Source: Candidatus Omnitrophota bacterium (GTDB lineage: Bacteria > Omnitrophota > Gorgyraeia > Duberdicusellales > 4484-171). Taken from it: a stretch of DNA of 64,000 nucleotides. The stretch is taken from NCBI GenBank assembly GCA_021735655.1, contig JAIPGM010000001.1, positions 224,001 to 288,000 of the forward strand, read 5' to 3'. Both the position numbers and the translations under genes were made by a program. This document shows, piece by piece, positions 1-64,000 of the stretch. Each line of letters begins with the position of its first letter. The stretch's first letter is position 1. The notes beneath the pieces were generated by a model, which worked only from the letters and a program-made list of their open reading frames with translations, was not told the origin of the DNA and made no database searches.

Positions 1-1
1 G

Positions 2-991
2 AAGCTAAACTTAGATAATCTGCATTCCCGGTTAACTTACCCGGCTAACTTAGCAAAAGAGCTGCTTAAGTTTAAGCCGGATAGTCAAATAGAGTCATTC
101 ATTCAGAGAGGTAAGCCTTATATTAGAGGGGCTTTGTCTTATAAATTACGCTACGATAGTTTGTATTGCCAATGGGCTAAATATCTTCTTAAACGTTTTC
201 CTCAGCCTGATTTTTTTGCCCTTTCTTTGCATGAAATACATTCCTTGTCACATCTTTTCTGGGATTGCCTGCCTCTGGCCAAGAAAAGATTTAAGGGCGC
301 GGTTCATCGGCGTCGACAAAAAAAGTATGGCGGGATAATTGAGGATTATTATCGTTACATTGATAAAAATATTGGCGAAGTATTGAAACTGAGCGATAGT
401 GATTCTACGGTTATGATTCTTTCTCACTACGGCATGGTCGATTCACGAATATTTAAGAAGTACATATTTATGGATAAAATTTATCATAAATTAAATTTTT
501 TCTTTTATGATGACGGTATTGATTGGGATCGAACCAGCGTGTATGATAATGTTAATCCTTGGGGTATATACGCTGTACGAAAGGGTTTTATCCGCGGACG
601 CAACCCCCAAAAAATATTTTTATCTTTAAGCAGGAAAATGAAAAAGATAATCACCAATAAAGGTGAGCCTTTGTTTTTGGATATATCATTTGAAAAACAA
701 GATAATTCATTTAAAGTAGTGCCGAATTACAAGGCCATAAACTATTCGACAAAGATATTAATCAAGGGCGAGGAGATACCAGTAAAGGAGTTAGTAGATT
801 TTAAACCGCATTATTCTATACATAATCCTGAAGGGGTTTTCATTGTCTCAAGTCGCAAGAGACAATCTTTAAAGGTTATCAAGGATAAAGTTGATTTTTT
901 GGACATTTTGCCTACGATTTTTTCCTTTTATGGGATAAAAAAAGATCCTAAAATGTCCGGTGAGGTATTTGTAGACAGAAAAAGGAGGTAA
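2..991 (+). CDS. Alkaline phosphatase superfamily protein (type I phosphodiesterase/sulfatase-like), C-terminal part; 5' end lies outside the window
   Basis: The reading frame is open from nt 2 to the stop at 989-991 with no in-frame stop upstream. The ORF track begins at a TTG at 134. The 'VMILSHYGMVD' segment resembles the conserved SDHG metal-site region of the alkaline phosphatase superfamily. Confidence 0.4.
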   Translation, partial: KLNLDNLHSRLTYPANLAKELLKFKPDSQIESFIQRGKPYIRGALSYKLRYDSLYCQWAKYLLKRFPQPDFFALSLHEIHSLSHLFWDCLPLAKKRFKGAVHRRRQKKYGGIIEDYYRYIDKNIGEVLKLSDSDSTVMILSHYGMVDSRIFKKYIFMDKIYHKLNFFFYDDGIDWDRTSVYDNVNPWGIYAVRKGFIRGRNPQKIFLSLSRKMKKIITNKGEPLFLDISFEKQDNSFKVVPNYKAINYSTKILIKGEEIPVKELVDFKPHYSIHNPEGVFIVSSRKRQSLKVIKDKVDFLDILPTIFSFYGIKKDPKMSGEVFVDRKRR

Positions 992-994
992 GTT

Positions 995-1288
995 ATGAAA
1001 GCCGACCAGTTAAAGGGCAAGTGCATGACTATTAACGAAGAAATTATTTCTTGGCGAGAGATCGACAAAGAGGTAGTATTTCTTAATAAACAGGAAAAAA
1101 GTTTTTACGAATTAAACAAAACAGCTGAGATCATTTGGCGCCAGTTAGCCAAAGGCGGTAAACTGACTCAGGTAATTTCTCAGGTTCAAAAGAAATATAA
1201 GAAAGTAGGTAAGCAAGACATAGAAAGAGATGTAATTGCTTTTATTGCAGATGGAATTAAGAAAAAAATATTTATTGTTAATAAATAA
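995..1288 (+). CDS. PqqD-family RiPP recognition element (peptide chaperone)
   Basis: 97 aa. The stretch 'FYELNKTAEIIWRQL...KKY...ERDVIAFI' matches the PqqD signature (LNxT..IW..L...Y...ErDv..F). AGGAGG lies 8 nt upstream of the ATG. The stop overlaps the next start as TAATG. Confidence 0.8.
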   Translation: MKADQLKGKCMTINEEIISWREIDKEVVFLNKQEKSFYELNKTAEIIWRQLAKGGKLTQVISQVQKKYKKVGKQDIERDVIAFIADGIKKKIFIVNK

Positions 1289-2442
1289 TGGCTAAGAAAA
1301 AACATTTTCTTCAAAATCCATTTTTTATTATCCAATGGCATATAACTGAACGCTGTAATTGGCAGTGTAAGCATTGCTATCAGGACAAGGCGCCGGTGCC
1401 TGAACTGCCTTTTGGCAAGCTAGAAGGGGTTCTTGGCCAATGTATGGAACTGTTTAAGACTCTAAACGTTCCCGCTAAGCAAGCTTACATGCATATAGGG
1501 GGAGGAGAGCCTTTCTTGCGGAAGGATTTTTTTAAATTCTTAAAGTTGCTGAGCGTGCATAATGATTATTTAAGAATTCAGATAATGACTAACGGCTCAT
1601 TACTTACGCAGTCGGTAGTTAAAGAATTAAAAAGAATGAAGGTGAACGCAGTGCAGGTTAGCTTAGAAGGATTTGAGCAAACTAATGATCAAATAAGAGG
1701 TCCGGGAAGTTTTAATAAGGCTTTGCGGGCTATAGAGTTGCTGATAAAGAACAAAATTTCCACCAGAGTTTCGCTTACCTTGACCAGGATGAATTTAAAC
1801 GAAATAGATGATTTAGCTGTGTATCTTAAAAGCCTCGGGGTCAGGTCTTTTGGAATCCGCAGATACTTTCCTGAAGGAGAAGGTGGGCAGCTGAAGGAGT
1901 TCATGCTTTCGCCTTTAGAAATGAAAGAGTATTATCTTAGGCGTGAGGCTTTGAAGAAAAAATTAGATGTACCGGGAAAATTTTGGGTTTCTAAAGTTTG
2001 TGAAGATGCATGCTATCTAAGCAGTCAGGATCAGTCTTGTCCAAGCTGCGGTATTACTAGAGGATGTCATCTAAATATTTTTACCAACGGCGACATTCTC
2101 GCCTGTAGGCGTTGTCCGATAGTAGTTGGTAATGTATTAAAGGATAGGTTGCTTGATGTTTACTTTTCTTCCGATACCTTGTGGGCTTTGCGGAATTTAG
2201 ATAATGTCAATCCAGAATGTAGGAAATGCACCTATTTCGATAGATGCCTCGGTGGTGCTAAGTGCGAGTCTTATTCTTATTTTAATAATCCATTTGCTCC
2301 TGATCCCCAATGTTTTAGGTTATTTACCGATCTCCCGGATCCACAGAGATATAATAGGCAGGCAGAGAAAATGGAAGTACAAAAGGTTAGTGCTTTTAAG
2401 GGAGAAAAAAAGTTTACGGATGAGATTGAAGATGTGATATAA
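1288..2442 (+). CDS. Radical SAM/SPASM-domain peptide-modifying enzyme
   Basis: CNWQCKHC is a CX3CX2C motif and a GGGEPFLR glycine-rich motif follows. The C-terminal half carries many extra Cys (CPSCGITRGC...CRRC...CRKCTYFDRCLGGAKC) typical of SPASM auxiliary clusters. It is translationally coupled to the PqqD-like gene. Confidence 0.85.
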   Translation: MAKKKHFLQNPFFIIQWHITERCNWQCKHCYQDKAPVPELPFGKLEGVLGQCMELFKTLNVPAKQAYMHIGGGEPFLRKDFFKFLKLLSVHNDYLRIQIMTNGSLLTQSVVKELKRMKVNAVQVSLEGFEQTNDQIRGPGSFNKALRAIELLIKNKISTRVSLTLTRMNLNEIDDLAVYLKSLGVRSFGIRRYFPEGEGGQLKEFMLSPLEMKEYYLRREALKKKLDVPGKFWVSKVCEDACYLSSQDQSCPSCGITRGCHLNIFTNGDILACRRCPIVVGNVLKDRLLDVYFSSDTLWALRNLDNVNPECRKCTYFDRCLGGAKCESYSYFNNPFAPDPQCFRLFTDLPDPQRYNRQAEKMEVQKVSAFKGEKKFTDEIEDVI

Positions 2443-2479
2443 TTATAGTGATAATATTATAGTAGACAGGAGATTAGCT

Positions 2480-2653
2480 ATGGTTAGCCATTCGAAAAAG
2501 AAAAAAGAGAAAAACCAAGACAAAATTGCCTCTTCAGTTGCTGCGTACGAAAAACCTAAGTTTAAAAAAATTAAACTGCTCGATCCCAAAGAGGCAGGCA
2601 TTGCCGGAACTACGGCTGGCTGCGGCTGCTGCGGTTGTTGCTGTTGTTGGTAA
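2480..2653 (+). CDS. Candidate RiPP precursor peptide (57 aa) with a Lys-rich leader and a Cys-rich C-terminal core
   Basis: Not in the ORF track (below 60 aa). AGGAG sits 8 nt upstream of the ATG at 2480. The translation is MVSHSKKKKEKNQDKIASSVAAYEKPKFKKIKLLDPKEAGIAGTTAGCGCCGCCCCW*. It lies directly downstream of the PqqD plus rSAM/SPASM pair. Confidence 0.6.
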   Translation: MVSHSKKKKEKNQDKIASSVAAYEKPKFKKIKLLDPKEAGIAGTTAGCGCCGCCCCW

Positions 2654-2668
2654 TTTTCTAACTTTTGT

Positions 2669-3559
2669 ATGAGTAAATACTACAATGTAGGTTACCCTCT
2701 TGCAGGAGATTGTCGTGGAGTTATCCAAATACGTACTAAAAGTAAATACCTGTGGGACCTCTTGTGTGGTAAATATGCTATGCTTTTTGGCCGTAAGGCC
2801 TTAAGTGGAAACAATGCTATCCGACGAGATTTTTTCATAGATTTTAATTTTATCTCTGATTATCAAGGTTTAGCCAAAAAAAACAAATCTAAATCTTTAG
2901 ATTTTTCTTGCCAGTTTGATAAAAAGTCAATAATTTATAACTTGGTTACCCCTAGGGGGTCCTCATTGGAAATAAACTATTTTAAGCGTTACGCCCAAGT
3001 GGGCTTGATTGAAAAAGATCCGATGATAACTTACTTTGTTGACAGGATGATTCTTTTTACCTATTCGTTAGCTAGAATGTTTATGGTCCATGGTGCTTGG
3101 GTAAAAAGAGGTAAATCTTCATTTTTTCTCATTGGTCGCAGTGGGGTAGGTAAAACAACCATAAGTTCTTTGTTAACCAATCAAAGTAAAGATTACAAAC
3201 TTATGGATGATGACAGTCCGTTTATTTTTCAGGCTGATGACACTTTGTTTGCTGCCTCCAGAGATCAGCGGCTAGTTGAATATTCACCAAATTATTTGTT
3301 TTTTATATCGAAGAAACCGCGCTTAAAGAGTGAAGCCTGCCCTTTAAGTTCTAAAGAGTCATTTAAGAGGTTAATTGAACACTCAGACGTAATTTTTAGA
3401 AAAAATGACCCGATGACCGATTATCGTTTGGATGTCTTAAGGAAATTGGCAATGCGTTGTAAATCATATCTATTGATTAACGGCAAAGATTTGATTGGTA
3501 GCAAAGTTTTGGCTTCTACTTTATTTAATGGTATTATCAAAAGGAGAAAAAATGCGTAG
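2669..3559 (+). CDS. HPr kinase-related P-loop kinase (HprK C-terminal-domain-like)
   Basis: 'HGAWVKRGKSSFFLIGRSGVGKTT' matches the HprK C-domain pattern hG..v...g.GvLi.G.SGvGKSe, which is a Walker A motif. Confidence 0.55.
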   Translation: MSKYYNVGYPLAGDCRGVIQIRTKSKYLWDLLCGKYAMLFGRKALSGNNAIRRDFFIDFNFISDYQGLAKKNKSKSLDFSCQFDKKSIIYNLVTPRGSSLEINYFKRYAQVGLIEKDPMITYFVDRMILFTYSLARMFMVHGAWVKRGKSSFFLIGRSGVGKTTISSLLTNQSKDYKLMDDDSPFIFQADDTLFAASRDQRLVEYSPNYLFFISKKPRLKSEACPLSSKESFKRLIEHSDVIFRKNDPMTDYRLDVLRKLAMRCKSYLLINGKDLIGSKVLASTLFNGIIKRRKNA

Positions 3560-4277
3560 TAAAATTATGTTTTATTTAGGGTTAGCGGTATTTAGTATGC
3601 TTGTTAATATAACAGTGTTCGGTGCAGATATTTCATATCAGGATTTGGTTCAGAGTGCTAAAGATAATTTTGCTTACCAGGTTTCAAATATAAAAAGTAT
3701 TGAGTATAAAGTAGTGGTTTCTGATATTGATGCTGAAACTATTTTATATATAGATGTTTGGGCGAAGTCCCCGGGGAGAGTTAAGGTGAAGCGTTTGGAT
3801 GTTCGTCCTGAGGCAAGCGATGATGGTGAATTCATTTTTGATAAAGGCAAAAGTTGGTCTAATTCTTCGATGGTTCCGGTAGAGATGTATATGGGGATGG
3901 TCGAGCAAGCTTTGTCTGGTGACCTAAGAGGTGGGGCGGTTCTAGAAGAGGAGAGCGGCCTAAGAGAAGTTTCTGGTACAACATATGCAGTAGCTACTTT
4001 ATTGTTTTTCGGAAAGTGTAAGGTAAAGGCATATTATAAGATACCTGATTCCCGCCGACCGGATAAATACGAAGTATTTTTGCTTCAGGGAGATAATTGG
4101 AACAAGTTAATGGATCTAAAACCACAGGATTACCAGGAGGTTGAAGGATCAGTATTTCCCCGCAGGACTGTCCAAACTCTTTATGAGCCCGAAGGCCAAG
4201 AGGAAAGGGTTATGGAGTTTTACAAAATAAAGGTTAATCAGGAAATAGATGACAGTATTTTTCAGATTCCTCAATAA
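3552..4277 (+). CDS. Exported hypothetical protein (N-terminal signal peptide)
   Basis: AAGGAG lies 5 nt upstream of the ATG at 3552. The N-terminus is MRSKIMFYLGLAVFSMLVNITVFGA. The ORF track gives a longer ORF from 3495. Confidence 0.5.
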   Translation: MRSKIMFYLGLAVFSMLVNITVFGADISYQDLVQSAKDNFAYQVSNIKSIEYKVVVSDIDAETILYIDVWAKSPGRVKVKRLDVRPEASDDGEFIFDKGKSWSNSSMVPVEMYMGMVEQALSGDLRGGAVLEEESGLREVSGTTYAVATLLFFGKCKVKAYYKIPDSRRPDKYEVFLLQGDNWNKLMDLKPQDYQEVEGSVFPRRTVQTLYEPEGQEERVMEFYKIKVNQEIDDSIFQIPQ

Positions 4278-4345
4278 ATTTTCTTAACTGCATAGATAGG
4301 ATTTTGTTTATAGCATTATCCTTTTTTTACGTCTTGCCTTTTAAA

Positions 4346-5149
4346 ATGAAGAAAAACTATACAGTATCATTTATCGAAAGCGACAGTATGTGGCCGGTCT
4401 TGAGGCCTTCAGATAAGGTATTGATTAAGGCAGTATCTTCTGCTTCGTTAAGAGTAGGAGATATTATTGTTTATCGGAAAAAAGAATTTTCGGTTGCCCA
4501 CCGGATTGTCCGAGTAGTTAATAATAAGGGGTTTTCCACTTATTGGACCAGAGGTGACTTTAATTATAAGCTCGATCAGGTTTCTACTGAAAATATAATT
4601 GGTAAAATAGCTGGAGTTTATCGTGATGGCCACCTAAAGCCAGTAAGAGGTCCTGGGTGCTGCTGGCTGTTTTTTATTGTGTTTTTAGGGAAAGAGGCTT
4701 CAACCAGGGTTTTGGAAGGAATATATTCTCTTGGGTTTTTTCGTAGTTGGATTAAAAGATTGTTTCCTTTAAAGGTTTCTTATGTCGTGGTGGGGGACAT
4801 AAAAAGCAATGATGATTTTAAAAGCTTTTATCATCGGTCATTTGATTCTTTATGTGAAGGTGGAACTCAGACAGGAATTATGGCTTTGTTTAAGGGTAAG
4901 CCCATAGGTAAACTTTGGATTTTAATTGACAAAGAAGGCAGCTTTTTTTTCTATGGTCCTTATGTAAGGTTGCTTTACCGTGTGAGGGGAGTTGCTGGAG
5001 GATTGATTAAGCAAGCTGTGTGCTATCTTGAAGGCTCTGGTTTAAAAAGGTCTAAAGTGTATGCTTTTACAGGAGGTAGCCGAATCCTGCTCAACTGCTT
5101 TAGCCGAGAGGAAATAGAAGCTAGAGGAGATTTTCCAGATAAACTTTAG
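4346..5149 (+). CDS. Signal peptidase I (S26)-like domain fused to a C-terminal GNAT-like domain
   Basis: 'SDSMWPVLRPSDKVLIK...GDIIVYRK...AHRIVRV' resembles the S26 SM(x)P...GD...KR(v) blocks. The C-terminal 'LLYRVRGVAGGLIKQAV' fits GNAT motif A (R/Q-x-x-G-x-G/A). The ORF track starts at a TTG at 4304. ATG 4346 is preferred. Confidence 0.5.
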   Translation: MKKNYTVSFIESDSMWPVLRPSDKVLIKAVSSASLRVGDIIVYRKKEFSVAHRIVRVVNNKGFSTYWTRGDFNYKLDQVSTENIIGKIAGVYRDGHLKPVRGPGCCWLFFIVFLGKEASTRVLEGIYSLGFFRSWIKRLFPLKVSYVVVGDIKSNDDFKSFYHRSFDSLCEGGTQTGIMALFKGKPIGKLWILIDKEGSFFFYGPYVRLLYRVRGVAGGLIKQAVCYLEGSGLKRSKVYAFTGGSRILLNCFSREEIEARGDFPDKL

Positions 5150-5160
5150 AAGAATTAAAA

Positions 5161-6594
5161 ATGGAACAATTTGACTGTGTTTTAATCCATCATTCCGGGC
5201 CGGGCCCTAATGCTAAGCATATTGCTCCTAATGTCTCGATGGGTGTATTTGCTTTGGCAGATATTTTGCAGAGAAACGGCTACAGGACTGAAATAATTCA
5301 TTTAGGCATAGAAGAATATCTTGATAATAGTTTTTCTTTGGCCAGATATTTAAGAGTTAAAAAGCCATTATTGGTTGGAGTTACTTTGCATTGGCATTTA
5401 CAATGCTCTAAAACCGTAGGCTTAGTTAGAAGTATAAAAAAAATAGTTCCTGGCGTTAAAGTTATTTTAGGAGGTTATACGGCAAGCTTTTTTGCCGATC
5501 AAATAATGCCTGAAGTTAAGGAAGTTGATTTTATTATTAGAGGTGATGCTGAGAAACCTCTGCTGGAGTTGATGCGACAGTTAAAAGACGGCCATTTTGA
5601 CTTAAGTTCTGTGCCGAATCTTACTTGGCGTAGAGCCAAAAAGGTAATACATAACAAGCAGAGTTATGTAGCAAAAAAGGAGGATCTTGATCAGTTAAAT
5701 TTCTCTAATTTTAAACTTATGAAAAATAGTCAGTTTTATTTAGGTTCATTAGCTAAAATTTACCAGTCAGTGCAGGATACAGAAACATACAATCTTCTTA
5801 AACTGAATCCTTTTTATCTTTCTGTTGGTCGAGGCTGTCGGTTTAATTGTCTGTTTTGCGGTGGATCGGCAATGGCGCAGAAATTAATTAACAACCGAAA
5901 TAATTTAGTTTTTCGTTCTTCCAAAAAAGTCATCTCTACCATTAAAGACGCTTTTCGAGAAGGAGTAGATACTTTTTGTATTTGTTTTGATCCTAATCTT
6001 GACAAATCTTATTATTTTGATTTATTTCAGTCTATCCGCAAAAATAGAATAAAAATTTCAATGATGTTTGATTGTTGGTCTTTGCCATCATTTGAGTTCA
6101 TTGATGCATTTGCTAAGACTTTTCAAGATGGAAAACATAGTAGCTTAGCCTTATCTCCAGAAACCGGTTCTGAGCGCTTACGAAAAAAGTATAAAGGTTC
6201 ATTCCATACTAACCAGGAATACTTTGAGGTATTTCGTTATTTACGGGCAAAAGGCATAAAATGTGTTGTGCAGTTTGGCTATATATTTCCGGGTGAAAGC
6301 ATGGTAGATTTTAAGAAGACTAGTGACTTCATTGAAACCACCAATGAAATTTTTAAAGGACGAGTGCTTGTAATTATAAATAAATGCGTGATTGACCCGG
6401 CTTCTTTGTTTTATATGTTTCCGAAAAAGTATAAAATAACCAGAAAAGCGGTTAGCTTCTCTGATTATTGTAGATTAGATCCCTGGAAGAGCTATTCTTT
6501 TTTTCCCGCCCAGCAAAAGAAAATGAAAGCTGTTTTAAAGATGTGGCAAAAGGTTGAGGCTCTTCAGTTATTGGATATTGCTGATCCGATCTGA
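5161..6594 (+). CDS. B12-binding-domain radical SAM enzyme (class B rSAM)
   Basis: The N-terminal region looks like a cobalamin-binding Rossmann domain (VKVILGGYTAS...DFIIRGDAE). This is followed by 'LSVGRGCRFNCLFCGG', which carries CX3CX2C. Confidence 0.8.
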   Translation: MEQFDCVLIHHSGPGPNAKHIAPNVSMGVFALADILQRNGYRTEIIHLGIEEYLDNSFSLARYLRVKKPLLVGVTLHWHLQCSKTVGLVRSIKKIVPGVKVILGGYTASFFADQIMPEVKEVDFIIRGDAEKPLLELMRQLKDGHFDLSSVPNLTWRRAKKVIHNKQSYVAKKEDLDQLNFSNFKLMKNSQFYLGSLAKIYQSVQDTETYNLLKLNPFYLSVGRGCRFNCLFCGGSAMAQKLINNRNNLVFRSSKKVISTIKDAFREGVDTFCICFDPNLDKSYYFDLFQSIRKNRIKISMMFDCWSLPSFEFIDAFAKTFQDGKHSSLALSPETGSERLRKKYKGSFHTNQEYFEVFRYLRAKGIKCVVQFGYIFPGESMVDFKKTSDFIETTNEIFKGRVLVIINKCVIDPASLFYMFPKKYKITRKAVSFSDYCRLDPWKSYSFFPAQQKKMKAVLKMWQKVEALQLLDIADPI

Positions 6595-6613
6595 CCGCGT
6601 TTTAAAGGCGCTT

Positions 6614-7774
6614 TTAAAAAATCATCTTGAAAATGTGTTTTATAAGTCTATAGGGTATATAGAAAATTCTTAGGTGGTATTTTCTAGCTGTTGTTACACA
6701 ACGTTGGGGCAGAGAATAATACTTAGCAAATTGTTCCTGTGGTACGGTTAAAATGTATTTTAAGGGGTAGCTTATGGTGTCGTAATAGATAAATTGACAG
6801 AGGGTGTAGATATAAGGTAGATTTTCCATTCTTACTGGGGTGTAGGTAAAGCGCTGCACGATAGAAGATATTAAATATTTTTGCCAACCAGGCACTTTAA
6901 GTTTTTTCAGGAAAAATTTAAGGTCGACATCCAAAACGAATTGCATTTGATATAATAGAAGGTAGAGGCTTGCTTTGGCTTTTTCTTGTTCAGCTGCCTT
7001 TAAGATATATTCCCAGTTAAGATTTTCCTCTTTTAGGATAATCCCCAAGTCACAAATGTATTTTAAATTAAGTATTTTTCCGAACCGTCGCTGATGTAAG
7101 GCAAGGCTTAGAATAGTGTCTTCGGCGCTTAAAGCTCTAAAGGAGTATCCTGGGCCTTGGATTAGGCGCAGGCGATTCCATGCATCAGGCAATACTTTTT
7201 GCTTAAAGCGATTGCAATCTAAAGCCCAGTGCAGTTCGACTAGTGTAGCTTGGCCATTAGTTTCTTTAGTGAAAGAGAGGTGACATTGGTGCTTTCGCCA
7301 GTAAGCTTCGTCAGATCCGAGAAATTCCTTTTTATAGCCCATGGCCAGAAGAAGAAAAGTTGCTTTTTCAAAGTTTTTTTCAGTGGTGAACAGGTCTATG
7401 TCTGATGAAGGACGTATCCCAAAATGCTTGTAGTATTTATCAGGCAAAGAAAAGCCCTTAATCGGAATAATTAGGGTATCGGATTTTTCCGCTTCTTTGA
7501 GTATATTTGATAATTCAATACATAGATTTTCATGGTTAAAAATTTTTAAGCAATAAAACTTTTTATAAAGTTGTTCAAAGCCTTTCGGTATCGGGTATGA
7601 ATTTTCTTTAAGTATAACCTGAAGAAAGTGAGGTAGCTCATGGTAAAAAATAGCATAACCTAGGTTTTTTCCGTGTATGTTTTCTGCTTTGAGGCTTTTT
7701 AGGAGTAGATCACGTTGGTTTCCATAGACTATTTCCTTCGCTAGGTATTTGATTATTTTTTCTTCAGTTTTCAT
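6614..7774 (-). CDS. Nucleotidyltransferase-fold protein (NTP_transf_5/PF14907-like)
   Basis: 'GFSLPDKYYKHFGIRPSSDIDLFT' fits the nucleotidyltransferase motif hG[GS]...DhDh. The start was chosen at CAT 7772-7774 (MKTEEKII...) to avoid an 86-nt overlap. The ORF track extends it to 7882. Confidence 0.5.
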   Translation of the reverse strand: MKTEEKIIKYLAKEIVYGNQRDLLLKSLKAENIHGKNLGYAIFYHELPHFLQVILKENSYPIPKGFEQLYKKFYCLKIFNHENLCIELSNILKEAEKSDTLIIPIKGFSLPDKYYKHFGIRPSSDIDLFTTEKNFEKATFLLLAMGYKKEFLGSDEAYWRKHQCHLSFTKETNGQATLVELHWALDCNRFKQKVLPDAWNRLRLIQGPGYSFRALSAEDTILSLALHQRRFGKILNLKYICDLGIILKEENLNWEYILKAAEQEKAKASLYLLLYQMQFVLDVDLKFFLKKLKVPGWQKYLISSIVQRFTYTPVRMENLPYIYTLCQFIYYDTISYPLKYILTVPQEQFAKYYSLPQRCVTTARKYHLRIFYIPYRLIKHIFKMIF

Positions 7775-7796
7775 CTTGTAGTAATTAAACTTAGTA

Positions 7797-8843
7797 TTAT
7801 AAAAATAAAGGATAAATGGTTTTGCCCGGGCATTCTTCCGGACAGGATTTTCCTTTACGAAAGGTCCGGTATTTTTCTCCATACCATATATCCTTAAAAG
7901 ATAACTTATTTATATTTCCGAGTGATTTTTTTTCGGCATAAACACAACCTAAGACTTCACCTTCTAAAGTTATAACTGATTGAACCCAAGACAGATAGCA
8001 GGGTTTTTGTTTAGTCTGGCTTTGAATTTTCTGAGGTATTTTGTTACCACTGGCAAAATTTAAGAAACTTTTAATATTGTTGGGAATTTTTATCTTACTG
8101 GAAATGCTTGAGATTTTTTCCACGAATTCTTCCTGCTCAGACTCCGGAGGAATAAGTCTTTTATTTAGTTCCGGAGTCATAAGTAGAGGTTTAAACAGCA
8201 GCTTATCTGCCGATAATTTCTGGCTAAGAGCGATCATCTCGGCAGCATTGTGGTAATTAAGATTAGATATTACGTTTACCAGAAACAAGAGAGGGTATCG
8301 TTTTTTGCCTTTTAGGGACTTTATCAGGAAGAGATTGTTTAATAAAGTATTGAAATCTTTTTTGTTTCTGGAGGGCCTGATCCTTTGGAAAGTTTCAGCA
8401 TCCGCGCAATGAAGACTTACCAGAATTTTTTTTACACCCTTTTCTATTAGCTTGGCTATATTAGTTTTATCAAGATAAAAGGCATTGGTCATTAGCTCAA
8501 CATTGATTTTTTGCTCACCGGCTATGCTTATAAGTTTAAACAGATCGGGATGCATTAGTGGTTCACCTTCTCCGGTAAATAAAATAGTGTTTACCTGAAG
8601 GGTTTTTAATTGCTTAACCAGGGCAGAAAATGTATCACAGGAGATATGCTGATCCGGTTTTTTTTTGGATATCGCCCCTGAATGATACCAACACATTTCG
8701 CAAGCCATGTCGCATTTATTGGTTATATCAAGAGTTATCTTAAGCGGTCCGGTAAAAGCTCTGCTTCGGGAAAGTATTCCTAGGAGGCGGAGCATATTGT
8801 GAGAATTTGAAAGATAGTGTAGATTGTTTTTTAACGAAAACAT
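7797..8843 (-). CDS. Radical SAM/SPASM enzyme, family B paralog
   Basis: 'ITLDITNKCDMACEMCWY' carries CX3CX2C and a GEGEPLMH motif follows. The C-terminus has a SPASM-like pattern (KPCYLS...GEVLGCVYAE...GNINKLSFKDIWYG...CPEECPG). An alternative start at 8795 (MLRLLG) matches the paralog N-termini. Confidence 0.8.
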   Translation of the reverse strand: MFSLKNNLHYLSNSHNMLRLLGILSRSRAFTGPLKITLDITNKCDMACEMCWYHSGAISKKKPDQHISCDTFSALVKQLKTLQVNTILFTGEGEPLMHPDLFKLISIAGEQKINVELMTNAFYLDKTNIAKLIEKGVKKILVSLHCADAETFQRIRPSRNKKDFNTLLNNLFLIKSLKGKKRYPLLFLVNVISNLNYHNAAEMIALSQKLSADKLLFKPLLMTPELNKRLIPPESEQEEFVEKISSISSKIKIPNNIKSFLNFASGNKIPQKIQSQTKQKPCYLSWVQSVITLEGEVLGCVYAEKKSLGNINKLSFKDIWYGEKYRTFRKGKSCPEECPGKTIYPLFL

Positions 8844-9059
8844 AAGGTGATGTAATATGAGTACAATTAAAAATTATTATATCATTTTTAGCCCCGTAAA
8901 GACAGGGTTTTGAAGGGGATTTCTAGGCTTAAGACAGGCTATTGTGTTATGGTCATTAAGTATATATAATATATATTCCCAGGTAGATACACTAGTATTT
9001 TTCATAATAGTGCTAATTTTAAAGTTTTTAGTAGAATCTAACAAAGAGCTTGAGTATTT

Positions 9060-9911
9060 ATGAGCAAACCTTTATTATCGGTGATTATCCCAGCTTTTAA
9101 CGCCGAAATTTACATTGAAAAATGTTTGCAACCATTGATTAAGAATCTGTCTGATGGTTTAGAAGTAATTGTTGTCGATAATGGGTCAGTTGATAAAACA
9201 GCAGCTATTGTAACTGAGGGATACCCTCAGGTAACTTTGTTGAAAAATCAGGAAAATCTCGGTGCTTGTAGGGCTAGGAATCAAGCTATCGAAGTCTCAT
9301 CTGGAGAATGGGTTTTGACTCTTGATTGTGATGTGGTTTTGGAAGATGACTTTATTTTAAAAGTATCTCAGTTGATAGATGATCTGCCGTCTGATCGTAT
9401 TGGAATAATCCAGCCAAAAATATTGCAAGCTGACAAAAAAACTATTGATTCCTGTGGAATCCATCTTTCCTGGTTGAGGAGATTCTATGATCTTGGGAAG
9501 GGGAAAACTGACTCCGGCCAATTCAATGAATCTATCTATGTTTTCGGCGCCTGCTCAGCCTGCGCTCTTTATCGGCGGACGATGCTTGAGGATTTAAAAG
9601 AAAGTGGAGAATACTTTGATCAAAAGTTCTTTTTTTTAGTGGAAGATGTGGACTTGGCCTGGCGAGCAAATAATAGGCAGTGGCAATCATTCTTTTTTCC
9701 TTTTATTTCTTGTTGTCATATCGGAAAAAGTTCAGGTTTTCCTAAGAAATTCCGGCAGTATCTTTGTTTTCGCAATCGCTACTACACAATAGCTAAAAAC
9801 GAGGGGTTGGGTAGGTATGCCGGAAAAATTTTACCTGTGATTATATATGATTTTCCTAGGTTGGTTTATTTGGCTTTAACTAATAAATATTTCTGGACTA
9901 GAAAATTGTGA
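9060..9911 (+). CDS. Glycosyltransferase family 2
   Basis: 'LSVIIPAFNAE...VIVVDNGSVDKT' is the GT2 nucleotide-sugar-binding signature. A DxD-like 'LDCDVV' and a 'GACSACALYRR' block are present. Confidence 0.8.
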   Translation: MSKPLLSVIIPAFNAEIYIEKCLQPLIKNLSDGLEVIVVDNGSVDKTAAIVTEGYPQVTLLKNQENLGACRARNQAIEVSSGEWVLTLDCDVVLEDDFILKVSQLIDDLPSDRIGIIQPKILQADKKTIDSCGIHLSWLRRFYDLGKGKTDSGQFNESIYVFGACSACALYRRTMLEDLKESGEYFDQKFFFLVEDVDLAWRANNRQWQSFFFPFISCCHIGKSSGFPKKFRQYLCFRNRYYTIAKNEGLGRYAGKILPVIIYDFPRLVYLALTNKYFWTRKL

Positions 9912-11407
9912 AAACCGAAAACGGAATTACAAACCGGCGTGATTTTTGGATAAAGATTTCTCTGTTCTTTTTTGCTCTTTTTCTGCTTAGGGTATATGGT
10001 CTTAGCCGGCATGAGTTTTGGTATGATGAAATATACTCGGTTGATTTTGCCCGTTCTCCCTTGCTCAGTTGGAACGCCCCTCTTTATTGGATTATTATTC
10101 ATTTTTGGTCAAAGTTATTTGGTTTGTCTGAATTCAGCCTGCGTTTTCCTTCTGCTATTTTTAGTCTGGCTACTTGCGTAGGGACCTATGTTTTGGGAAA
10201 GATGATATTTAGCCGGAGGATCGGGCTTTTGTCAGCTTTGATCATTGGCTTGTCACCTTTCCACCTCTGGTATGCTCAGGAAGCCAGGAATTACAGCCTG
10301 GTAACTTTTTTGGGAATATTTTCTTCTTATTTATTTTTTCGGGCTCTTAATGAGAGAAAAACAATATTTTGGGTTTACTTTGTAGTAATTTCTTTGCTTG
10401 GCGTGTACACAAACTACTTTTATTTGTTTTTGTTGTTTTTTCAAGGGGTCTATTTTGTTTGCTTCCGGGGGGTCAGATTCAAGCTTAAAGAAATATGGCC
10501 TTTTTTAATAGTTCTTGCCGGATTTATGTTTTATTTTCCGGGATTTATCAGTAAGTTTGCTTTTGTAAAATTAGGTTTTTGGGTGCCTAAGCCAGAGCTT
10601 GGGGCACTACTTATTAGTTTTGAGAATTTTCTTTTGGGTTATAGCGGAAACAGATTTTTTTATCTAGTGGCTAGTTTAATAACTTTAGTTTGTATTGGTG
10701 CGTTATTATATAAAGTAATAAAGGATAAGGCTATTTGCCAGGGGGTATTTTTTTGTTTTTGTTTATCGTTTGCTCCGATATTATTGATATTTTTGTTTTC
10801 CAGTATTTTTTTCTCAATTTATTTAGATCGGGGCCTGATGTTGTTCAGTCCTTATTTTTATATTCTTCTTTCTTTGGGATTGTTTTATTTGGTTCGACGC
10901 TGGAGAATCATTGTTTTTATTTCTCTTGTTTTTTTACAGATAGTTGCTATTTTCGGATTTTATCAGGATCGGATGTATCCGCCGCTTAAGCATCATATCG
11001 GAACTTATCTTAAAAAACCGGTTAAACCGGCCATAACTTTTCTTGAGGACAATGTCCGAGAGGGTGATATTGTTGCTTATACTAATCCTTCGGCCATACG
11101 TTCTATGGAATATTATAGCCAGCGGAGATTAGCTGATTTTTATATGTTTTTTGATCCGAGCTTGTCGGAATCATCTTGGCAAAGGCCTATCCAGGAAACA
11201 GCCACTATAGTTCCATATAATAAAATAAGAGGCTTACCTGCTGAACGTATTTGGGTTATTTTTAATGATTGGGGTAGAACCGGTGGCTTGGATGAACATT
11301 CAAAAATAGTAAAGGATTGGATGGATGAAAATCTTACCTTGAAAACTTCCCGGGAATTTGATGGCTTGTGGGTATTGGAGTATACAAAGAAAGTCATTAG
11401 CCCATAG
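9908..11407 (+). CDS. GT-C membrane glycosyltransferase (ArnT/PMT, GT39/GT83-like)
   Basis: It has about 10 or more transmembrane segments. 'RHEFWYDEIYSVDFA' is the periplasmic DE-loop motif of the PMT_2 family. The GTG start overlaps the upstream stop. Confidence 0.65.
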   Translation: MKTENGITNRRDFWIKISLFFFALFLLRVYGLSRHEFWYDEIYSVDFARSPLLSWNAPLYWIIIHFWSKLFGLSEFSLRFPSAIFSLATCVGTYVLGKMIFSRRIGLLSALIIGLSPFHLWYAQEARNYSLVTFLGIFSSYLFFRALNERKTIFWVYFVVISLLGVYTNYFYLFLLFFQGVYFVCFRGVRFKLKEIWPFLIVLAGFMFYFPGFISKFAFVKLGFWVPKPELGALLISFENFLLGYSGNRFFYLVASLITLVCIGALLYKVIKDKAICQGVFFCFCLSFAPILLIFLFSSIFFSIYLDRGLMLFSPYFYILLSLGLFYLVRRWRIIVFISLVFLQIVAIFGFYQDRMYPPLKHHIGTYLKKPVKPAITFLEDNVREGDIVAYTNPSAIRSMEYYSQRRLADFYMFFDPSLSESSWQRPIQETATIVPYNKIRGLPAERIWVIFNDWGRTGGLDEHSKIVKDWMDENLTLKTSREFDGLWVLEYTKKVISP

Positions 11408-11518
11408 TAGGCCTGTGTTTTGTTGATGATTTAGCTGGGGTTATGATAAAATATGTAGACTAATGAGAATTACTGTATTAAACGAGACTCATTTACAGCA
11501 AAAGCTTAACCGAAAACA

Positions 11519-13081
11519 ATGAAAGCCTTATCTAGCAAGAAGCATTTTATAGTAATTTCATTGATAATGATTTTGTCTTTTCATTTTATAAATAACTTTA
11601 TATGGCTGGCAATTGACGATACTCCGGACGGGGTTGACACTGCTTGGCATTTGATAGAGGCCGCAAAATTCCAGATATTGTTTAGGGGGATATCAGAATC
11701 CAAACAATCGTTATTTAGTAAGATAAAACAAATGTTTTATACGTTTAGAGAAGGGAGCGGCCATATAGCTTGGCCGCCACTTATCTATCTTATTTCTTGG
11801 TTATTGGTCCCTTCTCACTTTTCGCTTTTTTCAATCAGGCTGTATGTAGATTTTTTATTTTTTTCCTTGTTGATAATTTCTGTATATTTTTTAGGGAAGA
11901 AGATTTTTAACAAAAAGACTGGTTTGCTGGCTGCTTTTTTGATAAGTTTTTATCCTTCTGTTTATTTTTCTTCTCGGCAATTTGGACTAGACCTACCGTT
12001 GACAACTTTCACGGCTTTGTGTACTTGTTTTATTTTGTATTCTGAGAGTTTTTCCCGGAGAGGCTACTCTTTGTTGTTTGGCTTAAGTCTGGGCCTCGCG
12101 ACTTGGGCTAAGCTGCAGATAGCTTTTTTCCTGCTGGTGCCATTATGCTGGGAAACTTTTAAAATATTTTCTAAAGCTGTGGAAAAAAAATCCAAATCAT
12201 TGTTTAACTTGATTCTTAGCTTGGCGGTAACATTTATTTTATTTTGGGTATATTGGGGTTCTAAGCTTCAATCAGCCTGGGTAAGCTTTTGTGAGTACGC
12301 TACGTTTCTTTATCCTTCTTTTAAGAACAATTTGTTTATTTTAAGCGAACCGGAAATACCGATATTTAGTATAAGTAATATGTTTTTTTACCCGTCTCAG
12401 ATGCTAAACTACACATCTTGGGTTCTTTTTGCCTTATTCGTAATTGCCTTGATATTATCCTGGCGATACAAAATGAAACGAAGAGGCTTCTTCTTAGCAA
12501 GTTTGATTGTGCCTTATCTTATTTATACTTTTATATCTATGAAATGGGCACGTTACACATTGCCGTTTCTTGTATTCATTGCTTTAATTTCTGCTTGGTC
12601 AATTGATAGTCTTAGGCGTAAATACTTAAAGAAATTTATGTTGAGGGGAATAATTATTTATTGCCTAGGAGTTTTTTTCATAATATCTTGGGTAATTCCT
12701 TACAATAAAACACCTTTTTTCTGCGGAGATTTTTTCGGGTATCATCTTCCTTATTTTCGTCCGCCGGCTTTTGATGCTTACGCTGAAACAGTTAGCGAGA
12801 AAGGAATCATTAACGACATTAAGGGTAAAATCAGCGGTAGCGAGGAAGTAACCATAAGCTATAATAATCACGGAGCCCGCACAGTGCTCGTTTTTTACGA
12901 CATTTTTAGTGACTATATTTTGTCTGGTAAAATAAACTTACGAAGGGACGATGAGCTAAGTTTTTCTGATGCCGACTATATAGTTTTAGGAAATCAGGAT
13001 TGGTTTGAAAAAAAAGATATTCTAAAAAAATATAAGGTTTTGTCTAAGTTGAAAGAAGAAACAGTTTTGTTTAAGGAGTAA
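11519..13081 (+). CDS. GT-C-like polytopic membrane glycosyltransferase (ArnT/PMT-like)
   Basis: It is a multi-pass membrane protein. The first loop has an acidic motif (IDDTPDGVDTAWH) and there is a large C-terminal soluble domain. Confidence 0.5.
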   Translation: MKALSSKKHFIVISLIMILSFHFINNFIWLAIDDTPDGVDTAWHLIEAAKFQILFRGISESKQSLFSKIKQMFYTFREGSGHIAWPPLIYLISWLLVPSHFSLFSIRLYVDFLFFSLLIISVYFLGKKIFNKKTGLLAAFLISFYPSVYFSSRQFGLDLPLTTFTALCTCFILYSESFSRRGYSLLFGLSLGLATWAKLQIAFFLLVPLCWETFKIFSKAVEKKSKSLFNLILSLAVTFILFWVYWGSKLQSAWVSFCEYATFLYPSFKNNLFILSEPEIPIFSISNMFFYPSQMLNYTSWVLFALFVIALILSWRYKMKRRGFFLASLIVPYLIYTFISMKWARYTLPFLVFIALISAWSIDSLRRKYLKKFMLRGIIIYCLGVFFIISWVIPYNKTPFFCGDFFGYHLPYFRPPAFDAYAETVSEKGIINDIKGKISGSEEVTISYNNHGARTVLVFYDIFSDYILSGKINLRRDDELSFSDADYIVLGNQDWFEKKDILKKYKVLSKLKEETVLFKE

Positions 13082-13091
13082 GCAGTAGATT

Positions 13092-14288
13092 ATGTTTTTG
13101 TTTCTTTCGTTGTTGCCTTTAATGGTTGTGTTTTATTGGTTCGGCCTGCCCCGAAAGTGGCGAAGCTTATTTTTATTTGCAATGAGCCTTGTGTTTGCCG
13201 CGTCCATTAGCTTAAGGTATACGTTCTATTTTCTTTTCAATATAGTGATAGTTTATGTCGGCGGAGCCTCAATGCGTAAAACCGACAAAAGAAAAAAAAT
13301 TATTCTTAAATTGTTATTAGTTTGGCTGGTTGGTAATATCTGCTTTTTCAAATACATTGGTCTACTAGCTGTTAGCATGTCGAGGATATCTTGGTTTGCA
13401 TCAATGCCAAAAATACCAATGCCGGGGATAGTTTTACCTTTAGGAATTTCTTATATAATATTCAGGCTCATACATTACATTGTTGAGGTTTATAGAAGGA
13501 ATATGCCCGAGAGTTCCTTTAGTGATTTCGGACTATATATTTTATTCTTTCCGACATTTTTAGCTGGTCCGGTTGAAAGATTTCATAATTTTCATTCCCA
13601 AACTAGAGCCCAGAAAAGTATTTCCGCGGGCACCAGCCTTGGCGATATCAATTACGGATTATTTCGCATTATTTGCGGTATGGTTAAGAAATTCATTATC
13701 GGCGATAGTTTAGCAAGATTGATAATGCCGTTGCTTAATTCACCGCAGAATTATTCGCGTTTGCTGGTGTTGGTGTCTATATACGGTTTAGCTGTACGAA
13801 TCTATATGGATTTCTCAGGTTATACTGACATGGCTATTGGAATAGCTAGATTGTTTGGATACCGGATTGTTGAGAATTTTAAAAAGCCCTTTTTTCAAAA
13901 AAATATAGCTTTATTTTGGAGAAATTGGCATATATCAGTGTATACCTGGATAAGAGATTATTTCTTTTTTCCATTTTTCGGCCATCGGGCTTCCAGTGTA
14001 AAAGTTTATGCTGGCGTGTTTTTTTCTATGCTTGTATTTATGTTATGGCACGGAGGAAACTTTAATTTTTTTATTTTAGGAATTTATCATGGCTTGGGTC
14101 TTTTAACCTGGTATGGGTTTCAGGAGATAAAAAGAAAACATCCTGCGATTCGTCGCTTGACCGTCAAGCCTTATCTGGACCCGTTGGCTATTTTTTTTAC
14201 ATTTAGTTTTGTAAGTTTCGGTTTTATTGTTTTCGCTTTGGACATTAATTGTGCAAAGGCTATTTTACAAAGAGTATTTTTTGTTTAG
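13092..14288 (+). CDS. MBOAT-family membrane-bound O-acyltransferase (DltB/AlgI-like)
   Basis: 'FWRNWHISVYTWIRDYFFFP' matches the MBOAT 'WRRWHISLSTWLRDYLY' block, including the catalytic His. Confidence 0.8.
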   Translation: MFLFLSLLPLMVVFYWFGLPRKWRSLFLFAMSLVFAASISLRYTFYFLFNIVIVYVGGASMRKTDKRKKIILKLLLVWLVGNICFFKYIGLLAVSMSRISWFASMPKIPMPGIVLPLGISYIIFRLIHYIVEVYRRNMPESSFSDFGLYILFFPTFLAGPVERFHNFHSQTRAQKSISAGTSLGDINYGLFRIICGMVKKFIIGDSLARLIMPLLNSPQNYSRLLVLVSIYGLAVRIYMDFSGYTDMAIGIARLFGYRIVENFKKPFFQKNIALFWRNWHISVYTWIRDYFFFPFFGHRASSVKVYAGVFFSMLVFMLWHGGNFNFFILGIYHGLGLLTWYGFQEIKRKHPAIRRLTVKPYLDPLAIFFTFSFVSFGFIVFALDINCAKAILQRVFFV

Positions 14289-14307
14289 CTAAAAAAAGGA
14301 GTCACAA

Positions 14308-14544
14308 TTGAAGGACAAAATAAGAAACTTTATCATTAGCAATTTTATGTTTGATGAGGGTAGTTTAGGAGATGATGATTTACTATTTGAGACAGGGATC
14401 ATAGATTCTATGGGATTTATCAAACTGCTCGCTTTCATTGATAAGACATTTAATCTATCTATGGATATGAGTGAAATAAGCATCGATAATTTTAATACTT
14501 TAAACAATATTGTTAAGAGCTTAGAGCGTAAGATTAATAGGTAA
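14308..14544 (+). CDS. Acyl/peptidyl carrier protein (DltC-like)
   Basis: 78 aa. 'GIIDSMGFIKLLAFI' is the DSx phosphopantetheine-attachment motif. Confidence 0.7.
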   Translation: MKDKIRNFIISNFMFDEGSLGDDDLLFETGIIDSMGFIKLLAFIDKTFNLSMDMSEISIDNFNTLNNIVKSLERKINR

Positions 14545-14571
14545 TTATTTTATAAAAAGGAGATTCGGAAT

Positions 14572-15717
14572 ATGAATTTTTCCTGGAGTAAAAATCAAGA
14601 AGAACTCAAAAGGGCGGCAACAAAATTTGCGGCGGCCAAACTCAATGATGATATTATTCAAAGGGACAAGAACGGTAAATTTTCCTTAGACGGCTGGAAG
14701 GCCTGCGCTGACTTTGGTCTCCAGGGCATGTTAATGCCCAAAAAGTATGGTGGATTGGGATTTGGGTTACTTGATATAGTAGCTATCTTGGAAGGTATAG
14801 GCTACGGATGTAAAGATAATGGACTTATATTTTCAATCAATGCCCATATTTGGGGGGCAGAGGCGCCGATTTATCATTTTGGTACAGAAACCCAGAAGAA
14901 AAAATTACTTCCCGGTTTTTGTAACGGTAGCTTAATTGGGGCAAATGCAATGACTGAACCCGGTTCAGGTTCGGATGTCTATTCCCTTAGAACTACCGCT
15001 GTTAAAAAGAATAATTATTACACTTTGAACGGAACCAAGATCTTTGTCACCAATGCCCCTTTGGCTGATATATTTATTGTTTACGCTCGTACCGCTAAGT
15101 CTCGAGGATTCTCCGGTTTATCTTGCTTTTTAGTCGAGAAAGGTACCAAGGGATTAGTTATAGGTGAAAATTTCGAAAAAATGGGGCTTAGGACCAGTCC
15201 GATGTCGGAAGTGATTTTTAATAATTGTAAGATACCGAAAAACAATTTAGTCGGTCAAAAAGGTTCAGGAGCCTTGGTTTTTAATGATAGCATGGAATGG
15301 GAAAGGGTTTTTATTTTAGCTAATTGTGTAGGTATTATGGATCGCCAGCTGAAATATTGCATAGAATACGCAAATTCCAGAAAGTTGGATACCAAGCCAA
15401 TCGGTAAATACCAATCCGTAGCCAATAAGATTGTAGATATCCAGTCGAACCTTGAAGTAAGCCGCTTGCTTCTTCATAAGGCCGCTTGGCTTAAGAGCTG
15501 CAAAGAATCGGCATCAATGGCTTCAGCAATGACAAAATTGTATCTTAGCGAAGCTTATATTAAAAGTATTCGCTGTGTCATGGATATCTTTGGTGGATAT
15601 GGATATATGACTGAGTATGAATTGGAGCGCGAATTGAGAGATGCTCTAGCGAGCACTGCCTATTCGGGAACATCGCAGATACAAAAAAATATCATTGCCG
15701 GTCTTAGCGGATTATAA
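14572..15717 (+). CDS. Acyl-CoA dehydrogenase family flavoenzyme
   Basis: 'GANAMTEPGSGSDV' is the ACAD signature. The C-terminal helical domain ends '...YSGTSQIQKNIIAG'. Confidence 0.8.
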   Translation: MNFSWSKNQEELKRAATKFAAAKLNDDIIQRDKNGKFSLDGWKACADFGLQGMLMPKKYGGLGFGLLDIVAILEGIGYGCKDNGLIFSINAHIWGAEAPIYHFGTETQKKKLLPGFCNGSLIGANAMTEPGSGSDVYSLRTTAVKKNNYYTLNGTKIFVTNAPLADIFIVYARTAKSRGFSGLSCFLVEKGTKGLVIGENFEKMGLRTSPMSEVIFNNCKIPKNNLVGQKGSGALVFNDSMEWERVFILANCVGIMDRQLKYCIEYANSRKLDTKPIGKYQSVANKIVDIQSNLEVSRLLLHKAAWLKSCKESASMASAMTKLYLSEAYIKSIRCVMDIFGGYGYMTEYELERELRDALASTAYSGTSQIQKNIIAGLSGL

Positions 15718-15718
15718 T

Positions 15719-17302
15719 ATGGAATACCGATTACCGACATTATTGCGGCAAAGCGCAAAGAGTCAACCTTTTAAAGTTGCCATTAGACAGGGCGAAGAAG
15801 AACTTTCATATGAAGATTTGAATTTGTTGAGTGATAAGTTGGCCTCTTGCTTAGTCGATAAAGGCCTAAAGGTTGGCGACAGAGTAGGAATATATATAGA
15901 TAAATCGATTGATGCTGTTATTGCTATATTTGGTATTTTAAAATCGGGCGGTTGTTATGTTTCTTTGGATCCTTTGGATAATTCCCGGAGGCAGACCTTA
16001 ATTGTTAAGGATTGTTCATTGAAATATTTGATTTCTTCTTCAAAAAAGTTACCATCTCTGGTTAAAATAATACGCGGTATAGATAGTCTAGAGTATATAT
16101 TTGTAGTTGACGCCAACAAAAAAGAAAGTAGCAGGGATTGGTGCGACATTAAGATGGTTTTTAAAAAGGAGATATTTAATTCAGATGTTAGCATTTCCCC
16201 AAGGTCGAGAAGATTAAAAGACAACAACTCGGCATATATACTTTATACTTCTGGTTCAACCGGAAAACCCAGAGGAGTAGAGATTAGTCATCGGGCTTCA
16301 CTTGCTTTCATAAATTGGGCCAATAAGTATTTTAATATTACTAAAGCCGACATTGTGGCGGCTCAGTCTCCGTTTCATTTCGACCTTTCCATTTTTGATA
16401 TTTTCGTCAGCATAAAGGCCGGCGCGACCATTTGTATTGTTCCTCAGTCTTTATCAATTTTTCCTAAATCTTTGGCAGATTTTATCGAGAGCCAGAAAAT
16501 TAGCACTTGGTATTCTACACCTTCGGTTTTAATCAAGCTTCTTTACTACGGTAATCTTCAGAAAAGGAATTTATCAGCCCTAAAAAGAATTATTTTCGCC
16601 GGTGAGGTATTTCCCCCAAAGCATCTGCATAAGCTAATGAAGATATTGCCGGGAGCTAAATACTATAATTTATACGGACCTACCGAAACGAATGTCTGTA
16701 CTTGTTATTTTTTAAAGCGTATTCCTAAGGTAGATAAACCGATCCCGATAGGGTGTCCTTGTCGCGGCCAATATATTTTCATAGTTGATAAGGCTGGCAA
16801 TCTTGTTAAAAACGGTCAATCGGGCGAATTATGTGTTAGCGGACCCACACTTATGCAGGGATACTGGAATAATTCTCAGGCAACCGAGAAAGCTATGATT
16901 AAGCTCAATTTTTTAAATAAAGCCAGTAAGGTATATAGAACTGGTGATTTGGCCAAAATTAGAAAAAACGGAGATATTCTTTATTGTGGCCGTAATGATG
17001 AAATGTTAAAGGTAAGGGGATATCGGGTTGAGCCGGCTGAAATTGAAGCAGTTTTGCATTCATGTCCGGGAATAAAAGAAGCAGCTGTGGTAGGAGTCTC
17101 AGCTGATGCAGCTGGGGACAGAATCAAAGCCGTGATTAGCCTAAAAACTAACTATTCTGTTTCTGAGAGTAAGGTAAAGCTTTTTTGTTCCAGGCAGTTG
17201 CCTTCCTATATGGTTCCTGCGGAAATATTTTTTAAAAAGTCGTTACCTCGGCTTTCTACCGGAAAAATTGATAGGAAGAAATTGAAAACAATTCGAAGAT
17301 GA
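15719..17302 (+). CDS. Adenylate-forming enzyme (AMP-dependent ligase, DltA/NRPS A-domain-like)
   Basis: Core adenylation motifs are present: 'YILYTSGSTGKPRGVEISH', 'YGPTE', 'YRTGDL' and 'GRNDEMLKVRGYRVEPAEIE'. ATG 15719 is preferred. The ORF track starts at 15695. Confidence 0.85.
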   Translation: MEYRLPTLLRQSAKSQPFKVAIRQGEEELSYEDLNLLSDKLASCLVDKGLKVGDRVGIYIDKSIDAVIAIFGILKSGGCYVSLDPLDNSRRQTLIVKDCSLKYLISSSKKLPSLVKIIRGIDSLEYIFVVDANKKESSRDWCDIKMVFKKEIFNSDVSISPRSRRLKDNNSAYILYTSGSTGKPRGVEISHRASLAFINWANKYFNITKADIVAAQSPFHFDLSIFDIFVSIKAGATICIVPQSLSIFPKSLADFIESQKISTWYSTPSVLIKLLYYGNLQKRNLSALKRIIFAGEVFPPKHLHKLMKILPGAKYYNLYGPTETNVCTCYFLKRIPKVDKPIPIGCPCRGQYIFIVDKAGNLVKNGQSGELCVSGPTLMQGYWNNSQATEKAMIKLNFLNKASKVYRTGDLAKIRKNGDILYCGRNDEMLKVRGYRVEPAEIEAVLHSCPGIKEAAVVGVSADAAGDRIKAVISLKTNYSVSESKVKLFCSRQLPSYMVPAEIFFKKSLPRLSTGKIDRKKLKTIRR

Positions 17303-17421
17303 AAAAAAACCATAAAACACTCATGGTAACAATTGTTCTCTGTGGTATTATATTTATAATCAGCTATATTTTATATTTTTTTATAAAGCCTCCGCTTGAA
17401 TTTATATATCAACAATTCTAG
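17299..17421 (+). CDS. DltX-like 40-aa membrane micropeptide
   Basis: Not in the ORF track. Its ATG overlaps the stop of the adenylation gene as ATGA. The translation is MKKNHKTLMVTIVLCGIIFIISYILYFFIKPPLEFIYQQF*. It has one transmembrane segment, and its C-terminal FIYxxF motif resembles my recollection of the DltX C-terminus (FIYNEF-like), which needs checking against a DltX model. Confidence 0.45.
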   Translation: MKKNHKTLMVTIVLCGIIFIISYILYFFIKPPLEFIYQQF

Positions 17422-17452
17422 GATGGCGAATCTTTTTTAAAGGCATGCTATT

Positions 17453-18748
17453 ATGAAGGATTACAATAAGGAGTCTCTTTTTACTGCAGCTGGAAAGTTT
17501 ATTTTTGGCACAGGTATCATCTTTTTACTGCTTTTTTTATTTTATCAGAAGTCATTAATTCTGTCTTTAGATCCTAATCCAAATTTGTCTGAAATTACAG
17601 TTGAGAAAATAAAACTTACCAGGCTTTATTTATTATCGATATCTTTGGTGTTGATTTTCATATCAGGGGCAGCAAAGATGTTGCCGGTTTTTAACCGTTA
17701 TATAAATCGAATAATGGCAATTAAACCAGTGCGGTATTTTTTGTTGATAATGCTGCCGATAGTTATTTTCGAACTATACTTTCAACCTTTAGCTTTGCAA
17801 AAACCGACAATTTTAATGCGGGATGATGATTTAATCTGGAAATTACGGCCAAATAGCGAATCTATATGGGCTGAAGCGATAGTAAAGATAAATTCCAAAG
17901 GCTTAAGGGGTCCCGAGTTAGATTACGCTAAACCGGCTGATACAAAAAGAATCCTTTATTTGGGCGATTCTATAACTTTTGGTTTTAGCTTGAAAAGCTA
18001 CGATCAAACATTTCCCTGTCAGGTTGAGGAAATTTTAGAGGAAGATAATAATAGAAAAGTTGAAACAATAAATGCCGGTGTGGGCGGTTATTCTCCCTGG
18101 CAGGAATATATCTATTTATCAAAAGAAGGTATTAACTATGATCCGGATTTAGTTGTAGTCGCTTTTACCTTAACCGATGTTAGTGAGAAGCTTGGCTTGA
18201 GACGATTCGGCGGCGACAGCGAAGGGGCTCAGCTGGCAGCTTCGGCTATTACGATATTTGATTGGTTAAGTAACAAAAGCCGCATTTTATATTTCATAAA
18301 GGAGGCGGTTACTAACCTAAGATTCAACGGCGATATTGAAAAAATGGTACCGGTTGAAGAAGGGCTTAAAATTACCCAGCTAATAGATGAAGCAAACGAT
18401 CCGGACATTAAAAATGCATGGGAGATTACCTTAAATAATCTTGGTAAAATATTCGATTTTTGTAAAAGTGGAAATGTCCCGGTAATATTAGTTATTTTTC
18501 CGGTAGCGTCTCAATTTGATGATGTTGAGAACATGTCAGGGCCACAACTTTTTGTGAGCAGGTTTGCTAGTAAAAAAAATGTTCTGTCATTGGACTTGCT
18601 GCCTTTGTTATCTCAGAGAGTCAAAAATAAAAAAGTAGACCTAGAAGATTATTTTTTGGGTCCACTTCACTTATCAGCTGAGGGAAATAAGGTAGTTGCT
18701 GAATTAATAGCTGACTTTATTAAGGAAAGTAATATTTTATATTTTTGA
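17453..18748 (+). CDS. Membrane-anchored SGNH/GDSL hydrolase-fold protein (DltD/AlgX-like)
   Basis: An N-terminal transmembrane helix is present. The GDS block is 'ILYLGDSITFGF', the Gly block is 'NAGVGGYS', and the C-terminal region has a DxxH-like motif. Confidence 0.6.
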   Translation: MKDYNKESLFTAAGKFIFGTGIIFLLLFLFYQKSLILSLDPNPNLSEITVEKIKLTRLYLLSISLVLIFISGAAKMLPVFNRYINRIMAIKPVRYFLLIMLPIVIFELYFQPLALQKPTILMRDDDLIWKLRPNSESIWAEAIVKINSKGLRGPELDYAKPADTKRILYLGDSITFGFSLKSYDQTFPCQVEEILEEDNNRKVETINAGVGGYSPWQEYIYLSKEGINYDPDLVVVAFTLTDVSEKLGLRRFGGDSEGAQLAASAITIFDWLSNKSRILYFIKEAVTNLRFNGDIEKMVPVEEGLKITQLIDEANDPDIKNAWEITLNNLGKIFDFCKSGNVPVILVIFPVASQFDDVENMSGPQLFVSRFASKKNVLSLDLLPLLSQRVKNKKVDLEDYFLGPLHLSAEGNKVVAELIADFIKESNILYF

Positions 18749-19620
18749 CTTTTATCAAAATGAGTAAAACCTTAAATATTGAAGATTTGGATAGGGCTGT
18801 ACTTAGGAAATTGGAAACTCTGCAGAGTATTTTTTCTGATATGGGAAGTGCTTTAATAGCCTATTCCGGAGGTGTAGATAGCACGCTTTTAACCAAGGTG
18901 GCCAAGGATGTTCTAAAAAGTAAGGCGGTTGCTGTGACTTCAGAGTCAGAAACTTATCCTTTACGGGAATCAAGGCAGGCTAAGGAATTGGCAAGGCAGC
19001 TGGGAATAAGGCATATTATTATTAATACCCGTGAACTAGATAATGAAGAGTTTTCTAAAAATTCACCTCAAAGATGTTATTTTTGCAAAAAAGAATTGTT
19101 TTCCAGACTTTTGGATTTAGCAAAACAGCATAGTTTAGATTATGTTGTTGAGGGCTCAAATCACGACGATCGGTCTGATTATCGGCCGGGCCTAAAGGCA
19201 ATAGAGGAACTAGGCATAAGAAGTCCTTTAAAAGAAGCCGAGCTAACCAAGAAAGAAATCAGAATACTTTCGAAGATGTTCGGTTTAAGCTCTTGGAATA
19301 AACCGTCTTTTGCCTGCCTATCTTCAAGATTCCCTTACGGAACTAAAATAACCAAAGATGGATTAATAAAGGTTGATCGGGCTGAGGGGGTGTTGCTTAA
19401 ATTTGGCTTTAGCCAGTTAAGAGTAAGAATACATGGGCCAATAGCAAGGATAGAGGTTCCCAAGGAAGATATTTCTTTATTTTTTAAGGCTGGTTTGTCA
19501 GACAGAGTTGTTGAAGAATTTAAAAAAATCGGTTTTTTCTATGTAACTTTAGATTTGGCAGGTTATGAAACTGGCAGTATGAATAAGCTGCTTAAGAGCG
19601 AGGATAAATTTGGATACTAA
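18745..19620 (+). CDS. larE: LarE-family ATP-dependent sulfur transferase (PP-loop)
   Basis: 'ALIAYSGGVDSTLL' is the PP-loop motif. Conserved Cys are present (CYFCKKELF, CLSSRFPYG). It sits directly upstream of larB and larC homologs. Confidence 0.75.
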   Translation: MTFIKMSKTLNIEDLDRAVLRKLETLQSIFSDMGSALIAYSGGVDSTLLTKVAKDVLKSKAVAVTSESETYPLRESRQAKELARQLGIRHIIINTRELDNEEFSKNSPQRCYFCKKELFSRLLDLAKQHSLDYVVEGSNHDDRSDYRPGLKAIEELGIRSPLKEAELTKKEIRILSKMFGLSSWNKPSFACLSSRFPYGTKITKDGLIKVDRAEGVLLKFGFSQLRVRIHGPIARIEVPKEDISLFFKAGLSDRVVEEFKKIGFFYVTLDLAGYETGSMNKLLKSEDKFGY

Positions 19621-20356
19621 AAGACTAAAAAAATTACTTCAGGATATAAAATCGGGCAAAAAAAATGTAGCCTCAGCTATGCGGGCATTAAAGTCTCTAC
19701 CTTTTGAGGATTTAGGTTTTGCTAAGGTGGATACTCATAGAGATTTACGTTGTGGATTCTCAGAAGTCGTATTCTGTCAGGGGAAAACTTTAAACCAAGT
19801 AACAACTATCGTTAAAAAACTTTCCTTGGTTAACTCTTGTGTTTTGGCAACTAAAGCCGATAAAAAGGTTTATAGGGCTATAAAACGAATCAGAAAGAAT
19901 GCTGTTTATTATGAACAGGCAAAAATAGTAGTTATTGGAAAAAATAAAAAGTTAAAGTCAGAAAAAACTATTTTGGTTGTCAGTGCCGGTACTTCGGATA
20001 TTCCAGTAGCCGAAGAAGCCGCGGTTACAGCCATGGTTTTAGGCAATAAAGTTCAAAAGGTATATGATGTGGGGGTCGCCGGTGTACACCGGTTGCTTAA
20101 ACATAAACAAAAACTGTTTAAAGCCAGTGTGATTATAGTTGTTGCCGGAATGGAGGGGGCCTTGGCAAGTATAGTCGGAGGGTTGGTGGATAAGCCGGTT
20201 ATAGCTGTTCCTACCAGTGTGGGTTATGGAGCAAGCTTTAAGGGACTTTCGGCATTACTTACTATGCTTAATTGCTGTGCTCCGGGAATTACAGTGGTAA
20301 ATATAGATAATGGATTTGGGGCAGGGTACGCTGCTAGTATAATAAATCGACAATGA
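19610..20356 (+). CDS. larB: LarB-like NaAD carboxylase/hydrolase (PurE-fold)
   Basis: An N-terminal LarB-specific region (LKKLLQDIKSG...) precedes the PurE-like 'ILVVSAGTSDIPVAEEAA' domain. Confidence 0.7.
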   Translation: MDTKRLKKLLQDIKSGKKNVASAMRALKSLPFEDLGFAKVDTHRDLRCGFSEVVFCQGKTLNQVTTIVKKLSLVNSCVLATKADKKVYRAIKRIRKNAVYYEQAKIVVIGKNKKLKSEKTILVVSAGTSDIPVAEEAAVTAMVLGNKVQKVYDVGVAGVHRLLKHKQKLFKASVIIVVAGMEGALASIVGGLVDKPVIAVPTSVGYGASFKGLSALLTMLNCCAPGITVVNIDNGFGAGYAASIINRQ

Positions 20357-21534
20357 AGATAGCTTATTTTGATTGTTTTTGTGGGATAAGTGGGGATATG
20401 ATTTTGGGGGCATTTTTGGACTGTGGGTTAGATATTGAAGATTTGCGAAAAGAATTGAATAAGTTAAAGTTATCCGATTATCAAATAAAAATTGAGAAAG
20501 TAAAAAAAGGTGTTATCTCAGGTACTAAATTCAGCGTTGACATAAAAAAACAAAAAATCGAGCGTAGCTTAAAAGATATCCTTAAGATTATAGGAGAAAG
20601 TAATTTGGATGCTGATATAAAAAAATCATCCAGAGAGACATTTGAGTTGTTAGCAAAGGTAGAAGCCGAAATACATAATCAAGATATAGAAAAAATACAT
20701 TTTCATGAAGTAGGGGCAGTTGATTCTATAGTAGATATAGTGGGAGCTTTTATAGGAATAAAACTTTTAGGTATTGAATGTATTTATTCGTCAAAGATTC
20801 ATGTCGGGGATGGCTTTGTTAGGTGTCAGCATGGTACTTTGCCTGTTCCTTCGCCGGCCACGATAGCTTTGCTAAAAGGCATTCCGATTTATTCAAAAGG
20901 GATAGACTCTGAATTGGTTACGCCTACTGGAGCTTGCATTATAAGGAAAGTTTCTAAAGGGTTCGGTCTCTTACCAGACATGGAGATAAAAAAAATAGGC
21001 TATGGCGGAGGAAGAAAAGATTTGTCAATTCCTAATCTTTTAAGAATTTTTATAGGGGAAACCGAGGAGGATAATATATACGATAATGATGAAGTAATAC
21101 TTATTGAGACAAACATAGATGATATGAGCCCCGAGGCAGTAGGCTATATTTCAGAAAGATTGCTTAGCCGAGATGCTTTGGATGTTTTCACTACTCCAAT
21201 TTTTATGAAAAAAAACCGGCCGGCAGTAACTTTAAGTATTTTGACCGAACCTAGCAAGCTCGACGACATGCTTTCTTGTTTATTCTCGGAAACAACTACC
21301 TTTGGTATAAGGATGCGTGGTTTTAAGCGGAGAAAACTTTTACGCAAGATTGCTATGATTGATACAAAGTTTGGTCCGATTGCGGTTAAAGTTGGCCGGA
21401 CTAGTGAAGGGATAAAGACTATCGCTCCTGAATATGAATCTTGTAAACAAGTTGCTCAAAAGGAAAATATTCCTTTTAAAAATATATACAGCGAAGTAAA
21501 GAAAATAGCTGATCAAGTTTTAAAAGAAACCTAA
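20353..21534 (+). CDS. larC: LarC-like nickel insertase (DUF111)
   Basis: 'MKIAYFDCFCGISGDMILGAFLDCGL' is the typical DUF111/LarC N-terminus. The length, about 390 aa, is appropriate. Confidence 0.8.
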   Translation: MKIAYFDCFCGISGDMILGAFLDCGLDIEDLRKELNKLKLSDYQIKIEKVKKGVISGTKFSVDIKKQKIERSLKDILKIIGESNLDADIKKSSRETFELLAKVEAEIHNQDIEKIHFHEVGAVDSIVDIVGAFIGIKLLGIECIYSSKIHVGDGFVRCQHGTLPVPSPATIALLKGIPIYSKGIDSELVTPTGACIIRKVSKGFGLLPDMEIKKIGYGGGRKDLSIPNLLRIFIGETEEDNIYDNDEVILIETNIDDMSPEAVGYISERLLSRDALDVFTTPIFMKKNRPAVTLSILTEPSKLDDMLSCLFSETTTFGIRMRGFKRRKLLRKIAMIDTKFGPIAVKVGRTSEGIKTIAPEYESCKQVAQKENIPFKNIYSEVKKIADQVLKET

Positions 21535-21545
21535 AGGCTTAGCTG

Positions 21546-22760
21546 ATGTCGGTGAAACTTAAGCGTCTATTTGGATCATTTGTGAGATTGTGTTCATTTA
21601 TTGTGCTTATCTTTAGGCCTTACGCCGATAACGAGATTCAGGCATCTAGTGAGCCTTTGCCCGGTGAGCATAAAAATATACCGGCACCTTTCTATCCGCC
21701 GAAAAATTCCAAAATTATATCTTTACCACAACAGAAACAAGTGGTTACGACTGAAGTTTCGATAATAAAAGGTTATAATTTATATTCTATTACCAGAGAA
21801 GCTATCGATGCAATCGGTGGTATGAAAAGTATAGTAAAAAAGGGTAATAAAGTATTTATAAAGCCTAACTATGTAAGTGGCGGCCTTAATGGGCATGATC
21901 CAGTTACAACCGGAGAAATTGCTCATCCGGAAGTAGTTGCTTCGGTAGCGGAAGAATGCTTGAAGGCCGGAGCTAAAGAAGTAATAATTGGTGAGTGGGT
22001 CGAGCGTCCTTATAAAATAAACTTTGGTGGCGAGGAAGGAAAAGATGGTGCTCAAGTTAAGCATTTAATCGATTTATTAAATAAAAAATATGGACATAAG
22101 ATTTATTTGATAAATTTAATGGACCATACTACTAATTTTAAATACTTTCCTTCAAGGACTAAATTAGGCTTTTTGGCAATTCCTGACATAGTAGCTGAAG
22201 CAGATGTAATTATCTCGATCCCTTCTCTGAAAACTCATCATAAACCATGCCCGGTAAGTTTAGGTATGAAGAATTTTATGGGTATTATGCCTTCTATTTT
22301 TTATGGCGAGCCGCGGTATAAATTGCATGAAGCTGGAGTTCATCAGGTAATAGTGGACATTAACCAAGCTTTAAAGCCATCTTTAGTTGTTATCGATGGA
22401 AGCTTTGGGATGGAAAAGGGTGGTGCCTCAGTGTTTTTAGGAGGCAAACCAGTAGATGTTAGCAAGCGTATAGGAGGGTTTTTGGTGATTGCCGGGAGAG
22501 ATCCGGTGGCGACAGACGCAACTGCTACTCGGTTGATTACTAAAGATTGGGGGCCGAGACCTGAAGATTCCAATTTGGGTACTCCTTGGTATGTACATCA
22601 TCTTCGGATGGCTAGCGAACAAGGATTGGGGGTTTTGGATGCTTCGCGAATAATTATTAAGGGTGAGAGCTTAAAAAGCGTTGAAATGAATTGGCAGGCT
22701 TCGGATGATGGAGTATATCCTGAAATTAAGAAAGATGAAAATCCTAAAGACAACAATTAA
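21546..22760 (+). CDS. DUF362-like domain protein with an N-terminal hydrophobic segment
   Basis: 'KGNKVFIKPNYVSG' and 'SIPSLKTHHKPCPVSLGMKNFMG' match my recollection of DUF362 blocks. It sits immediately downstream of larBCE. Confidence 0.45.
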   Translation: MSVKLKRLFGSFVRLCSFIVLIFRPYADNEIQASSEPLPGEHKNIPAPFYPPKNSKIISLPQQKQVVTTEVSIIKGYNLYSITREAIDAIGGMKSIVKKGNKVFIKPNYVSGGLNGHDPVTTGEIAHPEVVASVAEECLKAGAKEVIIGEWVERPYKINFGGEEGKDGAQVKHLIDLLNKKYGHKIYLINLMDHTTNFKYFPSRTKLGFLAIPDIVAEADVIISIPSLKTHHKPCPVSLGMKNFMGIMPSIFYGEPRYKLHEAGVHQVIVDINQALKPSLVVIDGSFGMEKGGASVFLGGKPVDVSKRIGGFLVIAGRDPVATDATATRLITKDWGPRPEDSNLGTPWYVHHLRMASEQGLGVLDASRIIIKGESLKSVEMNWQASDDGVYPEIKKDENPKDNN

Positions 22761-23676
22761 GTGCATATTTTATTGTTTTCTTTTGATTTATTCTACTGGA
22801 GGAGATGTCCGGTCAGAAACCTCTTTGGTAATCGAAACTAATGATTTACAAGGATATTGGAAACAGGGGGTGGTTGGATCAAGAAAAGTAGTTTTTACCG
22901 ATAAGGCAGATAATTTTTCAGAGATTAGAGCATCTGTGCCTAAAGATGGAAAATATAATTTATTGGTATATCTTCATCATGATTGGAGAAATAGAGAAGC
23001 TTTCCCTGGTATTTATGTTGAAGCGGTTGATTCAAAAGGAATCCAGCATAAAGGGTATCACCTAGTTGAAAATATTTGGTATTTAGATGAAGAAGCCCAA
23101 GGTCGTTGGTTTTTTGTTTCCTTATCAAAAAATCCTTATTGGGTTCTCCCTCAAGGAGAGTTGTATTTAAAATTCTGGGCTGTGGGAAAAACCTTTCCCT
23201 GGGAAGGTCAATCCATTCCTTTAGAAGGTAAGGTTTCGATTAATAGTTTTTTTCTTATGCCGGTATTTAACTCCGATTCTGGTATGTTTTCTTTAGGCAT
23301 AATTAATCCTGAAAGCGGCAAGGGGGATTGGGAGGTTCATAATTATCATCCGTTGCATGCCACCAACTTTATTAAGACCGATAAAAAAAATGCACAATTT
23401 TTGTGTGAAACCGATATTGTGAAGGCAGGGTATTATCAAGCATTCCTTTCAGTTTTTTCGCCTTCAGGTGGTAATTTGGAGTTAAACTTGAAAGGCCAGT
23501 CAGACAATAGGGCAACCGTCATCAGATTAGATTCTAGTAAGGAGTGGTTGTTGATTCCAACCGAAACTATGTATTTAGATAAAGGCTATTATTCGTTGAT
23601 GTTTAAAAATTTAACCTCAAAAGAAGTAATGATTGATTTTGTTTTCTTAGCGCCATCGGAAAAATCTTTTAAATGA
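22735..23676 (+). CDS. Exported hypothetical protein
   Basis: The ATG at 22735 gives MKILKTTIKCIFYCFLLIYSTGG, which is signal-peptide-like. The ORF track extends it to 22705. Confidence 0.4.
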   Translation: MKILKTTIKCIFYCFLLIYSTGGDVRSETSLVIETNDLQGYWKQGVVGSRKVVFTDKADNFSEIRASVPKDGKYNLLVYLHHDWRNREAFPGIYVEAVDSKGIQHKGYHLVENIWYLDEEAQGRWFFVSLSKNPYWVLPQGELYLKFWAVGKTFPWEGQSIPLEGKVSINSFFLMPVFNSDSGMFSLGIINPESGKGDWEVHNYHPLHATNFIKTDKKNAQFLCETDIVKAGYYQAFLSVFSPSGGNLELNLKGQSDNRATVIRLDSSKEWLLIPTETMYLDKGYYSLMFKNLTSKEVMIDFVFLAPSEKSFK

Positions 23677-25244
23677 ATTTAAAAGCAATACCACAAAATA
23701 AAGTTTTAATAATTTTTGCTATTTTAATCGTTGGTTTATTACTGCGTGTATATAAGTTAGATAGTAAGAGTCTTTGGTATGATGAAGCCTGCGCTTTAAG
23801 CTTTACTGAGTATAATTTGAGTGATGTGCCGTCTCACCGTTATATAGCTAAACCGGTATATTTTTTAATTTTAAAACCATGGGTTAGTTTATTTGGATCC
23901 AGTGAATCTGCTGGTCGGTCTTTATCAGTTATTTTTGGGTTAGTTTCAATTTTTTTAATCTATAAACTAGCTAAAATACTTTTTGGCCGGTCAGTAGGAG
24001 CGTGGAGTGCTTTTATCTTGGCTATCTCGCCTTATCATATTTATCATTCCCAGCAGCTAAGAAATTACAGCTTATTTGTTTTGCTGGGTATTTTGTCGAT
24101 GTTTTTATTTGTAAAAAGCCTGGAAAAAACCAAAAATAGTTTATATCTTGTTTTTCATACCTTGATCAATGGCCTTCTTATTTATACGCATCCTTACGGA
24201 ATATTTATAATAATTGCTCAGAGTATAGTTTTATTTGCTCAAAGAAAGAGAGTAAAATTTAAAAGAAGATGGGTTATTTCCCAGATAATAGTTTTATTAT
24301 GCTTTATTTCTTTGGTTTCGGTGATAGTCACAAACCCTAAGACTAATGAAATCGATTATATTCAGAAACCCGATCTTGCTTTGGTGCTTGAAACCTTTGA
24401 GGCTTTCAGCTACGGGGGGCCCAGGCAGGCGCATGGTGGTTTGGGGTTTTGGATTGATTCCCAGCGTTTAGTTGTGCCCAGAATTACTGTTTTTATATTT
24501 TTGATTTTCTGTTTAATGGGATTAATCCCTAAAAAGAAATTCAGGAAAGATTCTGACCTTTCTTCTGATCCCTTAGGCGGAATTATTTTGATTTTGCTCT
24601 GGCTGGTAGTGCCGATTATTTGTGCCTATAGTTTTTCAAAGATTTTTTTTCCGATTTATATAACTAGGTATCTCGTTGCTTCCGCCCCGGCTTTTTATAT
24701 CATTGTTGCTAGGGGAATAAGTCAGATGCCAAGATTAACTCGTCAAACAGTTATTCCAGTAGTTATTATTTTTCTGTCAGTATTTTCTTTAAACATTCTA
24801 TATAATCCGCAGGTAAAAGGCGACTGGCGAGATGGGGCTATTTTCTTAAAAGAACGGATAAAAAAAGAAGATGCTATTGTGTTTGTCCCTTTACAGCAAA
24901 TTGTTCCTTTTTGGTATTACTATAAATACGGCCAAAAGCATGCCTTAAAGAACATAGATAGATTTGGCAGGCTGGTAAACGGAAAGCAGTATCGGGAGTT
25001 TTACGATAAGGCTAATTTTATTACGGGTATAGAATTAGATGCCCGGCAAGAGGATATAGAAAATAACTTTAATAATCTAGCTAAGAACGATGAAGATATC
25101 TGGCTTATTGTTTCTCCGGGGTGGATGTCGCAGAAATCCCTTGAGTTTACGCAGAAGTATCTTGATGAATTTTATGTTTTAAAGAGTAAAAGTTCTTATT
25201 CTTATAATGGTGTGGAAATTTTACAATATAGCGTTAAAAATTAA
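23673..25244 (+). CDS. GT-C membrane glycosyltransferase (ArnT/PMT-like)
   Basis: The 'SLWYDEACALSF' DE-loop motif is present and the N-terminal half is polytopic. It is a paralog of the 9908 gene (…YAQEARNYS… / …YHSQQLRNYS…). Confidence 0.65.
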   Translation: MNLKAIPQNKVLIIFAILIVGLLLRVYKLDSKSLWYDEACALSFTEYNLSDVPSHRYIAKPVYFLILKPWVSLFGSSESAGRSLSVIFGLVSIFLIYKLAKILFGRSVGAWSAFILAISPYHIYHSQQLRNYSLFVLLGILSMFLFVKSLEKTKNSLYLVFHTLINGLLIYTHPYGIFIIIAQSIVLFAQRKRVKFKRRWVISQIIVLLCFISLVSVIVTNPKTNEIDYIQKPDLALVLETFEAFSYGGPRQAHGGLGFWIDSQRLVVPRITVFIFLIFCLMGLIPKKKFRKDSDLSSDPLGGIILILLWLVVPIICAYSFSKIFFPIYITRYLVASAPAFYIIVARGISQMPRLTRQTVIPVVIIFLSVFSLNILYNPQVKGDWRDGAIFLKERIKKEDAIVFVPLQQIVPFWYYYKYGQKHALKNIDRFGRLVNGKQYREFYDKANFITGIELDARQEDIENNFNNLAKNDEDIWLIVSPGWMSQKSLEFTQKYLDEFYVLKSKSSYSYNGVEILQYSVKN

Positions 25245-25259
25245 AGGTATATATTTAAA

Positions 25260-27194
25260 ATGATTAAGTTTTTATATCAGGAAATGTACCAGCGCAGAAA
25301 TATTATCGCAATTTTAGTCATTATGCTTATTGTCGGAATGTTCTATTTTCCGACGATAAAGGATATCGATTCTACAATTATAAGCGAGGATGACTGGTTT
25401 GGTTTTTATTACTATGCGGGCATATCAAGATTAACAGCCTTGAAATATCATCAGTTGCCGTTGCGTACTCCTTATCTAGGCGGAGGGTACCCTTCGATTG
25501 CTCACCCTTTCGATTATACCCTAAGCCCTTTTTTCTTTTTTATTTTATTGTTTGGGGAAGTAGCAGGATTAAGGTTGATGGTGTACTTTATTTTTATGTT
25601 TGGTTCTTTGGGGATGTTTTACTTTACTAGATATGTTTTGAAATACAATCTCATGGGAGCTATTTTCTCTTGCTTGACTTTTTCTCTCTGCAGTTGGGGG
25701 GCTTTTGAGGTAGTTGACGGAAATATCCCTAAGATATTTTGTTATCTTTTGCCTTGGCTATTTGCTTTTTTGCTGCAATCTAAAAAAGATAAGCGATTCT
25801 TAATCCTTGCTTGTTTAGTTTTGAGTCCGATTCTGACCCTATCTGGTTTATCTTTTATCCCGGTAGTGCTGGCTTTGTTTTTATTAGCCTGCTTTTATGC
25901 CGTCAGTATAAATAAGGGGTTTAAGTTTAAAATCAGAGGATCGTATATAGCTTTTTTTCTGGCCATAATAATCGGAACCTGTCTTTTATTTGCTATTAAA
26001 GTCATTCCGATGTTTGAACTTTATAAAATGCGCACAGAGTATATTCATTTGCCATACGAGAATTCTTATTCTGCGATTTCCCGAGCCACTAAGGCCTTTG
26101 GCGCTTGTTTGGATATGGAATTACTTAAAAAGTCCTTGTTGGATAAGAGCTTTCGTGGATATTCAACAATGTATTTAGGGTATCTTCCACTCGTTTTTAT
26201 GTTTTTATCGATTTTAATCTATGCAAAAAAAAATATGCGCTACATATTGCTTCTGATCGTATTTGCCCTCATTCAGTTTGGATCGAGAAGTCCCCTGGAT
26301 TTATTTAAGATATTTTGGCAGATTCATCCGTCAGTTCATGGGATATGGAGGCTTAATAAATATTTTGGTTTTTTTATTCCCTTTTTTATTTCTATAATTG
26401 CCGGGAGGTTTTTCTTAATTTTTAGACATAAAAAGATAATTAAACCGCTGGTATTTATAATCATCGGGATTAGTGCATATCATATGTATTCGAATAATAG
26501 ATTGATTTTTAGTCCTATGGTTTACGAAAGAAAGCCGTCTTTGGAGGTGTATGATTCGTTTTTTCCGGTTGAGATAGAAAACACTACCATAGAAAGAGCT
26601 TGGCCGGGATTTCATGAGGTTAAAGACATACGGTCCTATCAGCCTTTTTGGTTGCTGTTACGTCAAAATATAGGAGTGGTGAATTTTAATTGGTCGGGGA
26701 ATTTAAACCTTTCTCAATACGCTCAGCCTAAATATATACTTCCTACTGGTAAACAGGTAGGAGAAATTGTCTATGTCCGTGGTTACGAACAGTTATCCCA
26801 AGATATAAATGTACCAATTGATTTAATGACTGTAGCAAGGGACAACCCTCATTATCAAGGAGAAGTATTTTTTTTGAAAAAAAACAACAAGGTGGACTCG
26901 ACATATCTTAGTCCTAATATAGTAAAAGCTGATGTTAGTCTTAGAAGTCCTGATCGGCTTATTATAAATCAGAATTACCACAAGAGTTGGACAGTGGACA
27001 AGGGCAAGCTGATAAATCACAAAGGCTTGCTGGCAGTTGAGCTTGTAGATCAAGGTGTTCATCAGGTGACATTTAGATATGTTCCTCTAGATTTTTATTT
27101 AGGCGCGATTGTAAGTTTTTTTACACTTATAGGTATGTTGGCTTACTTTTGGTTCGTGCCTGGGAAAAAAATTAGTTTCAATAAAGCTAAATAA
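25260..27194 (+). CDS. Large polytopic membrane protein, YfhO-like (tandem paralog 1)
   Basis: 644 aa with many transmembrane helices. The C-terminus is '…FRYVPLDFYLGAIVSFFTLIG…'. Confidence 0.45.
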   Translation: MIKFLYQEMYQRRNIIAILVIMLIVGMFYFPTIKDIDSTIISEDDWFGFYYYAGISRLTALKYHQLPLRTPYLGGGYPSIAHPFDYTLSPFFFFILLFGEVAGLRLMVYFIFMFGSLGMFYFTRYVLKYNLMGAIFSCLTFSLCSWGAFEVVDGNIPKIFCYLLPWLFAFLLQSKKDKRFLILACLVLSPILTLSGLSFIPVVLALFLLACFYAVSINKGFKFKIRGSYIAFFLAIIIGTCLLFAIKVIPMFELYKMRTEYIHLPYENSYSAISRATKAFGACLDMELLKKSLLDKSFRGYSTMYLGYLPLVFMFLSILIYAKKNMRYILLLIVFALIQFGSRSPLDLFKIFWQIHPSVHGIWRLNKYFGFFIPFFISIIAGRFFLIFRHKKIIKPLVFIIIGISAYHMYSNNRLIFSPMVYERKPSLEVYDSFFPVEIENTTIERAWPGFHEVKDIRSYQPFWLLLRQNIGVVNFNWSGNLNLSQYAQPKYILPTGKQVGEIVYVRGYEQLSQDINVPIDLMTVARDNPHYQGEVFFLKKNNKVDSTYLSPNIVKADVSLRSPDRLIINQNYHKSWTVDKGKLINHKGLLAVELVDQGVHQVTFRYVPLDFYLGAIVSFFTLIGMLAYFWFVPGKKISFNKAK

Positions 27195-29128
27195 TGAGAG
27201 TAGATAAAAAGTATCTTCTAAGTGTATTACTGATAGTTATTATGGTAGCGATGGCTTATTTTCCTTTATTAAAAAATATAAATTCTATGATCACCAGCGA
27301 CAACGATTGGTCTTTTTATACTTTTTATGCTTCTGCCTATCGCACTAGTGTGCTTGAATATAAACAACTTCCGATACGAACTCATCTCTTAGCCGGAGGT
27401 TATCCTTTGATAGCTCATCCTCGTGATTGGAGCTTGAACCCTTTGGCTTTTTTAATCCTTATATTTGGTGAAATCGCCGGACTAAAGCTAAGCATGTTTA
27501 TTTTATTTCTTTTGGGTGGCCTAGGGATGTTTTATTTGGCTAAGAATGTTTTGGGCTATAACTACCTAGGTGCCTTATTTTCTTCATTTTTATATATATT
27601 TTCTAGTTGGGGAGCTTACCATACTGTTCAGGCAAATTTTAGCGTTCTTTTAAGCTATATGCTCCCTTGGGTGATTGCTTTTTATCTTAAATCTATACAT
27701 AAAAGAAAATTTATTATATACGCTTCATTGGCTTTGGCTATGGTAATTACGCTTGGTTCCCTTCTTGTCATACCGACAATTATTTTCTTTTTCATTTTTT
27801 CCCTTATGAAATCTTTAAGCATTCAGAAGCGGTTGAGGTTGAGGTTTAATTCAGGGTATTTAAAGAATTTTACGATGATAGTTTTATGTGCTGTTTTGTT
27901 GTGTTCGGTTAAAATATTGCCTATGGTTGGATTGTTGAATTCACGAACCGATGTCTATTTTCATGGCGCCGGTGAAGAAACCACTTATGATACGATAGAT
28001 CGAAACCATTTTTTTACTTCCGAAAAACTCATTAAGTCAATTTTTGATAAAGGGTACCAACATCGTTTAAAAATTTACTTTGGCTATATTCCTATAGTTT
28101 TTTTTCTGCTAGCTTTATGTTTTTATGGCAAGAAGATGTTTTCGTTTTTCTTTCCGTTCATATTTTTTACCATAGTTATGTTCGGGCCCTATAGCCATCT
28201 AGATTTATATCGATTATTATGGAATTTACACCCTTTCATTCGAGCGATTGTTGAACAAGATAGGTACTTTTTGCCATTTGTTATTTTTCCGGTTGCCCTT
28301 ATATCGGGTAGCGTTTTTCTTTTACTGAAAAGACTAACGAGATTTCGGCCGTTTTGGGCTATCGCAGTAGGAATACTTATAATCTATAGCTTTTTTGATA
28401 CATTTTTTGTTCAGCAAAATATTATGAAGCGGATAGTATATAAGCCAGTTCCGAATACAGCTTCTTTCATTCGGTCACCAGAATCATTTTTCCAGATTGC
28501 CTTTGATGATCCGATTCAAGATATCGAAGAAGAAAAAGGAGAGTTGTCAGTTTGCAGCTCTTCTAATTCCCCTAAGCCTTGTCGGCCGCAGGACTATGTA
28601 TTAATTAAAGATTATACTAAAATATTTCCCCTGATTCGTCAGAATATCGGCGTGGTAACTTTTTGTGGATATGCTGAAAGCTTAGACATAGCCGAATCAG
28701 CAATTCCTAAATATATCATTAATAAGAATAACTACTATGAGCCATTTAGCAATATACATCAATTTAGGTCTATAGCTGATAAACTTGCCGTTAATCCTAA
28801 TTACCGGGGTGAGGCCTTTGCTTTAGGTAAGGACAATAAAATAGAGATTGTGTCACTGGGGCCGACGCGAATAGAAATAAACGCTAATTTTTTAACGCCT
28901 GATACTCTGATTATAAATCAAAATTACCATAGAAGCTGGAAGTCAAACACAGGATTGATTGCTAATCATCAGGGGCTTTTAGCGGTAGATTTACCCGAAG
29001 GAAGGCATGATATTGTATTGCGATATGTTCCTTTAGATTTTTATTTAGGCGCGGCAATTAGCCTGTTGGCTTTGCTGGGTATTGGTGGTTATATTATTTT
29101 TTTAAAGAATGAGCAGGATGGAGAATAA
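27194..29128 (+). CDS. Large polytopic membrane protein, YfhO-like (tandem paralog 2)
   Basis: 644 aa and clearly paralogous to the 25260 gene (…LPIRTHLLAGGYPLIAHPRDW… / …LIINQNYHRSW…LRYVPLDFYLGAAIS…). The start overlaps the upstream stop as ATAATG. Confidence 0.45.
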   Translation: MRVDKKYLLSVLLIVIMVAMAYFPLLKNINSMITSDNDWSFYTFYASAYRTSVLEYKQLPIRTHLLAGGYPLIAHPRDWSLNPLAFLILIFGEIAGLKLSMFILFLLGGLGMFYLAKNVLGYNYLGALFSSFLYIFSSWGAYHTVQANFSVLLSYMLPWVIAFYLKSIHKRKFIIYASLALAMVITLGSLLVIPTIIFFFIFSLMKSLSIQKRLRLRFNSGYLKNFTMIVLCAVLLCSVKILPMVGLLNSRTDVYFHGAGEETTYDTIDRNHFFTSEKLIKSIFDKGYQHRLKIYFGYIPIVFFLLALCFYGKKMFSFFFPFIFFTIVMFGPYSHLDLYRLLWNLHPFIRAIVEQDRYFLPFVIFPVALISGSVFLLLKRLTRFRPFWAIAVGILIIYSFFDTFFVQQNIMKRIVYKPVPNTASFIRSPESFFQIAFDDPIQDIEEEKGELSVCSSSNSPKPCRPQDYVLIKDYTKIFPLIRQNIGVVTFCGYAESLDIAESAIPKYIINKNNYYEPFSNIHQFRSIADKLAVNPNYRGEAFALGKDNKIEIVSLGPTRIEINANFLTPDTLIINQNYHRSWKSNTGLIANHQGLLAVDLPEGRHDIVLRYVPLDFYLGAAISLLALLGIGGYIIFLKNEQDGE

Positions 29129-30101
29129 TAAAGGAATTTCGGTGATAGTGCCTTGTTATAACGATCAGGCGACGTTGAAGCTTTGCCTTGATGCAATCGT
29201 TGCTAACCAATATCCCGATTGTGAAATCATTGTGGTAGATGATAACTCTAAAGATTCATCATTAGCAATCGCACGCTCATATGATGCTCAGGTGATCTCA
29301 TCGGGTGAGAATCTTGGCGCAGGCTGGGCAAGGACTCACGGTGCAAGTTTTGCCAGTAAGGACATATTGCTTTTTATCGATGCAGACATAATAATTCCCG
29401 GTGATTTTCTTAGGCGGATAAGCCAAAAGTTTAGCGGGGGAACCTCGGATGTAATTATGGGGGTTATGGATAAGGAACCTTGTAACCGAGGCTTTATGGC
29501 GTCTCTTTTAGCTTTAGAGGCAAATTTTTACCACTCCTGTAAAGATACTGCCATAGATGAGGTGCATACTTTTAGTTTTGCAATAAGAAGGAGCGTGTTC
29601 TCGGCCAGTGGCGGATTTAGTTCTACCTTTAGGGGTGCCGGCGGCGAGGAATACGAATTCGGATATAAACTGACTAATAAAGGTTGCGTTTTAAAAGTAG
29701 ATCCAAAACTTAAGGTCGGGCATTATTTTGATAGTTTTTTTAAAAGAACTGTTAAATTATTCAGAAGGTCTGTTAATTGGTTTTATGTGTTTGCAAAACA
29801 AAGAAGGTTTGGTGTTAAGGGAACAAGTTTAAGGGTAGGGTTAGGTAAAGTATTCGGGTCACTTTTCTTAATAACCCTAGCAATGTCAGCATTAAAGCCG
29901 CAACCGTTTATATATATAAGTTTGATCGTTTTTATAATCGAGCTGTTGTTACTATCGAACTTTTTTTATTTTATTTATAAAGAGAAGGGTACTTGGTTTT
30001 TATTGAGAGCAGTGTTTATTTTACAGTTTTGGTCTTTAGTCGTAGTGGTTGGTGTAATTGTAGGATTTTTACAGATTTTATTTAAGAGTAGGAAATTATG
30101 A
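29109..30101 (+). CDS. Glycosyltransferase family 2 with a C-terminal membrane anchor
   Basis: 'ISVIVPCYNDQATLKLCL…IIVVDDNSKDSS', 'FIDADII' and a C-terminal hydrophobic tail. Its stop overlaps the next rSAM start as ATGA. Confidence 0.75.
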   Translation: MSRMENNKGISVIVPCYNDQATLKLCLDAIVANQYPDCEIIVVDDNSKDSSLAIARSYDAQVISSGENLGAGWARTHGASFASKDILLFIDADIIIPGDFLRRISQKFSGGTSDVIMGVMDKEPCNRGFMASLLALEANFYHSCKDTAIDEVHTFSFAIRRSVFSASGGFSSTFRGAGGEEYEFGYKLTNKGCVLKVDPKLKVGHYFDSFFKRTVKLFRRSVNWFYVFAKQRRFGVKGTSLRVGLGKVFGSLFLITLAMSALKPQPFIYISLIVFIIELLLLSNFFYFIYKEKGTWFLLRAVFILQFWSLVVVVGVIVGFLQILFKSRKL

Positions 30102-31213
30102 TTGGAAAGTATTTTAAAGCCTTAAAATTTTTATTTTACAATTACCCTACCTATTTAATACTTTTTACTACTGCAAGATGCAATGCTAGATGTCGACACT
30201 GTTTTTACCTTGATTCTATAGATAAGTCTAATGTTGATAGCGAACTTACTTTGGATGAGTATGAAAAAATATCTAAATCTTTGAAACATGTAAAAGCACT
30301 GATTATAACCGGAGGAGAACCTACTCTTAGGGATGATATACCTGAGATTTGCCGTATTTTTTATAAAAATAATGGAGTTCAGTACATAGCAGTACATACT
30401 AACGGTTTTTTTACCGATAAGATAGGGGACATTTCTAAAACGATATTGAATAGCTTACAAGATGCCTATCTGGATGTTAAAATATCCATAGATAATATAG
30501 GCGAAAAACATGATTATATACGTAGCGTAGACGGTATATTTAGTAAAGCGAAAAAGACGATTGGGCTGATAGATAGGATGAGAGAAGATTATCCAAATCT
30601 GGGGTTAGGCGTAGCTACTGTTTTTTCTAGTTATAATTCAAAAGATATACCTGAAGTATTGAATTTTGTAAATGAATTTGAAGTTGATTCTTTTGATTTA
30701 AATTATATGCGCGGCAATGTGGGAATCGAAGCATGCGAAGATATATCGTTAGAGATGTTTGAAAAAGCAATAAATTATGTAAATTTAAATAAAAGGCCTT
30801 CATTGAGGAGCAGCTTGCCGTTGTCGTCTTTTGTCTGGCCAGTGAAAAGCTTGGTATCAAAATATCTCATAGGGGCTTTGCGGAATCGAAAGATGCCTAT
30901 ATCTTGCAGTGTTGCTAAAAAGAAGATGGTTGTTATTTCTGAAGATGGTGAACTGCGGCCTTGTGAGATTTTATCCCAGAGCTACGGTAATTTAAGGAAC
31001 GTTAAGTATGATATATTTAAACTTATCAATTCATCAAAAGCCAAAGAAATTCAGAGGCAGATAGCCAAGGGCGATTGTTATTGTTCTTGGGAGTGCGCTA
31101 TAGTTAACAGCATAGTACACAATTTTAGTACTTACCCTTCAATTTTGAAAGAATGGCTGGCTCAAAGAAAAACTTTTATCAACTTTGTAAAAGAAGAGAC
31201 GAAATTTAAATAA
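30098..31213 (+). CDS. Radical SAM/SPASM enzyme, family B paralog
   Basis: 'FTTARCNARCRHCFY' carries CX3CX2C, followed by 'ITGGEPTLRDD' and a C-terminal SPASM pattern (PCEIL…GN…C.C.WECA). Confidence 0.8.
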   Translation: MIGKYFKALKFLFYNYPTYLILFTTARCNARCRHCFYLDSIDKSNVDSELTLDEYEKISKSLKHVKALIITGGEPTLRDDIPEICRIFYKNNGVQYIAVHTNGFFTDKIGDISKTILNSLQDAYLDVKISIDNIGEKHDYIRSVDGIFSKAKKTIGLIDRMREDYPNLGLGVATVFSSYNSKDIPEVLNFVNEFEVDSFDLNYMRGNVGIEACEDISLEMFEKAINYVNLNKRPSLRSSLPLSSFVWPVKSLVSKYLIGALRNRKMPISCSVAKKKMVVISEDGELRPCEILSQSYGNLRNVKYDIFKLINSSKAKEIQRQIAKGDCYCSWECAIVNSIVHNFSTYPSILKEWLAQRKTFINFVKEETKFK

Positions 31214-32640
31214 TGAAAATAGCCTTAATACATCCATTGTATCGACATAAAATATTTTCCGAGAATTTACGGGTTGTTGATGAAGAGTTTTGTCAGGCAC
31301 CGCCGATAATTTTGGCTTATGTTGCGTCTATTTTACGCCAAGCTGGTCACAAAGTAATTTTAATAGATGCTTACACCCTTAGGCTTTCAAAAAAGAAGGT
31401 TTTGGGTATTTTGCGTAATTTCAAGCCAGATTTTCTTGGGTTTCGGTTGGAATCTTACCATTTTCATAACACTCTTGACTGGATAAAAACTTTAAAGTCG
31501 GAGTTGGGTATTCCAATCATAGTTGGCGGAATCAATCTAAAATTATATCTTAAAGAGTCACTTTTTTATCAGGAGATAGATTACGGCATCTTGGATGATG
31601 CCCTGGAGAGTTTGCCTAAGCTTCTTCGGGCTTTGGCCGAAAGCAGAGACCTTAGAACTATAGAAGGTCTTGCCTATCGGCATAAGGGAAAACTGATGAT
31701 TAACCCGCCTTCCGATAAAGCCATCGGCTTTGACAATTTTCCTTTTCCGGCCCGGGATTTACTTCCTAACGATAAATATGTTTCTTTTCTTTCAAAGAGA
31801 AAGAATTTTACGATTATGGTTACTAGCCGGGGTTGTCCGTATAATTGTTATTTTTGCGCGATTTCTAACAGCCAGGTTTATGAGGAAAGGTCAGCCCAAA
31901 ACGTCGTTGACGAAATCGAAGAGTGCTACCATAAATATAATATTCGTGAGATAGACTTTTTTGACGCCACATTCTTTTTTAATAAGAAAAGATTTTTCGA
32001 GATAAGCAAAGAAATGAAGAAACGAAATATTAAAATTGAGTGGTCTTGTAGATCTAGGGTAGACGTAGTCGATGAGGATATAATTAAAGAGGCTAAATCT
32101 ATAGGATGTAGACAGATATTGTTTGGGATAGAGTCGGCAGACCAACAAGTGCTACAAGGAATCCAAAAAAAAATAAGCATTGAAAAAGTTAAGGACAGCA
32201 TTAAGCTTTGCAGGAAATACAATATTTTAACTATGGGTTTTTTCATGATCGGAAACCCCGGAGAAACCAGGGATAGCATAAATAGATCAATTAAATTCGC
32301 AAAAGATCTAGGCTTGGATTTTGTGCAGTTTTGCAGGGCAATTGCTAAACCTAATTCAGGATTAAACGAGATACTGAAAAGTAAGACTGGTAAGGATTAT
32401 TGGAGCGACTATATGCTTGGTAAGGAAAAGGAACGAAGGATGTTAACTCCTTGGGTTGACCTATCCCAAGAGGAGATAGAATATTATACAGTTAAAGCCT
32501 ACCGTAGTTTTTACTTTCGACCTGTGCATATTCTCAAGATTACCTTAAAAGTAAAATCTTTTTCTGAATTTGTTAAGTATCTCCGGGTTGGATTACGGAT
32601 GCTTTTTGGAAATAAAAAAGAATATGACCTTAAAAGATAA
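31213..32640 (+). CDS. B12-binding-domain radical SAM enzyme
   Basis: An N-terminal B12-binding-like domain (MKIALIHP…IIVGG) precedes 'MVTSRGCPYNCYFCAIS', which carries CX3CX2C. Confidence 0.8.
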   Translation: MKIALIHPLYRHKIFSENLRVVDEEFCQAPPIILAYVASILRQAGHKVILIDAYTLRLSKKKVLGILRNFKPDFLGFRLESYHFHNTLDWIKTLKSELGIPIIVGGINLKLYLKESLFYQEIDYGILDDALESLPKLLRALAESRDLRTIEGLAYRHKGKLMINPPSDKAIGFDNFPFPARDLLPNDKYVSFLSKRKNFTIMVTSRGCPYNCYFCAISNSQVYEERSAQNVVDEIEECYHKYNIREIDFFDATFFFNKKRFFEISKEMKKRNIKIEWSCRSRVDVVDEDIIKEAKSIGCRQILFGIESADQQVLQGIQKKISIEKVKDSIKLCRKYNILTMGFFMIGNPGETRDSINRSIKFAKDLGLDFVQFCRAIAKPNSGLNEILKSKTGKDYWSDYMLGKEKERRMLTPWVDLSQEEIEYYTVKAYRSFYFRPVHILKITLKVKSFSEFVKYLRVGLRMLFGNKKEYDLKR

Positions 32641-33616
32641 ACTTCATTCTTTCAATTGTATGTTTAAAGTAAGGTTTTTAAAAAAAAGAATACCTTTGGC
32701 GGTCCGTCTTCAGGTTACAAATCGCTGTACATTACAATGTAAATATTGCAATCTTTGGAACACAAAAACTGAAGAATTCACCAAAGAAGAAATATTTAGT
32801 CTTATCGATCAATTAGCCGTTTTGGGGGCTAAAAGAATTTCTTTTAGTGGCGGAGAGCCGTTGCTAAGAAAAGATATAGGTGAGATCATAAGCTATTGCC
32901 GAGAAAAAAGTATTTATCCTGAAATGAATTCCAATGGCACATTAGTGCCTGAAAGAGTAGATGAAATTAGTAACTTAGATTTTCTAAAATTGAGTCTAGA
33001 CGGGCCAAAAGAAATACACGATTTATTACGGGGCAAAGGTTCCTATGGACAGGTTCTAGCGGCTGCTGATTCTGTTTCTAAGAAGGGGATGAATTTTGGT
33101 TTTGCCACGACTTTAACAAAGTATAATATAGATCATCTTGATTTTCTTCTTGCTATAGCAGAAAAGTACAATACGATAGTGGCTTTTCAGCCTTTAAAGC
33201 AACTCTATCGAGGGATAAGTGACATTTCTAATTTAGCGCCATCTCAGGATAAATTTAAAAAGGCTATTGATAAGCTTATCCAAACTAAGAAATCCGGTAA
33301 TAGGCATATGCGTAATTCCCTTCGCGGACTTAAGCATATTTATAATTGGCCAAAATATAAAAAACTTAGATGCTGGTCGGGGCGGCTTTTTTGTATTATT
33401 AATGCCGATGGTGAGCTATTTCCTTGCGATAGAATTAATTATAATTCTCCGCTCCCGAATTGTAAAAAACAGGCCTTAAAGTTAGCTTTAGATCAGTTAC
33501 CTCAAGCGCATTGTTCGGGATGCGGTTTTTGTGGCTCTTTAGAGCTAAATTATCTTATGAATTTTAAACTCGATATTATTTCTTCGATAAGAAAGATATT
33601 AGATAAACAAGAATAA
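32624..33616 (+). CDS. Radical SAM/SPASM enzyme, family A paralog
   Basis: 'VTNRCTLQCKYCNLW', 'SGGEPLLRKDI' and a SPASM tail (CSGCGFCGSLELNYL). ATG 32624 was chosen to match paralog N-termini. The ORF track starts at 32570. Confidence 0.8.
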   Translation: MTLKDKLHSFNCMFKVRFLKKRIPLAVRLQVTNRCTLQCKYCNLWNTKTEEFTKEEIFSLIDQLAVLGAKRISFSGGEPLLRKDIGEIISYCREKSIYPEMNSNGTLVPERVDEISNLDFLKLSLDGPKEIHDLLRGKGSYGQVLAAADSVSKKGMNFGFATTLTKYNIDHLDFLLAIAEKYNTIVAFQPLKQLYRGISDISNLAPSQDKFKKAIDKLIQTKKSGNRHMRNSLRGLKHIYNWPKYKKLRCWSGRLFCIINADGELFPCDRINYNSPLPNCKKQALKLALDQLPQAHCSGCGFCGSLELNYLMNFKLDIISSIRKILDKQE

Positions 33617-33626
33617 AGAAGGTTAT

Positions 33627-34916
33627 ATGGTTCAAAATAATTCTGGAAAGTGCTTAAAATTTATATACTCTAGCATAGCGTGTGTAATCGTTAGTTGTAT
33701 ATTATTTGTAACTTTAGAGGTAGGGGCTAGGTATTTATTTCCCAATAATGATCGACTTCAAGAGATACTTCGTGTTTTAGAGCAAGATTCAATACTTTTT
33801 TGGCGCCAGAGGGAAAATTTAGATACAGAATTTCAAAAGACAGGCCTAAAGACAAATTTTATCGGCTTAAGGGACGAGGTTCAGAATTTCGGCAAAAAAG
33901 CAAATCTGGTTAGGGTTATTTGCTTGGGTGCATCGCCGACATTTGGATGGGCAGTGGAAGGTGAAGACTCTTATCCCGACCAGCTAGAAAATATGCTTAA
34001 TCATAACCCCAAAGGCAAAAAAATTTACGAGGTCATAAATGCCGGAGTCATCGGATATAGTTCTTATCAGGGGTTATTATTTTTAAAAAATGAATTGCTC
34101 AGGTTTGATCCGGATATTATTACCATAGCTTATGGAGTTAATGATATGGACAAGCACAGATTCTATCGGAGCAATGGCAAAATGGATAAGGAATTGTATC
34201 CTAAGAATAGGAGCTCAGTTTTTCTGGAGAACATTTTTAATAATAGTAAATTAGTTAGAGTGTGCAGGGATTTTGTTTTATATCTTAAAGGTTACAGGAA
34301 AGATTTTTCAGGAATTAAAGGAAGTACTTTTTCTGATAGCGTAAGAGTATCGCCTCAAGATTATAAAAATAATCTCGATGAGATTTTAAAGATAGCTAAG
34401 AAGAAAGGAATAAAAATCATATTCATTAAAATGCCCATGGACCTATCTTTACCGGAACCAATATCAGACCAAAAAAAACTTAAAGCTGAGGAGTATTTAT
34501 CAATCGGACTAAAGCTCATTAAGGCGAGAGCTATAGACCAAGCGATTGCAAATCTTAAAAAGGCAGCTATAAATAATCCTTATTCAAGCGAAGTTTTTTA
34601 CTATTTAGGAATGTGTTATGAATTAGAAAAAGATTCCCTATCGGCAAAAGATTATTTTTTGAAAGCGAAGGAGGCTCAAGCCTATCAGCATAGGAAAGAT
34701 ATCCAAATTTATCAAGATCTCATGCAGCAATTAGCTGATACTAAAAATATACCTTGCCTGGATGCGATGCGTGCGGTTGTTGGAAGTAATAATAAGAGTT
34801 TTTTTAAAACACCAATCCACCCCAATGCTTCAGGTCATAAAATTATTGCCGGGCTATTATATGATGCTTTAACTGATAATGATTACTTATTAAACGATGA
34901 GGAAAATAGGAGGTAA
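33627..34916 (+). CDS. SGNH-hydrolase-fold protein with a C-terminal TPR-like region
   Basis: An N-terminal transmembrane segment is present. The SGNH blocks are 'ICLGASPTFGW', 'NAGVIGYSS', 'GVNDMD' and 'HPNASGH'. The C-terminal region is TPR-like (…AIANLKKAAINNPYSSEVFYYLGMCYE…). Confidence 0.5.
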   Translation: MVQNNSGKCLKFIYSSIACVIVSCILFVTLEVGARYLFPNNDRLQEILRVLEQDSILFWRQRENLDTEFQKTGLKTNFIGLRDEVQNFGKKANLVRVICLGASPTFGWAVEGEDSYPDQLENMLNHNPKGKKIYEVINAGVIGYSSYQGLLFLKNELLRFDPDIITIAYGVNDMDKHRFYRSNGKMDKELYPKNRSSVFLENIFNNSKLVRVCRDFVLYLKGYRKDFSGIKGSTFSDSVRVSPQDYKNNLDEILKIAKKKGIKIIFIKMPMDLSLPEPISDQKKLKAEEYLSIGLKLIKARAIDQAIANLKKAAINNPYSSEVFYYLGMCYELEKDSLSAKDYFLKAKEAQAYQHRKDIQIYQDLMQQLADTKNIPCLDAMRAVVGSNNKSFFKTPIHPNASGHKIIAGLLYDALTDNDYLLNDEENRR

Positions 34917-34918
34917 TC

Positions 34919-36196
34919 GTGGATAAAAATAATACTCATAATACATCTAAGAAGACCAAATATCGTTTAAGGGCAAAAGTTTGCATAAGTTTGTTTAGTC
35001 TGTTTTTTTCTTTAATCGTACTGGAGGTAGTTTTAAGAATTATTGGGCATGTTTATTTTTCATCGCGACCAACGGCAGATGAAATATTTGCAGAATTCCA
35101 AAATAAACAAGGCGAAAGAGTAATTTTGTGTATTGGTGATTCTTACACAGTTGGGGCTAACGTAGGAGAGAAAAACGCCTGGCCTAGTAAATTGCAGATT
35201 ATGCTGAATGAGGGGTATGGTGAAGGTAAATTTCACGTTGTTAATAGCGGTGTATGCGAGATCAATTCTGCTCAGGTTCTAGAGATATTACCTCGCTACA
35301 TAGAACGTTACAAACCTGAGATAATTATTTTTTTGGTTGGAGTTGCTAACCAATTCAATTTTATTGGATTCGACAGGGAAGCAGAAACCTATTTGAAATT
35401 GCCTAACTTTGTTTATAAGCTCAGAACTTACAAGATGTTAAGGATTGTAGCTTTAAATATTCGGCAAAAGATTTTTAAAGATAGTTTCGAGCAAGATAGT
35501 ACTTTTGCTACTCAAGCATCGCTATCAAAGCGTCAATTGAGTAAAGCTCTTAATCCAGACGAGCACATATTTGCAGAAATAGCAGATGCTGATTATGACT
35601 TAATTGAGCACCTAAGGGCGGCAGGTGAGCACGATAAAGCTTCTGATTTGTTTAGAAAATCGGTGTTGGTCATTGACCCTAATTCAGAATTGTTTGCTTA
35701 TTATGGTCCTGAATTTATACTTGATATATATGACGATATGTATAATAGCAAAACCTTGAGTGTGGATGAGGTGCTTTCTGATTTTAGAAAAAATCTAGAA
35801 AGTAACCCTAGTCTGAAAGATGATAAGGCGTTCATGGACTATTATTCGTATTTACAAAGTATAGATAAATTCTATAAAGCAAAAAGAATTGAGCAGCAGC
35901 TGATAAATGATTTGGATAAGATTATTAGTGTGTGTCGAGACAATAATGTCAGAATTGTTATCCAAAATTACCCTTACCCTTATCCAATGATTGACAAGGT
36001 CATAGCCGATGTAGCTCTCAAATATTCTTTAACTTTAGTCGATCAAGGCAGAATTTTTAGTAGGTTAATTGCTAGGAATAAAAGAGAGATTTATTTTCAA
36101 GATGATCTTCATTGCACCCCTTTGGGGTACCGGATTATGGCAGAAAACATATATAATGTTTTTAAGCAAGAGGATATCGGCAAAATAGAACCATAG
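34919..36196 (+). CDS. SGNH/GDSL hydrolase-fold protein
   Basis: An N-terminal transmembrane segment is present. The blocks are 'ILCIGDSYTVGANVG', 'VNSGVCE' and 'DDLHCTPLGY'. Confidence 0.5.
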   Translation: MDKNNTHNTSKKTKYRLRAKVCISLFSLFFSLIVLEVVLRIIGHVYFSSRPTADEIFAEFQNKQGERVILCIGDSYTVGANVGEKNAWPSKLQIMLNEGYGEGKFHVVNSGVCEINSAQVLEILPRYIERYKPEIIIFLVGVANQFNFIGFDREAETYLKLPNFVYKLRTYKMLRIVALNIRQKIFKDSFEQDSTFATQASLSKRQLSKALNPDEHIFAEIADADYDLIEHLRAAGEHDKASDLFRKSVLVIDPNSELFAYYGPEFILDIYDDMYNSKTLSVDEVLSDFRKNLESNPSLKDDKAFMDYYSYLQSIDKFYKAKRIEQQLINDLDKIISVCRDNNVRIVIQNYPYPYPMIDKVIADVALKYSLTLVDQGRIFSRLIARNKREIYFQDDLHCTPLGYRIMAENIYNVFKQEDIGKIEP

Positions 36197-36208
36197 GGAG
36201 GTTAACAA

Positions 36209-36388
36209 ATGAAAAGAAAAACTAGTTTTAAACAGAATAAAGAGATTCTGTGGCAAATATTCTTTTTGATTAAAGAAAATAAGAAATGGTGGTTACTGCC
36301 TATATTTTTAGTATTAGTAATTTTAGGTTTATTTGTCAGCTTGACAGGAAATCAATCTATTTTGCCTGCAGTTTACGCTTTATTTTAA
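36209..36388 (+). CDS. DUF5989-like small membrane protein (59 aa)
   Basis: Not in the ORF track. GGGAGG lies 7 nt upstream. The translation is MKRKTSFKQNKEILWQIFFLIKENKKWWLLPIFLVLVILGLFVSLTGNQSILPAVYALF*. This matches the DUF5989 pattern (…KKWWLxPI…, C-terminal …P.iYtLF). Confidence 0.5.
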   Translation: MKRKTSFKQNKEILWQIFFLIKENKKWWLLPIFLVLVILGLFVSLTGNQSILPAVYALF

Positions 36389-36403
36389 TATTACTGAAAT
36401 AAA

Positions 36404-36592
36404 ATGGCAACATTATTAAGAAAAGTTATTGCTTCTGTTGTTTGTTCTATAGCATTGCTATTGCCGCATAGACTTAGAATTATCTATTGCGAGATACTTG
36501 GCTGGTCGATGCAATTAATCTTTTGGGCTTATATTTCTATACTTAAATTTATAATAAAGTCACTTAAAGTGGGTAAAATTAAAACGCAATGA
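36404..36592 (+). CDS. Small hydrophobic protein (62 aa), hypothetical
   Basis: The ORF is in the track and has two predicted membrane helices. It sits between the DUF5989-like gene and a PP-loop ATPase. No confident family was recognised. Confidence 0.3.
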   Translation: MATLLRKVIASVVCSIALLLPHRLRIIYCEILGWSMQLIFWAYISILKFIIKSLKVGKIKTQ

Positions 36593-37425
36593 AAGAGCTT
36601 GTTATTTTATACTCTGGCGGAACAGATTCAACCTGTGCCGCAGCTTTAATGGCTAAAGAGTTTGATAAGATCCATTTATTATCTTATACACGTTTTGGTG
36701 TATTTTCGATAGAAAATTCTAAAAAAAATGTCGAAAGGCTTGTAGAAAAATTCGGTAAAGATAAGTTTATTCATAAAATAATCGATGTAGATAAAATATT
36801 TCGAAAGGTATCGTATTCTAACTACATGCATAATCTTAGAAAACATAAGTTTGTTATGCTTACGATGTGTGGTTTGTGTAAAATAACTTTGCATATTCGT
36901 TCTTTAATGTATTGCTTAGACAATGATATAAAGTATGTGTGTGATGGTGTGGATAAAAGCATGGTTTTATTCCCAACCCACATGAGGGAGGTAGTTGGCT
37001 TAATCAAAGATATGTATTTTCGTTACGGAATTATCTATTCGTTGCCAGTATATGAATGTGGCACCCCTAGAAAAATAGGATATTTTGATAAATATAAATT
37101 AGATTTAAACATTTCAGAGCCAGATAATTTCGCTGTTGATTCTGAGTCGAACAATCCTACAACTGGTGAAATATTGCATAAAATGGGCATTTTTCCTTCG
37201 GATAATATTAAAGGAACAAAGCTTGATCATCAGATGCAGTATAGATGTTTTCAATTTATATTAACTTATATATTAGCACTTTGGTATTATTTGCCAAAAG
37301 ATGGTTATGAAAAATATAAGGATGTGTGTATAGAATTCTATAAAGAAAAGATAAATTATTTTTACCCTTTGTTAGATGAATATTTTAATAAAAAAGAAAG
37401 CAGTAGCCTAGCTAGATTGCGATAA
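36589..37425 (+). CDS. PP-loop superfamily ATP pyrophosphatase (QueC/ExsB-like)
   Basis: 'LVILYSGGTDSTCAAALM' is the SGGxDS PP-loop. Additional Cys are present (MCGLCK). Confidence 0.55.
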   Translation: MKELVILYSGGTDSTCAAALMAKEFDKIHLLSYTRFGVFSIENSKKNVERLVEKFGKDKFIHKIIDVDKIFRKVSYSNYMHNLRKHKFVMLTMCGLCKITLHIRSLMYCLDNDIKYVCDGVDKSMVLFPTHMREVVGLIKDMYFRYGIIYSLPVYECGTPRKIGYFDKYKLDLNISEPDNFAVDSESNNPTTGEILHKMGIFPSDNIKGTKLDHQMQYRCFQFILTYILALWYYLPKDGYEKYKDVCIEFYKEKINYFYPLLDEYFNKKESSSLARLR

Positions 37426-37486
37426 AATTTAAAAATAACGAGCCAGTGTGCAGAATTTGCTAAGGATAATAATTTAAATTAAGCCG

Positions 37487-38464
37487 ATGAAAAATATTGA
37501 GAAAGTAAGATTAGCTTGCGCTTTACTGAGAATAAAATTATTGAAAAAAAGAATACCTTTGATAGTTAGCTGGTCGTTAACCTATAGGTGTAATCATAAA
37601 TGTTTATATTGTGGCATTTGGGAAAAAACTTCGGATGAATTAAGCAACGAACAAATTTTTTCACTTATCGACCAAATGGCGGCGGCAGGGACTCAACGGA
37701 TACATTTTACCGGTGGTGAGCCCTTATTAAGAGATGATATCGATAAGATTCTGATTTATTGTAAAAAAAAGGGAATAAGTACTGCATTGAATTCTAATGG
37801 GTTTTTGATTCCTGAAAAAATAAAATCCCTTATTAATCTCGACTTATTGTCGTTAAGCTTAGATGGGCCAGAAGCGGTGCATGATTCCATCAGAGGTAAG
37901 GGCTCTTACCAACAAGTAATGGGAGCGATAGAGGCAGCTAAGAAAAATAATATAAAAATAAAAATAATAACCGTATTGTCAAAGTTAAATCTAGGCCATA
38001 TTGATTTTATTTTGCATAAAGCGCAGGAATTGAAGATTCCGGTTACTTTCCAACCGACGACGATTTCGGTGCTTGAGGGAAGTAAGCCTAACTCCATTGC
38101 CGCTATCAAAGAAGAGTATAATCAAGCAGTTAGCTATTTAATAAAAGAAAAAAGAAAAAACAAATATATAGGTAATTCTTGTTCAGGATTAAAACATCTT
38201 TATGATTGGCCATCACCGTCAAAAATTTCCTGTGTAAATAGTCGCATTATTTGTCGTCTTGAACCTGATGGCCGTCTTTATGGATGCAATGATTATAAAA
38301 ATAAAGGCCTTGCGGTAGATTGCATAACCCTTGGCTTTAAAAAAGCTTTTGATAGCCTTGTGCCTTTTGCTTGTGATGAATGCTGGTGCGCTTCACTTGT
38401 AGAATTAAACTGTTTATTTGCCATAAAATTAGATACTGTTTTTAGTATTATCAAGTTAATTTAA
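37487..38464 (+). CDS. Radical SAM/SPASM enzyme, family A paralog
   Basis: 'LTYRCNHKCLYCGIW', 'TGGEPLLRDDI' and a SPASM tail (CDECWCASLVELNCL). Confidence 0.8.
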   Translation: MKNIEKVRLACALLRIKLLKKRIPLIVSWSLTYRCNHKCLYCGIWEKTSDELSNEQIFSLIDQMAAAGTQRIHFTGGEPLLRDDIDKILIYCKKKGISTALNSNGFLIPEKIKSLINLDLLSLSLDGPEAVHDSIRGKGSYQQVMGAIEAAKKNNIKIKIITVLSKLNLGHIDFILHKAQELKIPVTFQPTTISVLEGSKPNSIAAIKEEYNQAVSYLIKEKRKNKYIGNSCSGLKHLYDWPSPSKISCVNSRIICRLEPDGRLYGCNDYKNKGLAVDCITLGFKKAFDSLVPFACDECWCASLVELNCLFAIKLDTVFSIIKLI

Positions 38465-38473
38465 TGATATGAA

Positions 38474-39463
38474 ATGAAAAAAGCCGAACTATTAGCTGCT
38501 TATAATTTGTCAAAGGCAAAATTTTTTAGGAAGAAAATTCCTTTAGTGGTCGGATGGTCTGTTACTAATAGATGTAACTGGCACTGTGCTTATTGTACGC
38601 GATGGAGTGATCATTCAGAAGAGCTAGATACAAAACAGATTTATTCTATTTTGGACGAATTATTTCAGATGGGCACCTATAGTATTAATTTTACTGGGGG
38701 TGAACCATTGATAAGAGATGATATAGATAGAATAGTTTATTATGCAAAAAGAAAAGGCATCAACGTAACCATTAGCAGTAACGGTTCGTTAGTATCCCAA
38801 AAGATTAAAGAGATTCGTAAAGCTAACCCCCTTATTATTATAAGCTATGATGGGCCGCAAGATGTGCATGGTAGGCAGAGGCAAAAAGATTCTTATCAAT
38901 CTGTGTTGGATGCGATCGAGGCAGCAAAAAAATGTAATATTTTTGTAAAACTTCATACAGTCTTGACTAGGCATAATATAGAGCATGTTGATTCTATATT
39001 AGATTTTGCCAAAAAGTTGGACCTAACTGTGAATTTTGCTGTTGTCGAGTTCACTCCTTTTAGTAAAGAAGAAGCAGTTAAGACTTTATTGCCACCAAAA
39101 GATAAGTATAAATCAGCACTTAAATATCTCATATTTGAAAAAAGAAAAGGTAATAGTAGCGTTAGTAATTCACTTAGTGGTTTGCAATACCTTGAGCAGT
39201 GGCCTGAGTATAGAAAAATAAATTGCTGTGCTGGAAGAATTTACTGTCGGATTGAGTCCAATGGTGATGTTTTTCCTTGTGGCAATTTAATTTTTAAAAG
39301 CAAACCTCGTAACTGTTTAGAATTAGGATTTAAAAATGCTTTCGAGAATATTGAATTTAATGATTGTAAATCCTGTTGGTGTGATACCAGAATTGAGTTG
39401 AATCGTATATATTCTTTTAATTTAGGAGCTATTTTAGAGGTAAAAAGAACTTATAAATTATAA
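38474..39463 (+). CDS. Radical SAM/SPASM enzyme, family A paralog (tandem with the 37487 gene)
   Basis: 'VTNRCNWHCAYCTRW', 'TGGEPLIRDDI' and a SPASM tail (CKSCWCDTRIELN). Confidence 0.8.
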   Translation: MKKAELLAAYNLSKAKFFRKKIPLVVGWSVTNRCNWHCAYCTRWSDHSEELDTKQIYSILDELFQMGTYSINFTGGEPLIRDDIDRIVYYAKRKGINVTISSNGSLVSQKIKEIRKANPLIIISYDGPQDVHGRQRQKDSYQSVLDAIEAAKKCNIFVKLHTVLTRHNIEHVDSILDFAKKLDLTVNFAVVEFTPFSKEEAVKTLLPPKDKYKSALKYLIFEKRKGNSSVSNSLSGLQYLEQWPEYRKINCCAGRIYCRIESNGDVFPCGNLIFKSKPRNCLELGFKNAFENIEFNDCKSCWCDTRIELNRIYSFNLGAILEVKRTYKL

Positions 39464-39466
39464 TAT

Positions 39467-40846
39467 ATGAAACAGATTGAAACCGAAGTGCTTATTCTTG
39501 GTGGCGGGTTGAGCGGGCTAATAGCCGCAGAGCTTTTATCTAAAGAAAGAAAAAAAATATTTATTTTAGAAAAAGAGTCTGTATCCGGTGGTTTAGCAAC
39601 GACAGTTCAATTCGAGGGCTTTAAGTTTGATATCGGAGGGCATAGAGTTTGTTTTAATAAGTCAGAGAATATAAATTATTTTAAAGATATCCTTGGTGAA
39701 AAAAAGTTTTTATTTTTGAAGAGAAAAAGCAAGATCATGTTTAACGATAGATATGTAAATTACCCCTTGAGCATCGGTACCGCATTTAATGTAAAAAAAA
39801 TGCATTTATTAAAAATAGCTTTTGATAGGCTTGGTGTGTATTTAAAAAGACAAAATAACTTGACTCCAGATAATTTTGAAGATTGGATAAAGATACATTA
39901 CGGGAAAACATTGTACAATATGTTTTTCAAGGAATATACAGAGAAAGTCTGGGGCAGGCCGTGTGGCGAGCTTTCTTCTAGCTTGGGGATAAGGAGAATG
40001 GGTAGTAAAAAACTATCAAAATTAACTAAATGTATTTCTAGGGGTGACGATGCTTTCAGGGAAAGCGCCCGCTCTTTTTATTACCCTCAAGAAGGAATGG
40101 AGGCGTTAATTAATGCTTTCGAGCAAAAATTAGGTACTAGTTGTAATATTCACAAAAATGTTCGAATCGGAAAAATTACCAGGTCTAACGGAGGGCTGAG
40201 CTGTTTATTGGCCAGCTCTAAAGGAGAACCTTACAAGATAAATTTTAAATATATCTTTTCTTCAATACCGCTTACAGAGCTTTTTAAAGCATTATCTATT
40301 GATGGGTTAACTTTGCCTCACAATTTAGAAAAAGGAATACAATATAGAAGTTTAGTTTTGGTAAGTATGATTGTTAATAAGAAAAATATCTCCCGGTGGC
40401 ATTGGTGTTATTTTCCTTCCCGGAAAGTTATATTTTCAAGATTACATGAGCCAAAGTTTTGGAGTAATGGTATGGCTGTAGATGAGAACAAGACATTGAT
40501 ATGTGCAGAAGTGTTTTGTAACTACAATGATTCATGTTGGCTTATGAATGATCGTGACCTAGCAATAGCAGTAAAAGAAGGTTTAAAGATTAATAAATTA
40601 ATCGATAGTGATCAAGATGTAGGTAATTTTTGCGTAAAGAGGATAAGATATGCCTATCCGCTACCAACTTATGAGTATAAAAAATATTTATCCATAGCTA
40701 AAAAGGCACTTAGTTCTTTTAATAATCTTTTTTTAATAGGAAGGAATGGAACCCATTCTTATTTTAATATGGAAGAATGCCTCGATGATGTGAAAGAGAA
40801 GGTTAAATTTTTACATGAAAATAGCAGTAATTATCCCCGTAACTAG
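39467..40846 (+). CDS. FAD-dependent oxidoreductase, UDP-galactopyranose mutase-like
   Basis: 'VLILGGGLSGLIAAELL' is a GxGxxG dinucleotide fold. 'YNMFFKEYTEKVWGRPCGELS' resembles the UGM 'YT.KqWG' block. Confidence 0.55.
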   Translation: MKQIETEVLILGGGLSGLIAAELLSKERKKIFILEKESVSGGLATTVQFEGFKFDIGGHRVCFNKSENINYFKDILGEKKFLFLKRKSKIMFNDRYVNYPLSIGTAFNVKKMHLLKIAFDRLGVYLKRQNNLTPDNFEDWIKIHYGKTLYNMFFKEYTEKVWGRPCGELSSSLGIRRMGSKKLSKLTKCISRGDDAFRESARSFYYPQEGMEALINAFEQKLGTSCNIHKNVRIGKITRSNGGLSCLLASSKGEPYKINFKYIFSSIPLTELFKALSIDGLTLPHNLEKGIQYRSLVLVSMIVNKKNISRWHWCYFPSRKVIFSRLHEPKFWSNGMAVDENKTLICAEVFCNYNDSCWLMNDRDLAIAVKEGLKINKLIDSDQDVGNFCVKRIRYAYPLPTYEYKKYLSIAKKALSSFNNLFLIGRNGTHSYFNMEECLDDVKEKVKFLHENSSNYPRN

Positions 40847-41852
40847 ACCAGAGCAGGCCGCTATCTGCGTAGATGCCCTTTCAAAACAAAGTTTTCTTAA
40901 TTCTGAAATTGAAATTATCCTCATTAAAGATAAGGATCAGGTTATAGAATTAAAAAAAACTGATATAAAGATAATTATTATAGAAGAGGAAAATCCGCAC
41001 CCTGCTTTTCGGAGAAATTTAGGAGTAAAGCTAACTAATGCAAGGATATTGGCTTTTTTGGATGATGATACTATACCTTGCTCAGAGTGGCTTAGCGAAG
41101 CAGTTCGATACATCGAGAAAGAATCGGTAGATGGTGTTTGTGGGCCTGAATTGCAGTCGCAAAATAACTTATCACTGGGTTATACTCTGGCCGGGGCAGC
41201 TAATGAGACTTTTTTTGTAGAAGGAGTTGAGCGGATGAATGTTACTAGTGAGGGGCCAGTAAGATTTTATAATATTCGTTTATGTAATGTGATTATGAGG
41301 CGTAAAGTGTGGGAGGCCGTGGGAGGATTCAATGAAATAGCTAATTATCACATTGATGATATCGAGTTTTTTTATTTGGCTTGTAACAAAAAGTACAGGT
41401 TCCATTATATACCGAAGATGCTAGTTCACCATCGGCCAGAACCATTTCCTTTTAGATACCTAAAAAAGAAGTTTAACGAGCGGTTCTATACGGGCATGAA
41501 TGCTATGATGTTTAGGGAGATTTATTCATTGATTCCTCAGATATGGTTTGTATATTTACTATATCCGATCATAATTCTTATTTTTTTATTATTTTTTAGT
41601 AATAGCATGTATATCATGCCATTTTTAGCAATTTATTTTGGGCTAATTTTGTGGTTTTCCTACCCTTGGTTTCGGAAAAATAAAAAGATTTTTATTCTTT
41701 TGCCGATAGTATTTATATCGACGCATATAGTTGAGCTAATAGGTTTTTTAGCAGGTACTTTTTATTTTTTTGTTAACAGAAATTATGGGGATGTAACCGT
41801 TAGGATTAAACAGGGAAGATTAGAAAAATGCTCCGAAAGTTTGACGTTATAA
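40815..41852 (+). CDS. Glycosyltransferase family 2 with a C-terminal membrane anchor
   Basis: 'IAVIIPVTRPEQ…', 'FLDDD' and 'GGFNE'. The C-terminal third has about 4 transmembrane helices. Its 3' end overlaps the next rSAM gene. Confidence 0.7.
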   Translation: MKIAVIIPVTRPEQAAICVDALSKQSFLNSEIEIILIKDKDQVIELKKTDIKIIIIEEENPHPAFRRNLGVKLTNARILAFLDDDTIPCSEWLSEAVRYIEKESVDGVCGPELQSQNNLSLGYTLAGAANETFFVEGVERMNVTSEGPVRFYNIRLCNVIMRRKVWEAVGGFNEIANYHIDDIEFFYLACNKKYRFHYIPKMLVHHRPEPFPFRYLKKKFNERFYTGMNAMMFREIYSLIPQIWFVYLLYPIIILIFLLFFSNSMYIMPFLAIYFGLILWFSYPWFRKNKKIFILLPIVFISTHIVELIGFLAGTFYFFVNRNYGDVTVRIKQGRLEKCSESLTL

Positions 41853-42904
41853 AATTTATTAAGGGATACTCTAAAAAAAGTCCGCCTACTTATGTTGTTT
41901 TTTTTGTCACTGCTCGATGCAATTTAAAATGCAAAATGTGTTTTTATTGGAAACGCATAGAGAATGCCAAGGCGGAGGAAGAGCTAAATTTAAATGAAAT
42001 AGAAGCTATATCTCGGTCTTTTGATTGGATTATGAATCTTGCTATTTCTGGCGGAGAACCTTTCTTGCGTGACGATCTTGACCAAATTTGTTTTATTTTT
42101 TATAAAAACAATCACTTGCGATTTATGAATATTCCTACAAATGGAAGTTTTCCGGCAAAAATAAGTTTGATGACTGAAAAAATATTGCGACTATGCAAAA
42201 AGTCTACGGTTACAATTGAATTATCTATAGATGGCATCGGAGAAGCTCATGATCATATCAGAGGGGTAGGAGGAAGCTTTGATAAACTTGAAGATACATA
42301 TTGGAGGCTATCAAAGCTAAAGAAAAGGTATGGTAATCTACGATTGGCGGCAGCAACAACTTTTTCTTATTACAACCAAAACCAGCTTAAGGAGATCATT
42401 TCGTATATAAAGCAGAAAAATTTTTTAGATGATTTTACTATATCAACGGTTCATGGTAATCCTAGGGATCCTATGGCGAAGAGTTTCGGGTTAGATAAGT
42501 ATACCGAGGCTATGAATTTACTTTATAAAGATAAATTATGTAGCAAAAAGGCTTTTGAAAGAGGGCTTCGTGCTTTAAGAAAATCAGTCACTCAAGAAGT
42601 TGTTAACGTGATAAAATATGGAAGGTTAAGGTCTCCTTGTACAGCAGGGAATAAAATAATTGTCATAGATGAAACGGGGAATGTTTTTCCTTGTGAGCCA
42701 ATTAGCGAAAGAATAGGCAGCCTTCGTGATGATGGTTATGATATAAAAAAAATAATTTACTCTAAAAAAAGATACGATTTTGAGAAAAAATACAAAATAA
42801 ATTCTGAGTGTAGCTGTAATTGGGAGTGCGCCATCCTTAATAATGTAATTTATAATCCGAAAAATTTGCCATATTTGATTAGAAATTGGTTTATTGGTTG
42901 TTAA
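41828..42904 (+). CDS. Radical SAM/SPASM enzyme, family B paralog
   Basis: 'FVTARCNLKCKMCFYW', 'ISGGEPFLRDD' and a SPASM tail (PCEPISERIGSL…CSCNWECA). Confidence 0.8.
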   Translation: MLRKFDVIKFIKGYSKKSPPTYVVFFVTARCNLKCKMCFYWKRIENAKAEEELNLNEIEAISRSFDWIMNLAISGGEPFLRDDLDQICFIFYKNNHLRFMNIPTNGSFPAKISLMTEKILRLCKKSTVTIELSIDGIGEAHDHIRGVGGSFDKLEDTYWRLSKLKKRYGNLRLAAATTFSYYNQNQLKEIISYIKQKNFLDDFTISTVHGNPRDPMAKSFGLDKYTEAMNLLYKDKLCSKKAFERGLRALRKSVTQEVVNVIKYGRLRSPCTAGNKIIVIDETGNVFPCEPISERIGSLRDDGYDIKKIIYSKKRYDFEKKYKINSECSCNWECAILNNVIYNPKNLPYLIRNWFIGC

Positions 42905-42939
42905 TATATTATAATTAATCTATTCATTTTGGAGTGTTG

Positions 42940-43764
42940 ATGCAAGTTGAAAGTGGGCTGAACGCGATAAGTATAGATGTAGAAGAGTGGTACCAAACAA
43001 CGCTTATCAATGGAAATAATTTTAGTAACACAGAATCTACAAGTTTATTAAAAAATATAGATGAGATATTGTCACTTTTTGAGGAGTGTAACACGAAAGC
43101 TACTTTTTTTATTGTAGGATCAGTAGTTAAGCAATATCCTGATATTGTTAGAATGATAGCTGAGCGAGGTCATGAGTTGGCCAGCCATGGTTATTTCCAT
43201 AAATTAGTTTATAGAATGTCTAAGCAGGAGTTCTCTCGTGACCTTGCCCTTTCGTTAGATGTTTTAAGAGAGAGTGCACAGACGAATATTTTAGGATATC
43301 GTGCCCCGACTTGGTCAATTATTAATGATGCTCATTGGGCGGTAGATATTCTTCAGGCGGCAGGATTAAGGTATGATTCAAGTATTTATCCTTTTAGTTT
43401 TAATTTGATAAAATCTCGAAAATTAGAAAGGTTTCCATATAAAATTAATGATAATTTTATTGAATTTCCGCCCTCTACATTCAAATTTTTGAATTACAAC
43501 TTACCTTTTTGTGGAGGCATGTTTTTACGTAATTTTCCGCTTAGTTTTATCAAGAATAAAATTATTGAGATAAACGCAAAAGGCCATCCGGCCATGGTCT
43601 ATCTACACTCTTGGGAGTTTGATAGTCAGGCAGCTAAGTTCAAAATTCCTAATTGGAAAAGATTGATTCAATATAGTAATATAGGCAGCGTGAAAGGAAA
43701 GCTATTAGAACTTTTGCAAAGCTTTAAATTTACTTCAATAAAAGAAGTTTTACAGCTTAGGTAA
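42940..43764 (+). CDS. Polysaccharide deacetylase (CE4, NodB-like)
   Basis: 'ISIDVEEWYQ', 'TFFIVGSVVKQYP…ERGHELASHGYFH' and the His-box 'YRAPTWS' are present. GGAG lies 5 nt upstream of the ATG at 42940. The ORF track starts at a GTG at 42934. Confidence 0.65.
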   Translation: MQVESGLNAISIDVEEWYQTTLINGNNFSNTESTSLLKNIDEILSLFEECNTKATFFIVGSVVKQYPDIVRMIAERGHELASHGYFHKLVYRMSKQEFSRDLALSLDVLRESAQTNILGYRAPTWSIINDAHWAVDILQAAGLRYDSSIYPFSFNLIKSRKLERFPYKINDNFIEFPPSTFKFLNYNLPFCGGMFLRNFPLSFIKNKIIEINAKGHPAMVYLHSWEFDSQAAKFKIPNWKRLIQYSNIGSVKGKLLELLQSFKFTSIKEVLQLR

Positions 43765-43864
43765 TGTAGCATTAAAAGAAGCGTTTGAATCTTTTTTGCT
43801 TATTTTTTAAAGATGGATTTATGATTATTATTTTTTAAATGTTCACTACTTAGAAAGTATTATT

Positions 43865-45559
43865 ATGATGATTACTCGCAGTCGATTTACAAATTTTATT
43901 TTCTATTTAATTATTTTTTTTGTAGTCTTGCTAGCATGTTTATTTATATTTAATAATATAGCGAAGTTTTCCTATTTAACTTATGATAATGAAGAGAGTG
44001 AGAAAGTGTTGCCAGCATTGGTTATTTATCAGGATTTTCGCTCAGGCGACTTAATTTCCTTTCTCAAGCATACATTCGACCAATCAGTGTACCCTTTTTT
44101 AAATTCCTGGTTTCTAGGCTTATATTATTGTATTTTTGGAGTTAGCATAATTAGTTCTCGGGTTTATAGTTTAATTTGTTACTTTTTTTTCCTTATTGTT
44201 TTATATTTTCTCGGTAGAAAAATATGCAAAAGACCTAGCGCTATTTCAGGTTTGATTCCTTGTTTTTTTGCTTTAACTAGTAGCATAGTGCTTATTTATG
44301 CAGCTAAGAGCACTCTTGAATTACCTTACTTATTTGTAGCCTATTGTACATTTGCTTTGTATCTAAATACAATAAACAAGCCCAGTCGCAATAAATTAAT
44401 CGCAGTGAGTTGTTTGATGGCTGCTGGTTTTTTGATCGAGTATGGCTATGGAATTCTAATGGTAATTACGCTTTTAGCAACTCATTTAATAAATAATGGT
44501 TTCAAAGTCAAAAGTATTATAAACAAATCGGTTGCTTATCTCTTTGGACCTTTCATTGTTCTTTCAATTATATGGCTAAGTTTTCCTTTTCGCTTCGTAG
44601 GCTATGTTAGTAAGATTCCTTTTACCGCTTCTTCTTACCTAAAAATTAAACTGCCCTATAAACTTGCTGGACTTTTATATTTGCCAACCTCAGATGTATC
44701 GCACTATAAGATGTTTAGTTGGGAAAATGCTGTTTATTATTTTAAAATAATTAGTAATCAATTTTCAATTTCGCTTATTGTTGCTTTGCTGCTTCTTGTA
44801 TTTTTTTCAGTTTCTTTTCGTGATATAAAAAATAAGAGAACTAATGTTTTTTTGATATATTTTGTTGTTACAATGATATTAGCTTTCCTTTACCCGATTA
44901 AATCTCATCGATACATAATATCAGCTGTTCCCTGCCTTTGGCTTTTAGCCGGTTATCAGATTAATAATTTAATACTTAAGGCAAAAAAGATGTCGCTTGC
45001 TTATAGATATTTCCTTAATCTATTCGTTGTTTTATTTGTATTTTTACATGTTCCAAGCGTGGTTAATCTATACAAGAATTATCCGCAACGCTTATCATGG
45101 GAATATGAGTCTAAAAAAGATCATTTAGAAGTTTACAATTTCATTCTTTCACATATAGATGTTAATAAAAAAGTAGTTGAAGTTGGGTTCCGTGATCCTC
45201 TTTTGATACAAGGACTTACTTGGCATATTCTTGCTAGGCCTTCCAATAAAGATATAAGCTATGATGACTTAAAATTAAGATCTGTTCCTCTCTGGAATTT
45301 AGCAGACGATAGGTTGTATGATGCTAAACATTTAGTTGCGTCTTTACGAGAATATTTGGATGAAAAGGAAGTTGATTATATTGTTTTTACAGAATGGTTA
45401 GGTGATTCGACAGAACATGGAGACCTTCGATATCAGAAAGTTTTGGCTGTCTGCCGAGAGTTATTGAATAATCAAGATTGCTACAAGATAGTAAGGAAAA
45501 AATTATTTAAAGATATCCAAACCGAGGTAGCTATTTACAAAGCAAATAGTTTTTATTAA
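43865..45559 (+). CDS. Polytopic membrane protein, GT-C-like
   Basis: The N-terminal half has about 10 or more transmembrane segments with an early acidic loop (LTYDNEESEKV). A C-terminal soluble domain follows. Confidence 0.4.
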   Translation: MMITRSRFTNFIFYLIIFFVVLLACLFIFNNIAKFSYLTYDNEESEKVLPALVIYQDFRSGDLISFLKHTFDQSVYPFLNSWFLGLYYCIFGVSIISSRVYSLICYFFFLIVLYFLGRKICKRPSAISGLIPCFFALTSSIVLIYAAKSTLELPYLFVAYCTFALYLNTINKPSRNKLIAVSCLMAAGFLIEYGYGILMVITLLATHLINNGFKVKSIINKSVAYLFGPFIVLSIIWLSFPFRFVGYVSKIPFTASSYLKIKLPYKLAGLLYLPTSDVSHYKMFSWENAVYYFKIISNQFSISLIVALLLLVFFSVSFRDIKNKRTNVFLIYFVVTMILAFLYPIKSHRYIISAVPCLWLLAGYQINNLILKAKKMSLAYRYFLNLFVVLFVFLHVPSVVNLYKNYPQRLSWEYESKKDHLEVYNFILSHIDVNKKVVEVGFRDPLLIQGLTWHILARPSNKDISYDDLKLRSVPLWNLADDRLYDAKHLVASLREYLDEKEVDYIVFTEWLGDSTEHGDLRYQKVLAVCRELLNNQDCYKIVRKKLFKDIQTEVAIYKANSFY

Positions 45560-45569
45560 GATTGTAATT

Positions 45570-46586
45570 ATGAAAAAATTAAAAATATTGTTATCTAAAT
45601 ATGCGTCATTGCTGAGGGCGACATTTTATAGCCGGAGATTACCTAACGCCTTTAAATCTTTGCTTTCTTATATGTTTCGAAGGCCTAAGGCGTGGGGTTT
45701 GCCGCCAATTGTCCAGATAGAACCGACCACTAATTGCAATCTGAAATGTGCCCTGTGCCTTACTGGTAGAGGTCAATTAAAGAGGCTTAAAGGAGATATG
45801 TCTTTTGATTTTTTTAAAGAAATAATAAACCAGCTGGAAGATATCATAATTTACTTAGTTATGTATAATTTAGGCGAACCTTTATTAAATAAAGAAATAT
45901 TCAAAATGATAGAGTATGCAAAGATGAAGAAGATTTTTATTAGACTCAGTACCAATGGTGCATTTTTGAGCAAGCAAGACATAGAGAATTTAGTTAGATT
46001 TAAAGTAGACGAGGTGATTATTTCTCTTGATTGTGCAAATTCAGAGATATACGAAAAGTATAAGGGGAGTGATGGTTTCAAAAAAGTTATTGAAAATACA
46101 GGTTTGCTAATTAAACAGCGGGGAGACAACTTGAAGCCTTTCGTTGATTTGCAAGTTTTAGCCATGAGAGGTATTGAGAGGGACATTATTCATTTTAAGG
46201 AATTAGCACGGAATCTGGGGGTTGATCGGGCCTTAATCAAGAAGTTGCGTGTTAACTTTCCAGGAATTCCTTCAGATGAAAGTTTTTTGCCTAAAAATTC
46301 AAGATATGTTCGAAAAGCATATCGAAAAAAAACTTACAAAAGCAATAATTGCTATAAACTGTGGTTATCAACGCTTATTTTGTGGGATGGGGTGGTTGTT
46401 CCTTGTTGTTTTGATATGGAGGGGCATTATTCTTTAGGAAGTATATTGCAGGTGGAATTGAAGCAAATTTGGAATAGCGATAAGTATAAATTATTTCGAA
46501 AGAATGCATCGAAGGGTGCGGGTAAAACATCTTTGTGCAAAGATTGCAGTTTGGGTTGTTTATCGGGGGATTTATCGCTTTTGTGA
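45570..46586 (+). CDS. Radical SAM/SPASM enzyme (singleton family)
   Basis: 'IEPTTNCNLKCALCLTG' carries CX3CX2C. The C-terminal Cys are 'PCCFDMEG…' and 'CKDCSLGC'. Confidence 0.75.
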   Translation: MKKLKILLSKYASLLRATFYSRRLPNAFKSLLSYMFRRPKAWGLPPIVQIEPTTNCNLKCALCLTGRGQLKRLKGDMSFDFFKEIINQLEDIIIYLVMYNLGEPLLNKEIFKMIEYAKMKKIFIRLSTNGAFLSKQDIENLVRFKVDEVIISLDCANSEIYEKYKGSDGFKKVIENTGLLIKQRGDNLKPFVDLQVLAMRGIERDIIHFKELARNLGVDRALIKKLRVNFPGIPSDESFLPKNSRYVRKAYRKKTYKSNNCYKLWLSTLILWDGVVVPCCFDMEGHYSLGSILQVELKQIWNSDKYKLFRKNASKGAGKTSLCKDCSLGCLSGDLSLL

Positions 46587-46608
46587 TAGCAGAATTAATT
46601 GAATATTT

Positions 46609-47466
46609 ATGAAAAAAGTTATAATCAATGCTGATGATTTTGGGTTAACTGAAGGAATTAATAAAGGAATAATAGAAGCACATAAGAAAGGGGCAGTGAC
46701 TAGTGCATCATTAATGACAAATATGCCATCATTTTATGATGCTATAAGGTTAGCTAAAGATAATCCTGGTTTGGGTGTGGGGGTTCATCTTAATATTGTG
46801 CGCGGTGAGCCGGTTCTTCCTTTAGGGAACGTTAGAACGCTTGTTGATAAAGAAGGTTTTTTCCTGCGAAATATTTTTAAAATTATAGCAGGCATATATC
46901 AGAATAAAATAGATTTGATTGAGCTTGAGTCGGAATGGGTTGCTCAGATTGAGAGAGCTTTAGAAAATGGAATGTCAGTTACTCATCTAGATAGCGAAAA
47001 GCATCTGCATTTGATAGGGCCAGCTTTAAAGATTCTTAAAGTGTTGGCAAAACGCTATAAGATATCAAAAATAAGAGCGATTAATGAGCCTATGTATTTT
47101 AATAAGATATTTTCGAACCCTTTTTGCATTTTTAGAAAATGTTTTTATAAAACACTAGTTGTTAATTTGTTATCAAACCAAATGCAGGGCTTAAGATCTA
47201 CTGATTATTTTTACGGTTCTTACGAAGCAGGCAATATGATTTTAGAAAAATATCAAAATTTGTTTTCTTGCCTAGAGGATGGTCTTACTGAAATAATGTG
47301 TCATCCAGGCTATATCATCGGAGAGCAAGAGCGTACTTTACTTAATTATAATAGATATTCGCTAATCGGTAAACGCGAACGCGAATTGCAGGCATTGATT
47401 AATCCAAAGTTCAGCGAATTAGTGAAGCAATTCAATATAAGTTTAGTTAGTTATAAGGATGTATAA
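46609..47466 (+). CDS. YdjC/ChbG-family carbohydrate deacetylase
   Basis: 'MKKVIINADDFGLTEGINKGIIEAHKKGAVTSASLM' is the canonical YdjC N-terminus. Confidence 0.7.
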   Translation: MKKVIINADDFGLTEGINKGIIEAHKKGAVTSASLMTNMPSFYDAIRLAKDNPGLGVGVHLNIVRGEPVLPLGNVRTLVDKEGFFLRNIFKIIAGIYQNKIDLIELESEWVAQIERALENGMSVTHLDSEKHLHLIGPALKILKVLAKRYKISKIRAINEPMYFNKIFSNPFCIFRKCFYKTLVVNLLSNQMQGLRSTDYFYGSYEAGNMILEKYQNLFSCLEDGLTEIMCHPGYIIGEQERTLLNYNRYSLIGKRERELQALINPKFSELVKQFNISLVSYKDV

Positions 47467-47478
47467 GTTAAAGGCGGC

Positions 47479-48219
47479 ATGATAAAAGATATTTCTGTAA
47501 TTATACCTTTGCATAATGAATCCAAGAATATAATGATTCTTTATGACAAGTTAAAAAAGGAATTAGAGCGCTTGAGTAGGGATTATGAGATTATTTTTGT
47601 GGATGATGGGTCCGACGACGATACCTTCAGAATATTAACTGATATTTACGAGAAGGATACCTCAGTAAACATTATTAGTTTTGATAGAAATTATGGCCAA
47701 ACCGCCGGTTTGGCCGCAGGATTTAAGTTTGCAAAGGGAAATATTATTATTACCATGGACGGAGACTTGCAGCATGATCCAGAGGATATTCATAAGTTTA
47801 TCGATAAAATTCAGGACGGTTACGATATGGTAGGTGGGTGGAAAGTTAAAAGATCCGATAACTTTTTTACAAGAAGGCTGCCATCTTTAATTGTAAATAG
47901 AGTAATTTCTTTTTTATTTAAGGTAAAGATGCACGAAGTAAGTTCAACTTATAAGGCTTACAAGAAAGACGTGGTCAAAAATATATTTTTGTACGGTGGT
48001 TTGCATCGTTTTATCCCTTTACTTATTGAAAGCAATTGTTCAGTGTGCGAGGTAGAGATAAGGCACAATAAAAGGCTTTATGGCAAGTCCCATTACAATA
48101 TCGGCAGGGTAGGGAGTGTTATTCACGATTTAGTAATGTTATTGTGGGCGCGTGGTGATAAAAGCTCTAAGCCAAAAAAGCTTGTTTATTCAATAAAAGA
48201 CATGAAATATCATAAGTAA
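47479..48219 (+). CDS. GT2 polyprenyl-phosphate glycosyltransferase (GtrB/DPM1-like)
   Basis: 'ISVIIPLHNESKNI', 'IIFVDDGSDDDT' and 'TMDGDLQHDP' (a DxD motif). Confidence 0.75.
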   Translation: MIKDISVIIPLHNESKNIMILYDKLKKELERLSRDYEIIFVDDGSDDDTFRILTDIYEKDTSVNIISFDRNYGQTAGLAAGFKFAKGNIIITMDGDLQHDPEDIHKFIDKIQDGYDMVGGWKVKRSDNFFTRRLPSLIVNRVISFLFKVKMHEVSSTYKAYKKDVVKNIFLYGGLHRFIPLLIESNCSVCEVEIRHNKRLYGKSHYNIGRVGSVIHDLVMLLWARGDKSSKPKKLVYSIKDMKYHK

Positions 48220-48229
48220 ATATATCATT

Positions 48230-49837
48230 ATGACTACAGCGCGATATTCAAAAAATACAGAAAGACTTTTGTTGGGTATTTTGGCGGTGATTTCTCTTTT
48301 GGTTACTTTATATTGCCAGTACCCTTTGTTGACAAATAAATATGCGATTAACGATGATGTGCGCCAAGAAATCTACTTTTATAGTAATTACAATAATAGT
48401 AATCTTTTTCGGAACGATCCAATAACTGATTATTACCGAAGTTGGAATCCTTCGGGATTAAATACATTTTATTATTTTGCAAGCCTGTTTCATGATCCGA
48501 TAGGGGTTACAAAAATATTACCTTTTTTTCTTTGTGTGTTTTCGGCGCTTTACATGTTCGGGATAGGTAAGATATTGAAAGGTAATCTTTGTGGATTCTT
48601 AAGCGGCCTTTTGTTTATTTCTTTAGCCTGGAGCAGAGAGGCTTTTGAAGTTTTTGGTACCGGCAATGGAGAAGATTTTGCGGTAGTTTTCTGTGTGATG
48701 TTTTTGTATTATCTATTGAAAAAAGATTTACTTAAGTCTAGTATAACTTTGATTTTGCTTTCACTTTTCCACCCGTCCTTACTTCTAATTTGTCTATTGA
48801 CTCAATTTTTAGTTTTGATTATAGATTGCCTGAAACATAATAAATCAGCCTCAAAGAAACTATTGGGTTTTATGATAACCTTAATAATAATATTTTTAAT
48901 ATTGTGGCCAAAATATTTATCTGGTCAAATAAAGCTTACTAAATTAAAAGAGATGAAGGCCATGGAGGAGTTTTATCCCGGAGGGAGAAAACCACTTTTT
49001 TTTGAGTCTAGTTATGAACGCTGGACTAACTACGAGAGTGGTTTGGCAATAGATTATCCTTTGAGATGGTTGTTTGGGGTCGCTTCGATCGCCCTCCTTG
49101 TTCTCAGAAAGAAAATTTTGAAGGTTATGCCACCGCAGCTGTTTTATTTTATATTTATTTCTTTTGTATTGTTTGGGATCGCAAATTTATTCATGTATTC
49201 GCTATACGGTCCTTCAAGATATGTTAGATATCCGTTACCTTTATTTTTAATTTTTATTATAACCTTAGGTGTTAGTGAGATTACACAAAAGATAAAGGTG
49301 TCAGCAGGCAGGATAGCACTTATAACAGGGTTTATCGCCTTGATTGGTTTATCCTTTGCGCCTAAGCTACATGCTCATTATGTCGTAGCTCCCTATCCCG
49401 GCCTTTATAGGTTTTTATCAACGCTTCCTGAAAGTAGTCTTATTGCCGGACACCCGGTTTTAATGGATGATGTGCCTACTTTTGCCAAAAGAATAGTGTT
49501 TATTAGTCAAGAAACCTCTATGCCTTATTACGCTAATTTTTATCCTTTCATTAAGAAGCGCACCTATGATTTTTTCCGGGCCTATTATTCTAATGATTTG
49601 CGAGAAATTGATGATTTTTTTAAAAAGTATAATATAACCCACATGGTTGTCCAAAAAAGTAATTTTTCCGAGGACTACATAAAAAGATCTCAATTTTATT
49701 TTAATCCTTTTAATGCTTACGTTGAAGATATTATAAAGAATAGAAAGAAATTTGCCTTAATGGACGTCCCTCAAGATAGCAGATTGTTTGAGACCGAAGA
49801 TGTTTTTGTGATCGCAAAGGATAGCCTTGTTTTCTAA
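48230..49837 (+). CDS. Polytopic membrane protein, GT-C-like
   Basis: About 12 transmembrane segments. The first loop has an acidic motif (AINDDVRQEIY) and there is a C-terminal soluble domain. Confidence 0.4.
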   Translation: MTTARYSKNTERLLLGILAVISLLVTLYCQYPLLTNKYAINDDVRQEIYFYSNYNNSNLFRNDPITDYYRSWNPSGLNTFYYFASLFHDPIGVTKILPFFLCVFSALYMFGIGKILKGNLCGFLSGLLFISLAWSREAFEVFGTGNGEDFAVVFCVMFLYYLLKKDLLKSSITLILLSLFHPSLLLICLLTQFLVLIIDCLKHNKSASKKLLGFMITLIIIFLILWPKYLSGQIKLTKLKEMKAMEEFYPGGRKPLFFESSYERWTNYESGLAIDYPLRWLFGVASIALLVLRKKILKVMPPQLFYFIFISFVLFGIANLFMYSLYGPSRYVRYPLPLFLIFIITLGVSEITQKIKVSAGRIALITGFIALIGLSFAPKLHAHYVVAPYPGLYRFLSTLPESSLIAGHPVLMDDVPTFAKRIVFISQETSMPYYANFYPFIKKRTYDFFRAYYSNDLREIDDFFKKYNITHMVVQKSNFSEDYIKRSQFYFNPFNAYVEDIIKNRKKFALMDVPQDSRLFETEDVFVIAKDSLVF

Positions 49838-49854
49838 AGGAGTTTACGCTAGCC

Positions 49855-51072
49855 ATGTTTATAAAAGCTATACCACCGCATAGGATAGCCGTTACATATA
49901 AAGAAATGTTAAAGCTATTAAGCCTTTTTTTCCAGAGGAAGCTTATGGAGGGCGATTCTATTGAGGAATTTGAACAGAGGTTTGCTGAATATATCGGAAC
50001 CGAATCGGCCTGTGCTGTTTCCTCGGGAAGATACGGATTGAAATTGATACTAGAGTCTTTAGGGCTAAAAAAAGGCGATGAAATAATTATCCCGGCTTAT
50101 ACTTTTTATGTTGTTCCCGAAGTGGTCAAAAAGGCGGGGTTTGTCCCGGTGTTCGTGGACATAAACGCTAATGATTATAATATAGATACCCGATGTATAG
50201 AAGAGAAAATTACCGAAAAGACAAAAGTTATCATTGCGGTACACCTTTTCGGAAAACCTTGCGAATTGGATAGAATATCAGAGATTGCTAAAAAGCATGG
50301 TTTGTTCGTGATTGAAGATTGTGCACAGTCAATTGGCGCTGAATATCGAAATAAAAAAGTCGGATCTTTCGGTAATTGTGCCTATTTCAGTTTTGAAACA
50401 GTAAAACCTTTTCATACTTTCGGCGGAGGAATGATAGTAACTAGTAACAAATCATTACATCAAAAGTTAAAAAAAGCTACGCAGGTATGTTCTTACCCGA
50501 AGTATTCGGGAGTTGCTAAGAAGATATTTTTTACCATTATGGAATCAATGTTAACCAGCTATTTTTTGTTCACAATTTTTATATACCCACTTTTTTTCCT
50601 GGCCATGATTTTTGGTAAAGATCTTAAGAAAGTCGCCAAGCGGACAAAGGGAAAATTTAAGTTGCTTCAGACAAGGTATACTAATTTTCAGGCTTCAATA
50701 GGAATTCTTAAATTTGGAGCCTTAGATTTTCAACTTGAAAGAATGATTATGAATGTAAAGCTTCTAAATGAAAGATTAGATCAAAGTATAGCCACTCAGA
50801 ATTTAGACGACCATACTAAGCCTATATTTTATTACTTTGTTGTTAAAAGCAAAAATAGGAAGAATTTTTCTAATGTTTTATTCCGTAAGGGGATAATCGG
50901 GACTACTAATATGGCACAAAATTGCTGTAAGGATAGTTCTCTCGGCGATTATTATCCGGTTGCCCGGGAAGCGGATGCCGATCTTTTTCAAATACCGGTA
51001 TACAGTAATTTTTCTTTAAAAGACATTGAGCGTTTGTCTAGCATTCTAAATAGGTATTTTAAACAAGAATAG
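49855..51072 (+). CDS. DegT/DnrJ/EryC1-family PLP-dependent sugar aminotransferase
   Basis: 'HLFGKPCEL', 'EDCAQSIGAEY' and 'SFETVKPFHTFGGG' with the Schiff-base Lys are present. An internal hydrophobic segment (SYFLFTIFIYPLFFLAMIFG) is unusual. Confidence 0.6.
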   Translation: MFIKAIPPHRIAVTYKEMLKLLSLFFQRKLMEGDSIEEFEQRFAEYIGTESACAVSSGRYGLKLILESLGLKKGDEIIIPAYTFYVVPEVVKKAGFVPVFVDINANDYNIDTRCIEEKITEKTKVIIAVHLFGKPCELDRISEIAKKHGLFVIEDCAQSIGAEYRNKKVGSFGNCAYFSFETVKPFHTFGGGMIVTSNKSLHQKLKKATQVCSYPKYSGVAKKIFFTIMESMLTSYFLFTIFIYPLFFLAMIFGKDLKKVAKRTKGKFKLLQTRYTNFQASIGILKFGALDFQLERMIMNVKLLNERLDQSIATQNLDDHTKPIFYYFVVKSKNRKNFSNVLFRKGIIGTTNMAQNCCKDSSLGDYYPVAREADADLFQIPVYSNFSLKDIERLSSILNRYFKQE

Positions 51073-51077
51073 CGAAA

Positions 51078-52058
51078 ATGAAGTCGTATAAAAAATTATT
51101 GGTTGGCGGTGCTATACTCGGAAAAATATTGTTGAAGAAAAGGACACCACTTCTGGTTAGTTGGGTAATCACCGAGAGGTGTAATTATCGTTGTAAATAT
51201 TGCAGTATTTGGAATAAAAAAGTAAGAGATTTAGATTATCAGAATGTTTGCGCTGTCATTGATAAATTATCGAAATGGGGAACTAAAGCTATAGCTTTCA
51301 TTGGAGGCGAACCGCTTTTGCGTGATGATATAGGAAAGATTTTAAAGTATTGTTATCAGAAAGGAATATATACCAAGTTAACCACCAATGGTTCTTTAAT
51401 TTCTAAAAAGCTAGACCAGATTAAAGACGTCGGGTCTGTTAAGTTGAGTTTTGACGGCCCCAAAGAGGTACATGATTCAAACCGCCAGTCGGGTTCTTAT
51501 GAGCATGCTATCGGCGCTGCAGAGCTGCTAAAGAAATCCAAGATTAAAGTGATCTTTAATTGTGTTATTTCTAAAACGAATGTGGAAAGGCTTGATTACG
51601 TATTGTTAATTGCCGCTAAGCTCGGTATCAGAGTTACTTTCCAACCTTTGGAGTTTCGCAATGATCAGGATTTCATATTCGACAATATGCCTTCGGAAGC
51701 TAAATATAAAAAAGCCATAAATAGGCTTATATATGAAAAGAAAAGAGGAAATAGGTACATTGCTAATTCGCTGCCCGGCTTACGATATTTGTATAATTGG
51801 CCCCATGGCAAAGAGTTAAAGTGCTGGGCCGGAACGCTTCATTTTAGGATAGGTCCTCAAGGCAGTTTTTCTGCTTGTGACAGGATTCCTGACGGCTACT
51901 TACCGTTTGATATTTTGAAAGGAGATTTTAAGTCAGCCCTTAAGGGTATGCGGCCCCCCAACTGTAGCCAAGGTTGCTGGCGGAACACAACCATTGAGTT
52001 AAATTATCTTTTATCTCTGCATCCTTTGGCGATATTAAATGCGGTTAATGTCTTTTAA
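51078..52058 (+). CDS. Radical SAM/SPASM enzyme, family A paralog
   Basis: 'ITERCNYRCKYCSIW', 'IGGEPLLRDDI' and a SPASM tail (CSQGCWRNTTIELNYL). Confidence 0.8.
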   Translation: MKSYKKLLVGGAILGKILLKKRTPLLVSWVITERCNYRCKYCSIWNKKVRDLDYQNVCAVIDKLSKWGTKAIAFIGGEPLLRDDIGKILKYCYQKGIYTKLTTNGSLISKKLDQIKDVGSVKLSFDGPKEVHDSNRQSGSYEHAIGAAELLKKSKIKVIFNCVISKTNVERLDYVLLIAAKLGIRVTFQPLEFRNDQDFIFDNMPSEAKYKKAINRLIYEKKRGNRYIANSLPGLRYLYNWPHGKELKCWAGTLHFRIGPQGSFSACDRIPDGYLPFDILKGDFKSALKGMRPPNCSQGCWRNTTIELNYLLSLHPLAILNAVNVF

Positions 52059-52065
52059 ATGGGTA

Positions 52066-53049
52066 ATGAAATTAATAAATAAAATAGCTTCTCTTAAATC
52101 TATCCTAAAGGCTAAATGCTTTTCTTACCGGATTCCTTTAATAGTAAGTTGGCATTTGGTTAATCGATGCAATCGAAAATGTAAATATTGTTATCGATGG
52201 AGCACCGTTGAGAAAGAACTATCCAGCGATGAGGTTTTTTGCGTAATCGATGTATTGTCTCAAATGGGCAACCAGGTGATAATATTTAGCGGCGGAGAGC
52301 CTTTACTTAGGGATGATATAGGTAAAATCATAGATTATAGTCAGGCTAAGGGTATCTTTACGGGGTTGACCTCTAACGGTGATTTAGTCCCAGAAAGAAT
52401 AAATGAGATTAAGGGATTGGATATGCTAAAGATAAGTTTCGATGGTCCGAAAGATGTACATGATTTTTTAAGGGGTAAAGGGTCATATGACAATGTTATG
52501 GTGGCCATTGAAACGGCAAAAAAATACAACATCAAGGTTAAGTTCAATACTACTTTAACTAAATATAATATAGAATATATAGATTTCATTTTGGAAAAGG
52601 CAAAGCAATTAAATGTAAAAGTAAAATTTCAACCGGTTAGCCATGTGCACTCAGCCGGAAAAGACATTCGCGATTTTTTTCCCGAGATTAAAGAGTATAA
52701 ACAGGCGGTTCAAAGGTTGATCGACTCAAAAAGGACTAATAAATTTATTATTAATTCGATTGCTAGCCTTAACTATCTTAGTACTTGGCCGCACCCTCTA
52801 AAATTAAAATGTTATGCCGGAAAATTAATCTGTTGCATCACAGCTAATGGAAAAGTTTGGCCTTGTTCAGCGGCGCGTGAGGAATCTTATCATTTGAACT
52901 GTTTAGACCCAAAATTTAAAAAGATGTTTGCTCGAGGGTTGGCTATGCCATTTTGTCAGGGCTGTTGGTGCTCAAGTACTTTGGAACTAAATTGCCTGAT
53001 GAAGTTTAACCTTAATACAATTTTAAACATTAGAAGATTATTTGATTGA
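52066..53049 (+). CDS. Radical SAM/SPASM enzyme, family A paralog (tandem with the 51078 gene)
   Basis: 'LVNRCNRKCKYCYRW', 'SGGEPLLRDDI' and a SPASM tail (CQGCWCSSTLELNCL). ATG 52066 was chosen. The ORF track starts at 52039, inside the upstream gene. Confidence 0.8.
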   Translation: MKLINKIASLKSILKAKCFSYRIPLIVSWHLVNRCNRKCKYCYRWSTVEKELSSDEVFCVIDVLSQMGNQVIIFSGGEPLLRDDIGKIIDYSQAKGIFTGLTSNGDLVPERINEIKGLDMLKISFDGPKDVHDFLRGKGSYDNVMVAIETAKKYNIKVKFNTTLTKYNIEYIDFILEKAKQLNVKVKFQPVSHVHSAGKDIRDFFPEIKEYKQAVQRLIDSKRTNKFIINSIASLNYLSTWPHPLKLKCYAGKLICCITANGKVWPCSAAREESYHLNCLDPKFKKMFARGLAMPFCQGCWCSSTLELNCLMKFNLNTILNIRRLFD

Positions 53050-53074
53050 TATCTGATAATTTCTAAACTAGAAT

Positions 53075-54058
53075 ATGGATATTTCAGTAATAATTCCATC
53101 GTATCGACCAGCTGACATAAAAGAATGTTTGAAATCTATTTTTGAATCTGATCTTAGGCCTTGTGAGATTATCTTGGTAGATGATTGTTCAACTCTTGAT
53201 TATTTCAGAGAAATAGATAGTTTTTGCCAGATAATTAAGTTGAAAGAACACGTCGGTCCGGCCAAAGCCAGAAATATTGGTGCTTGTCAAGCAAAAGGGG
53301 ATATTTTTTGTTTCATTGATTCCGATGTTAAAATATTTAGCAATACCTTGAGATTAATAAGTGATTCATTTCAATCTTTACCAGAAATTGCTGCCGTTCA
53401 AACTGCATGCACAGAATATTGTAGATTCACGAATTTTGCAAGCCAATATCATAATTTATACCTATATTTTCACATTGAAGCAATCAGGTGTAAATATATT
53501 AGGACTTTCATCGGAAATTGTTTTGCAGTAAAAAAAGAAGACTTTGTTTCGGTAGGAGGGTTTAATGAAAATATTAAAAATGCAAGCGTCGAGGATGGTG
53601 ATTTTGGTATGCGACTGTCTGAGCAGGAAAGAATAATATATCTAAATAAAAACATTAAAATTGAGCACAGAAGTTATATTAAATTACGAGGCGTACTAAA
53701 AAGAATGTTTATTCAATCCCAAGATAAAGTGTATACTTTAATGAAAAATAAAAGTTTATTTAAATTTTCTCCGGATAAAACTCCTCACTCGAAGGAAAAA
53801 ATATTTTCAGTATTATTGTCGCCTTTGTTGCTGATCAGTTCCATTATTTTAATTTTTGCTCCAAAAACGTATGTAATTTTTCTCTCAGCCTTATTGCTAT
53901 ATTTATTGTCTAGCAGGCAGTTTATCTATTTTACCTTGAAATCCAAAGGGATAATGTTTGCAATTAAAGCTGCTGTTTTTTATTACCTTAATTGCTTAGT
54001 TGCTTTCGTTGGCATAACCTGGGGTGTAATCAAGTTTGGGGGGGGTAATATTATCTAA
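53075..54058 (+). CDS. Glycosyltransferase family 2 with a C-terminal membrane anchor
   Basis: 'ISVIIPSYRPADIKECL…IILVDDCS', 'FIDSDV' and 'GGFNE'. The C-terminal helices are transmembrane. Its stop overlaps the next start as TAATG. Confidence 0.75.
   Translation: MDISVIIPSYRPADIKECLKSIFESDLRPCEIILVDDCSTLDYFREIDSFCQIIKLKEHVGPAKARNIGACQAKGDIFCFIDSDVKIFSNTLRLISDSFQSLPEIAAVQTACTEYCRFTNFASQYHNLYLYFHIEAIRCKYIRTFIGNCFAVKKEDFVSVGGFNENIKNASVEDGDFGMRLSEQERIIYLNKNIKIEHRSYIKLRGVLKRMFIQSQDKVYTLMKNKSLFKFSPDKTPHSKEKIFSVLLSPLLLISSIILIFAPKTYVIFLSALLLYLLSSRQFIYFTLKSKGIMFAIKAAVFYYLNCLVAFVGITWGVIKFGGGNII
54038..54045. repeat. Homopolymeric G8 tract in the last codons of the GT2 gene, 13 nt before the coupled rSAM start
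   Basis: The sequence is tttGGGGGGGGtaat and encodes …FGGGNII*. G8 is rare in this AT-rich sequence. Confidence 0.9.
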
Positions 54059-55164
54059 TGCAGTATATTAAACAAATTTTTAAACTGATTAATAAGAAAA
54101 GTGTGAATCCAGAATATGTTACATTTTTTATTACTAATAAATGCAATGCAAAGTGTAAGCACTGCTTATATTGGTCTAGCCTTAATTCAGACGAAAACGA
54201 ATTGTCTTGTGAGGAGGTTAAAAAGATATCGCAAAATATGGGCAACTTTATATTTTTACTTATCACCGGCGGTGAGCCATTCATGAGAGAAGATATTTCA
54301 GAGATTGCTCGTATTTTTTATGAGAATAACAACATTAAAAAACTTTCCCTAGTGACCAATGGCTATTTTACTGATAAAATAATTGGACATACTAAGGAAA
54401 TATTAAGAAGGTGTCCAAAATTACAGTTGAACCTAAGTATTTCCTTGGATGGCATTGGCAAAAGGCACGATGAAATTAGAGGCCTAGAGGGTATTTTTCA
54501 AAGAGCAATTAATACCATTGGCAATCTAAAAAAAGTTCAGAATTCTTATCCGAAATTATCTATTTCAACCGTTTGCTCATTTTCAGTTTTAAATCAAAAC
54601 GATATTTTTGATATTTATCATTACGCAAGGGATGTTCTTAAACTTGATTCATTTAATTGTCCTTTAGTTCGCGGTAATTTAAAAGACAACTCAATAAAAT
54701 CAAGTGATATAGCTATATACAAAAAGCTTTCAGAGGTTGTGAGAGCTGATGTTGTCAGCGGTAAATTAAAAGGGGCCAGCGATCATTTTATATCTAATGT
54801 AATATCTGCGGCTAAATTTATTGCGACAGATTTAAGCGTAAAGACTTTTGAGGCTGACAAATATATAACTCCCTGTTATGCCGGTAAAATAAATGTAGTT
54901 ATTTACCCTGACGGAGGGGTGTTTCCTTGTGAATTGCGAAAGGAAAAGTTGGGAGATTTAAGGACGGCGAATTATGATTTTAAAAAAATATGGTTTTCAA
55001 AAAAATCAAAAAGAGTTCTTGAGAAAATAAAAGAAACTAAATGCCATTGTTTTCATGGTTGTAATATGTTACCTAATGTTTTATATAATTCTCGATATAT
55101 ACCTAAGATGACTGTGAATTATATAAATGTATTATTAAAGAGATCAGGCAATAACTACAATTGA
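54058..55164 (+). CDS. Radical SAM/SPASM enzyme, family B paralog
   Basis: 'FITNKCNAKCKHCLYW', 'ITGGEPFMREDI' and a SPASM tail (PCELRKEKLGDL…CHCFHGCN). Confidence 0.8.
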   Translation: MQYIKQIFKLINKKSVNPEYVTFFITNKCNAKCKHCLYWSSLNSDENELSCEEVKKISQNMGNFIFLLITGGEPFMREDISEIARIFYENNNIKKLSLVTNGYFTDKIIGHTKEILRRCPKLQLNLSISLDGIGKRHDEIRGLEGIFQRAINTIGNLKKVQNSYPKLSISTVCSFSVLNQNDIFDIYHYARDVLKLDSFNCPLVRGNLKDNSIKSSDIAIYKKLSEVVRADVVSGKLKGASDHFISNVISAAKFIATDLSVKTFEADKYITPCYAGKINVVIYPDGGVFPCELRKEKLGDLRTANYDFKKIWFSKKSKRVLEKIKETKCHCFHGCNMLPNVLYNSRYIPKMTVNYINVLLKRSGNNYN

Positions 55165-55165
55165 T

Positions 55166-56107
55166 ATGTTGACTAAAATTAACCTTCAAAAAATAAAATC
55201 TTTTACGATATCTATTGTTACGATAATTATTTTCGTTGTATTGTTTTCTAAGATAAATATTTATCAATTTGCCGAGCATCTCAAAGAGGCAAATCTATTT
55301 TTTTTATTATTAGGAGTCGGTATATTTATATTTACCGAATTATTTATTTCTTCTGTTCAGTGGGTAGAAATACTTCGACAGCTCAATTGCCATATTAGCT
55401 TGAAGGAAGCAATGTTTATAAGGATTGGAAGTATTCCGGCAAAATCGATGTTGCCATTTCGAAGCGGAGAGTTGTTAAGAGCTTTTTATCTTAAAAAACA
55501 GAAGCAATTTCCAGTTTCTTTGGGGGTTGGTTCTTTACTCTTTCAGCTCATAATTAATCTTTTAGTTTTAATTAGCATTATGTCGTCTGCTTACATTTAT
55601 TTTTTTAAATTAGATAACATTATTTTTTTCTCATTAATCTTAGCATTTCTATTCATTTTTTGTATATTATCATTTAAATTTATAAATAAGTTTATTCTTT
55701 ATTTGGCTAAAAAAGTAAATTTTCAATTTTATGAGTCTCTAAAGGCTTTATTCAATATTCACAGGAATTTTAAATTAAAAAGTTTAGTGGTGATACTTTT
55801 TTATTCGGTTATTATGTGGGTCGGTGAATTGTTTATATTTATTTTTATATTTAAGACAGTCGGTTTAGATATACCACTATACGCGATACTTATATTTGTA
55901 CCTTGGACAATCATAATAAGTAATATCCCCATAACCATTTCGGGTTTAGGGACAAGGGAGGCTAGCATAGTTTTACTTTTTTTACAATTTGGCTCACCTG
56001 AAAAATTATTGAGCAGTGGAGTGCTTATGTCATTTATCCAATTTGTTTTACCATTAACATTCAGTTTGTTATTCCTTAGAAAGTTTTTGAAAAAGATTAT
56101 GGTCTGA
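55166..56107 (+). CDS. Flippase-like membrane protein (UPF0104, LPG-synthase transmembrane-domain-like)
   Basis: 313 aa with about 8 transmembrane helices. The family is typically encoded next to GT2 genes. Confidence 0.5.
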   Translation: MLTKINLQKIKSFTISIVTIIIFVVLFSKINIYQFAEHLKEANLFFLLLGVGIFIFTELFISSVQWVEILRQLNCHISLKEAMFIRIGSIPAKSMLPFRSGELLRAFYLKKQKQFPVSLGVGSLLFQLIINLLVLISIMSSAYIYFFKLDNIIFFSLILAFLFIFCILSFKFINKFILYLAKKVNFQFYESLKALFNIHRNFKLKSLVVILFYSVIMWVGELFIFIFIFKTVGLDIPLYAILIFVPWTIIISNIPITISGLGTREASIVLLFLQFGSPEKLLSSGVLMSFIQFVLPLTFSLLFLRKFLKKIMV

Positions 56108-56238
56108 TTAATATTTTATGGTTTCTAGGAGAGTTTTTAAAGGTTAGTAATGCGGAAATATTTGGCTAGATAAATAATTTATTATTTTTGAGCGGCAAAA
56201 AAAGATATATAGCATTAAGGTAGCAAAATGAGTATACG

Positions 56239-56982
56239 ATGAGCAAGATAATAGCAATTATCCCTACTTACAATGAGGCTGGGAATATTTTACCTTTGTT
56301 AGGTAAACTTTTTTCTCTGGCAAGTAATATTTCTGTTTTGATAGTGGATGATAGCTCGCCTGACGGGACATCTCAAATAGTAATAAAGTTGCAAAGAGAA
56401 TATCCTAAGCTACATTTAATAACTCGGGCATGTCGTCAAGGCTTGGGCAGTGCTTATATAGAGGGGTTTAAATATGCCCTAAAGAAAGGTTACGATATAA
56501 TAATTCAAATGGACGCAGATTTATCTCACGCTCCGCGTGAGGTGTTAAAGATGATCGCTTTAATTGAGAGGTATGATCTAGTTATTGGCAGCAGATATAT
56601 TAAGGGTGGAGGAGTCTACGATTGGTCATATCCGAGAGTTTTGTTGAGCCGCTGGGCAAATATTTTTTCAAAAATATTGCTTAGGACGCAGGTCTATGAC
56701 TTAACCAGCGGATTCAAATGCTTGCGAAAGAATGTATTGGAAGAAATAGATTTCCAAACTATATCTTCCAGAGGGTATGCTTTCCAGATTGAAATGGTTT
56801 TTAGAGCTTTAAGGAAAGGCTTTAAGGTAATTGAGCATCCAATTATCTTTCAAGGAAGAAGATATGATAAGTCTAAAATGTCTTTGCCGATTGTCATAGA
56901 GGCTTTTATTAGAGTTTTGTGTTTGTTTTTTAATCGATTCTCCAGGGGGCGCAATACAGGATCAAATATTATCAATAAATAA
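56239..56982 (+). CDS. GT2 polyprenyl-phosphate glycosyltransferase (Dpm1-like)
   Basis: 'IIAIIPTYNEAGNI', 'VDDSSPDGT' and 'QMDADLSHAPRE' (a DxD motif). Confidence 0.8.
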   Translation: MSKIIAIIPTYNEAGNILPLLGKLFSLASNISVLIVDDSSPDGTSQIVIKLQREYPKLHLITRACRQGLGSAYIEGFKYALKKGYDIIIQMDADLSHAPREVLKMIALIERYDLVIGSRYIKGGGVYDWSYPRVLLSRWANIFSKILLRTQVYDLTSGFKCLRKNVLEEIDFQTISSRGYAFQIEMVFRALRKGFKVIEHPIIFQGRRYDKSKMSLPIVIEAFIRVLCLFFNRFSRGRNTGSNIINK

Positions 56983-57133
56983 AGGCCTTTCGACTTAAAG
57001 GTTAGGGAAATTTTTTAAGAAATACGATTAAAAAAGTATTTGATTCTATATAGAATATGATAAAATTAAGGGATAAAGAAGTGTGTTTTTATATTAGATG
57101 CACAATTTACAATGCTAAAGGGAGGTGTCCAAA

Positions 57134-57886
57134 ATGATTAGGACCATGGAAACTTTATGTTTTGCGGCTTTGATTTTTGCAATAACATTTGCTTTTACTC
57201 CATTAGCTTTAGCTTATGATTTAAGTAAGTATTACCCTTTAAATGAAGGTGATAGTTGGGAGTATTTAACAAGCGGAATAGGCTACGTTGAGGGTGGAGC
57301 AGATAAGGCAGAATTTTCCGATATGATTGAAGTAGATAAAATAGAATCAAAAGAATCTATTTCCGGTAAAAGGACCATGGTAAAGGTTTCGGGAGCCTTA
57401 GAGGAAAAAGAATGTTTGGCTGTAGACTCAGAAGGACTAAAACTGTACAAGTTAATAGATGGTCCAGGTGGTTATGATATATTTACCCCGCCGTTCATGC
57501 AGTTGGCAAATCTTGCAGTTGGAGAGAGTAAAACTTTCTTAAGCAATGCAATCGGGTATGGTGATCGCTCAAGTGAAGGAGCCAGACTGAATACAAATAC
57601 GATAACATTGGAATCAGTGGAAAGAGTAGAAGTTCCCGCAGGATTATTTGATGATTGCCTTAAATTTACGTCGACGGGTGAAAGAGCCTACGCAGATGGC
57701 AATTATGAAAATATTGAGTCTACCGTTTGGCTTGCTTTAGGGGTAGGTGTAGTTAAGGCTGATTATATTTATATCGAACATGATTTTTCTTCAGGCGAGG
57801 ATAGTACTACTACCAACAAGCGAAATTTGGTTTCAGCAAAGGTAAATGGTCAACAAATCGGAACTCCAAAGGAAAGTCAAGAATAA
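57134..57886 (+). CDS. Exported hypothetical protein
   Basis: AAGGGAGG lies upstream of the ATG at 57134. The N-terminus is MIRTMETLCFAALIFAITFAFTPLALA, a signal peptide. The ORF track starts at a GTG at 57125. Confidence 0.5.
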   Translation: MIRTMETLCFAALIFAITFAFTPLALAYDLSKYYPLNEGDSWEYLTSGIGYVEGGADKAEFSDMIEVDKIESKESISGKRTMVKVSGALEEKECLAVDSEGLKLYKLIDGPGGYDIFTPPFMQLANLAVGESKTFLSNAIGYGDRSSEGARLNTNTITLESVERVEVPAGLFDDCLKFTSTGERAYADGNYENIESTVWLALGVGVVKADYIYIEHDFSSGEDSTTTNKRNLVSAKVNGQQIGTPKESQE

Positions 57887-57899
57887 TAAGGCCAGCGTG

Positions 57900-57936
57900 C
57901 AAGTTTTAGCTAATGAAACTTGATAATTTTTTTATT
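57900..57936 (+). terminator. Rho-independent terminator
   Basis: An 8-bp stem, CAAGTTTT (57900-57907) paired with GAAACTTG (57915-57922, one G·U pair), encloses a 7-nt loop. It is followed by ataaTTTTTTTaTT. It lies 14 nt after the stop of the upstream gene. Confidence 0.55.
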
Positions 57937-57986
57937 GCAGTTTCATAAATCCTTCTATACGATTCAAATTCAATATTACAATTTAT

Positions 57987-57995
57987 GGGGGGGGG
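57987..57995. repeat. Homopolymeric G9 tract in the intergenic region upstream of a GT4 gene
   Basis: The sequence is atttatGGGGGGGGGttaat. It is located about 120 nt upstream of the ATG at 58117 and downstream of the terminator. Confidence 0.9.
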
Positions 57996-58116
57996 TTAAT
58001 CCGATCAACATGTGAAGTTCCTCATGAATTGCAGTCTTATCAAAATACGCATAAACATAAAATACGAATTAATAAAGATGTTAAGCTATATATAGTTGAT
58101 AGTTGTAGGGCGAAAA

Positions 58117-59220
58117 ATGAAAAAAATTCTGGTTTTTAACGCTGGAGCTTATATCTACGGAGCAGAAAGAGGGTTAATTAATTTTATTAGAACTTTGTCT
58201 GATAAATTTGAAATAACGGTAGTCTTGCCTTCCCAAGGCCCCCTTTCTAAAAAAATCGAAAAATTAAATGTATCTTTAAAAATATTTCCGATACCGATCC
58301 TTAAAATCTCGCTTTCACCGCTATATTATATTTTTTTTCCTTTTCATTTTATTTTTTCCGTTATTTATTTTAGCATTTATGCAATCCGCAAAGATATTGA
58401 AATAATTTGTAGTAATTCTTTACTTTTAGTTTTTCCGGCTATTGTTGCTAAATTTACCAAAAAAAGACATATCTGGTATTTAAGAGAGTTTCTGCCTTCT
58501 AGTTTTTTGAATAAAGCTCTAGGGGCATTCATTATCAGATTTTCAAACCAAATAATATGTCAATCTCAAGCTATTAGGGAAGCCTTGCTTGGCAAAGAAA
58601 GGGGCATTATTATTTATGAACCTTTAAATGCTACGGACTATAAAATCTACAAATCAGATCTTGCAAGAAGTGAGCTAAATATCCCTATAAAATCAACGGT
58701 TATTTCAATAATTTCTCGAGTGCATCCTTCTAAGGGACAGTATGAATTTATAGTTGATATTAAAAGGACATTAAAGAAAAATCCCAACATCCTTTTGGTT
58801 ATCGCCGGTGATATATCGCCGAACAATTTAAGAAATCGTTTATATAAAGCAAAAATAGAAAAATTGATAGAGGGGGATACTCTAAAAAATGTAGTCCTTT
58901 TAGGTTTTAGAGATGATGTTGATAGGATACTTTCTTTAAGCAATATTTGCGTTTTTCCTTTTAAAAGAAAAGAACCGTTTGGAATTTCTGTAGCTGAAAG
59001 TTTAACTTTTGGTAAAATAACTTTTTTTCCTCAGGTTGGAGGTCTAAAAGAAGTACGTGATATCTTTGGTCGGGGAAACGATTTTAGTATAGATAGGATT
59101 TGTGAGATAGCCTCAAACTTTGAACCAGCACGAGTAGAAAAGCTCCAAGAATTATATATCCCTGAAGAGCTTTCTATCGCGACATACAAAAATAAACTTA
59201 TTCCTATTTTTGAAAATTAA
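58117..59220 (+). CDS. Glycosyltransferase family 4 (GT-B)
   Basis: The EX7E-type C-terminal block 'FKRKEPFGISVAESLTFGKITF' is present. ATG 58117 was chosen (MKKILVFNAGA…). The ORF track starts at 58096. Confidence 0.7.
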   Translation: MKKILVFNAGAYIYGAERGLINFIRTLSDKFEITVVLPSQGPLSKKIEKLNVSLKIFPIPILKISLSPLYYIFFPFHFIFSVIYFSIYAIRKDIEIICSNSLLLVFPAIVAKFTKKRHIWYLREFLPSSFLNKALGAFIIRFSNQIICQSQAIREALLGKERGIIIYEPLNATDYKIYKSDLARSELNIPIKSTVISIISRVHPSKGQYEFIVDIKRTLKKNPNILLVIAGDISPNNLRNRLYKAKIEKLIEGDTLKNVVLLGFRDDVDRILSLSNICVFPFKRKEPFGISVAESLTFGKITFFPQVGGLKEVRDIFGRGNDFSIDRICEIASNFEPARVEKLQELYIPEELSIATYKNKLIPIFEN

Positions 59221-60348
59221 ATGAAGCCGTTTAAAAAAAAGATACTTTTTATTATTACCCACCTTGAATTGGGAGGAGCTCAGGGTCAGTTGCTTTTGCT
59301 TGTAAAAAATCTAGATAGAAACAAGTACTCACTGTATTTATCTTCCGGAGACCAGGGCTATCTCAAGGAAGAATTTTTAAAACTCCCATATTTACATATA
59401 AAATTAATTCCGGAGTTGATAAGAAATATTAATCCTTTCTACGATTTTATTGCTTTTTTGAAATTATATTTCTATATCAAAAAAAATAAATTCGATATAG
59501 TTCATACTAATTCCCCTAAAGCTTCTATTTTGGGAAGATGGGCGGCTTATCTGGCAGGCGTAAAAGGTATTATTTACACTGTACACGGTTGGCCTTTTCA
59601 TAAATTCATGAATCCGATAGTGCATTATTTATATATTTTAATTGAAAAAGTGACCGCCAAGATTACAAAAAAGATAATAGTTGTTTCTGAAGCAGACCTT
59701 AGAACAGGAATAGAGAATGAAATCGCCGATAAAAATAGAATTTTTCTTGTTCATTATGGCATAGAAATAGATAAGTTTAATAAGGTGTATGATCAAAGAA
59801 GCGAAATTTTTCCTGGTAATACTGTTTTTACAATCTCTTCGTTTAAGCCTCAAAAGGATATTTTTAATTTTTTGAAATTAGCAAAAATGCTTCTTGATAG
59901 AAATCCTCAGTTGAATTTTATCATAGCCGGAGACGGACCTTTGCGTAAGAGAGTGGAGAAAAGGATAGAGTTACTAGGGCTAAGCGGTAAGGTGCACCTA
60001 AAGGGCTGGTCTGACGATGTTTCTCTTTTATTTAAAATGGCATCGTTGTTTGTGCTCACTTCTTTATGGGAAGGTCTACCAGTGTCTTTGATTGAAGCGG
60101 TTGTATCAGGAGTTCCGGTGGTAGTCACTAATACCGGTGGCATTTTCGATATAGTGAAAAGCGGCAATCAGGGGGTGGTCGTCAATCCAACCAATATTTT
60201 AGAAATAGAGAGCGCTTGTTGGGAAATATTGAAAAACTATGATAATTGGAGTACAATTGTCAGGAATGGCCGGAAAAAGTTAAATTTAAAATATTGGTCT
60301 TTTGCTAGAACGCTGAGAGAAATAGAAAATATTTATGCTACTATTTAA
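59221..60348 (+). CDS. Glycosyltransferase family 4 (GT-B)
   Basis: 'ILFIITHLELGGAQ', 'LTSLWEGLPVSLIEAVVSGVPVVVTNTGG' (an EX7E-like motif) and 'HTNSP' are present. Confidence 0.8.
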   Translation: MKPFKKKILFIITHLELGGAQGQLLLLVKNLDRNKYSLYLSSGDQGYLKEEFLKLPYLHIKLIPELIRNINPFYDFIAFLKLYFYIKKNKFDIVHTNSPKASILGRWAAYLAGVKGIIYTVHGWPFHKFMNPIVHYLYILIEKVTAKITKKIIVVSEADLRTGIENEIADKNRIFLVHYGIEIDKFNKVYDQRSEIFPGNTVFTISSFKPQKDIFNFLKLAKMLLDRNPQLNFIIAGDGPLRKRVEKRIELLGLSGKVHLKGWSDDVSLLFKMASLFVLTSLWEGLPVSLIEAVVSGVPVVVTNTGGIFDIVKSGNQGVVVNPTNILEIESACWEILKNYDNWSTIVRNGRKKLNLKYWSFARTLREIENIYATI

Positions 60349-61339
60349 GTTGATAGAGCTGTTAGCGCTTTTCTTTTTTGCTTTTACGCTCAGTATATTT
60401 TTTCTTGCTATTTCAAGAAAGCTATCTTTAAAACACAATCTTTTTATCAGAGATAGAAATATACCTTATATTGGGGGGGTTAGTTTTTCTCTGGTTTTTA
60501 TCATTTGCCTTATTTTATTTTCTTTTATTAAAGCTAAAGTTGTGCCTTTTCAGTTTATTTGGATAATTACCTTTTCATTTATATTGTTGTTGGTTGAGTG
60601 GATAGACGATTTGAAGGATTTAAAGCTTAAGGCCAGAGTCCTGATTCAAATCATTTTTGTATTTTTATTTCTCCTTTACGGAAAGCAAATCCAGATTTAT
60701 TTTTTACCAAACTGGGCTAATTATCTTATTTCTTTTTTATGGATAGTAGGGATAACCAATGCTTTTAATCATCTTGATGTCGCTGATGGGCTATGTGCAG
60801 GTATAGCTTTGATTGTTAGCTTGGCATGTTTAGTGATAGCTTTAAAGACTGGAAGCTTTTTATTGTTTGTTTTTGTTGCTCTTTTTGGGGTTCTTTTGGC
60901 TTTTCTTTTGTTTAATTTCCCTCCGGCTAAAATATTCATGGGTAATGCTGGAAGTCACTTTTTAGGCTTCTTGTTTGCAACCTTAAGCATTTATGGAGAC
61001 TATGCCAGCTTCGATAATATTTTAGCCATTTTTTTGCCCCTGTTGGTTCTAGGATTGCCGATTGTTGACACATTTTATCTCATTGTGGTGCGTGCTAGTA
61101 AGAAAATCTCTCCTTTACGGAAAAGTGATGATCACATCATTTTACGTTATTTGTTAAAGGGCTATTCTTACAAGCGGTCTTTGGCAAGTATTTATTTTTT
61201 AACTGCGGTTTGGTGTTTAAGTGCAATTCTTTTATTGAATGGTCCAGGCCTATGGTGTTTAATTTTTCTGATTATTGCCTTTTTGGGAACAATTCTTATG
61301 ATCATTAAGGCTAATGTCAGTAAATTTTCTAGTTGTTAG
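60335..61339 (+). CDS. Polyprenyl-phosphate N-acetylhexosamine-1-phosphate transferase (MraY/WecA family)
   Basis: 'WIVGITNAFNHLDVADGL' matches the MraY/WecA NxxNxxDGxDGL block. It is a polytopic membrane protein. It contains a G7 tract at 60473-60479. Confidence 0.75.
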   Translation: MLLFKLIELLALFFFAFTLSIFFLAISRKLSLKHNLFIRDRNIPYIGGVSFSLVFIICLILFSFIKAKVVPFQFIWIITFSFILLLVEWIDDLKDLKLKARVLIQIIFVFLFLLYGKQIQIYFLPNWANYLISFLWIVGITNAFNHLDVADGLCAGIALIVSLACLVIALKTGSFLLFVFVALFGVLLAFLLFNFPPAKIFMGNAGSHFLGFLFATLSIYGDYASFDNILAIFLPLLVLGLPIVDTFYLIVVRASKKISPLRKSDDHIILRYLLKGYSYKRSLASIYFLTAVWCLSAILLLNGPGLWCLIFLIIAFLGTILMIIKANVSKFSSC

Positions 61340-62524
61340 TCCGAGGATTATCCACCAGAGAAAAGCTACTTGAGGAATAAAGAAAGAGAAATCGACAATA
61401 TTATGCAGGAGAAACGACAACCCAGCTGCGAATATAGCTAATGATAGTAATGTGTTTTTCGAAGCTATAAGTATTTTTAAGTTCATTCTTACATAATTAA
61501 AAACTATCACTAGCCAGCTTAAAATTCCTATCATTCCAAGCTCACCCCAAATTTGAAGATAAGAGTTGTGGCTATAGCGAGACCCGGGCAAATAAAAATT
61601 GCCTAAACCGACGCCGACAAAAGGGTGTTGTTTGATTATTTCAGTTGTTCCGCGCCAGTAAGCGACTCTTTGGTGAATAGAAAAAAAGGGGTTGGTTATT
61701 TTTTCCGGATTGTTCAGACGTAGATAAAAAACAATTATTGATAATAAGCCGATTACAAGAATAGCGGTAATGCTTTTTTTGTTTATTTTTTTACGCCAAA
61801 ATAGTAGAAAAGGCAACAGACTAAGCAAGGATAACCATCCGCCGATAGATTTAGTAAAGAAGAAGGCAATAAAAGAAATAAGGACGCAAAAAAAGGCCAG
61901 GTATTTATCAAATACCCATTTAGCTTCTTCTTTTTTTTGTAAAAGTAGGCCAAGGCTGATGAAGATTAGTATTATTAGATAACCGGCTAAAAGATTGGGG
62001 TTAATGAAAGGGGCCAAGGCTCTTGATTGCGATAATAGCTCTTTTACAAAATAGTTATTAAATAATGCCCAAAGGCTGTAAATGGCCACAAAGCAGCAAC
62101 TCAGGAGGAGTGTTTTTATCAGAACTATTTGATTGTTTTTTGGGGTAAGCTTAGCGAAGTAAAATAATAACAGAATGATAAAAAAGTCATAAACTTTATT
62201 TAGATTTGATACAAGATCAGAAACAAACAGTGCTGAACCAAATAGGTTTAAGAAAAAAACTATGATTATTAAGTTAAAAAAACTTTTCTTGATATTTTTT
62301 CGGAAGATAAAAATATATAAAAGGCTAGAGCAAAAAATTACAAAATTAACTGTTGAATCAAGCATCCTAGAGCCAAATATCGGCAGAAGCGGGTAAAGGA
62401 AAATACAGCTAACTATAATTTTCCATATTGCTGACTGTAGTTTTAATTTCTGTTTTTCAGTCAGAGGCCTGAGCGGTGAATTAAGTTTATTCGCTATTGA
62501 TTTGGTTAAAGTAATTATTGGCAT
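61259..62524 (-). CDS. O-antigen ligase/polymerase-like membrane protein (Wzy_C domain)
   Basis: 'HNSYLQIWGELGMIGIL' matches the Wzy_C signature (H.H..y…E.G..G). About 10 transmembrane helices. Its 3' end overlaps the convergent MraY-like gene by 81 nt. Confidence 0.6.
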   Translation of the reverse strand: MPIITLTKSIANKLNSPLRPLTEKQKLKLQSAIWKIIVSCIFLYPLLPIFGSRMLDSTVNFVIFCSSLLYIFIFRKNIKKSFFNLIIIVFFLNLFGSALFVSDLVSNLNKVYDFFIILLLFYFAKLTPKNNQIVLIKTLLLSCCFVAIYSLWALFNNYFVKELLSQSRALAPFINPNLLAGYLIILIFISLGLLLQKKEEAKWVFDKYLAFFCVLISFIAFFFTKSIGGWLSLLSLLPFLLFWRKKINKKSITAILVIGLLSIIVFYLRLNNPEKITNPFFSIHQRVAYWRGTTEIIKQHPFVGVGLGNFYLPGSRYSHNSYLQIWGELGMIGILSWLVIVFNYVRMNLKILIASKNTLLSLAIFAAGLSFLLHNIVDFSFFIPQVAFLWWIILGLTTRKFTDISLNDHKNCSQKGNNQKN

Positions 62525-62612
62525 ATTTTTTAGGTTTGTTACTATTATAACTAGAATTTGACATATAGTAAAAAGATTTATATACTTTAAAGGTAGATTT
62601 AAAAGGTAAAAC

Positions 62613-63899
62613 GTGAAAAAATTATTTTTAACTATAATTATTTTCGGGCTGTTATTTTTGATATCTAGCTATCTCGAAGCTGCTATCTCTTATCGGTCGA
62701 GTAAGGTTTTTTTTGAGGGAAAACAGCTTTTAGTAGCTAAACCTGATAGTCAGGGTCGATATAGCCAGGCTTCTCCCTTTATAATCAAAGGAGTTACCTG
62801 GTCTCCGGAGACAGCCGCTCCTGATTTTGGTCCTAACCCAATATGCCCAAACGAAACTGTAGAATATGGTTTTTTCTTTGATTGGGCCGGCCGTATACCT
62901 CAGGGGCATGAGATTTTTGTTTATTGGAAGGAGCGGCAGTTTGTTAAGCATTACTTAACTGATGTTCCGCTGATGAGGAAGATGAATTTAAATACAGTTA
63001 GGGTTTATAGTTCCTTCGGCGATGATTTTAGAGAGGGCCGTAAGGTTTTAGATGAGTTATTCGATAATGGGATTATGATTATTATGAATGTAGCAATGTC
63101 TAAAGTTGACATTGATAACCAGAAGTATTTAAAAGTAGTCGAAGCTTACAAAGATCATCCGGCAATTCTTTTTTGGGCGATCGGTAACGAGTGGAATCTT
63201 GACTATAATAAATATTGGGGTTATGAAACAGTAGAAGCAGCAGCCCAAGCTACAAACCAGGTAGCTAAAGCAATAAAGCAAGTTGATCCAGATCATCCGG
63301 TGACCTCAGTTTTGGGTGATCGTTTTAGTGATTGCGATTTTGAAGATTCGGTAAGCCACATACTTGATATTTGTTTAGAGATAGATGTTTGGGGTTTTAA
63401 TGTTTACCGGGGAAAAAGCTTTAGAGATTTTTTTTCACAAGTTGAGAGCTTAACTGAAAGACCTTTTTATATCTCTGAGTTTGGAACCGACTCTTTTCGT
63501 ACTACTAAATTCAAGGTGGTTGATGAGCATCAGGCTGACAACTGCAAAGGTTGGGAGCATGAGGCTTTACAGGCAAAGTTTGTTTTAGGCCTTTGGCGGG
63601 AGATAGAAAGTAATCTTTCGGGAATTCATTCCGATAAGCAGTGTTTAGGCGGCCTGGTCCATGAGTTTAATGATTCGCTTTGGAAGGTTGGCTCTTATCA
63701 TGTAGGTTTAGGAGGTTTAGTTGACTATTACTCCGAAGAAAGATCTAGTTTTAGAACTTATAATACCGAAGGGTTTTATCTTCCTGGGGGTCACCCTGAT
63801 GATGTGGCTAACGAGGAGTATTTCGGTATAGTTAACGCTGAACGCAAGCCTAAAGAAATATTCTTTAAATTGCAGGAATATTACGCTAAGTTAAAGTGA
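62613..63899 (+). CDS. Exported clan GH-A (GH5-like) glycoside hydrolase
   Basis: A signal peptide is present (MKKLFLTIIIFGLLFLISSYLEA). 'ILFWAIGNEWN' is an NE acid/base motif and 'YISEFGTDSF' is an E-nucleophile motif. The start is a GTG. Confidence 0.5.
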   Translation: MKKLFLTIIIFGLLFLISSYLEAAISYRSSKVFFEGKQLLVAKPDSQGRYSQASPFIIKGVTWSPETAAPDFGPNPICPNETVEYGFFFDWAGRIPQGHEIFVYWKERQFVKHYLTDVPLMRKMNLNTVRVYSSFGDDFREGRKVLDELFDNGIMIIMNVAMSKVDIDNQKYLKVVEAYKDHPAILFWAIGNEWNLDYNKYWGYETVEAAAQATNQVAKAIKQVDPDHPVTSVLGDRFSDCDFEDSVSHILDICLEIDVWGFNVYRGKSFRDFFSQVESLTERPFYISEFGTDSFRTTKFKVVDEHQADNCKGWEHEALQAKFVLGLWREIESNLSGIHSDKQCLGGLVHEFNDSLWKVGSYHVGLGGLVDYYSEERSSFRTYNTEGFYLPGGHPDDVANEEYFGIVNAERKPKEIFFKLQEYYAKLK

Positions 63900-63900
63900 T

Positions 63901-63929
63901 TTGACATATCAAGGTATATTCTATATAAT
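63901..63929 (+). promoter_or_regulatory. Consensus sigma70-type promoter
   Basis: TTGACA (63901-63906), a 17-nt spacer, then TATAAT (63924-63929). Confidence 0.55.
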
Positions 63930-63938
63930 CAATACATC

Positions 63939-64000
63939 ATGGAATTGAATGAAAAACTAGAGAAAATAAGCGAAGAGTTTGGTAACCCCTTCTTGGAGAC
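63939..64000 (+). CDS. 5' end of an ORF running off the window (MELNEKLEKISEEFGNPFLE…), possibly leaderless
   Basis: The ATG lies 10 nt after the -10 hexamer with no room for an SD. The frame is open to the window end. Confidence 0.25.
   Translation, partial: MELNEKLEKISEEFGNPFLE

Follow-up and report, generated by a model that had tools for sequence, protein, structure and literature searches.

A putative DltX-like acyl-shuttle microprotein encoded together with a short MBOAT in an Omnitrophota bacterium

The locus analysed here, part of a 64,000-nucleotide stretch of Omnitrophota DNA (the window), has the components of a dlt operon, and it raises the question of whether the 40-codon micro-ORF (X) that lies between its adenylation and SGNH genes is a genuine gene and, if so, whether its product plays the part of DltX. 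The acyl-Tyr shuttle mechanism on which such a role would depend was worked out recently. The hexapeptide FXYXXF has been described as the "acyl shuttle" of DltX, and its Tyr is a proven acyl acceptor in DltX and PatA; Dlt systems have the motif on DltX, other systems have it as a fused part of the MBOAT, and the combination of a separate shuttle microprotein with a carrier-protein donor is peculiar to Dlt, the other MBOAT/SGNH pathways being without both (PMC12148441). We consider it highly probable that X is a translated single-pass microprotein that would serve as the split-off acyl-shuttle subunit of a carrier-protein-dependent MBOAT/SGNH machine, a role comparable to that of DltX.

Micro-ORF X and its relatives

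Micro-ORF X occupies positions 17299..17421 of the forward strand (ATG at 17299, TAG at 17419-17421) and encodes a 40 amino acid peptide, MKKNHKTLMVTIVLCGIIFIISYILYFFIKPPLEFIYQQF, with the build of a DltX-type single-pass membrane microprotein. Its residues 1-8 have a net charge of +3, a single hydrophobic segment covers approximately residues 7-29 (Kyte-Doolittle 19-mer maximum 2.64), and its 11-residue tail ends in F35-I-Y37-Q-Q-F40 directly before the stop codon; this FXYXXF "acyl shuttle" hexapeptide is encoded at 17401..17418 (+ strand), with the Tyr37 codon at 17407-17409. By the positive-inside rule the N-terminus is predicted to be cytoplasmic and the tail extracytoplasmic. The ORF, its basic N-terminus and its single transmembrane (TM) helix are present exactly as the initial annotation of this DNA described them. 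The same annotation reported translational coupling to the adenylation gene (15695/15719-17302), and the two genes are indeed coupled by an ATGA overlap, but the A that it took to be shared between start and stop codons belongs to the last Arg codon, as its third base, and it is the T and G (17300-17301) that the ATG of X and the TGA of the adenylation gene have in common. No Rfam family and no terminator-like site is found in or adjoining the ORF, and an RNA element or terminator was rejected as the explanation of this region.

The initial annotation also noted that X is missing from the ORF track, and the publicly annotated gene set of the Omnitrophota MAG lacks it too; there the neighbouring genes are MCF7907334.1 (acyl-CoA-dehydrogenase-fold enzyme, ACAD) and MCF7907336.1 (SGNH), so that one number is left for the adenylation-domain gene and none for X. 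The exact peptide was not found among ~15 billion predicted proteins, and a word-indexed homology search with it gave no match, as is expected for an uncalled 40-mer. A 40-codon ORF is by itself uninformative in this DNA, in which 92 ORFs of at least 30 amino acids lie within 16 kb; X is the only small ORF in the six frames of the 64-kb window that ends in [F/V]xYxxF, and its combination of features is far beyond chance.

Eighteen homologous loci contain a same-strand ORF of 37-42 amino acids whose product has a basic N-terminus and a single TM helix and ends exactly in [F/V]xYxxF. Seventeen of these are metagenomic loci reached through the MBOAT gene, all with ATG-started ORFs, and the other is P0241 (40 amino acids, 55% identical, E = 2e-4), the single match in a blind phmmer search of 1.84 billion proteins with X alone; the gene order at the P0241 locus is MBOAT, radical SAM (rSAM), ACP, ACAD, rSAM, AMP-binding, X, GDSL. 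The Tyr and final Phe of the hexapeptide are invariant (18/18) and its first position is F in 17 relatives and V in one, unlike the TM helix, which varies freely. X-like ORFs occur only on the operon strand of homologous loci: 16 of the 876 small ORFs on the operon strand of short-MBOAT loci end in the motif, compared with 0/1257 on the opposite strand, 0/3332 in long-MBOAT loci and 0/6170 in SGNH-only loci (controls together ~10,750). Among the five distinct sequences of one subgroup whose divergence is sufficient for measurement, dN/dS is 0.03-0.13, the X of the window having no relative near enough for it to be included. In loci L102, L105 and L112 X is likewise coupled by ATGA to the gene before it, and the features of X are kept irrespective of the gene that precedes it (adenylation gene, rSAM-adenylation fusion, carrier protein or SGNH) and of the one that comes next (SGNH, DltD-like or TPR). 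Decay does occur, as locus L084 has a 19 amino acid remnant of X. The taxonomic breadth of these loci rests on metagenome contigs. Conservation with synonymous-site constraint in homologous loci, which the initial annotation had named as the check on its claim, is strongly borne out, and the pattern of substitution and retention indicates that X is a genuine gene.

The short MBOAT, the hexapeptide and DltX

Upstream of X, at 13092..14288 (+ strand), lies the gene for a 398 amino acid DltB-type MBOAT (Pfam MBOAT, 74 bits) whose best NCBIfam match is dltB (176 bits, cutoff 375). Its only matches in the PDB are DltB structures (6BUG and 8JEM), and residues 115-385 align to residues 122-407 of the 425 of 6BUG with the WHG histidine aligned. 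The protein ends in ...LQRVFFV, with no C-terminal extension and no FXYXXF of its own, and so has an MBOAT core with the catalytic His (His320) and neither the two extra helices nor the motif. At all 17 metagenomic X loci the MBOAT is likewise ~395-400 amino acids long and motif-less and is accompanied by a carrier protein, and the MBOAT-ACP pair is present in 24 of the 26 loci in which the MBOAT shares 48% identity or more and is followed by 150 bp or more of sequence. By comparison, 37 of 43 distant MBOATs (30-37% identical) are longer by 70-140 amino acids and end in FIYFQF-like sequences. X is thus found exclusively with short DltB-type MBOATs with an adjacent carrier protein, and the division of the shuttle motif between short and long MBOATs agrees with the rule given in PMC12148441; the co-variation with the MBOAT gene that the initial annotation proposed to look for is there, a separate peptide going with the short proteins and a fused motif with the long ones.

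[quoted passage not shown] In the window system, by contrast, the putative shuttle has a gene of its own and a carrier-protein thioester would act as donor.

The conservation and context of X show function rather than chemistry, and DltX itself is described as also forming a heterotrimer in which it binds DltB as well as DltD (PMC12148441), points that favour X being a genuine conserved microprotein that merely scaffolds or stabilises the MBOAT or an MBOAT-SGNH complex and never forms an acyl-Tyr. We think this unlikely, in view of the fact that the invariant residues are the Tyr and terminal Phe of the catalytic hexapeptide while the TM helix varies, that the same hexapeptide is fused onto MBOATs that have no separate peptide, and that this Tyr accepts the acyl group in DltX and PatA (PMC12148441). 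An acyl-shuttle role for X is preferred, in which the MBOAT would take an acyl group off the carrier protein and place it on Tyr37, the predicted site of an acyl-Tyr ester intermediate.

X resembles Firmicute DltX (PF12459, encoded in dltXABCD) in build and context. Both are less than 50 amino acids long and consist of a basic N-terminal part, a lone TM helix and a short tail that has F-I-Y-x-x-F, with its invariant Tyr, at the extreme end, and DltX is also often missed by annotation (PMC5541007). Both are encoded with a motif-less short MBOAT, an adenylating enzyme, an SGNH-fold protein and a carrier protein of small size, a set that the window contains and that was compared across the 18 related loci. 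The initial annotation gave FIYxxF as the conserved C-terminus of DltX, which agrees with the published FXYXXF (PMC12148441) and with the ...TFIYNEF that ends B. thuringiensis DltX (PMC5541007). X and DltX differ in length (40 and 48 amino acids), tail (11 and 15 residues) and gene position, X lying between the adenylation and SGNH genes and DltX at the operon head, as well as in host (Omnitrophota for X), cargo enzymes (proline/pyrrole-type versus D-Ala) and SGNH partner, which is not DltD. The genes of the locus run B, C, dehydrogenase, A, X, D, an arrangement other than dltXABCD, and this counts against the reading preferred here.

A lack of match to PF12459, one of the outcomes that the initial annotation had said would refute its claim, formally applies to X. 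The X of the window has no match to this profile, which was built from Firmicute DltX, even at E <= 10, and no reportable match to the NCBIfam DltX models. Its relatives score 15.3-21.5 bits against a gathering cutoff of 25 (P0241, the closest to the X of the window, has the 15.3), and for six of them PF12459 is the top Pfam family, below threshold and aligned through the last model position, in the correct C-terminal register; B. thuringiensis DltX (sequence from PMC5541007), the positive control, scores 75.7 bits. In the reverse direction the X family HMM scores 14.3 bits on B. thuringiensis DltX, a value reached by 1/5000 full and 1/5000 segment-preserving shuffles, and hhalign places LY...FIYxxF in register; this similarity spans ~25 residues dominated by the hexapeptide, a length over which common descent and convergence on a short motif look alike. 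The X family profile found TM-helix noise and no DltX chain in the PDB. Records tried as a source of a dlt operon yielded other systems: a chromosome-sized Bacillus record has a fused-motif PatA-like MBOAT, a B. thuringiensis plasmid an MBOAT with a fused motif, and a Sinorhizobium candidate an unrelated asnB-ACP-ligase cluster. As its relatives reach 15-21 bits where the cutoff is 25 and true DltX scores 76, X is best described as DltX-like in predicted function and in architecture, and not as a DltX family member by sequence.

Predicted cargo-forming enzymes

Between the MBOAT gene and X lie three genes whose products would prepare the acyl cargo. The first (14308..14544, + strand) encodes a stand-alone, DltC-like carrier protein of 78 amino acids (PP-binding, 27 bits) with Ser34 in the phosphopantetheine site GIIDSMG, and its best NCBIfam match is DltC (44 bits, cutoff 68). 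The second (14572..15717, + strand) encodes a flavin enzyme of the acyl-CoA-dehydrogenase fold that is closest to prolyl-S-carrier-protein dehydrogenases; it scores 418 bits against the NCBIfam model for PigA (cutoff 500) and 355 against that for RedW (cutoff 650), and its top PDB matches are the prolyl-ACP dehydrogenase 4IRN (395 bits), 6CXT and the L-prolyl-PCP dehydrogenase 5ZW0/6AF6, compared with at most 253 bits for generic ACADs in the PDB. The third (15695..17302, + strand) encodes a stand-alone NRPS-type adenylation enzyme that starts at a TTG at 15695 or, more likely, at an ATG at 15719 and scores above the cutoff for TIGR01733 (360 bits). Its best single-domain PDB match is PltF (6O6E, 290 bits; DltA 220), its pocket region scores 124 bits with PltF and 70 with the next non-proline enzyme, and its ten-residue code, DLFYIALVCK, has two conservative differences from the DLLYLALVC of PltF and is conserved in loci L102, L103 and L163. 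From these similarities the adenylation enzyme is predicted to be specific for L-proline, and the dehydrogenase would act on prolyl-S-ACP, giving a dehydroprolyl or pyrrolyl-2-carboxyl thioester by oxidation; proline, and not D-alanine, appears to be the source of the cargo.

A Pro-type adenylation domain, a carrier protein and an ACAD-fold dehydrogenase, the trio that the window is predicted to encode, make up the PltF-PltL-PltE, PigI-PigG-PigA, RedM-RedO-RedW and AnaC-AnaD-AnaB cassettes, of which PltF and AnaB/PigA/RedW are the best PDB and NCBIfam relatives of the window enzymes. Those pyrrole cassettes feed cytoplasmic natural-product assembly lines, whereas the candidate pyrrole-type cassette in the window sits between an MBOAT and a putative shuttle-peptide/SGNH pair in a glycosyltransferase-rich envelope locus. 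Two aminocoumarins, clorobiocin and coumermycin, are known to carry a pyrrolyl-2-carboxyl group esterified to a hydroxyl of a sugar. Outside Firmicutes, Dlt-like logic of adenylation domain and carrier protein in envelope decoration is known from AlmEFG, which acts in glycine modification of Vibrio cholerae lipid A, and from Gram-negative dlt/dra; AlmG is not an MBOAT, AlmEFG is without a shuttle microprotein, and the Gram-negative dlt operons still transfer D-alanine. Such Gram-negative dlt operons are mentioned in PMC5541007.

The identical component set (adenylation enzyme, carrier, MBOAT, microprotein and SGNH), the DltA, DltB and DltC models among the NCBIfam matches, and the DltB structures as sole PDB relatives of the MBOAT are what would be expected if X were an ordinary DltX orthologue in a locus for canonical D-alanylation of a teichoic-acid-like polymer. 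This is nevertheless very improbable. None of the Dlt models comes near its cutoff (dltB 176 vs 375, DltC 44 vs 68, DltA 305-310 vs 476-560), X has no match to PF12459 and the SGNH protein none to the DltD domain PF04914, the adenylation pocket is closest to that of the proline enzyme PltF (124 bits vs 70 for DltA) with its code kept in the three loci named above, the operon holds a homologue of prolyl-carrier-protein dehydrogenases, and the host is an Omnitrophota MAG. The initial annotation's view of the locus as Dlt-like stands, on the strength of its DltB-type MBOAT, DltC-like carrier, adenylating enzyme and SGNH protein, but an extension of it to D-alanylation would not fit cargo enzymes that look like a proline/pyrrole cassette, and the locus probably does not perform that reaction.

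Least probable of all is that X is a chance ORF, a remnant split from a long MBOAT, or an upstream ORF that regulates SGNH expression through its translation, since in spite of the AT-rich sequence full of small ORFs, the overlap with one gene and closeness of the next, and the remnant in L084, its length, start codon, charge pattern, TM helix and motif are conserved as amino acids (dN/dS 0.03-0.13), are constant across differing upstream and downstream genes, and are matched by none of the ~10,750 control small ORFs.

The SGNH protein, a proposed mechanism and its significance

The next gene (17453..18748, + strand) begins 31 nt after X, with no terminator between them, and encodes a 431 amino acid membrane-anchored SGNH/GDSL protein with three N-terminal hydrophobic segments (Lipase_GDSL_2, 39.9 bits). 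The Ser173 of its GDS sequence and its His406 are invariant in its family, and it lacks two residues present in most members, the Asn of block III and the Asp of DxxH; it has no sequence similarity to DltD and no PF04914 match. At the 13 loci that read through a complete gene after X, that gene encodes an SGNH protein in six (to which the window can be added), a DltD-like protein in five, a TPR protein in one and an unclassified product in one, and the SGNH and DltD-like proteins are TM-anchored. Of 491 collected homologues of the SGNH protein, 79 genome loci were obtained, and none of these has an MBOAT, ACP or motif ORF nearby; two contexts that were inspected are plain glycan loci, and the closest relatives elsewhere usually do not adjoin an MBOAT. 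The SGNH family is not a reliable marker of the system and was rejected as a comparative anchor. A Gly at the DxxH position was also rejected as a mark of MBOAT-linked SGNH proteins, as P0001 has this Gly and no MBOAT nearby. From its position and by analogy only, the SGNH protein may be a DltD analogue that takes the acyl group from Tyr37 onto Ser173; its putative part as acceptor-side transferase is the weakest link of the explanation. Directly upstream of the MBOAT gene and on its strand (9060..13081) lie genes for a GT2 glycosyltransferase (9060-9911) and two GT-C/PMT_2 membrane glycosyltransferases (9908-11407 and 11519-13081), all identified by Pfam matches, and the glycan that receives the acyl group may be the work of these enzymes.

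What the analysis shows is the ORF with its motif, its conservation under purifying selection, its restriction to cassettes of short MBOAT and carrier protein, and the families of the neighbouring genes. The topology, acyl-Tyr chemistry, SGNH partner role, cargo and acceptor suggested here follow the analogy with DltX and PatA, and on this basis the system could work as follows. The adenylation enzyme would load L-proline onto the 78 amino acid carrier protein, and oxidation by the flavin dehydrogenase would turn the bound prolyl group into a dehydroprolyl or pyrrolyl-2-carboxyl one, still held as a thioester. The acyl group would then pass through the membrane by way of the DltB-type MBOAT onto Tyr37 in the FIYQQF of X, the acyl-Tyr tail would hand it to Ser173 of the SGNH protein, and the latter would esterify an extracytoplasmic glycan, probably one made by the neighbouring GT2 and GT-C enzymes. 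Given a proline-derived cargo, the envelope glycan would carry a pyrrolyl-2-carboxyl or dehydroprolyl/prolyl ester outside the cytoplasm.

It is quite conceivable, if somewhat short of probable, that the window is one case of a widespread and undescribed class of carrier-protein-dependent MBOAT cassettes in uncultured bacteria, in which the cargo enzymes are swapped and which here would make a proline-derived glycan ester. Radical-SAM-adenylase fusions, methyltransferases and B12-radical-SAM enzymes occur in other cassettes and point to further kinds of cargo. The conserved core of such a class is proposed to be a short MBOAT, an ACP, a DltX-type shuttle microprotein and an SGNH or DltD-like transferase. 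Its range would cover Omnitrophota and, judged solely from homology of the MBOAT, Nitrospirota and Syntrophaceae.

A full-text literature search of partial coverage found no description of split shuttles outside Dlt. The window locus and its 18 relatives suggest that the split architecture exists well outside Firmicutes, joined to quite different cargo chemistry, and the Dlt pathway may consequently represent a single specialised branch within a wider and modular family of envelope-decoration systems. A subunit that would be mechanistically essential is systematically absent from annotation, and finding such systems needs a motif-aware small-ORF step (35-50 amino acids, one TM helix, C-terminal [FVW]xYxxF). 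To our knowledge, pyrrolyl-2-carboxyl or dehydroprolyl/prolyl esterification has not been reported for any cell envelope; if the proposal is true, a proline/pyrrole cargo would be a cell-surface modification of a new kind, in a phylum whose biology has hardly been studied by experiment.

A microprotein gene between the adenylation and SGNH genes

The 40-aa DltX-like membrane microprotein X is encoded by an ORF of 40 codons, ATG to TAG, at 17299-17421 (+), with the product MKKNHKTLMVTIVLCGIIFIISYILYFFIKPPLEFIYQQF. The genes leading up to it are a GT2 gene (9060-9911), two GT-C/PMT_2 glycosyltransferase genes (9908-13081), an MBOAT gene (13092-14288), the gene for a 78-aa carrier protein (ACP) carrying GIIDSMG (14308-14544), a dehydrogenase gene of the acyl-CoA-dehydrogenase (ACAD) fold (14572-15717) and the adenylation (A) gene (15695/15719-17302); X is followed at 17453-18748 by the gene for a GDSL-type SGNH protein, which has GDS Ser173, His406 and, at its N-terminus, three hydrophobic segments. 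A mechanical ORF call starts the A gene at TTG 15695, in a 23-nt overlap with the dehydrogenase gene; a likelier start is ATG 15719, 2 nt past the stop of the dehydrogenase gene. The X start codon (17299-17301) overlaps the TGA stop of the A gene (17300-17302) as ATGA, the shared bases being T and G rather than the A named in the initial annotation. The ORF otherwise exists as described there, with a basic N-terminus (charge +3 in residues 1-8), a single transmembrane helix (one strongly hydrophobic stretch, about residues 7-29) and an 11-residue tail terminating in FIYQQF. No Rfam family matches at X, and no terminator-like sites were found between it and the neighbouring genes. The exact peptide was not found in a collection of ~15 billion predicted proteins that does include proteins encoded on either side of it in the MAG (Candidatus Omnitrophica; MCF7907334.1 and MCF7907336.1), indicating that public annotation skipped X, in line with its reported absence from the ORF track.

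Conservation of X in homologous loci

Since ORFs of 40 codons are unremarkable in the AT-rich DNA of the window, the test of X had to be comparative. Loci collected through the downstream SGNH protein are uninformative, because most members of that family have no MBOAT in their vicinity; 80 metagenomic loci anchored on the MBOAT are decisive. Among the latter, 12 loci that pair a short (DltB-type, without a motif of its own) MBOAT with a neighbouring carrier protein and continue for 3.2 kb or more downstream have a co-directional micro-ORF; L084 is the only such locus that does not. Five shorter contigs also have it, for 17 metagenomic loci altogether. L084 has, directly 3' of its carrier-protein gene, a 19-aa ORF (1732-1797; METRMDLGYKPLKFIYREF) that keeps the motif and lacks the transmembrane helix, probably a decayed or mis-assembled copy. 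The micro-ORFs of the related loci encode 37-42 aa from an ATG start, with a basic N-terminus, one transmembrane helix and a C-terminus of exactly [F/V]-x-Y-x-x-F. Of the small ORFs on the operon strand, 16 of 876 end in this motif, against 0 of 1257 on the opposite strand, 0 of 3332 in loci with long MBOATs (those with an FXYXXF-like motif fused at the C-terminus) and 0 of 6170 in SGNH-only loci. Pairwise dN/dS among the micro-ORFs of one subgroup is 0.03-0.13 at pS 0.27-0.62. An independent, filter-free phmmer search of 1.84 billion representatives with only the window peptide gave P0241, a 40-aa protein (55% identical, E = 2e-4), as its sole match; the P0241 gene lies between AMP-binding and GDSL genes, with MBOAT, ACP and ACAD genes upstream. 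X is thus conserved and constrained at homologous loci, and is almost certainly a real, functional microprotein.

X as a probable acyl shuttle and its relation to DltX

In polymer acylation by MBOAT/SGNH systems, the MBOAT first transfers the acyl group to an extracytoplasmic "acyl shuttle", a C-terminal FXYXXF motif that accepts it on an invariant Tyr; from there it moves on to the catalytic Ser of an SGNH protein. The Dlt pathway has a carrier protein as donor and places the motif on the microprotein DltX, and PatA-type systems have acyl-CoA as donor and carry the motif on the MBOAT itself, which has two additional helices for it (PMC12148441). The MBOAT loci reproduce this dichotomy, and X co-varies with the MBOAT: the micro-ORF accompanies a short MBOAT and a carrier protein, whereas 37 of 43 distant MBOAT relatives are longer by 70-140 residues, have FIYFQF-like ends and lack the micro-ORF. 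The window MBOAT has 398 aa, ends in ...RVFFV, and has DltB (6BUG and 8JEM) as its only PDB relatives, with the catalytic WHG aligned. X most likely acts as an acyl-Tyr shuttle. Short MBOATs of a third class, with 34-37% identity and no ACP detected, are preceded by a micro-ORF of 48-52 aa (L151 1677-1835 and L156 119-265) ending in W-[I/V]-Y-Q-G-F; Trp can therefore occur at the first motif position too, and an upstream place for the gene, like that of dltX, is possible.

The FIYxxF end of X matches, as first recognized, that of B. thuringiensis DltX (TFIYNEF), which has the same layout (PMC5541007). The window peptide has no match to Pfam DltX (PF12459); this is the best Pfam family for six relatives, whose alignments run to the very end of the model and score 15.3-21.5 bits, below the cutoff of 25 bits (a true DltX scores 75.7). 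An hhalign comparison of the X family with B. thuringiensis DltX is in register at 28% probability, and the family HMM scores that protein at 14.3 bits, a value reached by 1 of 5000 composition-preserving and 1 of 5000 segment-preserving shuffles. Judged from these scores the similarity is real but short and does not separate divergence from convergence, and Pfam DltX membership of X is not established. Functionally, X would be the DltX-type shuttle of a Dlt-type split system that differs from the canonical one in the sub-threshold Pfam score of X, in the location of its gene between A and the SGNH gene, and in host phylum, SGNH partner and cargo. MBOAT/SGNH pathways besides Dlt are reported to have neither a carrier protein nor a DltX-like microprotein (PMC12148441); a full-text literature search found no description of such cassettes, though an earlier mention may exist.

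Putative SGNH partner, probable cargo and surrounding locus

Of the related X loci, 13 extend through the whole of the next gene downstream; its product is a TM-anchored SGNH/GDSL protein in 6 and a member of a family touching Pfam DltD in 5, which supports the MBOAT-shuttle-SGNH logic. No similarity to DltD was found for the window SGNH protein, the putative partner of X from position and analogy. Beside the retained Ser173 and His406, it has Thr at residue 241, the block III Asn (Asn in 29 of 30 relatives), and Gly at residue 403, the DxxH Asp (Asp in 26 of 30), so its active site may be transferase-type or weakened; this Gly is common to the homologues P0001 and P0002, the former not MBOAT-linked. 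The genes of its closest relatives (L001-L081; 37-48% identity, many phyla) usually have no MBOAT in the vicinity and belong to glycan loci that contain GT-C/PMT_2, epimerase or HAD genes; the family looks more like a recruit to the cassette than a dedicated part of it.

The SGNH gene is followed at 18745-22760 (+) by LarE-like (PP-loop), LarB-like (AIRC) and LarC-like (Ni_insertion, 478 bits) genes and then a DUF362 gene; no LarA domain was seen in this region. The SGNH and Lar-like genes overlap at their stop and start codons, which suggests that the acylation cassette and nickel-pincer cofactor biosynthesis share a transcript. Further on, among several PMT_2 GT-C genes, two neighbouring genes (25260-27194 and 27194-29128 (+)) encode polytopic membrane proteins, paralogues of 644 aa each, the first with no Pfam match; the region as a whole has the appearance of a large locus for envelope glycans.

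X had been taken to support a Dlt-like locus, and Dlt-like it is by its components; D-alanine, however, is an improbable cargo, as the enzymes point to proline. The best relatives of the dehydrogenase are prolyl-carrier-protein dehydrogenases (NCBIfam PigA 418 and RedW 355 bits; PDB 4IRN, 395 bits, 6CXT and 5ZW0/6AF6; generic ACADs at most 253 bits). The best single-domain PDB match of the A domain is PltF, an L-proline-PCP ligase (290 bits versus 220 for DltA), and its substrate-pocket segment aligns without gaps to PltF at 124 bits, the next non-proline enzyme scoring 70. Its ten specificity positions, read off conserved motifs, are DLFYIALVCK, compared with DLFYLALVCK in L163, DLFYIAFVCK in L102 and L103, and DLLYLALVC in PltF. 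A proline-derived cargo is rather likely, a prolyl group oxidised to dehydroprolyl or pyrrolyl-2-carboxyl being the likeliest; because equivalog cutoffs are not reached, this reading is one from homology. Related MBOAT-ACP-X cassettes have, in place of the window cargo enzymes, radical-SAM/AMP-binding (adenylase) fusions of ~810 aa, B12-binding radical-SAM enzymes and SAM methyltransferases (L083 9432-11876; L101 9451-11883; L098 8349-9971; L088 5018-5719; L163 1168-2634 and 4125-5789), implying acyl groups other than proline derivatives. This replacement suggests that the transfer core of the cassette family is conserved and that its cargo modules can be exchanged.

What the first reader, a model, noticed from the sequence alone, without database searches (positions are those of the whole stretch)
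18745..22760. larE-larB-larC nickel-pincer cofactor operon with no LarA; followed by an exported DUF362-like protein
The three biosynthetic genes for the nickel-pincer nucleotide (NPN) cofactor are present in order. These are LarE with PP-loop SGGVDS, LarB with its PurE-like domain, and LarC with the DUF111 N-terminus MKIAYFDCFCGISGDM. There is no LarA-type racemase in the window. The next gene (21546) instead carries DUF362-like blocks (KPNYVSG, SLKTHHKPCP…KN.MG) and an N-terminal hydrophobic or signal segment. LarBCE without LarA is usually taken to mean that another, often unknown, NPN-dependent enzyme exists. The adjacent DUF362-like protein, embedded in a glycan-modification locus rich in epimerisation-prone chemistry, is a candidate new NPN-dependent sugar racemase or epimerase.
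Basis: partly seen in the sequence, partly recalled or inferred. Interest (0 to 1): 0.6.

Follow-up and report, generated by a model that had tools for sequence, protein, structure and literature searches.

The report
Nickel-pincer genes beside LarA-like DUF362 protein
In an uncultured Omnitrophota bacterium, the three genes that build the nickel-pincer cofactor sit directly in front of an exported protein of unknown function whose fold, key lysine and one key histidine match the cofactor-binding half of lactate racemase; this makes it a credible, testable but unproven new user of that cofactor, although the gene linkage is confined to one small lineage.

Summary
larE (18745-19620), larB (19610-20356) and larC (20353-21534) are genuine and complete. 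They are followed 11 nt later by a true DUF362 gene (21546-22760). No LarA is detectable anywhere in the 64 kb window.

For it:
- Pfam's DUF362 HMM hits authentic LarA.
- The invariant K242 and H231 align with LarA's NPN-tethering Lys184 and catalytic His174.
- Most relatives carry canonical twin-arginine (Tat) signals, which fits export with a cofactor already loaded.

Against it:
- Only 3 of 40 orthologous loci, all in one small clade, have lar genes upstream, and a ≥90%-identical relative lacks them.
- None of 47 distant relatives has lar genes nearby.
- The window protein's Tat motif is degenerate (KR).
- LarA's His108 is replaced by Glu153, and the equivalent of the nickel ligand His200 is unresolved.
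- Genome-wide co-occurrence could not be tested.

The conserved unit is DUF362 + an exported, weakly CBM-like protein + a GT-C (PMT_2) glycosyltransferase. The best reading (about 0.5) is a periplasmic NPN-dependent sugar-modifying enzyme.

The parts
18745..19620 (+). larE: PP-loop ATP-dependent sulfur insertase of nickel-pincer nucleotide (NPN) synthesis. It is the CXXC...C ([4Fe-4S]) type. The PP-loop SGGVDS is at nt 18865-18882.
   Evidence: TIGR00268 at 327 bits against a cut-off of 150. The sequence shows RCYFCKKE...FACLSSR, the CXXC-C motif described for the catalytic [4Fe-4S] LarE in PMC9283937. It overlaps the upstream GDSL gene by 4 nt.
19610..20356 (+). larB: NaAD carboxylase/hydrolase, the first step of NPN synthesis.
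   Evidence: NF033503 LarB at 293 bits against a cut-off of 175; PF00731 AIRC. It overlaps larE by 11 nt.
20353..21534 (+). larC: CTP-dependent nickel insertase, with LarC1 and LarC2 fused.
   Evidence: PF01969 at 478 bits over the full profile; TIGR00299 and NF052512. NCBI MCF7907339.1. It overlaps larB by 4 nt.
21546..22760 (+). DUF362 protein (404 aa), the candidate NPN acceptor or user. It has a LarA-like N-domain fold.
21546..21620 (+). N-terminal export signal or signal-anchor of the DUF362 protein (MSVKLKRLFGSFVRLCSFIVLIFRP). It is a degenerate twin-arginine motif (KR-L-F) with a basic residue after the hydrophobic segment.
   Evidence: Predicted helix at residues 2-22, then a disordered stretch at 23-68. 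Canonical RR motifs occur in 39/41 sister-clade orthologues, 10/10 of the 37-44% relatives and 40/46 distant relatives, but in 0/61 of the window-like clade by the strict pattern.
22230..22274 (+). Core motif K229-T230-H231 ... K242-N243 (LKTHHKPCPVSLGMKN). H231 aligns with LarA His174 and K242 aligns with LarA Lys184, the NPN tether.
   Evidence: hhalign aligns 176-242 with LarA 114-184 and ends at the Lys. Fragment mapping on the Pfam DUF362 HMM puts both His at about position 111 and both Lys at about 121. Both are invariant in 94/94 family members. K242 is present in 137/138 and H231 in 128/140 of wider representatives.
22326..22328 (+). H261, a nearly invariant His 19 residues after K242. 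It is a possible nickel ligand, but its equivalence to LarA His200 is unresolved.
   Evidence: Present in 93/94 and 125/137. The profile alignments stop at the Lys. HMM mapping places it nearer to LarA Met216/His217.
22705..23676 (+). Conserved partner gene (323 aa as the ORF is listed; the likely start is Met11 at 22735). It encodes an exported protein with a conserved ~150-aa domain and a second, weakly CBM6/35-like domain.
   Evidence: A homologue lies directly downstream of DUF362 in 31/33 genome loci and in L165-L168, L171 and L172. It has Sec-type signal peptides. Alignment A2. Weak PDB profile hits to a polysaccharide-binding protein (8j3y, E 0.009) and to CBMs (2cdo, 2vzp); the L020 variant is fused to AP_endonuc_2 (7.9e-14).
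23673..25244 (+). PMT_2 (GT-C fold) membrane glycosyltransferase, the third member of the conserved trio.
   Evidence: PF13231 at 63 bits; weak Agl23/mannosyltransferase NCBIfam hits. It follows the partner gene in most orthologous loci. It overlaps the partner gene by 4 nt.

Best explanation

Steps of the model, all inferred:
- The DUF362 protein is a distant homologue of the NPN-binding N-terminal domain of lactate racemase (LarA).
- NPN is tethered to Lys242, the counterpart of LarA Lys184. His231, the counterpart of His174, acts as the acid/base. An invariant His261 or another residue completes the nickel site.
- The holo-protein is exported. Export is by Tat in most relatives, and by a degenerate KR-type signal or signal-anchor here.
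- It works on the periplasmic face together with the two genes that always accompany it: an exported, probably carbohydrate-binding protein and a GT-C (PMT_2) glycosyltransferase.
- There it carries out a redox-neutral hydride-shuttle reaction, such as epimerisation or an oxidation/reduction pair at a sugar carbinol, on a lipid-linked sugar or envelope glycan. A covalently tethered cofactor would suit a compartment that has no NAD(P)H pool.

Shown: the identity of the lar genes; the fold homology; alignment and invariance of the Lys and His; the tight operon-like arrangement; Tat signals in relatives; the conserved trio.

Inferred: NPN binding, the export route, the substrate and the chemistry.
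For: (1) Gene identities are far above curated cut-offs.

(2) Packing is tight and on one strand. GDSL/larE overlap by 4 nt, larE/larB by 11 nt and larB/larC by 4 nt. The gap from larC to DUF362 is 11 nt, and the partner gene and PMT_2 overlap by 4 nt. There is no terminator-like site on the + strand between 17685 and 25860.

(4) Residue mapping. AEADVIISIPSLKTH231 aligns with AEADLLISEGFIESH174, and K242 aligns with K184, by hhalign and by mapping on the Pfam HMM. K242 is invariant in 94/94 and present in 137/138. H231 is invariant in 94/94 and present in 128/140.

(5) The same larB-larC-DUF362-partner-PMT_2-membrane protein order is kept in L165 at only 45-72% protein identity, and a LarC C-terminus precedes DUF362 in L005.

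(6) Canonical Tat signals occur in 39/41 sister-clade orthologues and 40/46 distant relatives, with no Fe-S Cys motif. This points to export of a folded, cofactor-bearing protein.

(7) Precedents. LarA homologues that lack one catalytic His still tether NPN through the Lys and are tentatively linked to carbohydrate metabolism (PMC12611868). About 15% of genomes have larBCE without larA (PMC11796402). Non-LarA NPN enzymes have been found through adjacency to lar genes (PMC13524815).
Against: - Only 3 of 40 orthologous loci (window, L005, L165) have lar genes upstream, and all three belong to one small clade.
- P0361, at least 90% identical to P0002, has a GT2 gene upstream instead and no lar genes on 15 kb.
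- None of 47 distant relatives has lar genes within 10 kb.
- Only 1 of 80 LarC-centred loci has any DUF362 nearby, and that one is on the opposite strand.
- Two Omnitrophota LarC loci show no DUF362 nearby.
- LarA's first catalytic His108 corresponds to Glu153 here, and to Gln/Gly/Ala/His elsewhere in the family.
- The nickel ligand His200 lies in a LarA segment with no aligned counterpart.
- There is no Lar_N (PF09861) or LarA_C (PF21113) hit.
- The window-like clade has lost the canonical RR motif (0/61 by the strict pattern; KR here), so Sec-type export of an unfolded protein is possible. That would make cytoplasmic loading of NPN problematic.
- The Lys/His site is conserved across the whole DUF362 family, including apparently cytoplasmic members, so it could serve a function other than NPN binding.
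- The rest of the genome was not visible.
Confidence: 0.5

Rival explanations
1. The adjacency is incidental. The larEBC operon was inserted into a busy envelope-glycan island and supplies NPN to an enzyme encoded elsewhere in the genome, such as a LarA homologue, an AKR-type NphT, or another unknown user. The DUF362 protein does not bind NPN. Its conserved Lys and His serve a different ligand or catalytic role inherited from the common ancestor with LarA.
For: - lar genes are missing next to DUF362 in 37/40 orthologous loci and 47/47 distant ones.
- The adjacency differs between proteins at least 90% identical: L005 against L172.
- larE-larB-larC is a self-contained, widely conserved unit whose neighbours vary, and 0/80 such loci carry LarA. 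The NPN user is therefore usually encoded elsewhere.
- The nearest LarC relatives, at 59-61% identity, come from mixed phyla, which is compatible with a mobile operon.
- His108 is not conserved and the His200 equivalent is unresolved.
- Only 64 of 341 kb of the contig was seen.
- LarA specialists used DUF362 as an outgroup, not as a member of the family.
Against: - By my rough estimate, there is roughly a 0.3% chance in any one genome that a lar operon lands, by accident, directly upstream of the one gene in the window that belongs to the LarA clan.
- The arrangement persisted while the proteins diverged to 45-72% identity.
- The tethering Lys and one catalytic His are invariant and aligned.
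- Tat export without any recognisable cofactor motif would still need an explanation.
Confidence: 0.35
2. The lar genes serve another protein of the same glycan island rather than DUF362. Candidates are one of the unannotated proteins (for example 22705-23676, 25260-29128 or 48230-49837) or an oxidoreductase-like enzyme. DUF362 is then just a neighbour within the co-transcribed array.
For: - The lar genes are embedded in a long same-strand array. The upstream GDSL gene overlaps larE by 4 nt.
- In a second Omnitrophota genome (L170), larEBC again lies near an AMP-binding/PP-binding/MBOAT set like the one upstream here, with no DUF362 within 10 kb.
- NPN users with folds unrelated to LarA exist (PMC13524815).
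Against: - No other window protein shows any relation to LarA, AKR or ornithine cyclodeaminase families.
- The unannotated candidates are membrane or exported proteins with no nucleotide-binding signature.
- DUF362 is the only LarA-clan member in the window and is the gene directly coupled to larC.
Confidence: 0.08
3. The DUF362 protein binds NPN but is not a catalyst. It would be a carrier, storage or delivery protein for the cofactor, or a nickel-handling accessory of the Lar pathway.
For: - The second catalytic His of LarA is absent (Glu153).
- LarA's C-terminal substrate-binding domain gives no Pfam hit.
Against: - Many additional invariant polar residues (K106, N108, K229, R257, D271, E290, D324) suggest an active site rather than a simple carrier.
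- The strictly conserved partnership is with an exported glycan-binding-like protein and a GT-C transferase, not with lar genes.
- Export from the cytoplasm makes no sense for a biosynthetic accessory.
Confidence: 0.05

Closest known systems
LarA / lactate racemase superfamily (Pfam Lar_N PF09861 + LarA_C PF21113; PDB 5HUQ, 9EIA, 7S91)
   Same: - Same Pfam clan (CL0471).
- The motif AEAD-x-x-IS-x5-H...K is shared.
- Lys184 and His174 have invariant counterparts (K242, H231).
- The gene is adjacent to NPN biosynthesis genes, as in the L. plantarum lar operon.
   Different: - No PF09861 or PF21113 hit.
- His108 is replaced by Glu153.
- The His200-containing segment has no aligned counterpart.
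- The portion C-terminal to the aligned region is shorter than in LarA.
- The protein carries an export signal, whereas, as far as I know, all characterised LarA enzymes are cytoplasmic.
- Known LarA substrates are 2-hydroxy acids, whereas the context here is envelope glycan synthesis.
Single-histidine LarA homologues LarA_Sp / LarA_Bw (PDB 9Q3J, 9Q3K; PMC12611868)
   Same: - They lack one of the two catalytic histidines yet still tether NPN through the conserved Lys.
- They are proposed to be involved in carbohydrate metabolism.
   Different: - They lose His174 (replaced by Asn) and keep His108, whereas the DUF362 protein keeps the His174 equivalent and loses His108.
- They are bona fide DUF2088 members with a LarA C-domain, form octamers and have no export signal.
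NphT, the NPN-dependent aldo-keto-reductase family (PMC13524815)
   Same: - It is an NPN user other than classical LarA that was found through adjacency to larB/larC/larE in LarA-less neighbourhoods.
- It uses a Lys tether and a His ligand.
- It acts on sugars by hydride shuttling.
   Different: - It has a TIM-barrel fold unrelated to LarA or DUF362.
- It has no export signal.
- NPN binding has been shown experimentally, whereas here nothing has been tested.
Works-like analogy (from general knowledge, not tested): DprE1/DprE2 epimerisation of decaprenyl-phospho-ribose feeding GT-C arabinosyltransferases; Tat-exported Gfo/Idh/MocA oxidoreductases with bound NAD(P)
   Same: - The logic of an oxidation/reduction-type sugar epimerisation outside the cytoplasm that supplies or edits substrates of GT-C transferases.
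- Tat export of an enzyme that takes its nicotinamide-type cofactor along with it.
   Different: - The folds and cofactors are unrelated.
- No evidence here for the substrate.
- This is an analogy only.

Membership tests
LarE (NPN sulfur insertase) | PP-loop SGGxDS, and an equivalog HMM score above the curated cut-off | tested here: met
   SGGVDS at residues 41-46. TIGR00268 at 327 bits against a cut-off of 150.
LarE, [4Fe-4S] subtype | CXXC...C motif (PMC9283937) | tested here: met
   RCYFCKKE ... FACLSSR in the translated ORF; the motif definition comes. The cluster itself cannot be tested with these tools.
LarB | LarB equivalog HMM above the cut-off; PurE-like fold domain | tested here: met
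   NF033503 at 293 bits against 175; PF00731 at 48 bits.
LarC | Full-length Ni_insertion (DUF111) domain with both LarC1 and LarC2 parts | tested here: met
   PF01969 at 478 bits, profile positions 1-375 of 375. TIGR00299 at 208 bits and NF052512 at 145 bits.
DUF362 (PF04015) | HMM score above the gathering threshold | tested here: met
   106.3 bits against 24, over residues 103-328.
LarA superfamily (DUF2088) | Lar_N (PF09861) and LarA_C (PF21113) domains | tested here: not met
   Only PF04015 is reported at E <= 0.01. A profile search of PDB sequences finds nothing.
LarA superfamily (DUF2088) | LarA N-domain fold | tested here: met
LarA superfamily (DUF2088) | NPN-tethering lysine (Lys184 in LarA_Lp) | tested here: met
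   K242 aligns with K184 by hhalign and by Pfam-HMM mapping. It is invariant in 94/94 and present in 137/138. This is a positional equivalence only; covalent attachment has not been tested.
LarA superfamily (DUF2088) | Catalytic His174 | tested here: met
   H231 aligns with H174. It is invariant in 94/94 and present in 128/140.
LarA superfamily (DUF2088) | Catalytic His108 | tested here: not met
   The aligned position is Glu153 in the Omnitrophota clade, His or Gln in the 34-44% relatives, and Gln/Gly/Ala in wider representatives.
LarA superfamily (DUF2088) | Nickel-coordinating His200 | tested here: inconclusive
   The profile alignments end at the Lys. LarA has about 13 extra residues there. 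The invariant H261 (K242+19) maps nearer to LarA 216-217 on the Pfam HMM.
LarA superfamily (DUF2088) | Binds NPN and nickel | not testable with these tools
   This requires co-expression with LarBCE plus intact-mass MS or ICP-MS.
Tat (twin-arginine) substrates | S/T-R-R-x-F-L-K motif before a moderately hydrophobic segment | tested here: not met
   The window protein has K-R-L-F (KLKRLFGSF). The canonical RR motif is present in 39/41 sister-clade orthologues, 10/10 of the 37-44% relatives and 40/46 distant relatives, and there is a Pfam TAT_signal hit in P0104. Natural KR variants are known to be functional (general knowledge), so Tat export here is possible but not shown.
NPN-user gene linked to lar biosynthesis genes (guilt by association) | Recurrent adjacency or co-occurrence with larB/larC/larE across lineages | tested here: inconclusive
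   Adjacency was found in 3/40 orthologous loci (one clade) and 0/47 distant loci. One of 80 LarC loci has a DUF362 nearby.

The most novel reading that the evidence does not exclude
DUF362 as a whole is a second, large branch of nickel-pincer-dependent enzymes, sister to LarA. It comprises about 7,400 clusters at 50% identity, with the Lys184-equivalent lysine essentially invariant. It would then account for part of the 'missing' NPN users in genomes that carry larBCE but no larA. Its Tat-targeted members, including the clade in this window, would be the first extracytoplasmic nickel-pincer enzymes. They would carry a covalently tethered hydride-shuttle cofactor into the periplasm to epimerise or otherwise redox-edit lipid-linked sugars or envelope glycans for GT-C transferases.
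Probability: 0.33. Interest if true: 0.85.

Novelty: new variant of a known kind. Interest (0 to 1): 0.62.

Why it matters
Few nickel enzymes are known. It has been an open question since 2014-2015 what uses the nickel-pincer cofactor in the roughly 15% of genomes that make it but have no lactate racemase homologue (PMC11796402).

Two non-LarA users, an AKR family and an ornithine cyclodeaminase, were reported only recently (PMC13524815). In the library searched here, DUF362 appears in only three papers. None of them considers it as an NPN user; one uses it merely as an outgroup for LarA trees.

This locus supplies a concrete, cheap-to-test candidate with three features:
- a LarA-type cofactor domain that keeps the tethering lysine;
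- a gene apparently coupled to larC;
- membership of a family with thousands of members.

If confirmed, it would greatly enlarge known nickel biochemistry. It would give the first example of a nickel-pincer enzyme exported from the cytoplasm. It would also assign a function to a large domain of unknown function, with links to cell-envelope glycan modification in the poorly understood Omnitrophota.

If refuted, the locus is an ordinary orphan larEBC operon that happens to lie beside a distant LarA relative.

Tried and rejected
1. Sequence searches of the DUF362 protein and its family profile against PDB sequences found nothing useful. Only fold comparison revealed LarA.
2. hhalign in global mode gave meaningless end-to-end alignments. 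Only the local mode was usable, and its statistics are weak (P about 0.002-0.012) because the LarA profile was built from homologues at 77-99% identity.
3. I tried to extend the alignment past the Lys to test His200. No alignment was obtained, so this is left as inconclusive.
4. I tried to establish genome-level co-occurrence by matching 'longest contig' lengths between the LarC and DUF362 hit lists. Only the window's own contig matched, which is uninformative because only the top 120 LarC hits are listed.
5. Exact look-up of the window's own contig failed. Protein accessions were obtained another way.
6. The supplement of the Nat Chem paper, which might have listed PF04015 among co-occurring families, is not held.
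7. The single-sequence AF2 model of the partner protein was unusable (pLDDT 36.5). Orthologue alignments taken from fetched loci are not accepted by the predictor.
8. The AFDB fold library was unavailable.
9. An Fe-S cofactor as the reason for Tat export was rejected, because only one conserved Cys column exists.
10. A cytoplasmic orientation of the catalytic domain was rejected on the positive-inside rule: three basic residues precede the helix and net acidic residues follow it.
11. One apparent literature hit for DUF362 (PMC12423673) was a false match to DUF3623.
12. An Rfam scan found no riboswitch or other RNA element in the window.
13. The recurrent neighbours of LarC in 80 metagenome loci were judged heterogeneous and were not pursued. 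By eye they are CobO-like, YjbQ-like, CbiO-type ABC, OYE-like and SDR proteins.

Full report

On the + strand, the window carries larE (18745-19620), larB (19610-20356) and larC (20353-21534), followed by a 404-aa gene at 21546-22760.

- The three Lar assignments rest on curated equivalog models scored well above their cut-offs: TIGR00268 at 327 bits against 150, NF033503 at 293 against 175, and PF01969 at 478 bits over the full profile with both LarC1 and LarC2 parts.
- LarE has the SGGVDS PP-loop and also a CXXC...C motif. PMC9283937 ties that motif to the catalytic [4Fe-4S] type of LarE rather than the sacrificial L. plantarum type.
- The fourth gene is a real DUF362 (PF04015, 106 bits against a cut-off of 24).
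- No LarA is detectable in the 64 kb. I checked with Pfam scans of every ORF of 110 aa or more, with tblastn using a LarA sequence that I first verified residue by residue against PDB 5HUQ, and with a LarA HMM against the six-frame translation.
- The other known NPN-using families (AKR, ornithine cyclodeaminase) are also absent.
- The proteins are NCBI MCF7907339.1 (LarC) and MCF7907340.1 (DUF362), from a Candidatus Omnitrophota MAG contig of 341 kb. More than 80% of that contig, and the rest of the genome, is unseen.

**Context in the window**

The whole window is an envelope-glycan or lipid modification island, almost entirely on the + strand. It contains:

- at least 14 radical-SAM genes (several with B12-binding or SPASM domains);
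- five PMT_2 (GT-C) transferases, together with GT2 and GT4 transferases;
- a WecA/MraY-type initiating transferase and a Wzy_C ligase/polymerase;
- GDSL esterases, a polysaccharide deacetylase and a YdjC-like protein.

The lar genes are embedded in this array rather than standing beside it:

- the upstream GDSL gene overlaps larE by 4 nt;
- larE and larB overlap by 11 nt, and larB and larC by 4 nt;
- the DUF362 gene starts 11 nt after the larC stop codon, behind an AAGG;
- the next gene overlaps the 3' end of DUF362, and it overlaps the following PMT_2 gene by 4 nt.

No terminator-like site occurs on the + strand between 17685 and 25860, and promoter-like matches are at background level. Co-transcription is therefore likely but not shown.

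**What the DUF362 protein is**

- The literature already places DUF362 and the LarA N-terminal domain (DUF2088) in one Pfam clan, CL0471. The LarA field has used DUF362 only as an outgroup (PMC11770544).
- An AlphaFold2 (AF2) model built on 48 homologues is confident (pLDDT 88.8).
- The 18 best Foldseek hits in the PDB are all LarA-family structures (E from 1e-6 to 2e-5). The next tier is about 100-fold weaker.
- The aligned span of about 205-217 residues is comparable in length to LarA's N-terminal, cofactor-binding domain. LarA's C-terminal substrate domain gives no Pfam hit.
- Pfam's curated DUF362 HMM itself hits authentic LarA at E = 5e-5 over residues 82-245.
- Some database LarAs carry precomputed hits to both families.

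**Residue-level comparison**

Profile-profile alignment puts DUF362 residues 176-242 on LarA 114-184.

- AEADVIISIPSLKTH231 lies on AEADLLISEGFIESH174.
- The alignment ends exactly at K242 on Lys184, the residue that tethers NPN by a thioamide bond.
- Mapping equivalent fragments of both proteins onto the Pfam DUF362 HMM gives the same answer: both His fall at about profile position 111 and both Lys at about 121.

Conservation is as follows:

- K242 and H231 are invariant in 94 family members down to 34% identity.
- Among 147 more distant cluster representatives, K242 is present in 137 of 138 and H231 in 128 of 140.
- Other invariant or nearly invariant residues are K106, N108, K229, R257 (Arg or Lys), H261, D271, E290 and D324.

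Two LarA signature residues do not carry over cleanly:

- His108 aligns with Glu153 here. That position is His or Gln in the 34-44% relatives and Gln, Gly or Ala more widely.
- The nickel ligand His200 sits in a stretch of about 13 residues that LarA has and the DUF362 profile lacks. The nearly invariant H261 lies 19 residues after the Lys, but it maps closer to LarA 216-217.

There is a precedent for NPN enzymes with only one catalytic His: LarA_Sp and LarA_Bw still tether NPN through the Lys (PMC12611868).

**Export**

- The window protein starts with MSVKLKRLFGSFVRLCSFIVLIF-RPYAD. This is a predicted helix followed by a disordered linker of about 45 residues.
- Its relatives are more informative. 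Canonical twin-arginine motifs (for example TRREFLK, SRRDFLK) occur in 39 of 41 sister-clade orthologues, in 10 of 10 of the 37-44% relatives and in 40 of 46 distant relatives. P0104 has a Pfam TAT_signal hit.
- The family has only one conserved Cys column, so an Fe-S cluster cannot be the reason for Tat export.
- In the 61-member window-like clade, however, the strict RR pattern is gone. The lar-adjacent members keep the nearest variants: KR-L-F in the window, KR-I-F in P0002 and RR-I-F in P0003.
- By the positive-inside rule the catalytic domain faces the periplasm.
- Whether this clade still uses Tat is open. This matters, because Sec export of an unfolded chain would be hard to reconcile with loading NPN in the cytoplasm.

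**Comparative genomics**

*Centred on DUF362.* A scan of species-representative genomes returned 33 Omnitrophota-type orthologous loci (56-75% identity) and 47 distant ones (34-43%), each with up to 10 kb of flank.

- tblastn with the window's LarE, LarB and LarC found lar sequence in only one locus. That locus is L005, where a genuine LarC C-terminus directly precedes DUF362.
- Contig look-ups added L165 (P0003), which is collinear with the window over six genes: LarB 71%, LarC 60%, DUF362 72%, partner 47%, PMT_2 54% and membrane protein 45% identity.
- Several further loci lack lar genes: L001/L002, L003, L004, L166, L167/L168, L171 and L172.
- A neighbour-joining tree puts the three lar-adjacent proteins in one small clade.
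- Within that clade, P0013 has a GT2 gene upstream instead. So does P0361, which is at least 90% identical to P0002.

The adjacency therefore arose once, persisted through considerable divergence, and is nevertheless labile. The tally is 3 of 40 orthologous loci and 0 of 47 distant loci.

*Centred on LarC.*

- Among 80 metagenome loci at 45-61% identity, larE-larB-larC is a widely conserved unit.
- None of these loci has LarA, and only one (L089) has any DUF362. That one is Tat-targeted, on the opposite strand and about 5 kb away.
- Two Omnitrophota LarC loci show LarC alone (L169), or larEBC near a Dlt-like gene set with no DUF362 (L170).

Orphan larEBC operons are thus the norm in this lineage. 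'No LarA nearby' is therefore weak evidence for a new user. Equally, 'no lar genes near most DUF362 genes' is weak evidence against one.

Genome-wide co-occurrence is the decisive test, and I could not run it.

**What always travels with this DUF362**

In 31 of 33 genome loci, and in the loci found by contig look-up, the next gene is a homologue of window 22705-23676. A PMT_2 (GT-C) transferase usually follows, and a GT2 gene often precedes DUF362. In L167/L168 the three genes sit alone between queE and rplU.

The partner protein has these features:

- Sec-type signal peptides;
- a conserved domain of about 150 aa (invariant GxW, GxY, E122 and GRW);
- an optional second domain whose profile weakly but consistently matches polysaccharide-binding modules (8j3y at E 0.009, 2cdo at 0.026, 2vzp at 1.5);
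- in L020, a fusion to a xylose-isomerase-like TIM barrel at E 8e-14.

Independently, DUF362-CBM9-dockerin fusions have been reported in cellulolytic consortia (PMC5742341).

The functional unit is therefore a periplasmic trio concerned with carbohydrates.

**Most likely mechanism**

Shown:

- the lar genes are complete;
- DUF362 is a LarA-type cofactor domain with the tether Lys and one catalytic His;
- the genes are tightly packed;
- relatives are Tat substrates;
- the trio is conserved.

Inferred:

- LarB, LarE and LarC make NPN.
- NPN is attached to K242.
- The holo-protein is exported.
- On the outer face of the membrane it performs a redox-neutral hydride-shuttle reaction on a sugar carbinol of a lipid-linked sugar or nascent glycan.
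- The CBM-like partner and the GT-C transferase help to bind that substrate, and either supply it or consume the product.

A tethered, self-regenerating hydride carrier is chemically attractive where no NAD(P)H is available. I give this reading about 0.5.

**Rival readings**

- Main rival (about 0.35): the lar operon landed here by chance, or for co-expression with something else, and feeds an unseen NPN enzyme. DUF362's Lys and His would then serve another role.
- Minor rival: another protein of the island is the user.
- Minor rival: DUF362 is a non-catalytic NPN carrier.

**Novelty**

- The lar operon itself is ordinary.
- In the searchable library, DUF362 appears in only three papers. None of them proposes or tests NPN dependence.
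- The recent discovery papers for non-LarA NPN enzymes do not mention it.
- The mBio 2024 paper expects the missing user to have a fold distinct from LarA.
- The DUF362 family is large: 7,403 clusters at 50% identity with E <= 1e-3.

The locus thus offers a specific, cheaply testable hypothesis for a long-standing question. The present evidence is circumstantial.

Noticed in passing
window 13092-18748: There is a Dlt-like acylation set directly upstream of larE. It consists of an MBOAT (DltB-like), a 78-aa PP-binding carrier protein, an acyl-CoA-dehydrogenase-fold enzyme, an amino-acid adenylation enzyme (DltA-like) and a GDSL esterase. The dehydrogenase's best matches are PigA and L-prolyl-PCP dehydrogenases (418 and 355 bits, both below their cut-offs). 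This suggests that a proline-derived (pyrrole-2-carboxyl-like) or other amino-acyl group is attached to an envelope glycan.
   Followed up: partly
L170:7736-21212: In a second Omnitrophota genome (JBHPFV010000003.1), larE-larB-larC again lies within a few kb of an AMP-binding, PP-binding and MBOAT set plus GT2 genes, with no DUF362 within 10 kb. The lar genes may therefore be recurrently associated with envelope-modification islands in this phylum.
   Followed up: no
window 1288-56107 (for example 1288, 5161, 7797(-), 30098, 31213, 32570, 37487, 38474, 41828, 45570, 51078, 52039, 54058): The window has an unusually high density of radical-SAM genes: at least 14 in 64 kb, several with B12-binding or SPASM domains. 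They are interleaved with glycosyltransferases. Orthologous DUF362 loci show the same enrichment (L003, L004, L166, L172).
   Followed up: no
window 25260-27194 and 27194-29128: Two tandem paralogous 644-aa polytopic membrane proteins have no Pfam or NCBIfam match. Homologues recur downstream of the DUF362-partner-PMT_2 trio in L028-L030, L033, L165 and L172.
   Followed up: partly
window 36589-37425: There is a second PP-loop ATPase (278 aa) with only weak matches to QueC, NAD synthase, DUF7411 and WbuX-type N-acetyl-sugar amidotransferase. It is not a LarE paralogue by score, and its function is unknown.
   Followed up: partly
L020:11212-12888 (also L022): In bins labelled Desulfocapsaceae, the partner protein downstream of DUF362 is fused at its C-terminus to a xylose-isomerase-like TIM barrel (AP_endonuc_2, E 7.9e-14). 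This links the module to sugar isomerase or epimerase chemistry.
   Followed up: partly
window 21546-22760 (NCBIfam hit): The only NCBIfam match of the DUF362 protein is the cyanobacterial 'Npun_F2552 family' (56 bits, far below its cut-off of 500). Cyanobacteria are the best-known group with larBCE but no larA (PMC11796402), so a DUF362-like family there would be worth checking as the missing NPN user. No literature on Npun_F2552 was found.
   Followed up: partly
L089:12699-17283: A Tat-targeted DUF362 relative lies about 5 kb from larB-larC on the opposite strand. By eye, its neighbours look like an aldehyde:ferredoxin-oxidoreductase-like protein, a Tat-targeted poly-ferredoxin and a cytochrome-b-like membrane protein. 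This suggests a redox role for another DUF362 branch.
   Followed up: no
L001:1-583: The same Omnitrophota contig that carries a DUF362 orthologue also encodes a second DUF362 paralogue fused to 4Fe-4S ferredoxin domains. In contrast, only 5 of 121 full-length wider representatives of the Tat/LarA-like branch have a CxxCxxCxxxC motif.
   Followed up: no
window 20353-21534: The nearest LarC relatives (59-61% identity) are labelled Chloroflexi, Zixibacteria, Syntrophales and Omnitrophota in mixed order, whereas the DUF362 orthologues are almost all Omnitrophota. The lar operon may have been acquired horizontally, but no compositional anomaly is visible (GC 0.36-0.38 throughout).
   Followed up: partly
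window 1-64000: All but three of the genes of 110 aa or more are on the + strand. GC skew is positive in every 2 kb bin, so cumulative skew rises monotonically. This is consistent with one long leading-strand gene array. No Rfam family reaches its gathering score anywhere in the window.
   Followed up: no

What the first reader, a model, noticed from the sequence alone, without database searches (positions are those of the whole stretch)
32624..53049. Five family-A rSAM/SPASM paralogs, partly as tandem pairs, giving 13 radical SAM genes in 64 kb
Family A members (~325 aa, …LKKRIPL…W..TNRCN..C.YC..W…GGEPLLRDDI… with a SPASM tail CxxC(W)C…ELN(C/Y)L) occur at 32624, at 37487+38474 as a tandem pair, and at 51078+52066 as a tandem pair. 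The 32624 copy directly follows a B12-rSAM (31213). Together with family B (four copies), the RiPP rSAM at 1288, the rSAM at 45570 and two B12-rSAMs, this is an extraordinary density of radical SAM enzymes in a glycan locus. The paralogs are diverged, about 40-50% identity by eye, so this is ancient duplication and specialisation rather than recent repeats. Either they modify sugars or lipid-linked intermediates, or they are maturases for unlinked or very small precursors that are not visible here.
Basis: seen in the sequence. Interest (0 to 1): 0.7.

Follow-up and report, generated by a model that had tools for sequence, protein, structure and literature searches.

The report
Sugar-tailoring radical SAM paralogs in glycan locus
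Five old, diverged copies of an uncharacterised iron-sulfur "radical SAM" enzyme sit in a cell-surface sugar locus of an uncultivated Omnitrophota bacterium, and gene fusions found in other microbes tie this enzyme family to a sugar aminotransferase and a B12-dependent radical enzyme, so it most likely modifies sugars rather than peptides.

Summary
Five intact paralogs (32624, 37487, 38474, 51078, 52066; 35-46% identical) lie in a 64-kb window of an Omnitrophota MAG. The window has 13 radical SAM (rSAM) genes among 54 ORFs of at least 100 aa.

Corrections:
- The C-terminal tail is a twitch-type domain with four invariant Cys, not a full SPASM.
- Family B has three copies, not four.
- One rSAM gene (1288) lies in a RiPP cassette and two more (5161, 7797) next to it at 1-9 kb, outside the glycan locus.

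Each paralog has closer relatives in other genomes (58-66% identical) than inside the window, and the tandem pairs recur in another locus. The duplications are therefore old.

Across 21 loci from at least six bacterial phyla and two archaeal lineages, the family co-occurs with a B12-rSAM, a DegT-type sugar aminotransferase, a UPF0104 flippase-like membrane protein and GT2/GT-C glycosyltransferases. All three pairwise fusions exist: DegT-famA in both orders, B12-rSAM-famA, and B12-rSAM-DegT. No RRE or precursor peptide accompanies family A.

Best reading: anaerobic sugar tailoring, most likely BtrN-like oxidation of an alcohol to a ketone that feeds transamination, possibly on polyprenyl-phosphate-linked sugars. 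The family is uncharacterised and has no curated model. I class it as a new variant of a known kind.

The parts
32624..33616 (+). Family A rSAM paralog 1 (twitch-type), directly after the B12-rSAM
   Evidence: PF04055 87.8 bits. 35-42% identical to the other paralogs. All 7 invariant Cys present.
37487..38464 (+). Family A paralog 2, first gene of tandem pair 1
   Evidence: PF04055 106.8 bits. AF2 model pLDDT 94.3. Ortholog at 61% identity in L090, again followed by the 38474 ortholog.
38474..39463 (+). Family A paralog 3, second gene of tandem pair 1
   Evidence: PF04055 95.9 bits. Ortholog at 58% identity in L090, adjacent to the 37487 ortholog.
51078..52058 (+). Family A paralog 4, first gene of tandem pair 2, directly after DegT
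   Evidence: PF04055 84.8 bits. 50% identical to the rSAM half of the natural DegT-famA fusion P0226/L088. The DegT-to-famA adjacency is conserved in L088, L090 and L091.
52066..53049 (+). Family A paralog 5, second gene of tandem pair 2
   Evidence: PF04055 92.1 bits. 46% identical to 37487. Closest outside relatives are 64% identical.
31213..32640 (+). B12-binding rSAM, conserved partner of family A
   Evidence: B12-binding plus Radical_SAM. Best NCBIfam hit is HpnJ, 179 bits, below the cut-off of 577.6. Orthologs at 41-60% identity lie next to famA in L001, L004, L005, L007, L009, L087 and L090. Fused to famA in P0336 and to DegT in P0236.
49855..51072 (+). DegT/DnrJ/EryC1-type sugar aminotransferase with a hydrophobic insertion, conserved partner of family A
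   Evidence: PF01041 245.7 bits in two stretches. Best NCBIfam hits are PseC, WecE, LegC, ArnB and DesI, over the N-terminal half only. The PLP lysine K184 is invariant and a hydrophobic insert at about 231-257 is conserved in 9 homologs. Fusions: P0226, P0293, P0236.
55166..56107 (+). UPF0104 / LPG_synthase_TM flippase-like membrane protein
   Evidence: PF03706 133.9 bits. TIGR00374 59.2 bits, above the cut-off of 43.2. Homologs lie directly next to famA in L001, L003/4, L007, L010, L011 and L091, and in the same locus in L009 and L092.
29109..31213 (+). GT2 (C-terminal TM helices) plus family B rSAM, pair 1
40815..42904 (+). GT2 plus family B rSAM, pair 2
53075..55164 (+). GT2 plus family B rSAM, pair 3
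36589..37425 (+). PP-loop ATPase-like protein upstream of tandem pair 1
   Evidence: Weak QueC, NAD_synthase and DUF7411 hits. A homolog at 30% identity follows the famA/B12 run in L005.
39467..40846 (+). FAD-dependent oxidoreductase (amine oxidase / UDP-galactopyranose-mutase-like) after tandem pair 1
   Evidence: Homologs in L007 and L090.
42934..49837 (+). Arn-like block between the two tandem pairs: polysaccharide deacetylase, GT-C (PMT_2), rSAM/SPASM 45570, YdjC deacetylase (HpnK/ChbG-like), ArnC-like GT2, and a multi-TM protein
33627..36388 (+). Two membrane-anchored GDSL/SGNH proteins and a DUF5989 small membrane protein between paralog 1 and pair 1
   Evidence: The same GDSL-DUF5989-famA-famA order occurs in L090.

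Best explanation
Family A is an uncharacterised subfamily of twitch-type radical SAM enzymes, with one radical-SAM [4Fe-4S] cluster and one auxiliary cluster held by four cysteines. It tailors sugars of a cell-envelope glycan.

It works in one pathway with a DegT-type PLP sugar aminotransferase and a B12-dependent rSAM. The most likely chemistry has three steps:
1. The 5'-deoxyadenosyl radical abstracts a hydrogen from a sugar carbinol carbon.
2. The auxiliary cluster takes the second electron, giving a keto-sugar. This is BtrN/anSME-type two-electron oxidation and needs no NAD.
3. The neighbouring or fused DegT enzyme transaminates the ketone to an amino sugar.

The B12-rSAM would add a C-methyl group or rearrange the ring. 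The five paralogs would differ in substrate or ring position.

The products are probably carried on polyprenyl phosphate. A membrane-anchored GT2 would make the lipid-linked sugar, the UPF0104 protein would flip it, and the many GT-C enzymes of the locus would transfer it to LPS or another envelope acceptor.

Shown: the family, its cysteine pattern, the conserved neighbourhood and the fusions. Inferred: the dehydrogenase step, the lipid-linked carrier and the acceptor.

My confidence is about 0.8 that this is sugar or glycan tailoring linked to DegT and the B12-rSAM. It is about 0.35-0.4 for the specific alcohol-to-ketone step.
For: (1) Fusions. P0226 is DegT-famA, 737 aa, one open frame. It is 41% identical to window DegT and 50% identical to window 51078, which are adjacent genes in the same order in the window. 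P0293 is famA-DegT in the opposite order. P0336 is B12-rSAM-famA. P0236 is B12-rSAM-DegT from a Planctomycetota MAG.

(2) Neighbourhood in 21 loci that were not chosen for their context. A B12-rSAM is present in 16, DegT in 11, UPF0104 in 9, and glycosyltransferases (GT2, GT4, GT9, GT-C) in 13. None has a PqqD/RRE protein or an adjacent short ORF annotated as a precursor.

(3) Cysteine pattern. C249-x12-G262-x4-C267 ... C296-x2-C299 is invariant in 44 sequences. These are the first four Cys of the SPASM motif, which is the twitch pattern that fully ligates one cluster in BtrN (PMC6231123). The AF2 model (pLDDT 94.3) places a beta-hairpin between C249 and C267.

(5) Precedent. BtrN, a twitch rSAM dehydrogenase, makes the ketone in butirosin biosynthesis (PMC9012708). 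From my own knowledge, that ketone is aminated by the DegT-family enzyme BtrS.

(6) No conventional keto-sugar route in the window. No SDR 4,6-dehydratase or epimerase and no sugar nucleotidyltransferase is present among all 54 ORFs.

(7) Membrane link. The DegT subfamily carries a conserved hydrophobic insert. The GT2 partners have C-terminal TM helices. The window contains an ArnC-like GT2 (47479), a second short GT2 (56239) whose weak best NCBIfam hit is the polyprenyl-phosphate GalNAc synthase PpgS, a UPF0104 protein, four PMT_2 GT-C proteins and two YfhO-like proteins.
Against: - No biochemical data exist for any member of the family.
- DegT-rSAM coupling would also fit DesI/DesII-type deamination, or epimerisation.
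- The hydrophobic insert in DegT was scored only with a hydropathy scale.
- Fused genes in metagenome assemblies could in principle be frameshift or gene-calling artefacts. Against this, four different architectures were found, and the DegT-famA and famA-DegT fusions were each read on three contigs.
- A conventional keto-sugar pathway could lie outside the window.
Confidence: 0.5

Rival explanations
1. The pathway and substrates are the same (envelope sugars, together with DegT and the B12-rSAM), but family A does different radical chemistry. Options are C-epimerisation (NeoN/AviX12-like), DesII-like deamination or dehydration of the amino sugar made by DegT, decarboxylation (BlsE-like), or C-C bond formation.
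Against: A fully Cys-ligated auxiliary cluster is typical of the two-electron oxidising members (BtrN, anSME, PqqE, SuiB; PMC9012708). From my own knowledge, DesII has no auxiliary cluster. The NCBIfam BlsE model is not among the 25 best hits of any family A paralog.
Confidence: 0.27
2. Family A, the B12-rSAM, the YdjC protein, the GT2 and the UPF0104 protein form an hpnHIJKL-like cassette. It builds or remodels a polar head group (for example a cyclitol or aminocyclitol) on a membrane lipid such as an isoprenoid or glycolipid, rather than on a polysaccharide.
For: The B12-rSAM's best NCBIfam hit is HpnJ (179 bits). The YdjC protein's best hit is HpnK (178 bits, cut-off 232.6). UPF0104 is the HpnL family, and HpnI appears among the GT2 hits (PMC12324291). 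The archaeal tetraether-lipid synthases Tes and GDGT-MAS appear among weaker hits.
Against: All Hpn models score far below their cut-offs. HpnH scores 56-70 bits against a cut-off of 225. No squalene-hopene cyclase or lipid-synthesis genes occur in the window. The loci instead carry Wzy_C, a WecA-like gene, GT9 heptosyltransferase-like genes and many GT-C genes.
Confidence: 0.12
3. Family A enzymes are RiPP maturases acting on small or unlinked precursor peptides.
For: The best sequence hits in the PDB and NCBIfam include SkfB, CteB, PqqE and the mycofactocin maturase. A genuine RiPP cassette lies in the same window at 995-2653.
Against: Only about 30 residues precede CX3CX2C, so there is no N-terminal RRE. 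No PqqD-like partner or precursor-like small ORF lies next to any of the five genes; the intergenic gaps are at most 10 bp inside the pairs. None is annotated next to family A in the 20 other loci. Fusions are to DegT and B12-rSAM, never to peptide-binding domains. Every NCBIfam RiPP model scores far below its cut-off.
Confidence: 0.03
4. Family A takes part in cofactor biosynthesis (NirJ/AhbC/AhbD-like tetrapyrrole chemistry, MoaA-like, or chemistry related to the nickel-pincer cofactor).
For: NirJ, AhbC/D and MoaA models are among the top NCBIfam hits at 85-120 bits. larB, larC and larE lie 10 kb upstream.
Against: All scores are 3-6 times below their cut-offs. No tetrapyrrole or molybdopterin genes are nearby. 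The conserved partners are glycan enzymes. The lar genes are not next to family A, and no lar homolog was detected in the related loci that were compared with the window proteins.
Confidence: 0.03

Closest known systems
BtrN / BtrS (butirosin 2-deoxystreptamine pathway): twitch rSAM dehydrogenase plus DegT-family aminotransferase
   Same: One auxiliary cluster held by four Cys in the twitch pattern (PMC6231123). Functional pairing with a DegT-family aminotransferase. Oxygen- and NAD-independent logic that suits strict anaerobes.
BlsE (cytosylglucuronate decarboxylase, blasticidin S; PDB 7vob)
   Different: 19% identity. The NCBIfam BlsE model is not among family A's 25 best hits. It belongs to a nucleoside-antibiotic pathway with no DegT or B12 partners.
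DesI / DesII (desosamine) and the gentamicin GenD2-GenS2-GenD1/GenK logic
   Same: A sugar aminotransferase works directly with an rSAM enzyme. B12-rSAM C-methylation of amino sugars belongs to the same tailoring line. This comparison rests on my own knowledge of these pathways.
   Different: Those are secondary-metabolite pathways acting on NDP-sugars or pseudo-oligosaccharides. DesII has no auxiliary cluster. No fusions or UPF0104/GT-C partners are known there.
Arn pathway and three-component periplasmic glycosylation (polyprenyl-phosphate GT2 + flippase + GT-C; also CsbB/YfhO and DPA in mycobacteria)
   Same: An ArnC-like GT2 (150 bits to the ArnC model), an ArnB-like DegT, a deacetylase of the ArnD superfamily, a flippase-like membrane protein, and 4-7 GT-C proteins. 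There is precedent for modifying the sugar while it is lipid-linked.
   Different: No rSAM enzymes are known in those systems. Scores are below the equivalog cut-offs. The acceptor is unknown.
hpnHIJKL hopanoid side-chain cassette
   Same: The same set of protein families: rSAM, B12-like rSAM (HpnJ is the best hit), YdjC (HpnK is the best hit), GT2, and UPF0104 (HpnL family) (PMC12324291).
   Different: All scores are below cut-off and there are no hopanoid core genes. DegT and GT-C are not part of the hpn cassette.

Membership tests
Radical SAM superfamily (PF04055) | CX3CX2C cluster motif and a Pfam Radical_SAM score above the gathering threshold | tested here: met
   All five have CX3CX2C and score 84.8-106.8 bits against a cut-off of 29.5.
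SPASM subclass | Seven-Cys motif CX9-15GX4C-gap-CX2CX5CX3C-gap-C binding two auxiliary clusters (PMC6231123); PF13186 above threshold | tested here: not met
   Only four C-terminal Cys are invariant in 44 sequences. There is no CX2CX5CX3C. PF13186 is absent in four paralogs and scores 19.7 against 21.5 in the fifth.
Twitch subclass | Truncated SPASM: the first four Cys of the motif (CX9-15GX4C ... CX2C) around a beta-hairpin plus helix, binding one auxiliary cluster | tested here: met
   C249-x12-G262-x4-C267 ... C296-x2-C299 is invariant or nearly so. The AF2 model has a hairpin at E255-258/E263-265 followed by a helix. Actual cluster binding cannot be tested with these tools.
RiPP-maturase rSAM | An RRE/PqqD-like domain or partner protein, and an adjacent precursor peptide gene | tested here: not met
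   About 30 residues precede CX3CX2C. No precursor-like small ORF or PqqD neighbour is present. None is annotated next to family A in the other loci. The window's own cassette at 995-2653 has all three features.
BtrN-type rSAM dehydrogenase | Homology to BtrN | tested here: not met
BtrN-type rSAM dehydrogenase | Works like BtrN: a fully Cys-ligated single auxiliary cluster and coupling to a DegT-family aminotransferase | tested here: met
   Four-Cys pattern. DegT adjacency in at least 6 loci and fusions in both orders.
BtrN-type rSAM dehydrogenase | Two-electron oxidation of a secondary alcohol to a ketone | not testable with these tools
   Needs anaerobic reconstitution and product analysis.
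PTO1314 family rSAM (TIGR03961), the best NCBIfam hit | Score above the curated cut-off of 306 bits | tested here: not met
   96.7-123.3 bits.
HpnH adenosyl-hopene transferase (TIGR03470) | Score above the cut-off of 225 bits | tested here: not met
   At most 70 bits: 56-70 bits in the four paralogs where the model reaches the 25 best hits, and outside the 25 best for 37487.
BlsE (TIGR04466) | Score above the cut-off of 400 bits | tested here: not met
   Not among the 25 best NCBIfam hits of any family A paralog, although BlsE is the closest solved fold.
Three-component polyprenyl-phosphate glycosylation system (context) | A polyprenyl-phosphate GT2, a flippase-type membrane protein and a GT-C transferase encoded together | tested here: met
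   At domain level only. ArnC-like GT2 47479 (149.9 bits, below the equivalog cut-off of 529). UPF0104 55166 (TIGR00374 59.2 bits, cut-off 43.2). PMT_2 proteins 9908, 11519, 23673 and 43865, all above the Pfam threshold.

The most novel reading that the evidence does not exclude
Uncultivated anaerobes from at least six bacterial phyla and some archaea have an NAD-independent, radical-based route to amino, branched or carbocyclic sugars that runs at the membrane on polyprenyl-phosphate-linked sugars. In this route a twitch rSAM oxidises the lipid-linked sugar. A DegT aminotransferase with a membrane-embedded hairpin aminates it. An HpnJ-like B12-rSAM methylates it or contracts the ring. A UPF0104 protein flips it, and GT-C enzymes attach it to LPS or another envelope acceptor. 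Paralog sets of five or six family A enzymes would then generate a combinatorial surface-sugar repertoire.
Probability: 0.22. Interest if true: 0.78.

Novelty: new variant of a known kind. Interest (0 to 1): 0.62.

Why it matters
Radical SAM tailoring of sugars is known almost only from antibiotic pathways (BtrN, DesII, BlsE, AprD4, GenK).

Here a large family is wired by conserved synteny and four kinds of gene fusion to a sugar aminotransferase and a B12-rSAM, inside envelope-glycan loci of phyla with few or no cultured members. The family has at least 150 clusters (at 50% identity) of close full-length members, and 3641 clusters at E <= 1e-30. It has no curated model and no characterised member.

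The work gives a concrete target for enzymologists: the natural DegT-famA fusion. It suggests how strict anaerobes make keto and amino sugars without the usual SDR dehydratases. It also predicts unusual surface sugars in Omnitrophota, Elusimicrobiota, Planctomycetota and DPANN archaea. Finally, it warns genome miners that SPASM/twitch rSAM density should not be read as RiPP potential.

Tried and rejected
- The related-loci scan of genome contigs used the generic rSAM pattern [TS]GGEPLLRxD. Most of the 80 loci were other rSAM families, matching only residues ~20-270. Only L007-L015 were full-length family A members and were used.
- The first two homolog searches did not return any fusion, because candidates are picked through a word index. 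The fusions came from reading contexts, from a search with the fusion itself, and from the exhaustive representative search.
- Foldseek against afdb50 was not available.
- Literature searches for this cassette found nothing that describes it. They combined radical SAM with Omnitrophota, with polyprenyl/B12/flippase, and with DegT/polysaccharide. The Omnitrophota preprint only lists radical SAM among the domains of giant proteins.
- The review by Grell et al. 2015 (PMC4326806) is not held. The twitch and SPASM definitions were taken from PMC6231123 and PMC9012708 instead.
- I tested whether the DUF362 protein next to larBCE resembles a solved LarA structure by sequence. It does not.
- HpnH, PTO1314, viperin, NirJ/Ahb and MoaA memberships were considered and rejected on curated cut-offs.

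Full report
**Source and layout.** The window is part of a 341-kb contig of a Candidatus Omnitrophica/Omnitrophota MAG; protein P0001 is 100% identical to the product of 37487-38464. GC content is about 35%, and almost all genes are on the + strand with minimal spacing.

**Check of the observation.**
- Thirteen ORFs carry CX3CX2C, and all pass the Pfam Radical_SAM threshold. That is 13 of the 54 ORFs of at least 100 aa.
They are 35-46% identical to each other, with E 1e-74 to 1e-99.
- None is a pseudogene. All keep the radical SAM cysteines and four further invariant cysteines.
- Family B has three members (30098, 41828, 54058; 32-36% identical). Each lies directly downstream of a paralogous GT2 with C-terminal TM helices (29109, 40815, 53075).
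- 45570 and 7797 form a separate pair with a strong SPASM hit.
- 1288 belongs to a RiPP cassette at the 5' end, and 5161 and 7797 lie next to it in the 1-9 kb region. The cassette has a PqqD-like ORF at 995-1288, an rSAM/SPASM gene at 1288-2442, and a 57-aa precursor at 2480-2653 that ends in GCGCCGCCCCW.

**What family A is.** In a 44-sequence alignment the invariant cysteines are C35, C39 and C42, plus C249, C267, C296 and C299, with G262 nearly invariant.
- The pattern C-x12-G-x4-C ... [quoted passage not shown] That is the twitch arrangement, which in BtrN fully ligates a single auxiliary [4Fe-4S] cluster (PMC6231123, PMC9012708).
- Pfam SPASM is absent in four paralogs and below threshold in the fifth.
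- An AlphaFold2 model of 37487 is confident (pLDDT 94.3). It shows the partial TIM barrel, a beta-hairpin between C249 and C267, and following helices.
- Only about 30 residues precede the radical SAM motif, so there is no RiPP recognition element.
- No curated family claims these proteins. The best NCBIfam model (PTO1314, TIGR03961) scores 97-123 bits against a cut-off of 306. NirJ/Ahb, mycofactocin, PqqE, MoaA, viperin and HpnH are all far below their cut-offs.

**Age of the duplications.** For every paralog, 15-66 database proteins score above its best in-window paralog. The top identities are 58-66%, against at most 46% within the window. A related metagenomic locus, L090, carries six family A genes that map onto the window paralogs:
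- orthologs of 37487 (61% identical) and 38474 (58%), adjacent and in the same order;
- DegT (58%), then the 51078 ortholog (61%), then a 52066-like gene (44%), then a 32624-like gene (49%).

The tandem pairs are therefore conserved units, not recent repeats.

**Conserved partners.** I read 20 further loci that contain full-length family A members. They come from Elusimicrobia, Desulfosudaceae and other Deltaproteobacteria, Planctomycetia, Polyangiaceae, Oligoflexia, Omnitrophota, a Woesearchaeota genome and a Methanosarcinales MAG, plus unbinned contigs.

| Partner | Loci (of 21, including the window) |
|---|---|
| B12-binding rSAM | 16 |
| DegT aminotransferase | 11 |
| UPF0104/LPG_synthase_TM | 9 |
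| Glycosyltransferases (GT2, GT4, GT9, PMT_2/YfhO GT-C) | 13 |

- The B12-rSAM is often the 41-60% identical ortholog of window 31213, and it is directly adjacent to family A.
- The DegT gene is directly upstream of the 51078-clade member in the window, L088, L090 and L091.
- The UPF0104 gene is directly adjacent to family A in six of its nine loci (L001, L003/4, L007, L010, L011, L091).
- Wzy_C also occurs in these loci. None has a PqqD/RRE protein or a precursor-like small ORF annotated next to family A.

**Fusions.** Four natural fusion architectures link the three enzyme types pairwise.
- P0226 (737 aa) is DegT-famA in one uninterrupted frame. It is 41% identical to window DegT over 399 residues and 50% identical to 51078 over residues 18-326. 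These are the two adjacent window genes, fused in their genomic order.
- P0293 (734 aa) is famA-DegT in the opposite order, which implies an independent event. It sits among four PMT_2 genes, a GT2, a GT9 and B12-rSAM genes.
- P0336 (831 aa) is B12-binding/rSAM fused to famA, next to a GT9 and two more B12-rSAM genes.
- P0236 (861 aa, Planctomycetota MAG) is B12-rSAM fused to DegT. It is 29% identical to 31213 and 39% identical to 49855.
- In L005 a GT4 glycosyltransferase is fused to an rSAM domain that is only distantly family A-like.

**The DegT partner.** The DegT partner is a distinct subfamily. It keeps the PLP lysine (K184). Its N-terminal half matches PseC, WecE, LegC, ArnB and DesI. 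It carries a conserved, strongly hydrophobic insertion at about 231-257, with a Kyte-Doolittle score of 2.1.

**The surrounding locus.** The window is an envelope-glycan factory.
- Four PMT_2 GT-C proteins (9908, 11519, 23673, 43865).
- Two paralogous 644-aa YfhO-like membrane proteins (25260, 27194).
- A further multi-TM protein (48230).
- An ArnC-like GT2 (47479) and a second short GT2 (56239) whose weak best NCBIfam hit is PpgS.
- A polysaccharide deacetylase (42934) and a YdjC deacetylase (46609).
- A UPF0104 protein (55166).
- Two GT4 genes, a WecA-like transferase, Wzy_C and a glycoside hydrolase at the 3' end.

No SDR 4,6-dehydratase or epimerase and no sugar nucleotidyltransferase occurs among the 54 ORFs.

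**Mechanism.** The pieces fit the known scheme in which a sugar is loaded on polyprenyl phosphate by a GT2, tailored, flipped, and transferred by a GT-C enzyme, as in the Arn pathway, CsbB/YfhO and mycobacterial DPA (established knowledge). Here the tailoring enzymes are radical. A fully ligated single auxiliary cluster coupled to a DegT aminotransferase parallels BtrN, the twitch rSAM dehydrogenase of butirosin biosynthesis (PMC9012708), which works with the DegT-family enzyme BtrS (my own knowledge). I therefore propose three things:
- family A oxidises a sugar hydroxyl to a ketone, which DegT aminates;
- the B12-rSAM methylates the sugar or rearranges it (its best, sub-threshold hit is HpnJ);
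- the paralogs differ in position or substrate.

The family, motif, synteny and fusions are shown. The reaction, the lipid carrier and the acceptor are inferred.

**Rivals.**
- Other radical chemistry on the same sugars (epimerase, DesII-like lyase, decarboxylase) is the main rival.
- A lipid-head-group cassette related to hpnHIJKL is possible but weak, because every Hpn model scores far below its cut-off and no hopanoid core genes are present.
- RiPP and cofactor roles are disfavoured.

**Novelty.** I found no paper that describes this cassette. An exhaustive profile search finds 3641 clusters (at 50% identity) with E <= 1e-30. The best 150 all score above 327 bits, and nearly all are 310-350 aa long. 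Sugar-tailoring rSAM enzymes are a known kind. New here are this twitch subfamily, its fusion-backed triad with DegT and a B12-rSAM, and its use in multi-paralog sets inside envelope-glycan loci of uncultivated anaerobes.

Noticed in passing
window 995-2653 (and on to about 8843): A complete RiPP-like cassette: a PqqD-like 97-aa ORF (995-1288), an rSAM/SPASM gene (1288-2442; best hit is the ACGX-system model, 169 bits against a cut-off of 400), and a 57-aa precursor (2480-2653) ending in TTAGCGCCGCCCCW. Downstream lie a P-loop protein (2669), a B12-rSAM (5161), and on the minus strand an NTP_transf_5 gene (6614) and an rSAM/SPASM gene (7797). This block is separate from the glycan genes.
   Followed up: partly
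window 18745-23676; L087 5190-8464: Bona fide larE (327 bits, cut-off 150), larB (293 bits, cut-off 175) and larC (PF01969, 478 bits) are followed by a DUF362 protein rather than a LarA. The run DUF362 (61% identical) - unknown 22705 homolog - GT-C 23673 homolog recurs in L087. This may point to a nickel-pincer-cofactor enzyme in glycan tailoring. DUF362 shows no sequence match to any solved LarA structure.
   Followed up: partly
window 13092-18748: A Dlt-like acylation set: an MBOAT (13092), a 78-aa carrier protein with a GIIDSMG motif (14308-14544), an acyl-CoA dehydrogenase (14572), an AMP-ligase (15695) and a membrane-anchored GDSL protein (17453).
   Followed up: no
window 29109-31213, 40815-42904, 53075-55164: The two-gene unit 'GT2 with C-terminal TM helices + family B rSAM' occurs three times. 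The GT2 paralogs are 22-29% identical and the family B paralogs 32-36% identical. The best NCBIfam hit of two of the three GT2s is the MftF model, and the arsenosugar-GT-like TIGR04283 model appears for 29109 and 53075.
   Followed up: partly
window 49855-51072, residues about 231-257: The DegT aminotransferase carries a strongly hydrophobic insertion that splits the Pfam match in two. It is conserved in all nine aligned homologs, including the fused ones. This suggests a membrane-associated sugar aminotransferase.
   Followed up: partly
window 36209-36388; L090 6587-6766; L089 10954-11115: A 59-aa DUF5989 small membrane protein lies between the GDSL genes and the family A pair. It is syntenic in L090. 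In L089 a weakly matching DUF5989 ORF sits next to a carbamoyltransferase.
   Followed up: no
window 25260-29128: Two tandem 644-aa multi-TM paralogs (35% identical, E 6e-131) have no Pfam hit apart from a faint YfhO C-terminal match. They are probably divergent GT-C-type transferases.
   Followed up: no
L012 9814-14024 compared with window 58096-61339: A contig binned as a Methanosarcinales archaeon carries homologs of the window's GT4 (49% identical), second GT4 (52%) and WecA-like gene (44%) in the same order, plus a family A gene, a B12-rSAM and a GT-C. This is either cross-domain transfer or mis-binning.
   Followed up: no
L005 2710-8017: Further composite rSAM proteins occur in a run of about ten rSAM genes: a GT4 glycosyltransferase fused to an rSAM domain (694 aa), a 477-aa GT4-like/rSAM protein, and a 598-aa protein with two rSAM domains. 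They precede three tandem family A genes and two B12-rSAM genes.
   Followed up: partly
L001 4973-6124; L093 16352-17488; L094 6683-7891: Glyco_transf_9 (LPS heptosyltransferase family) genes flank the family A/B12-rSAM genes in three unrelated loci. This hints that the LPS core may be the acceptor.
   Followed up: no
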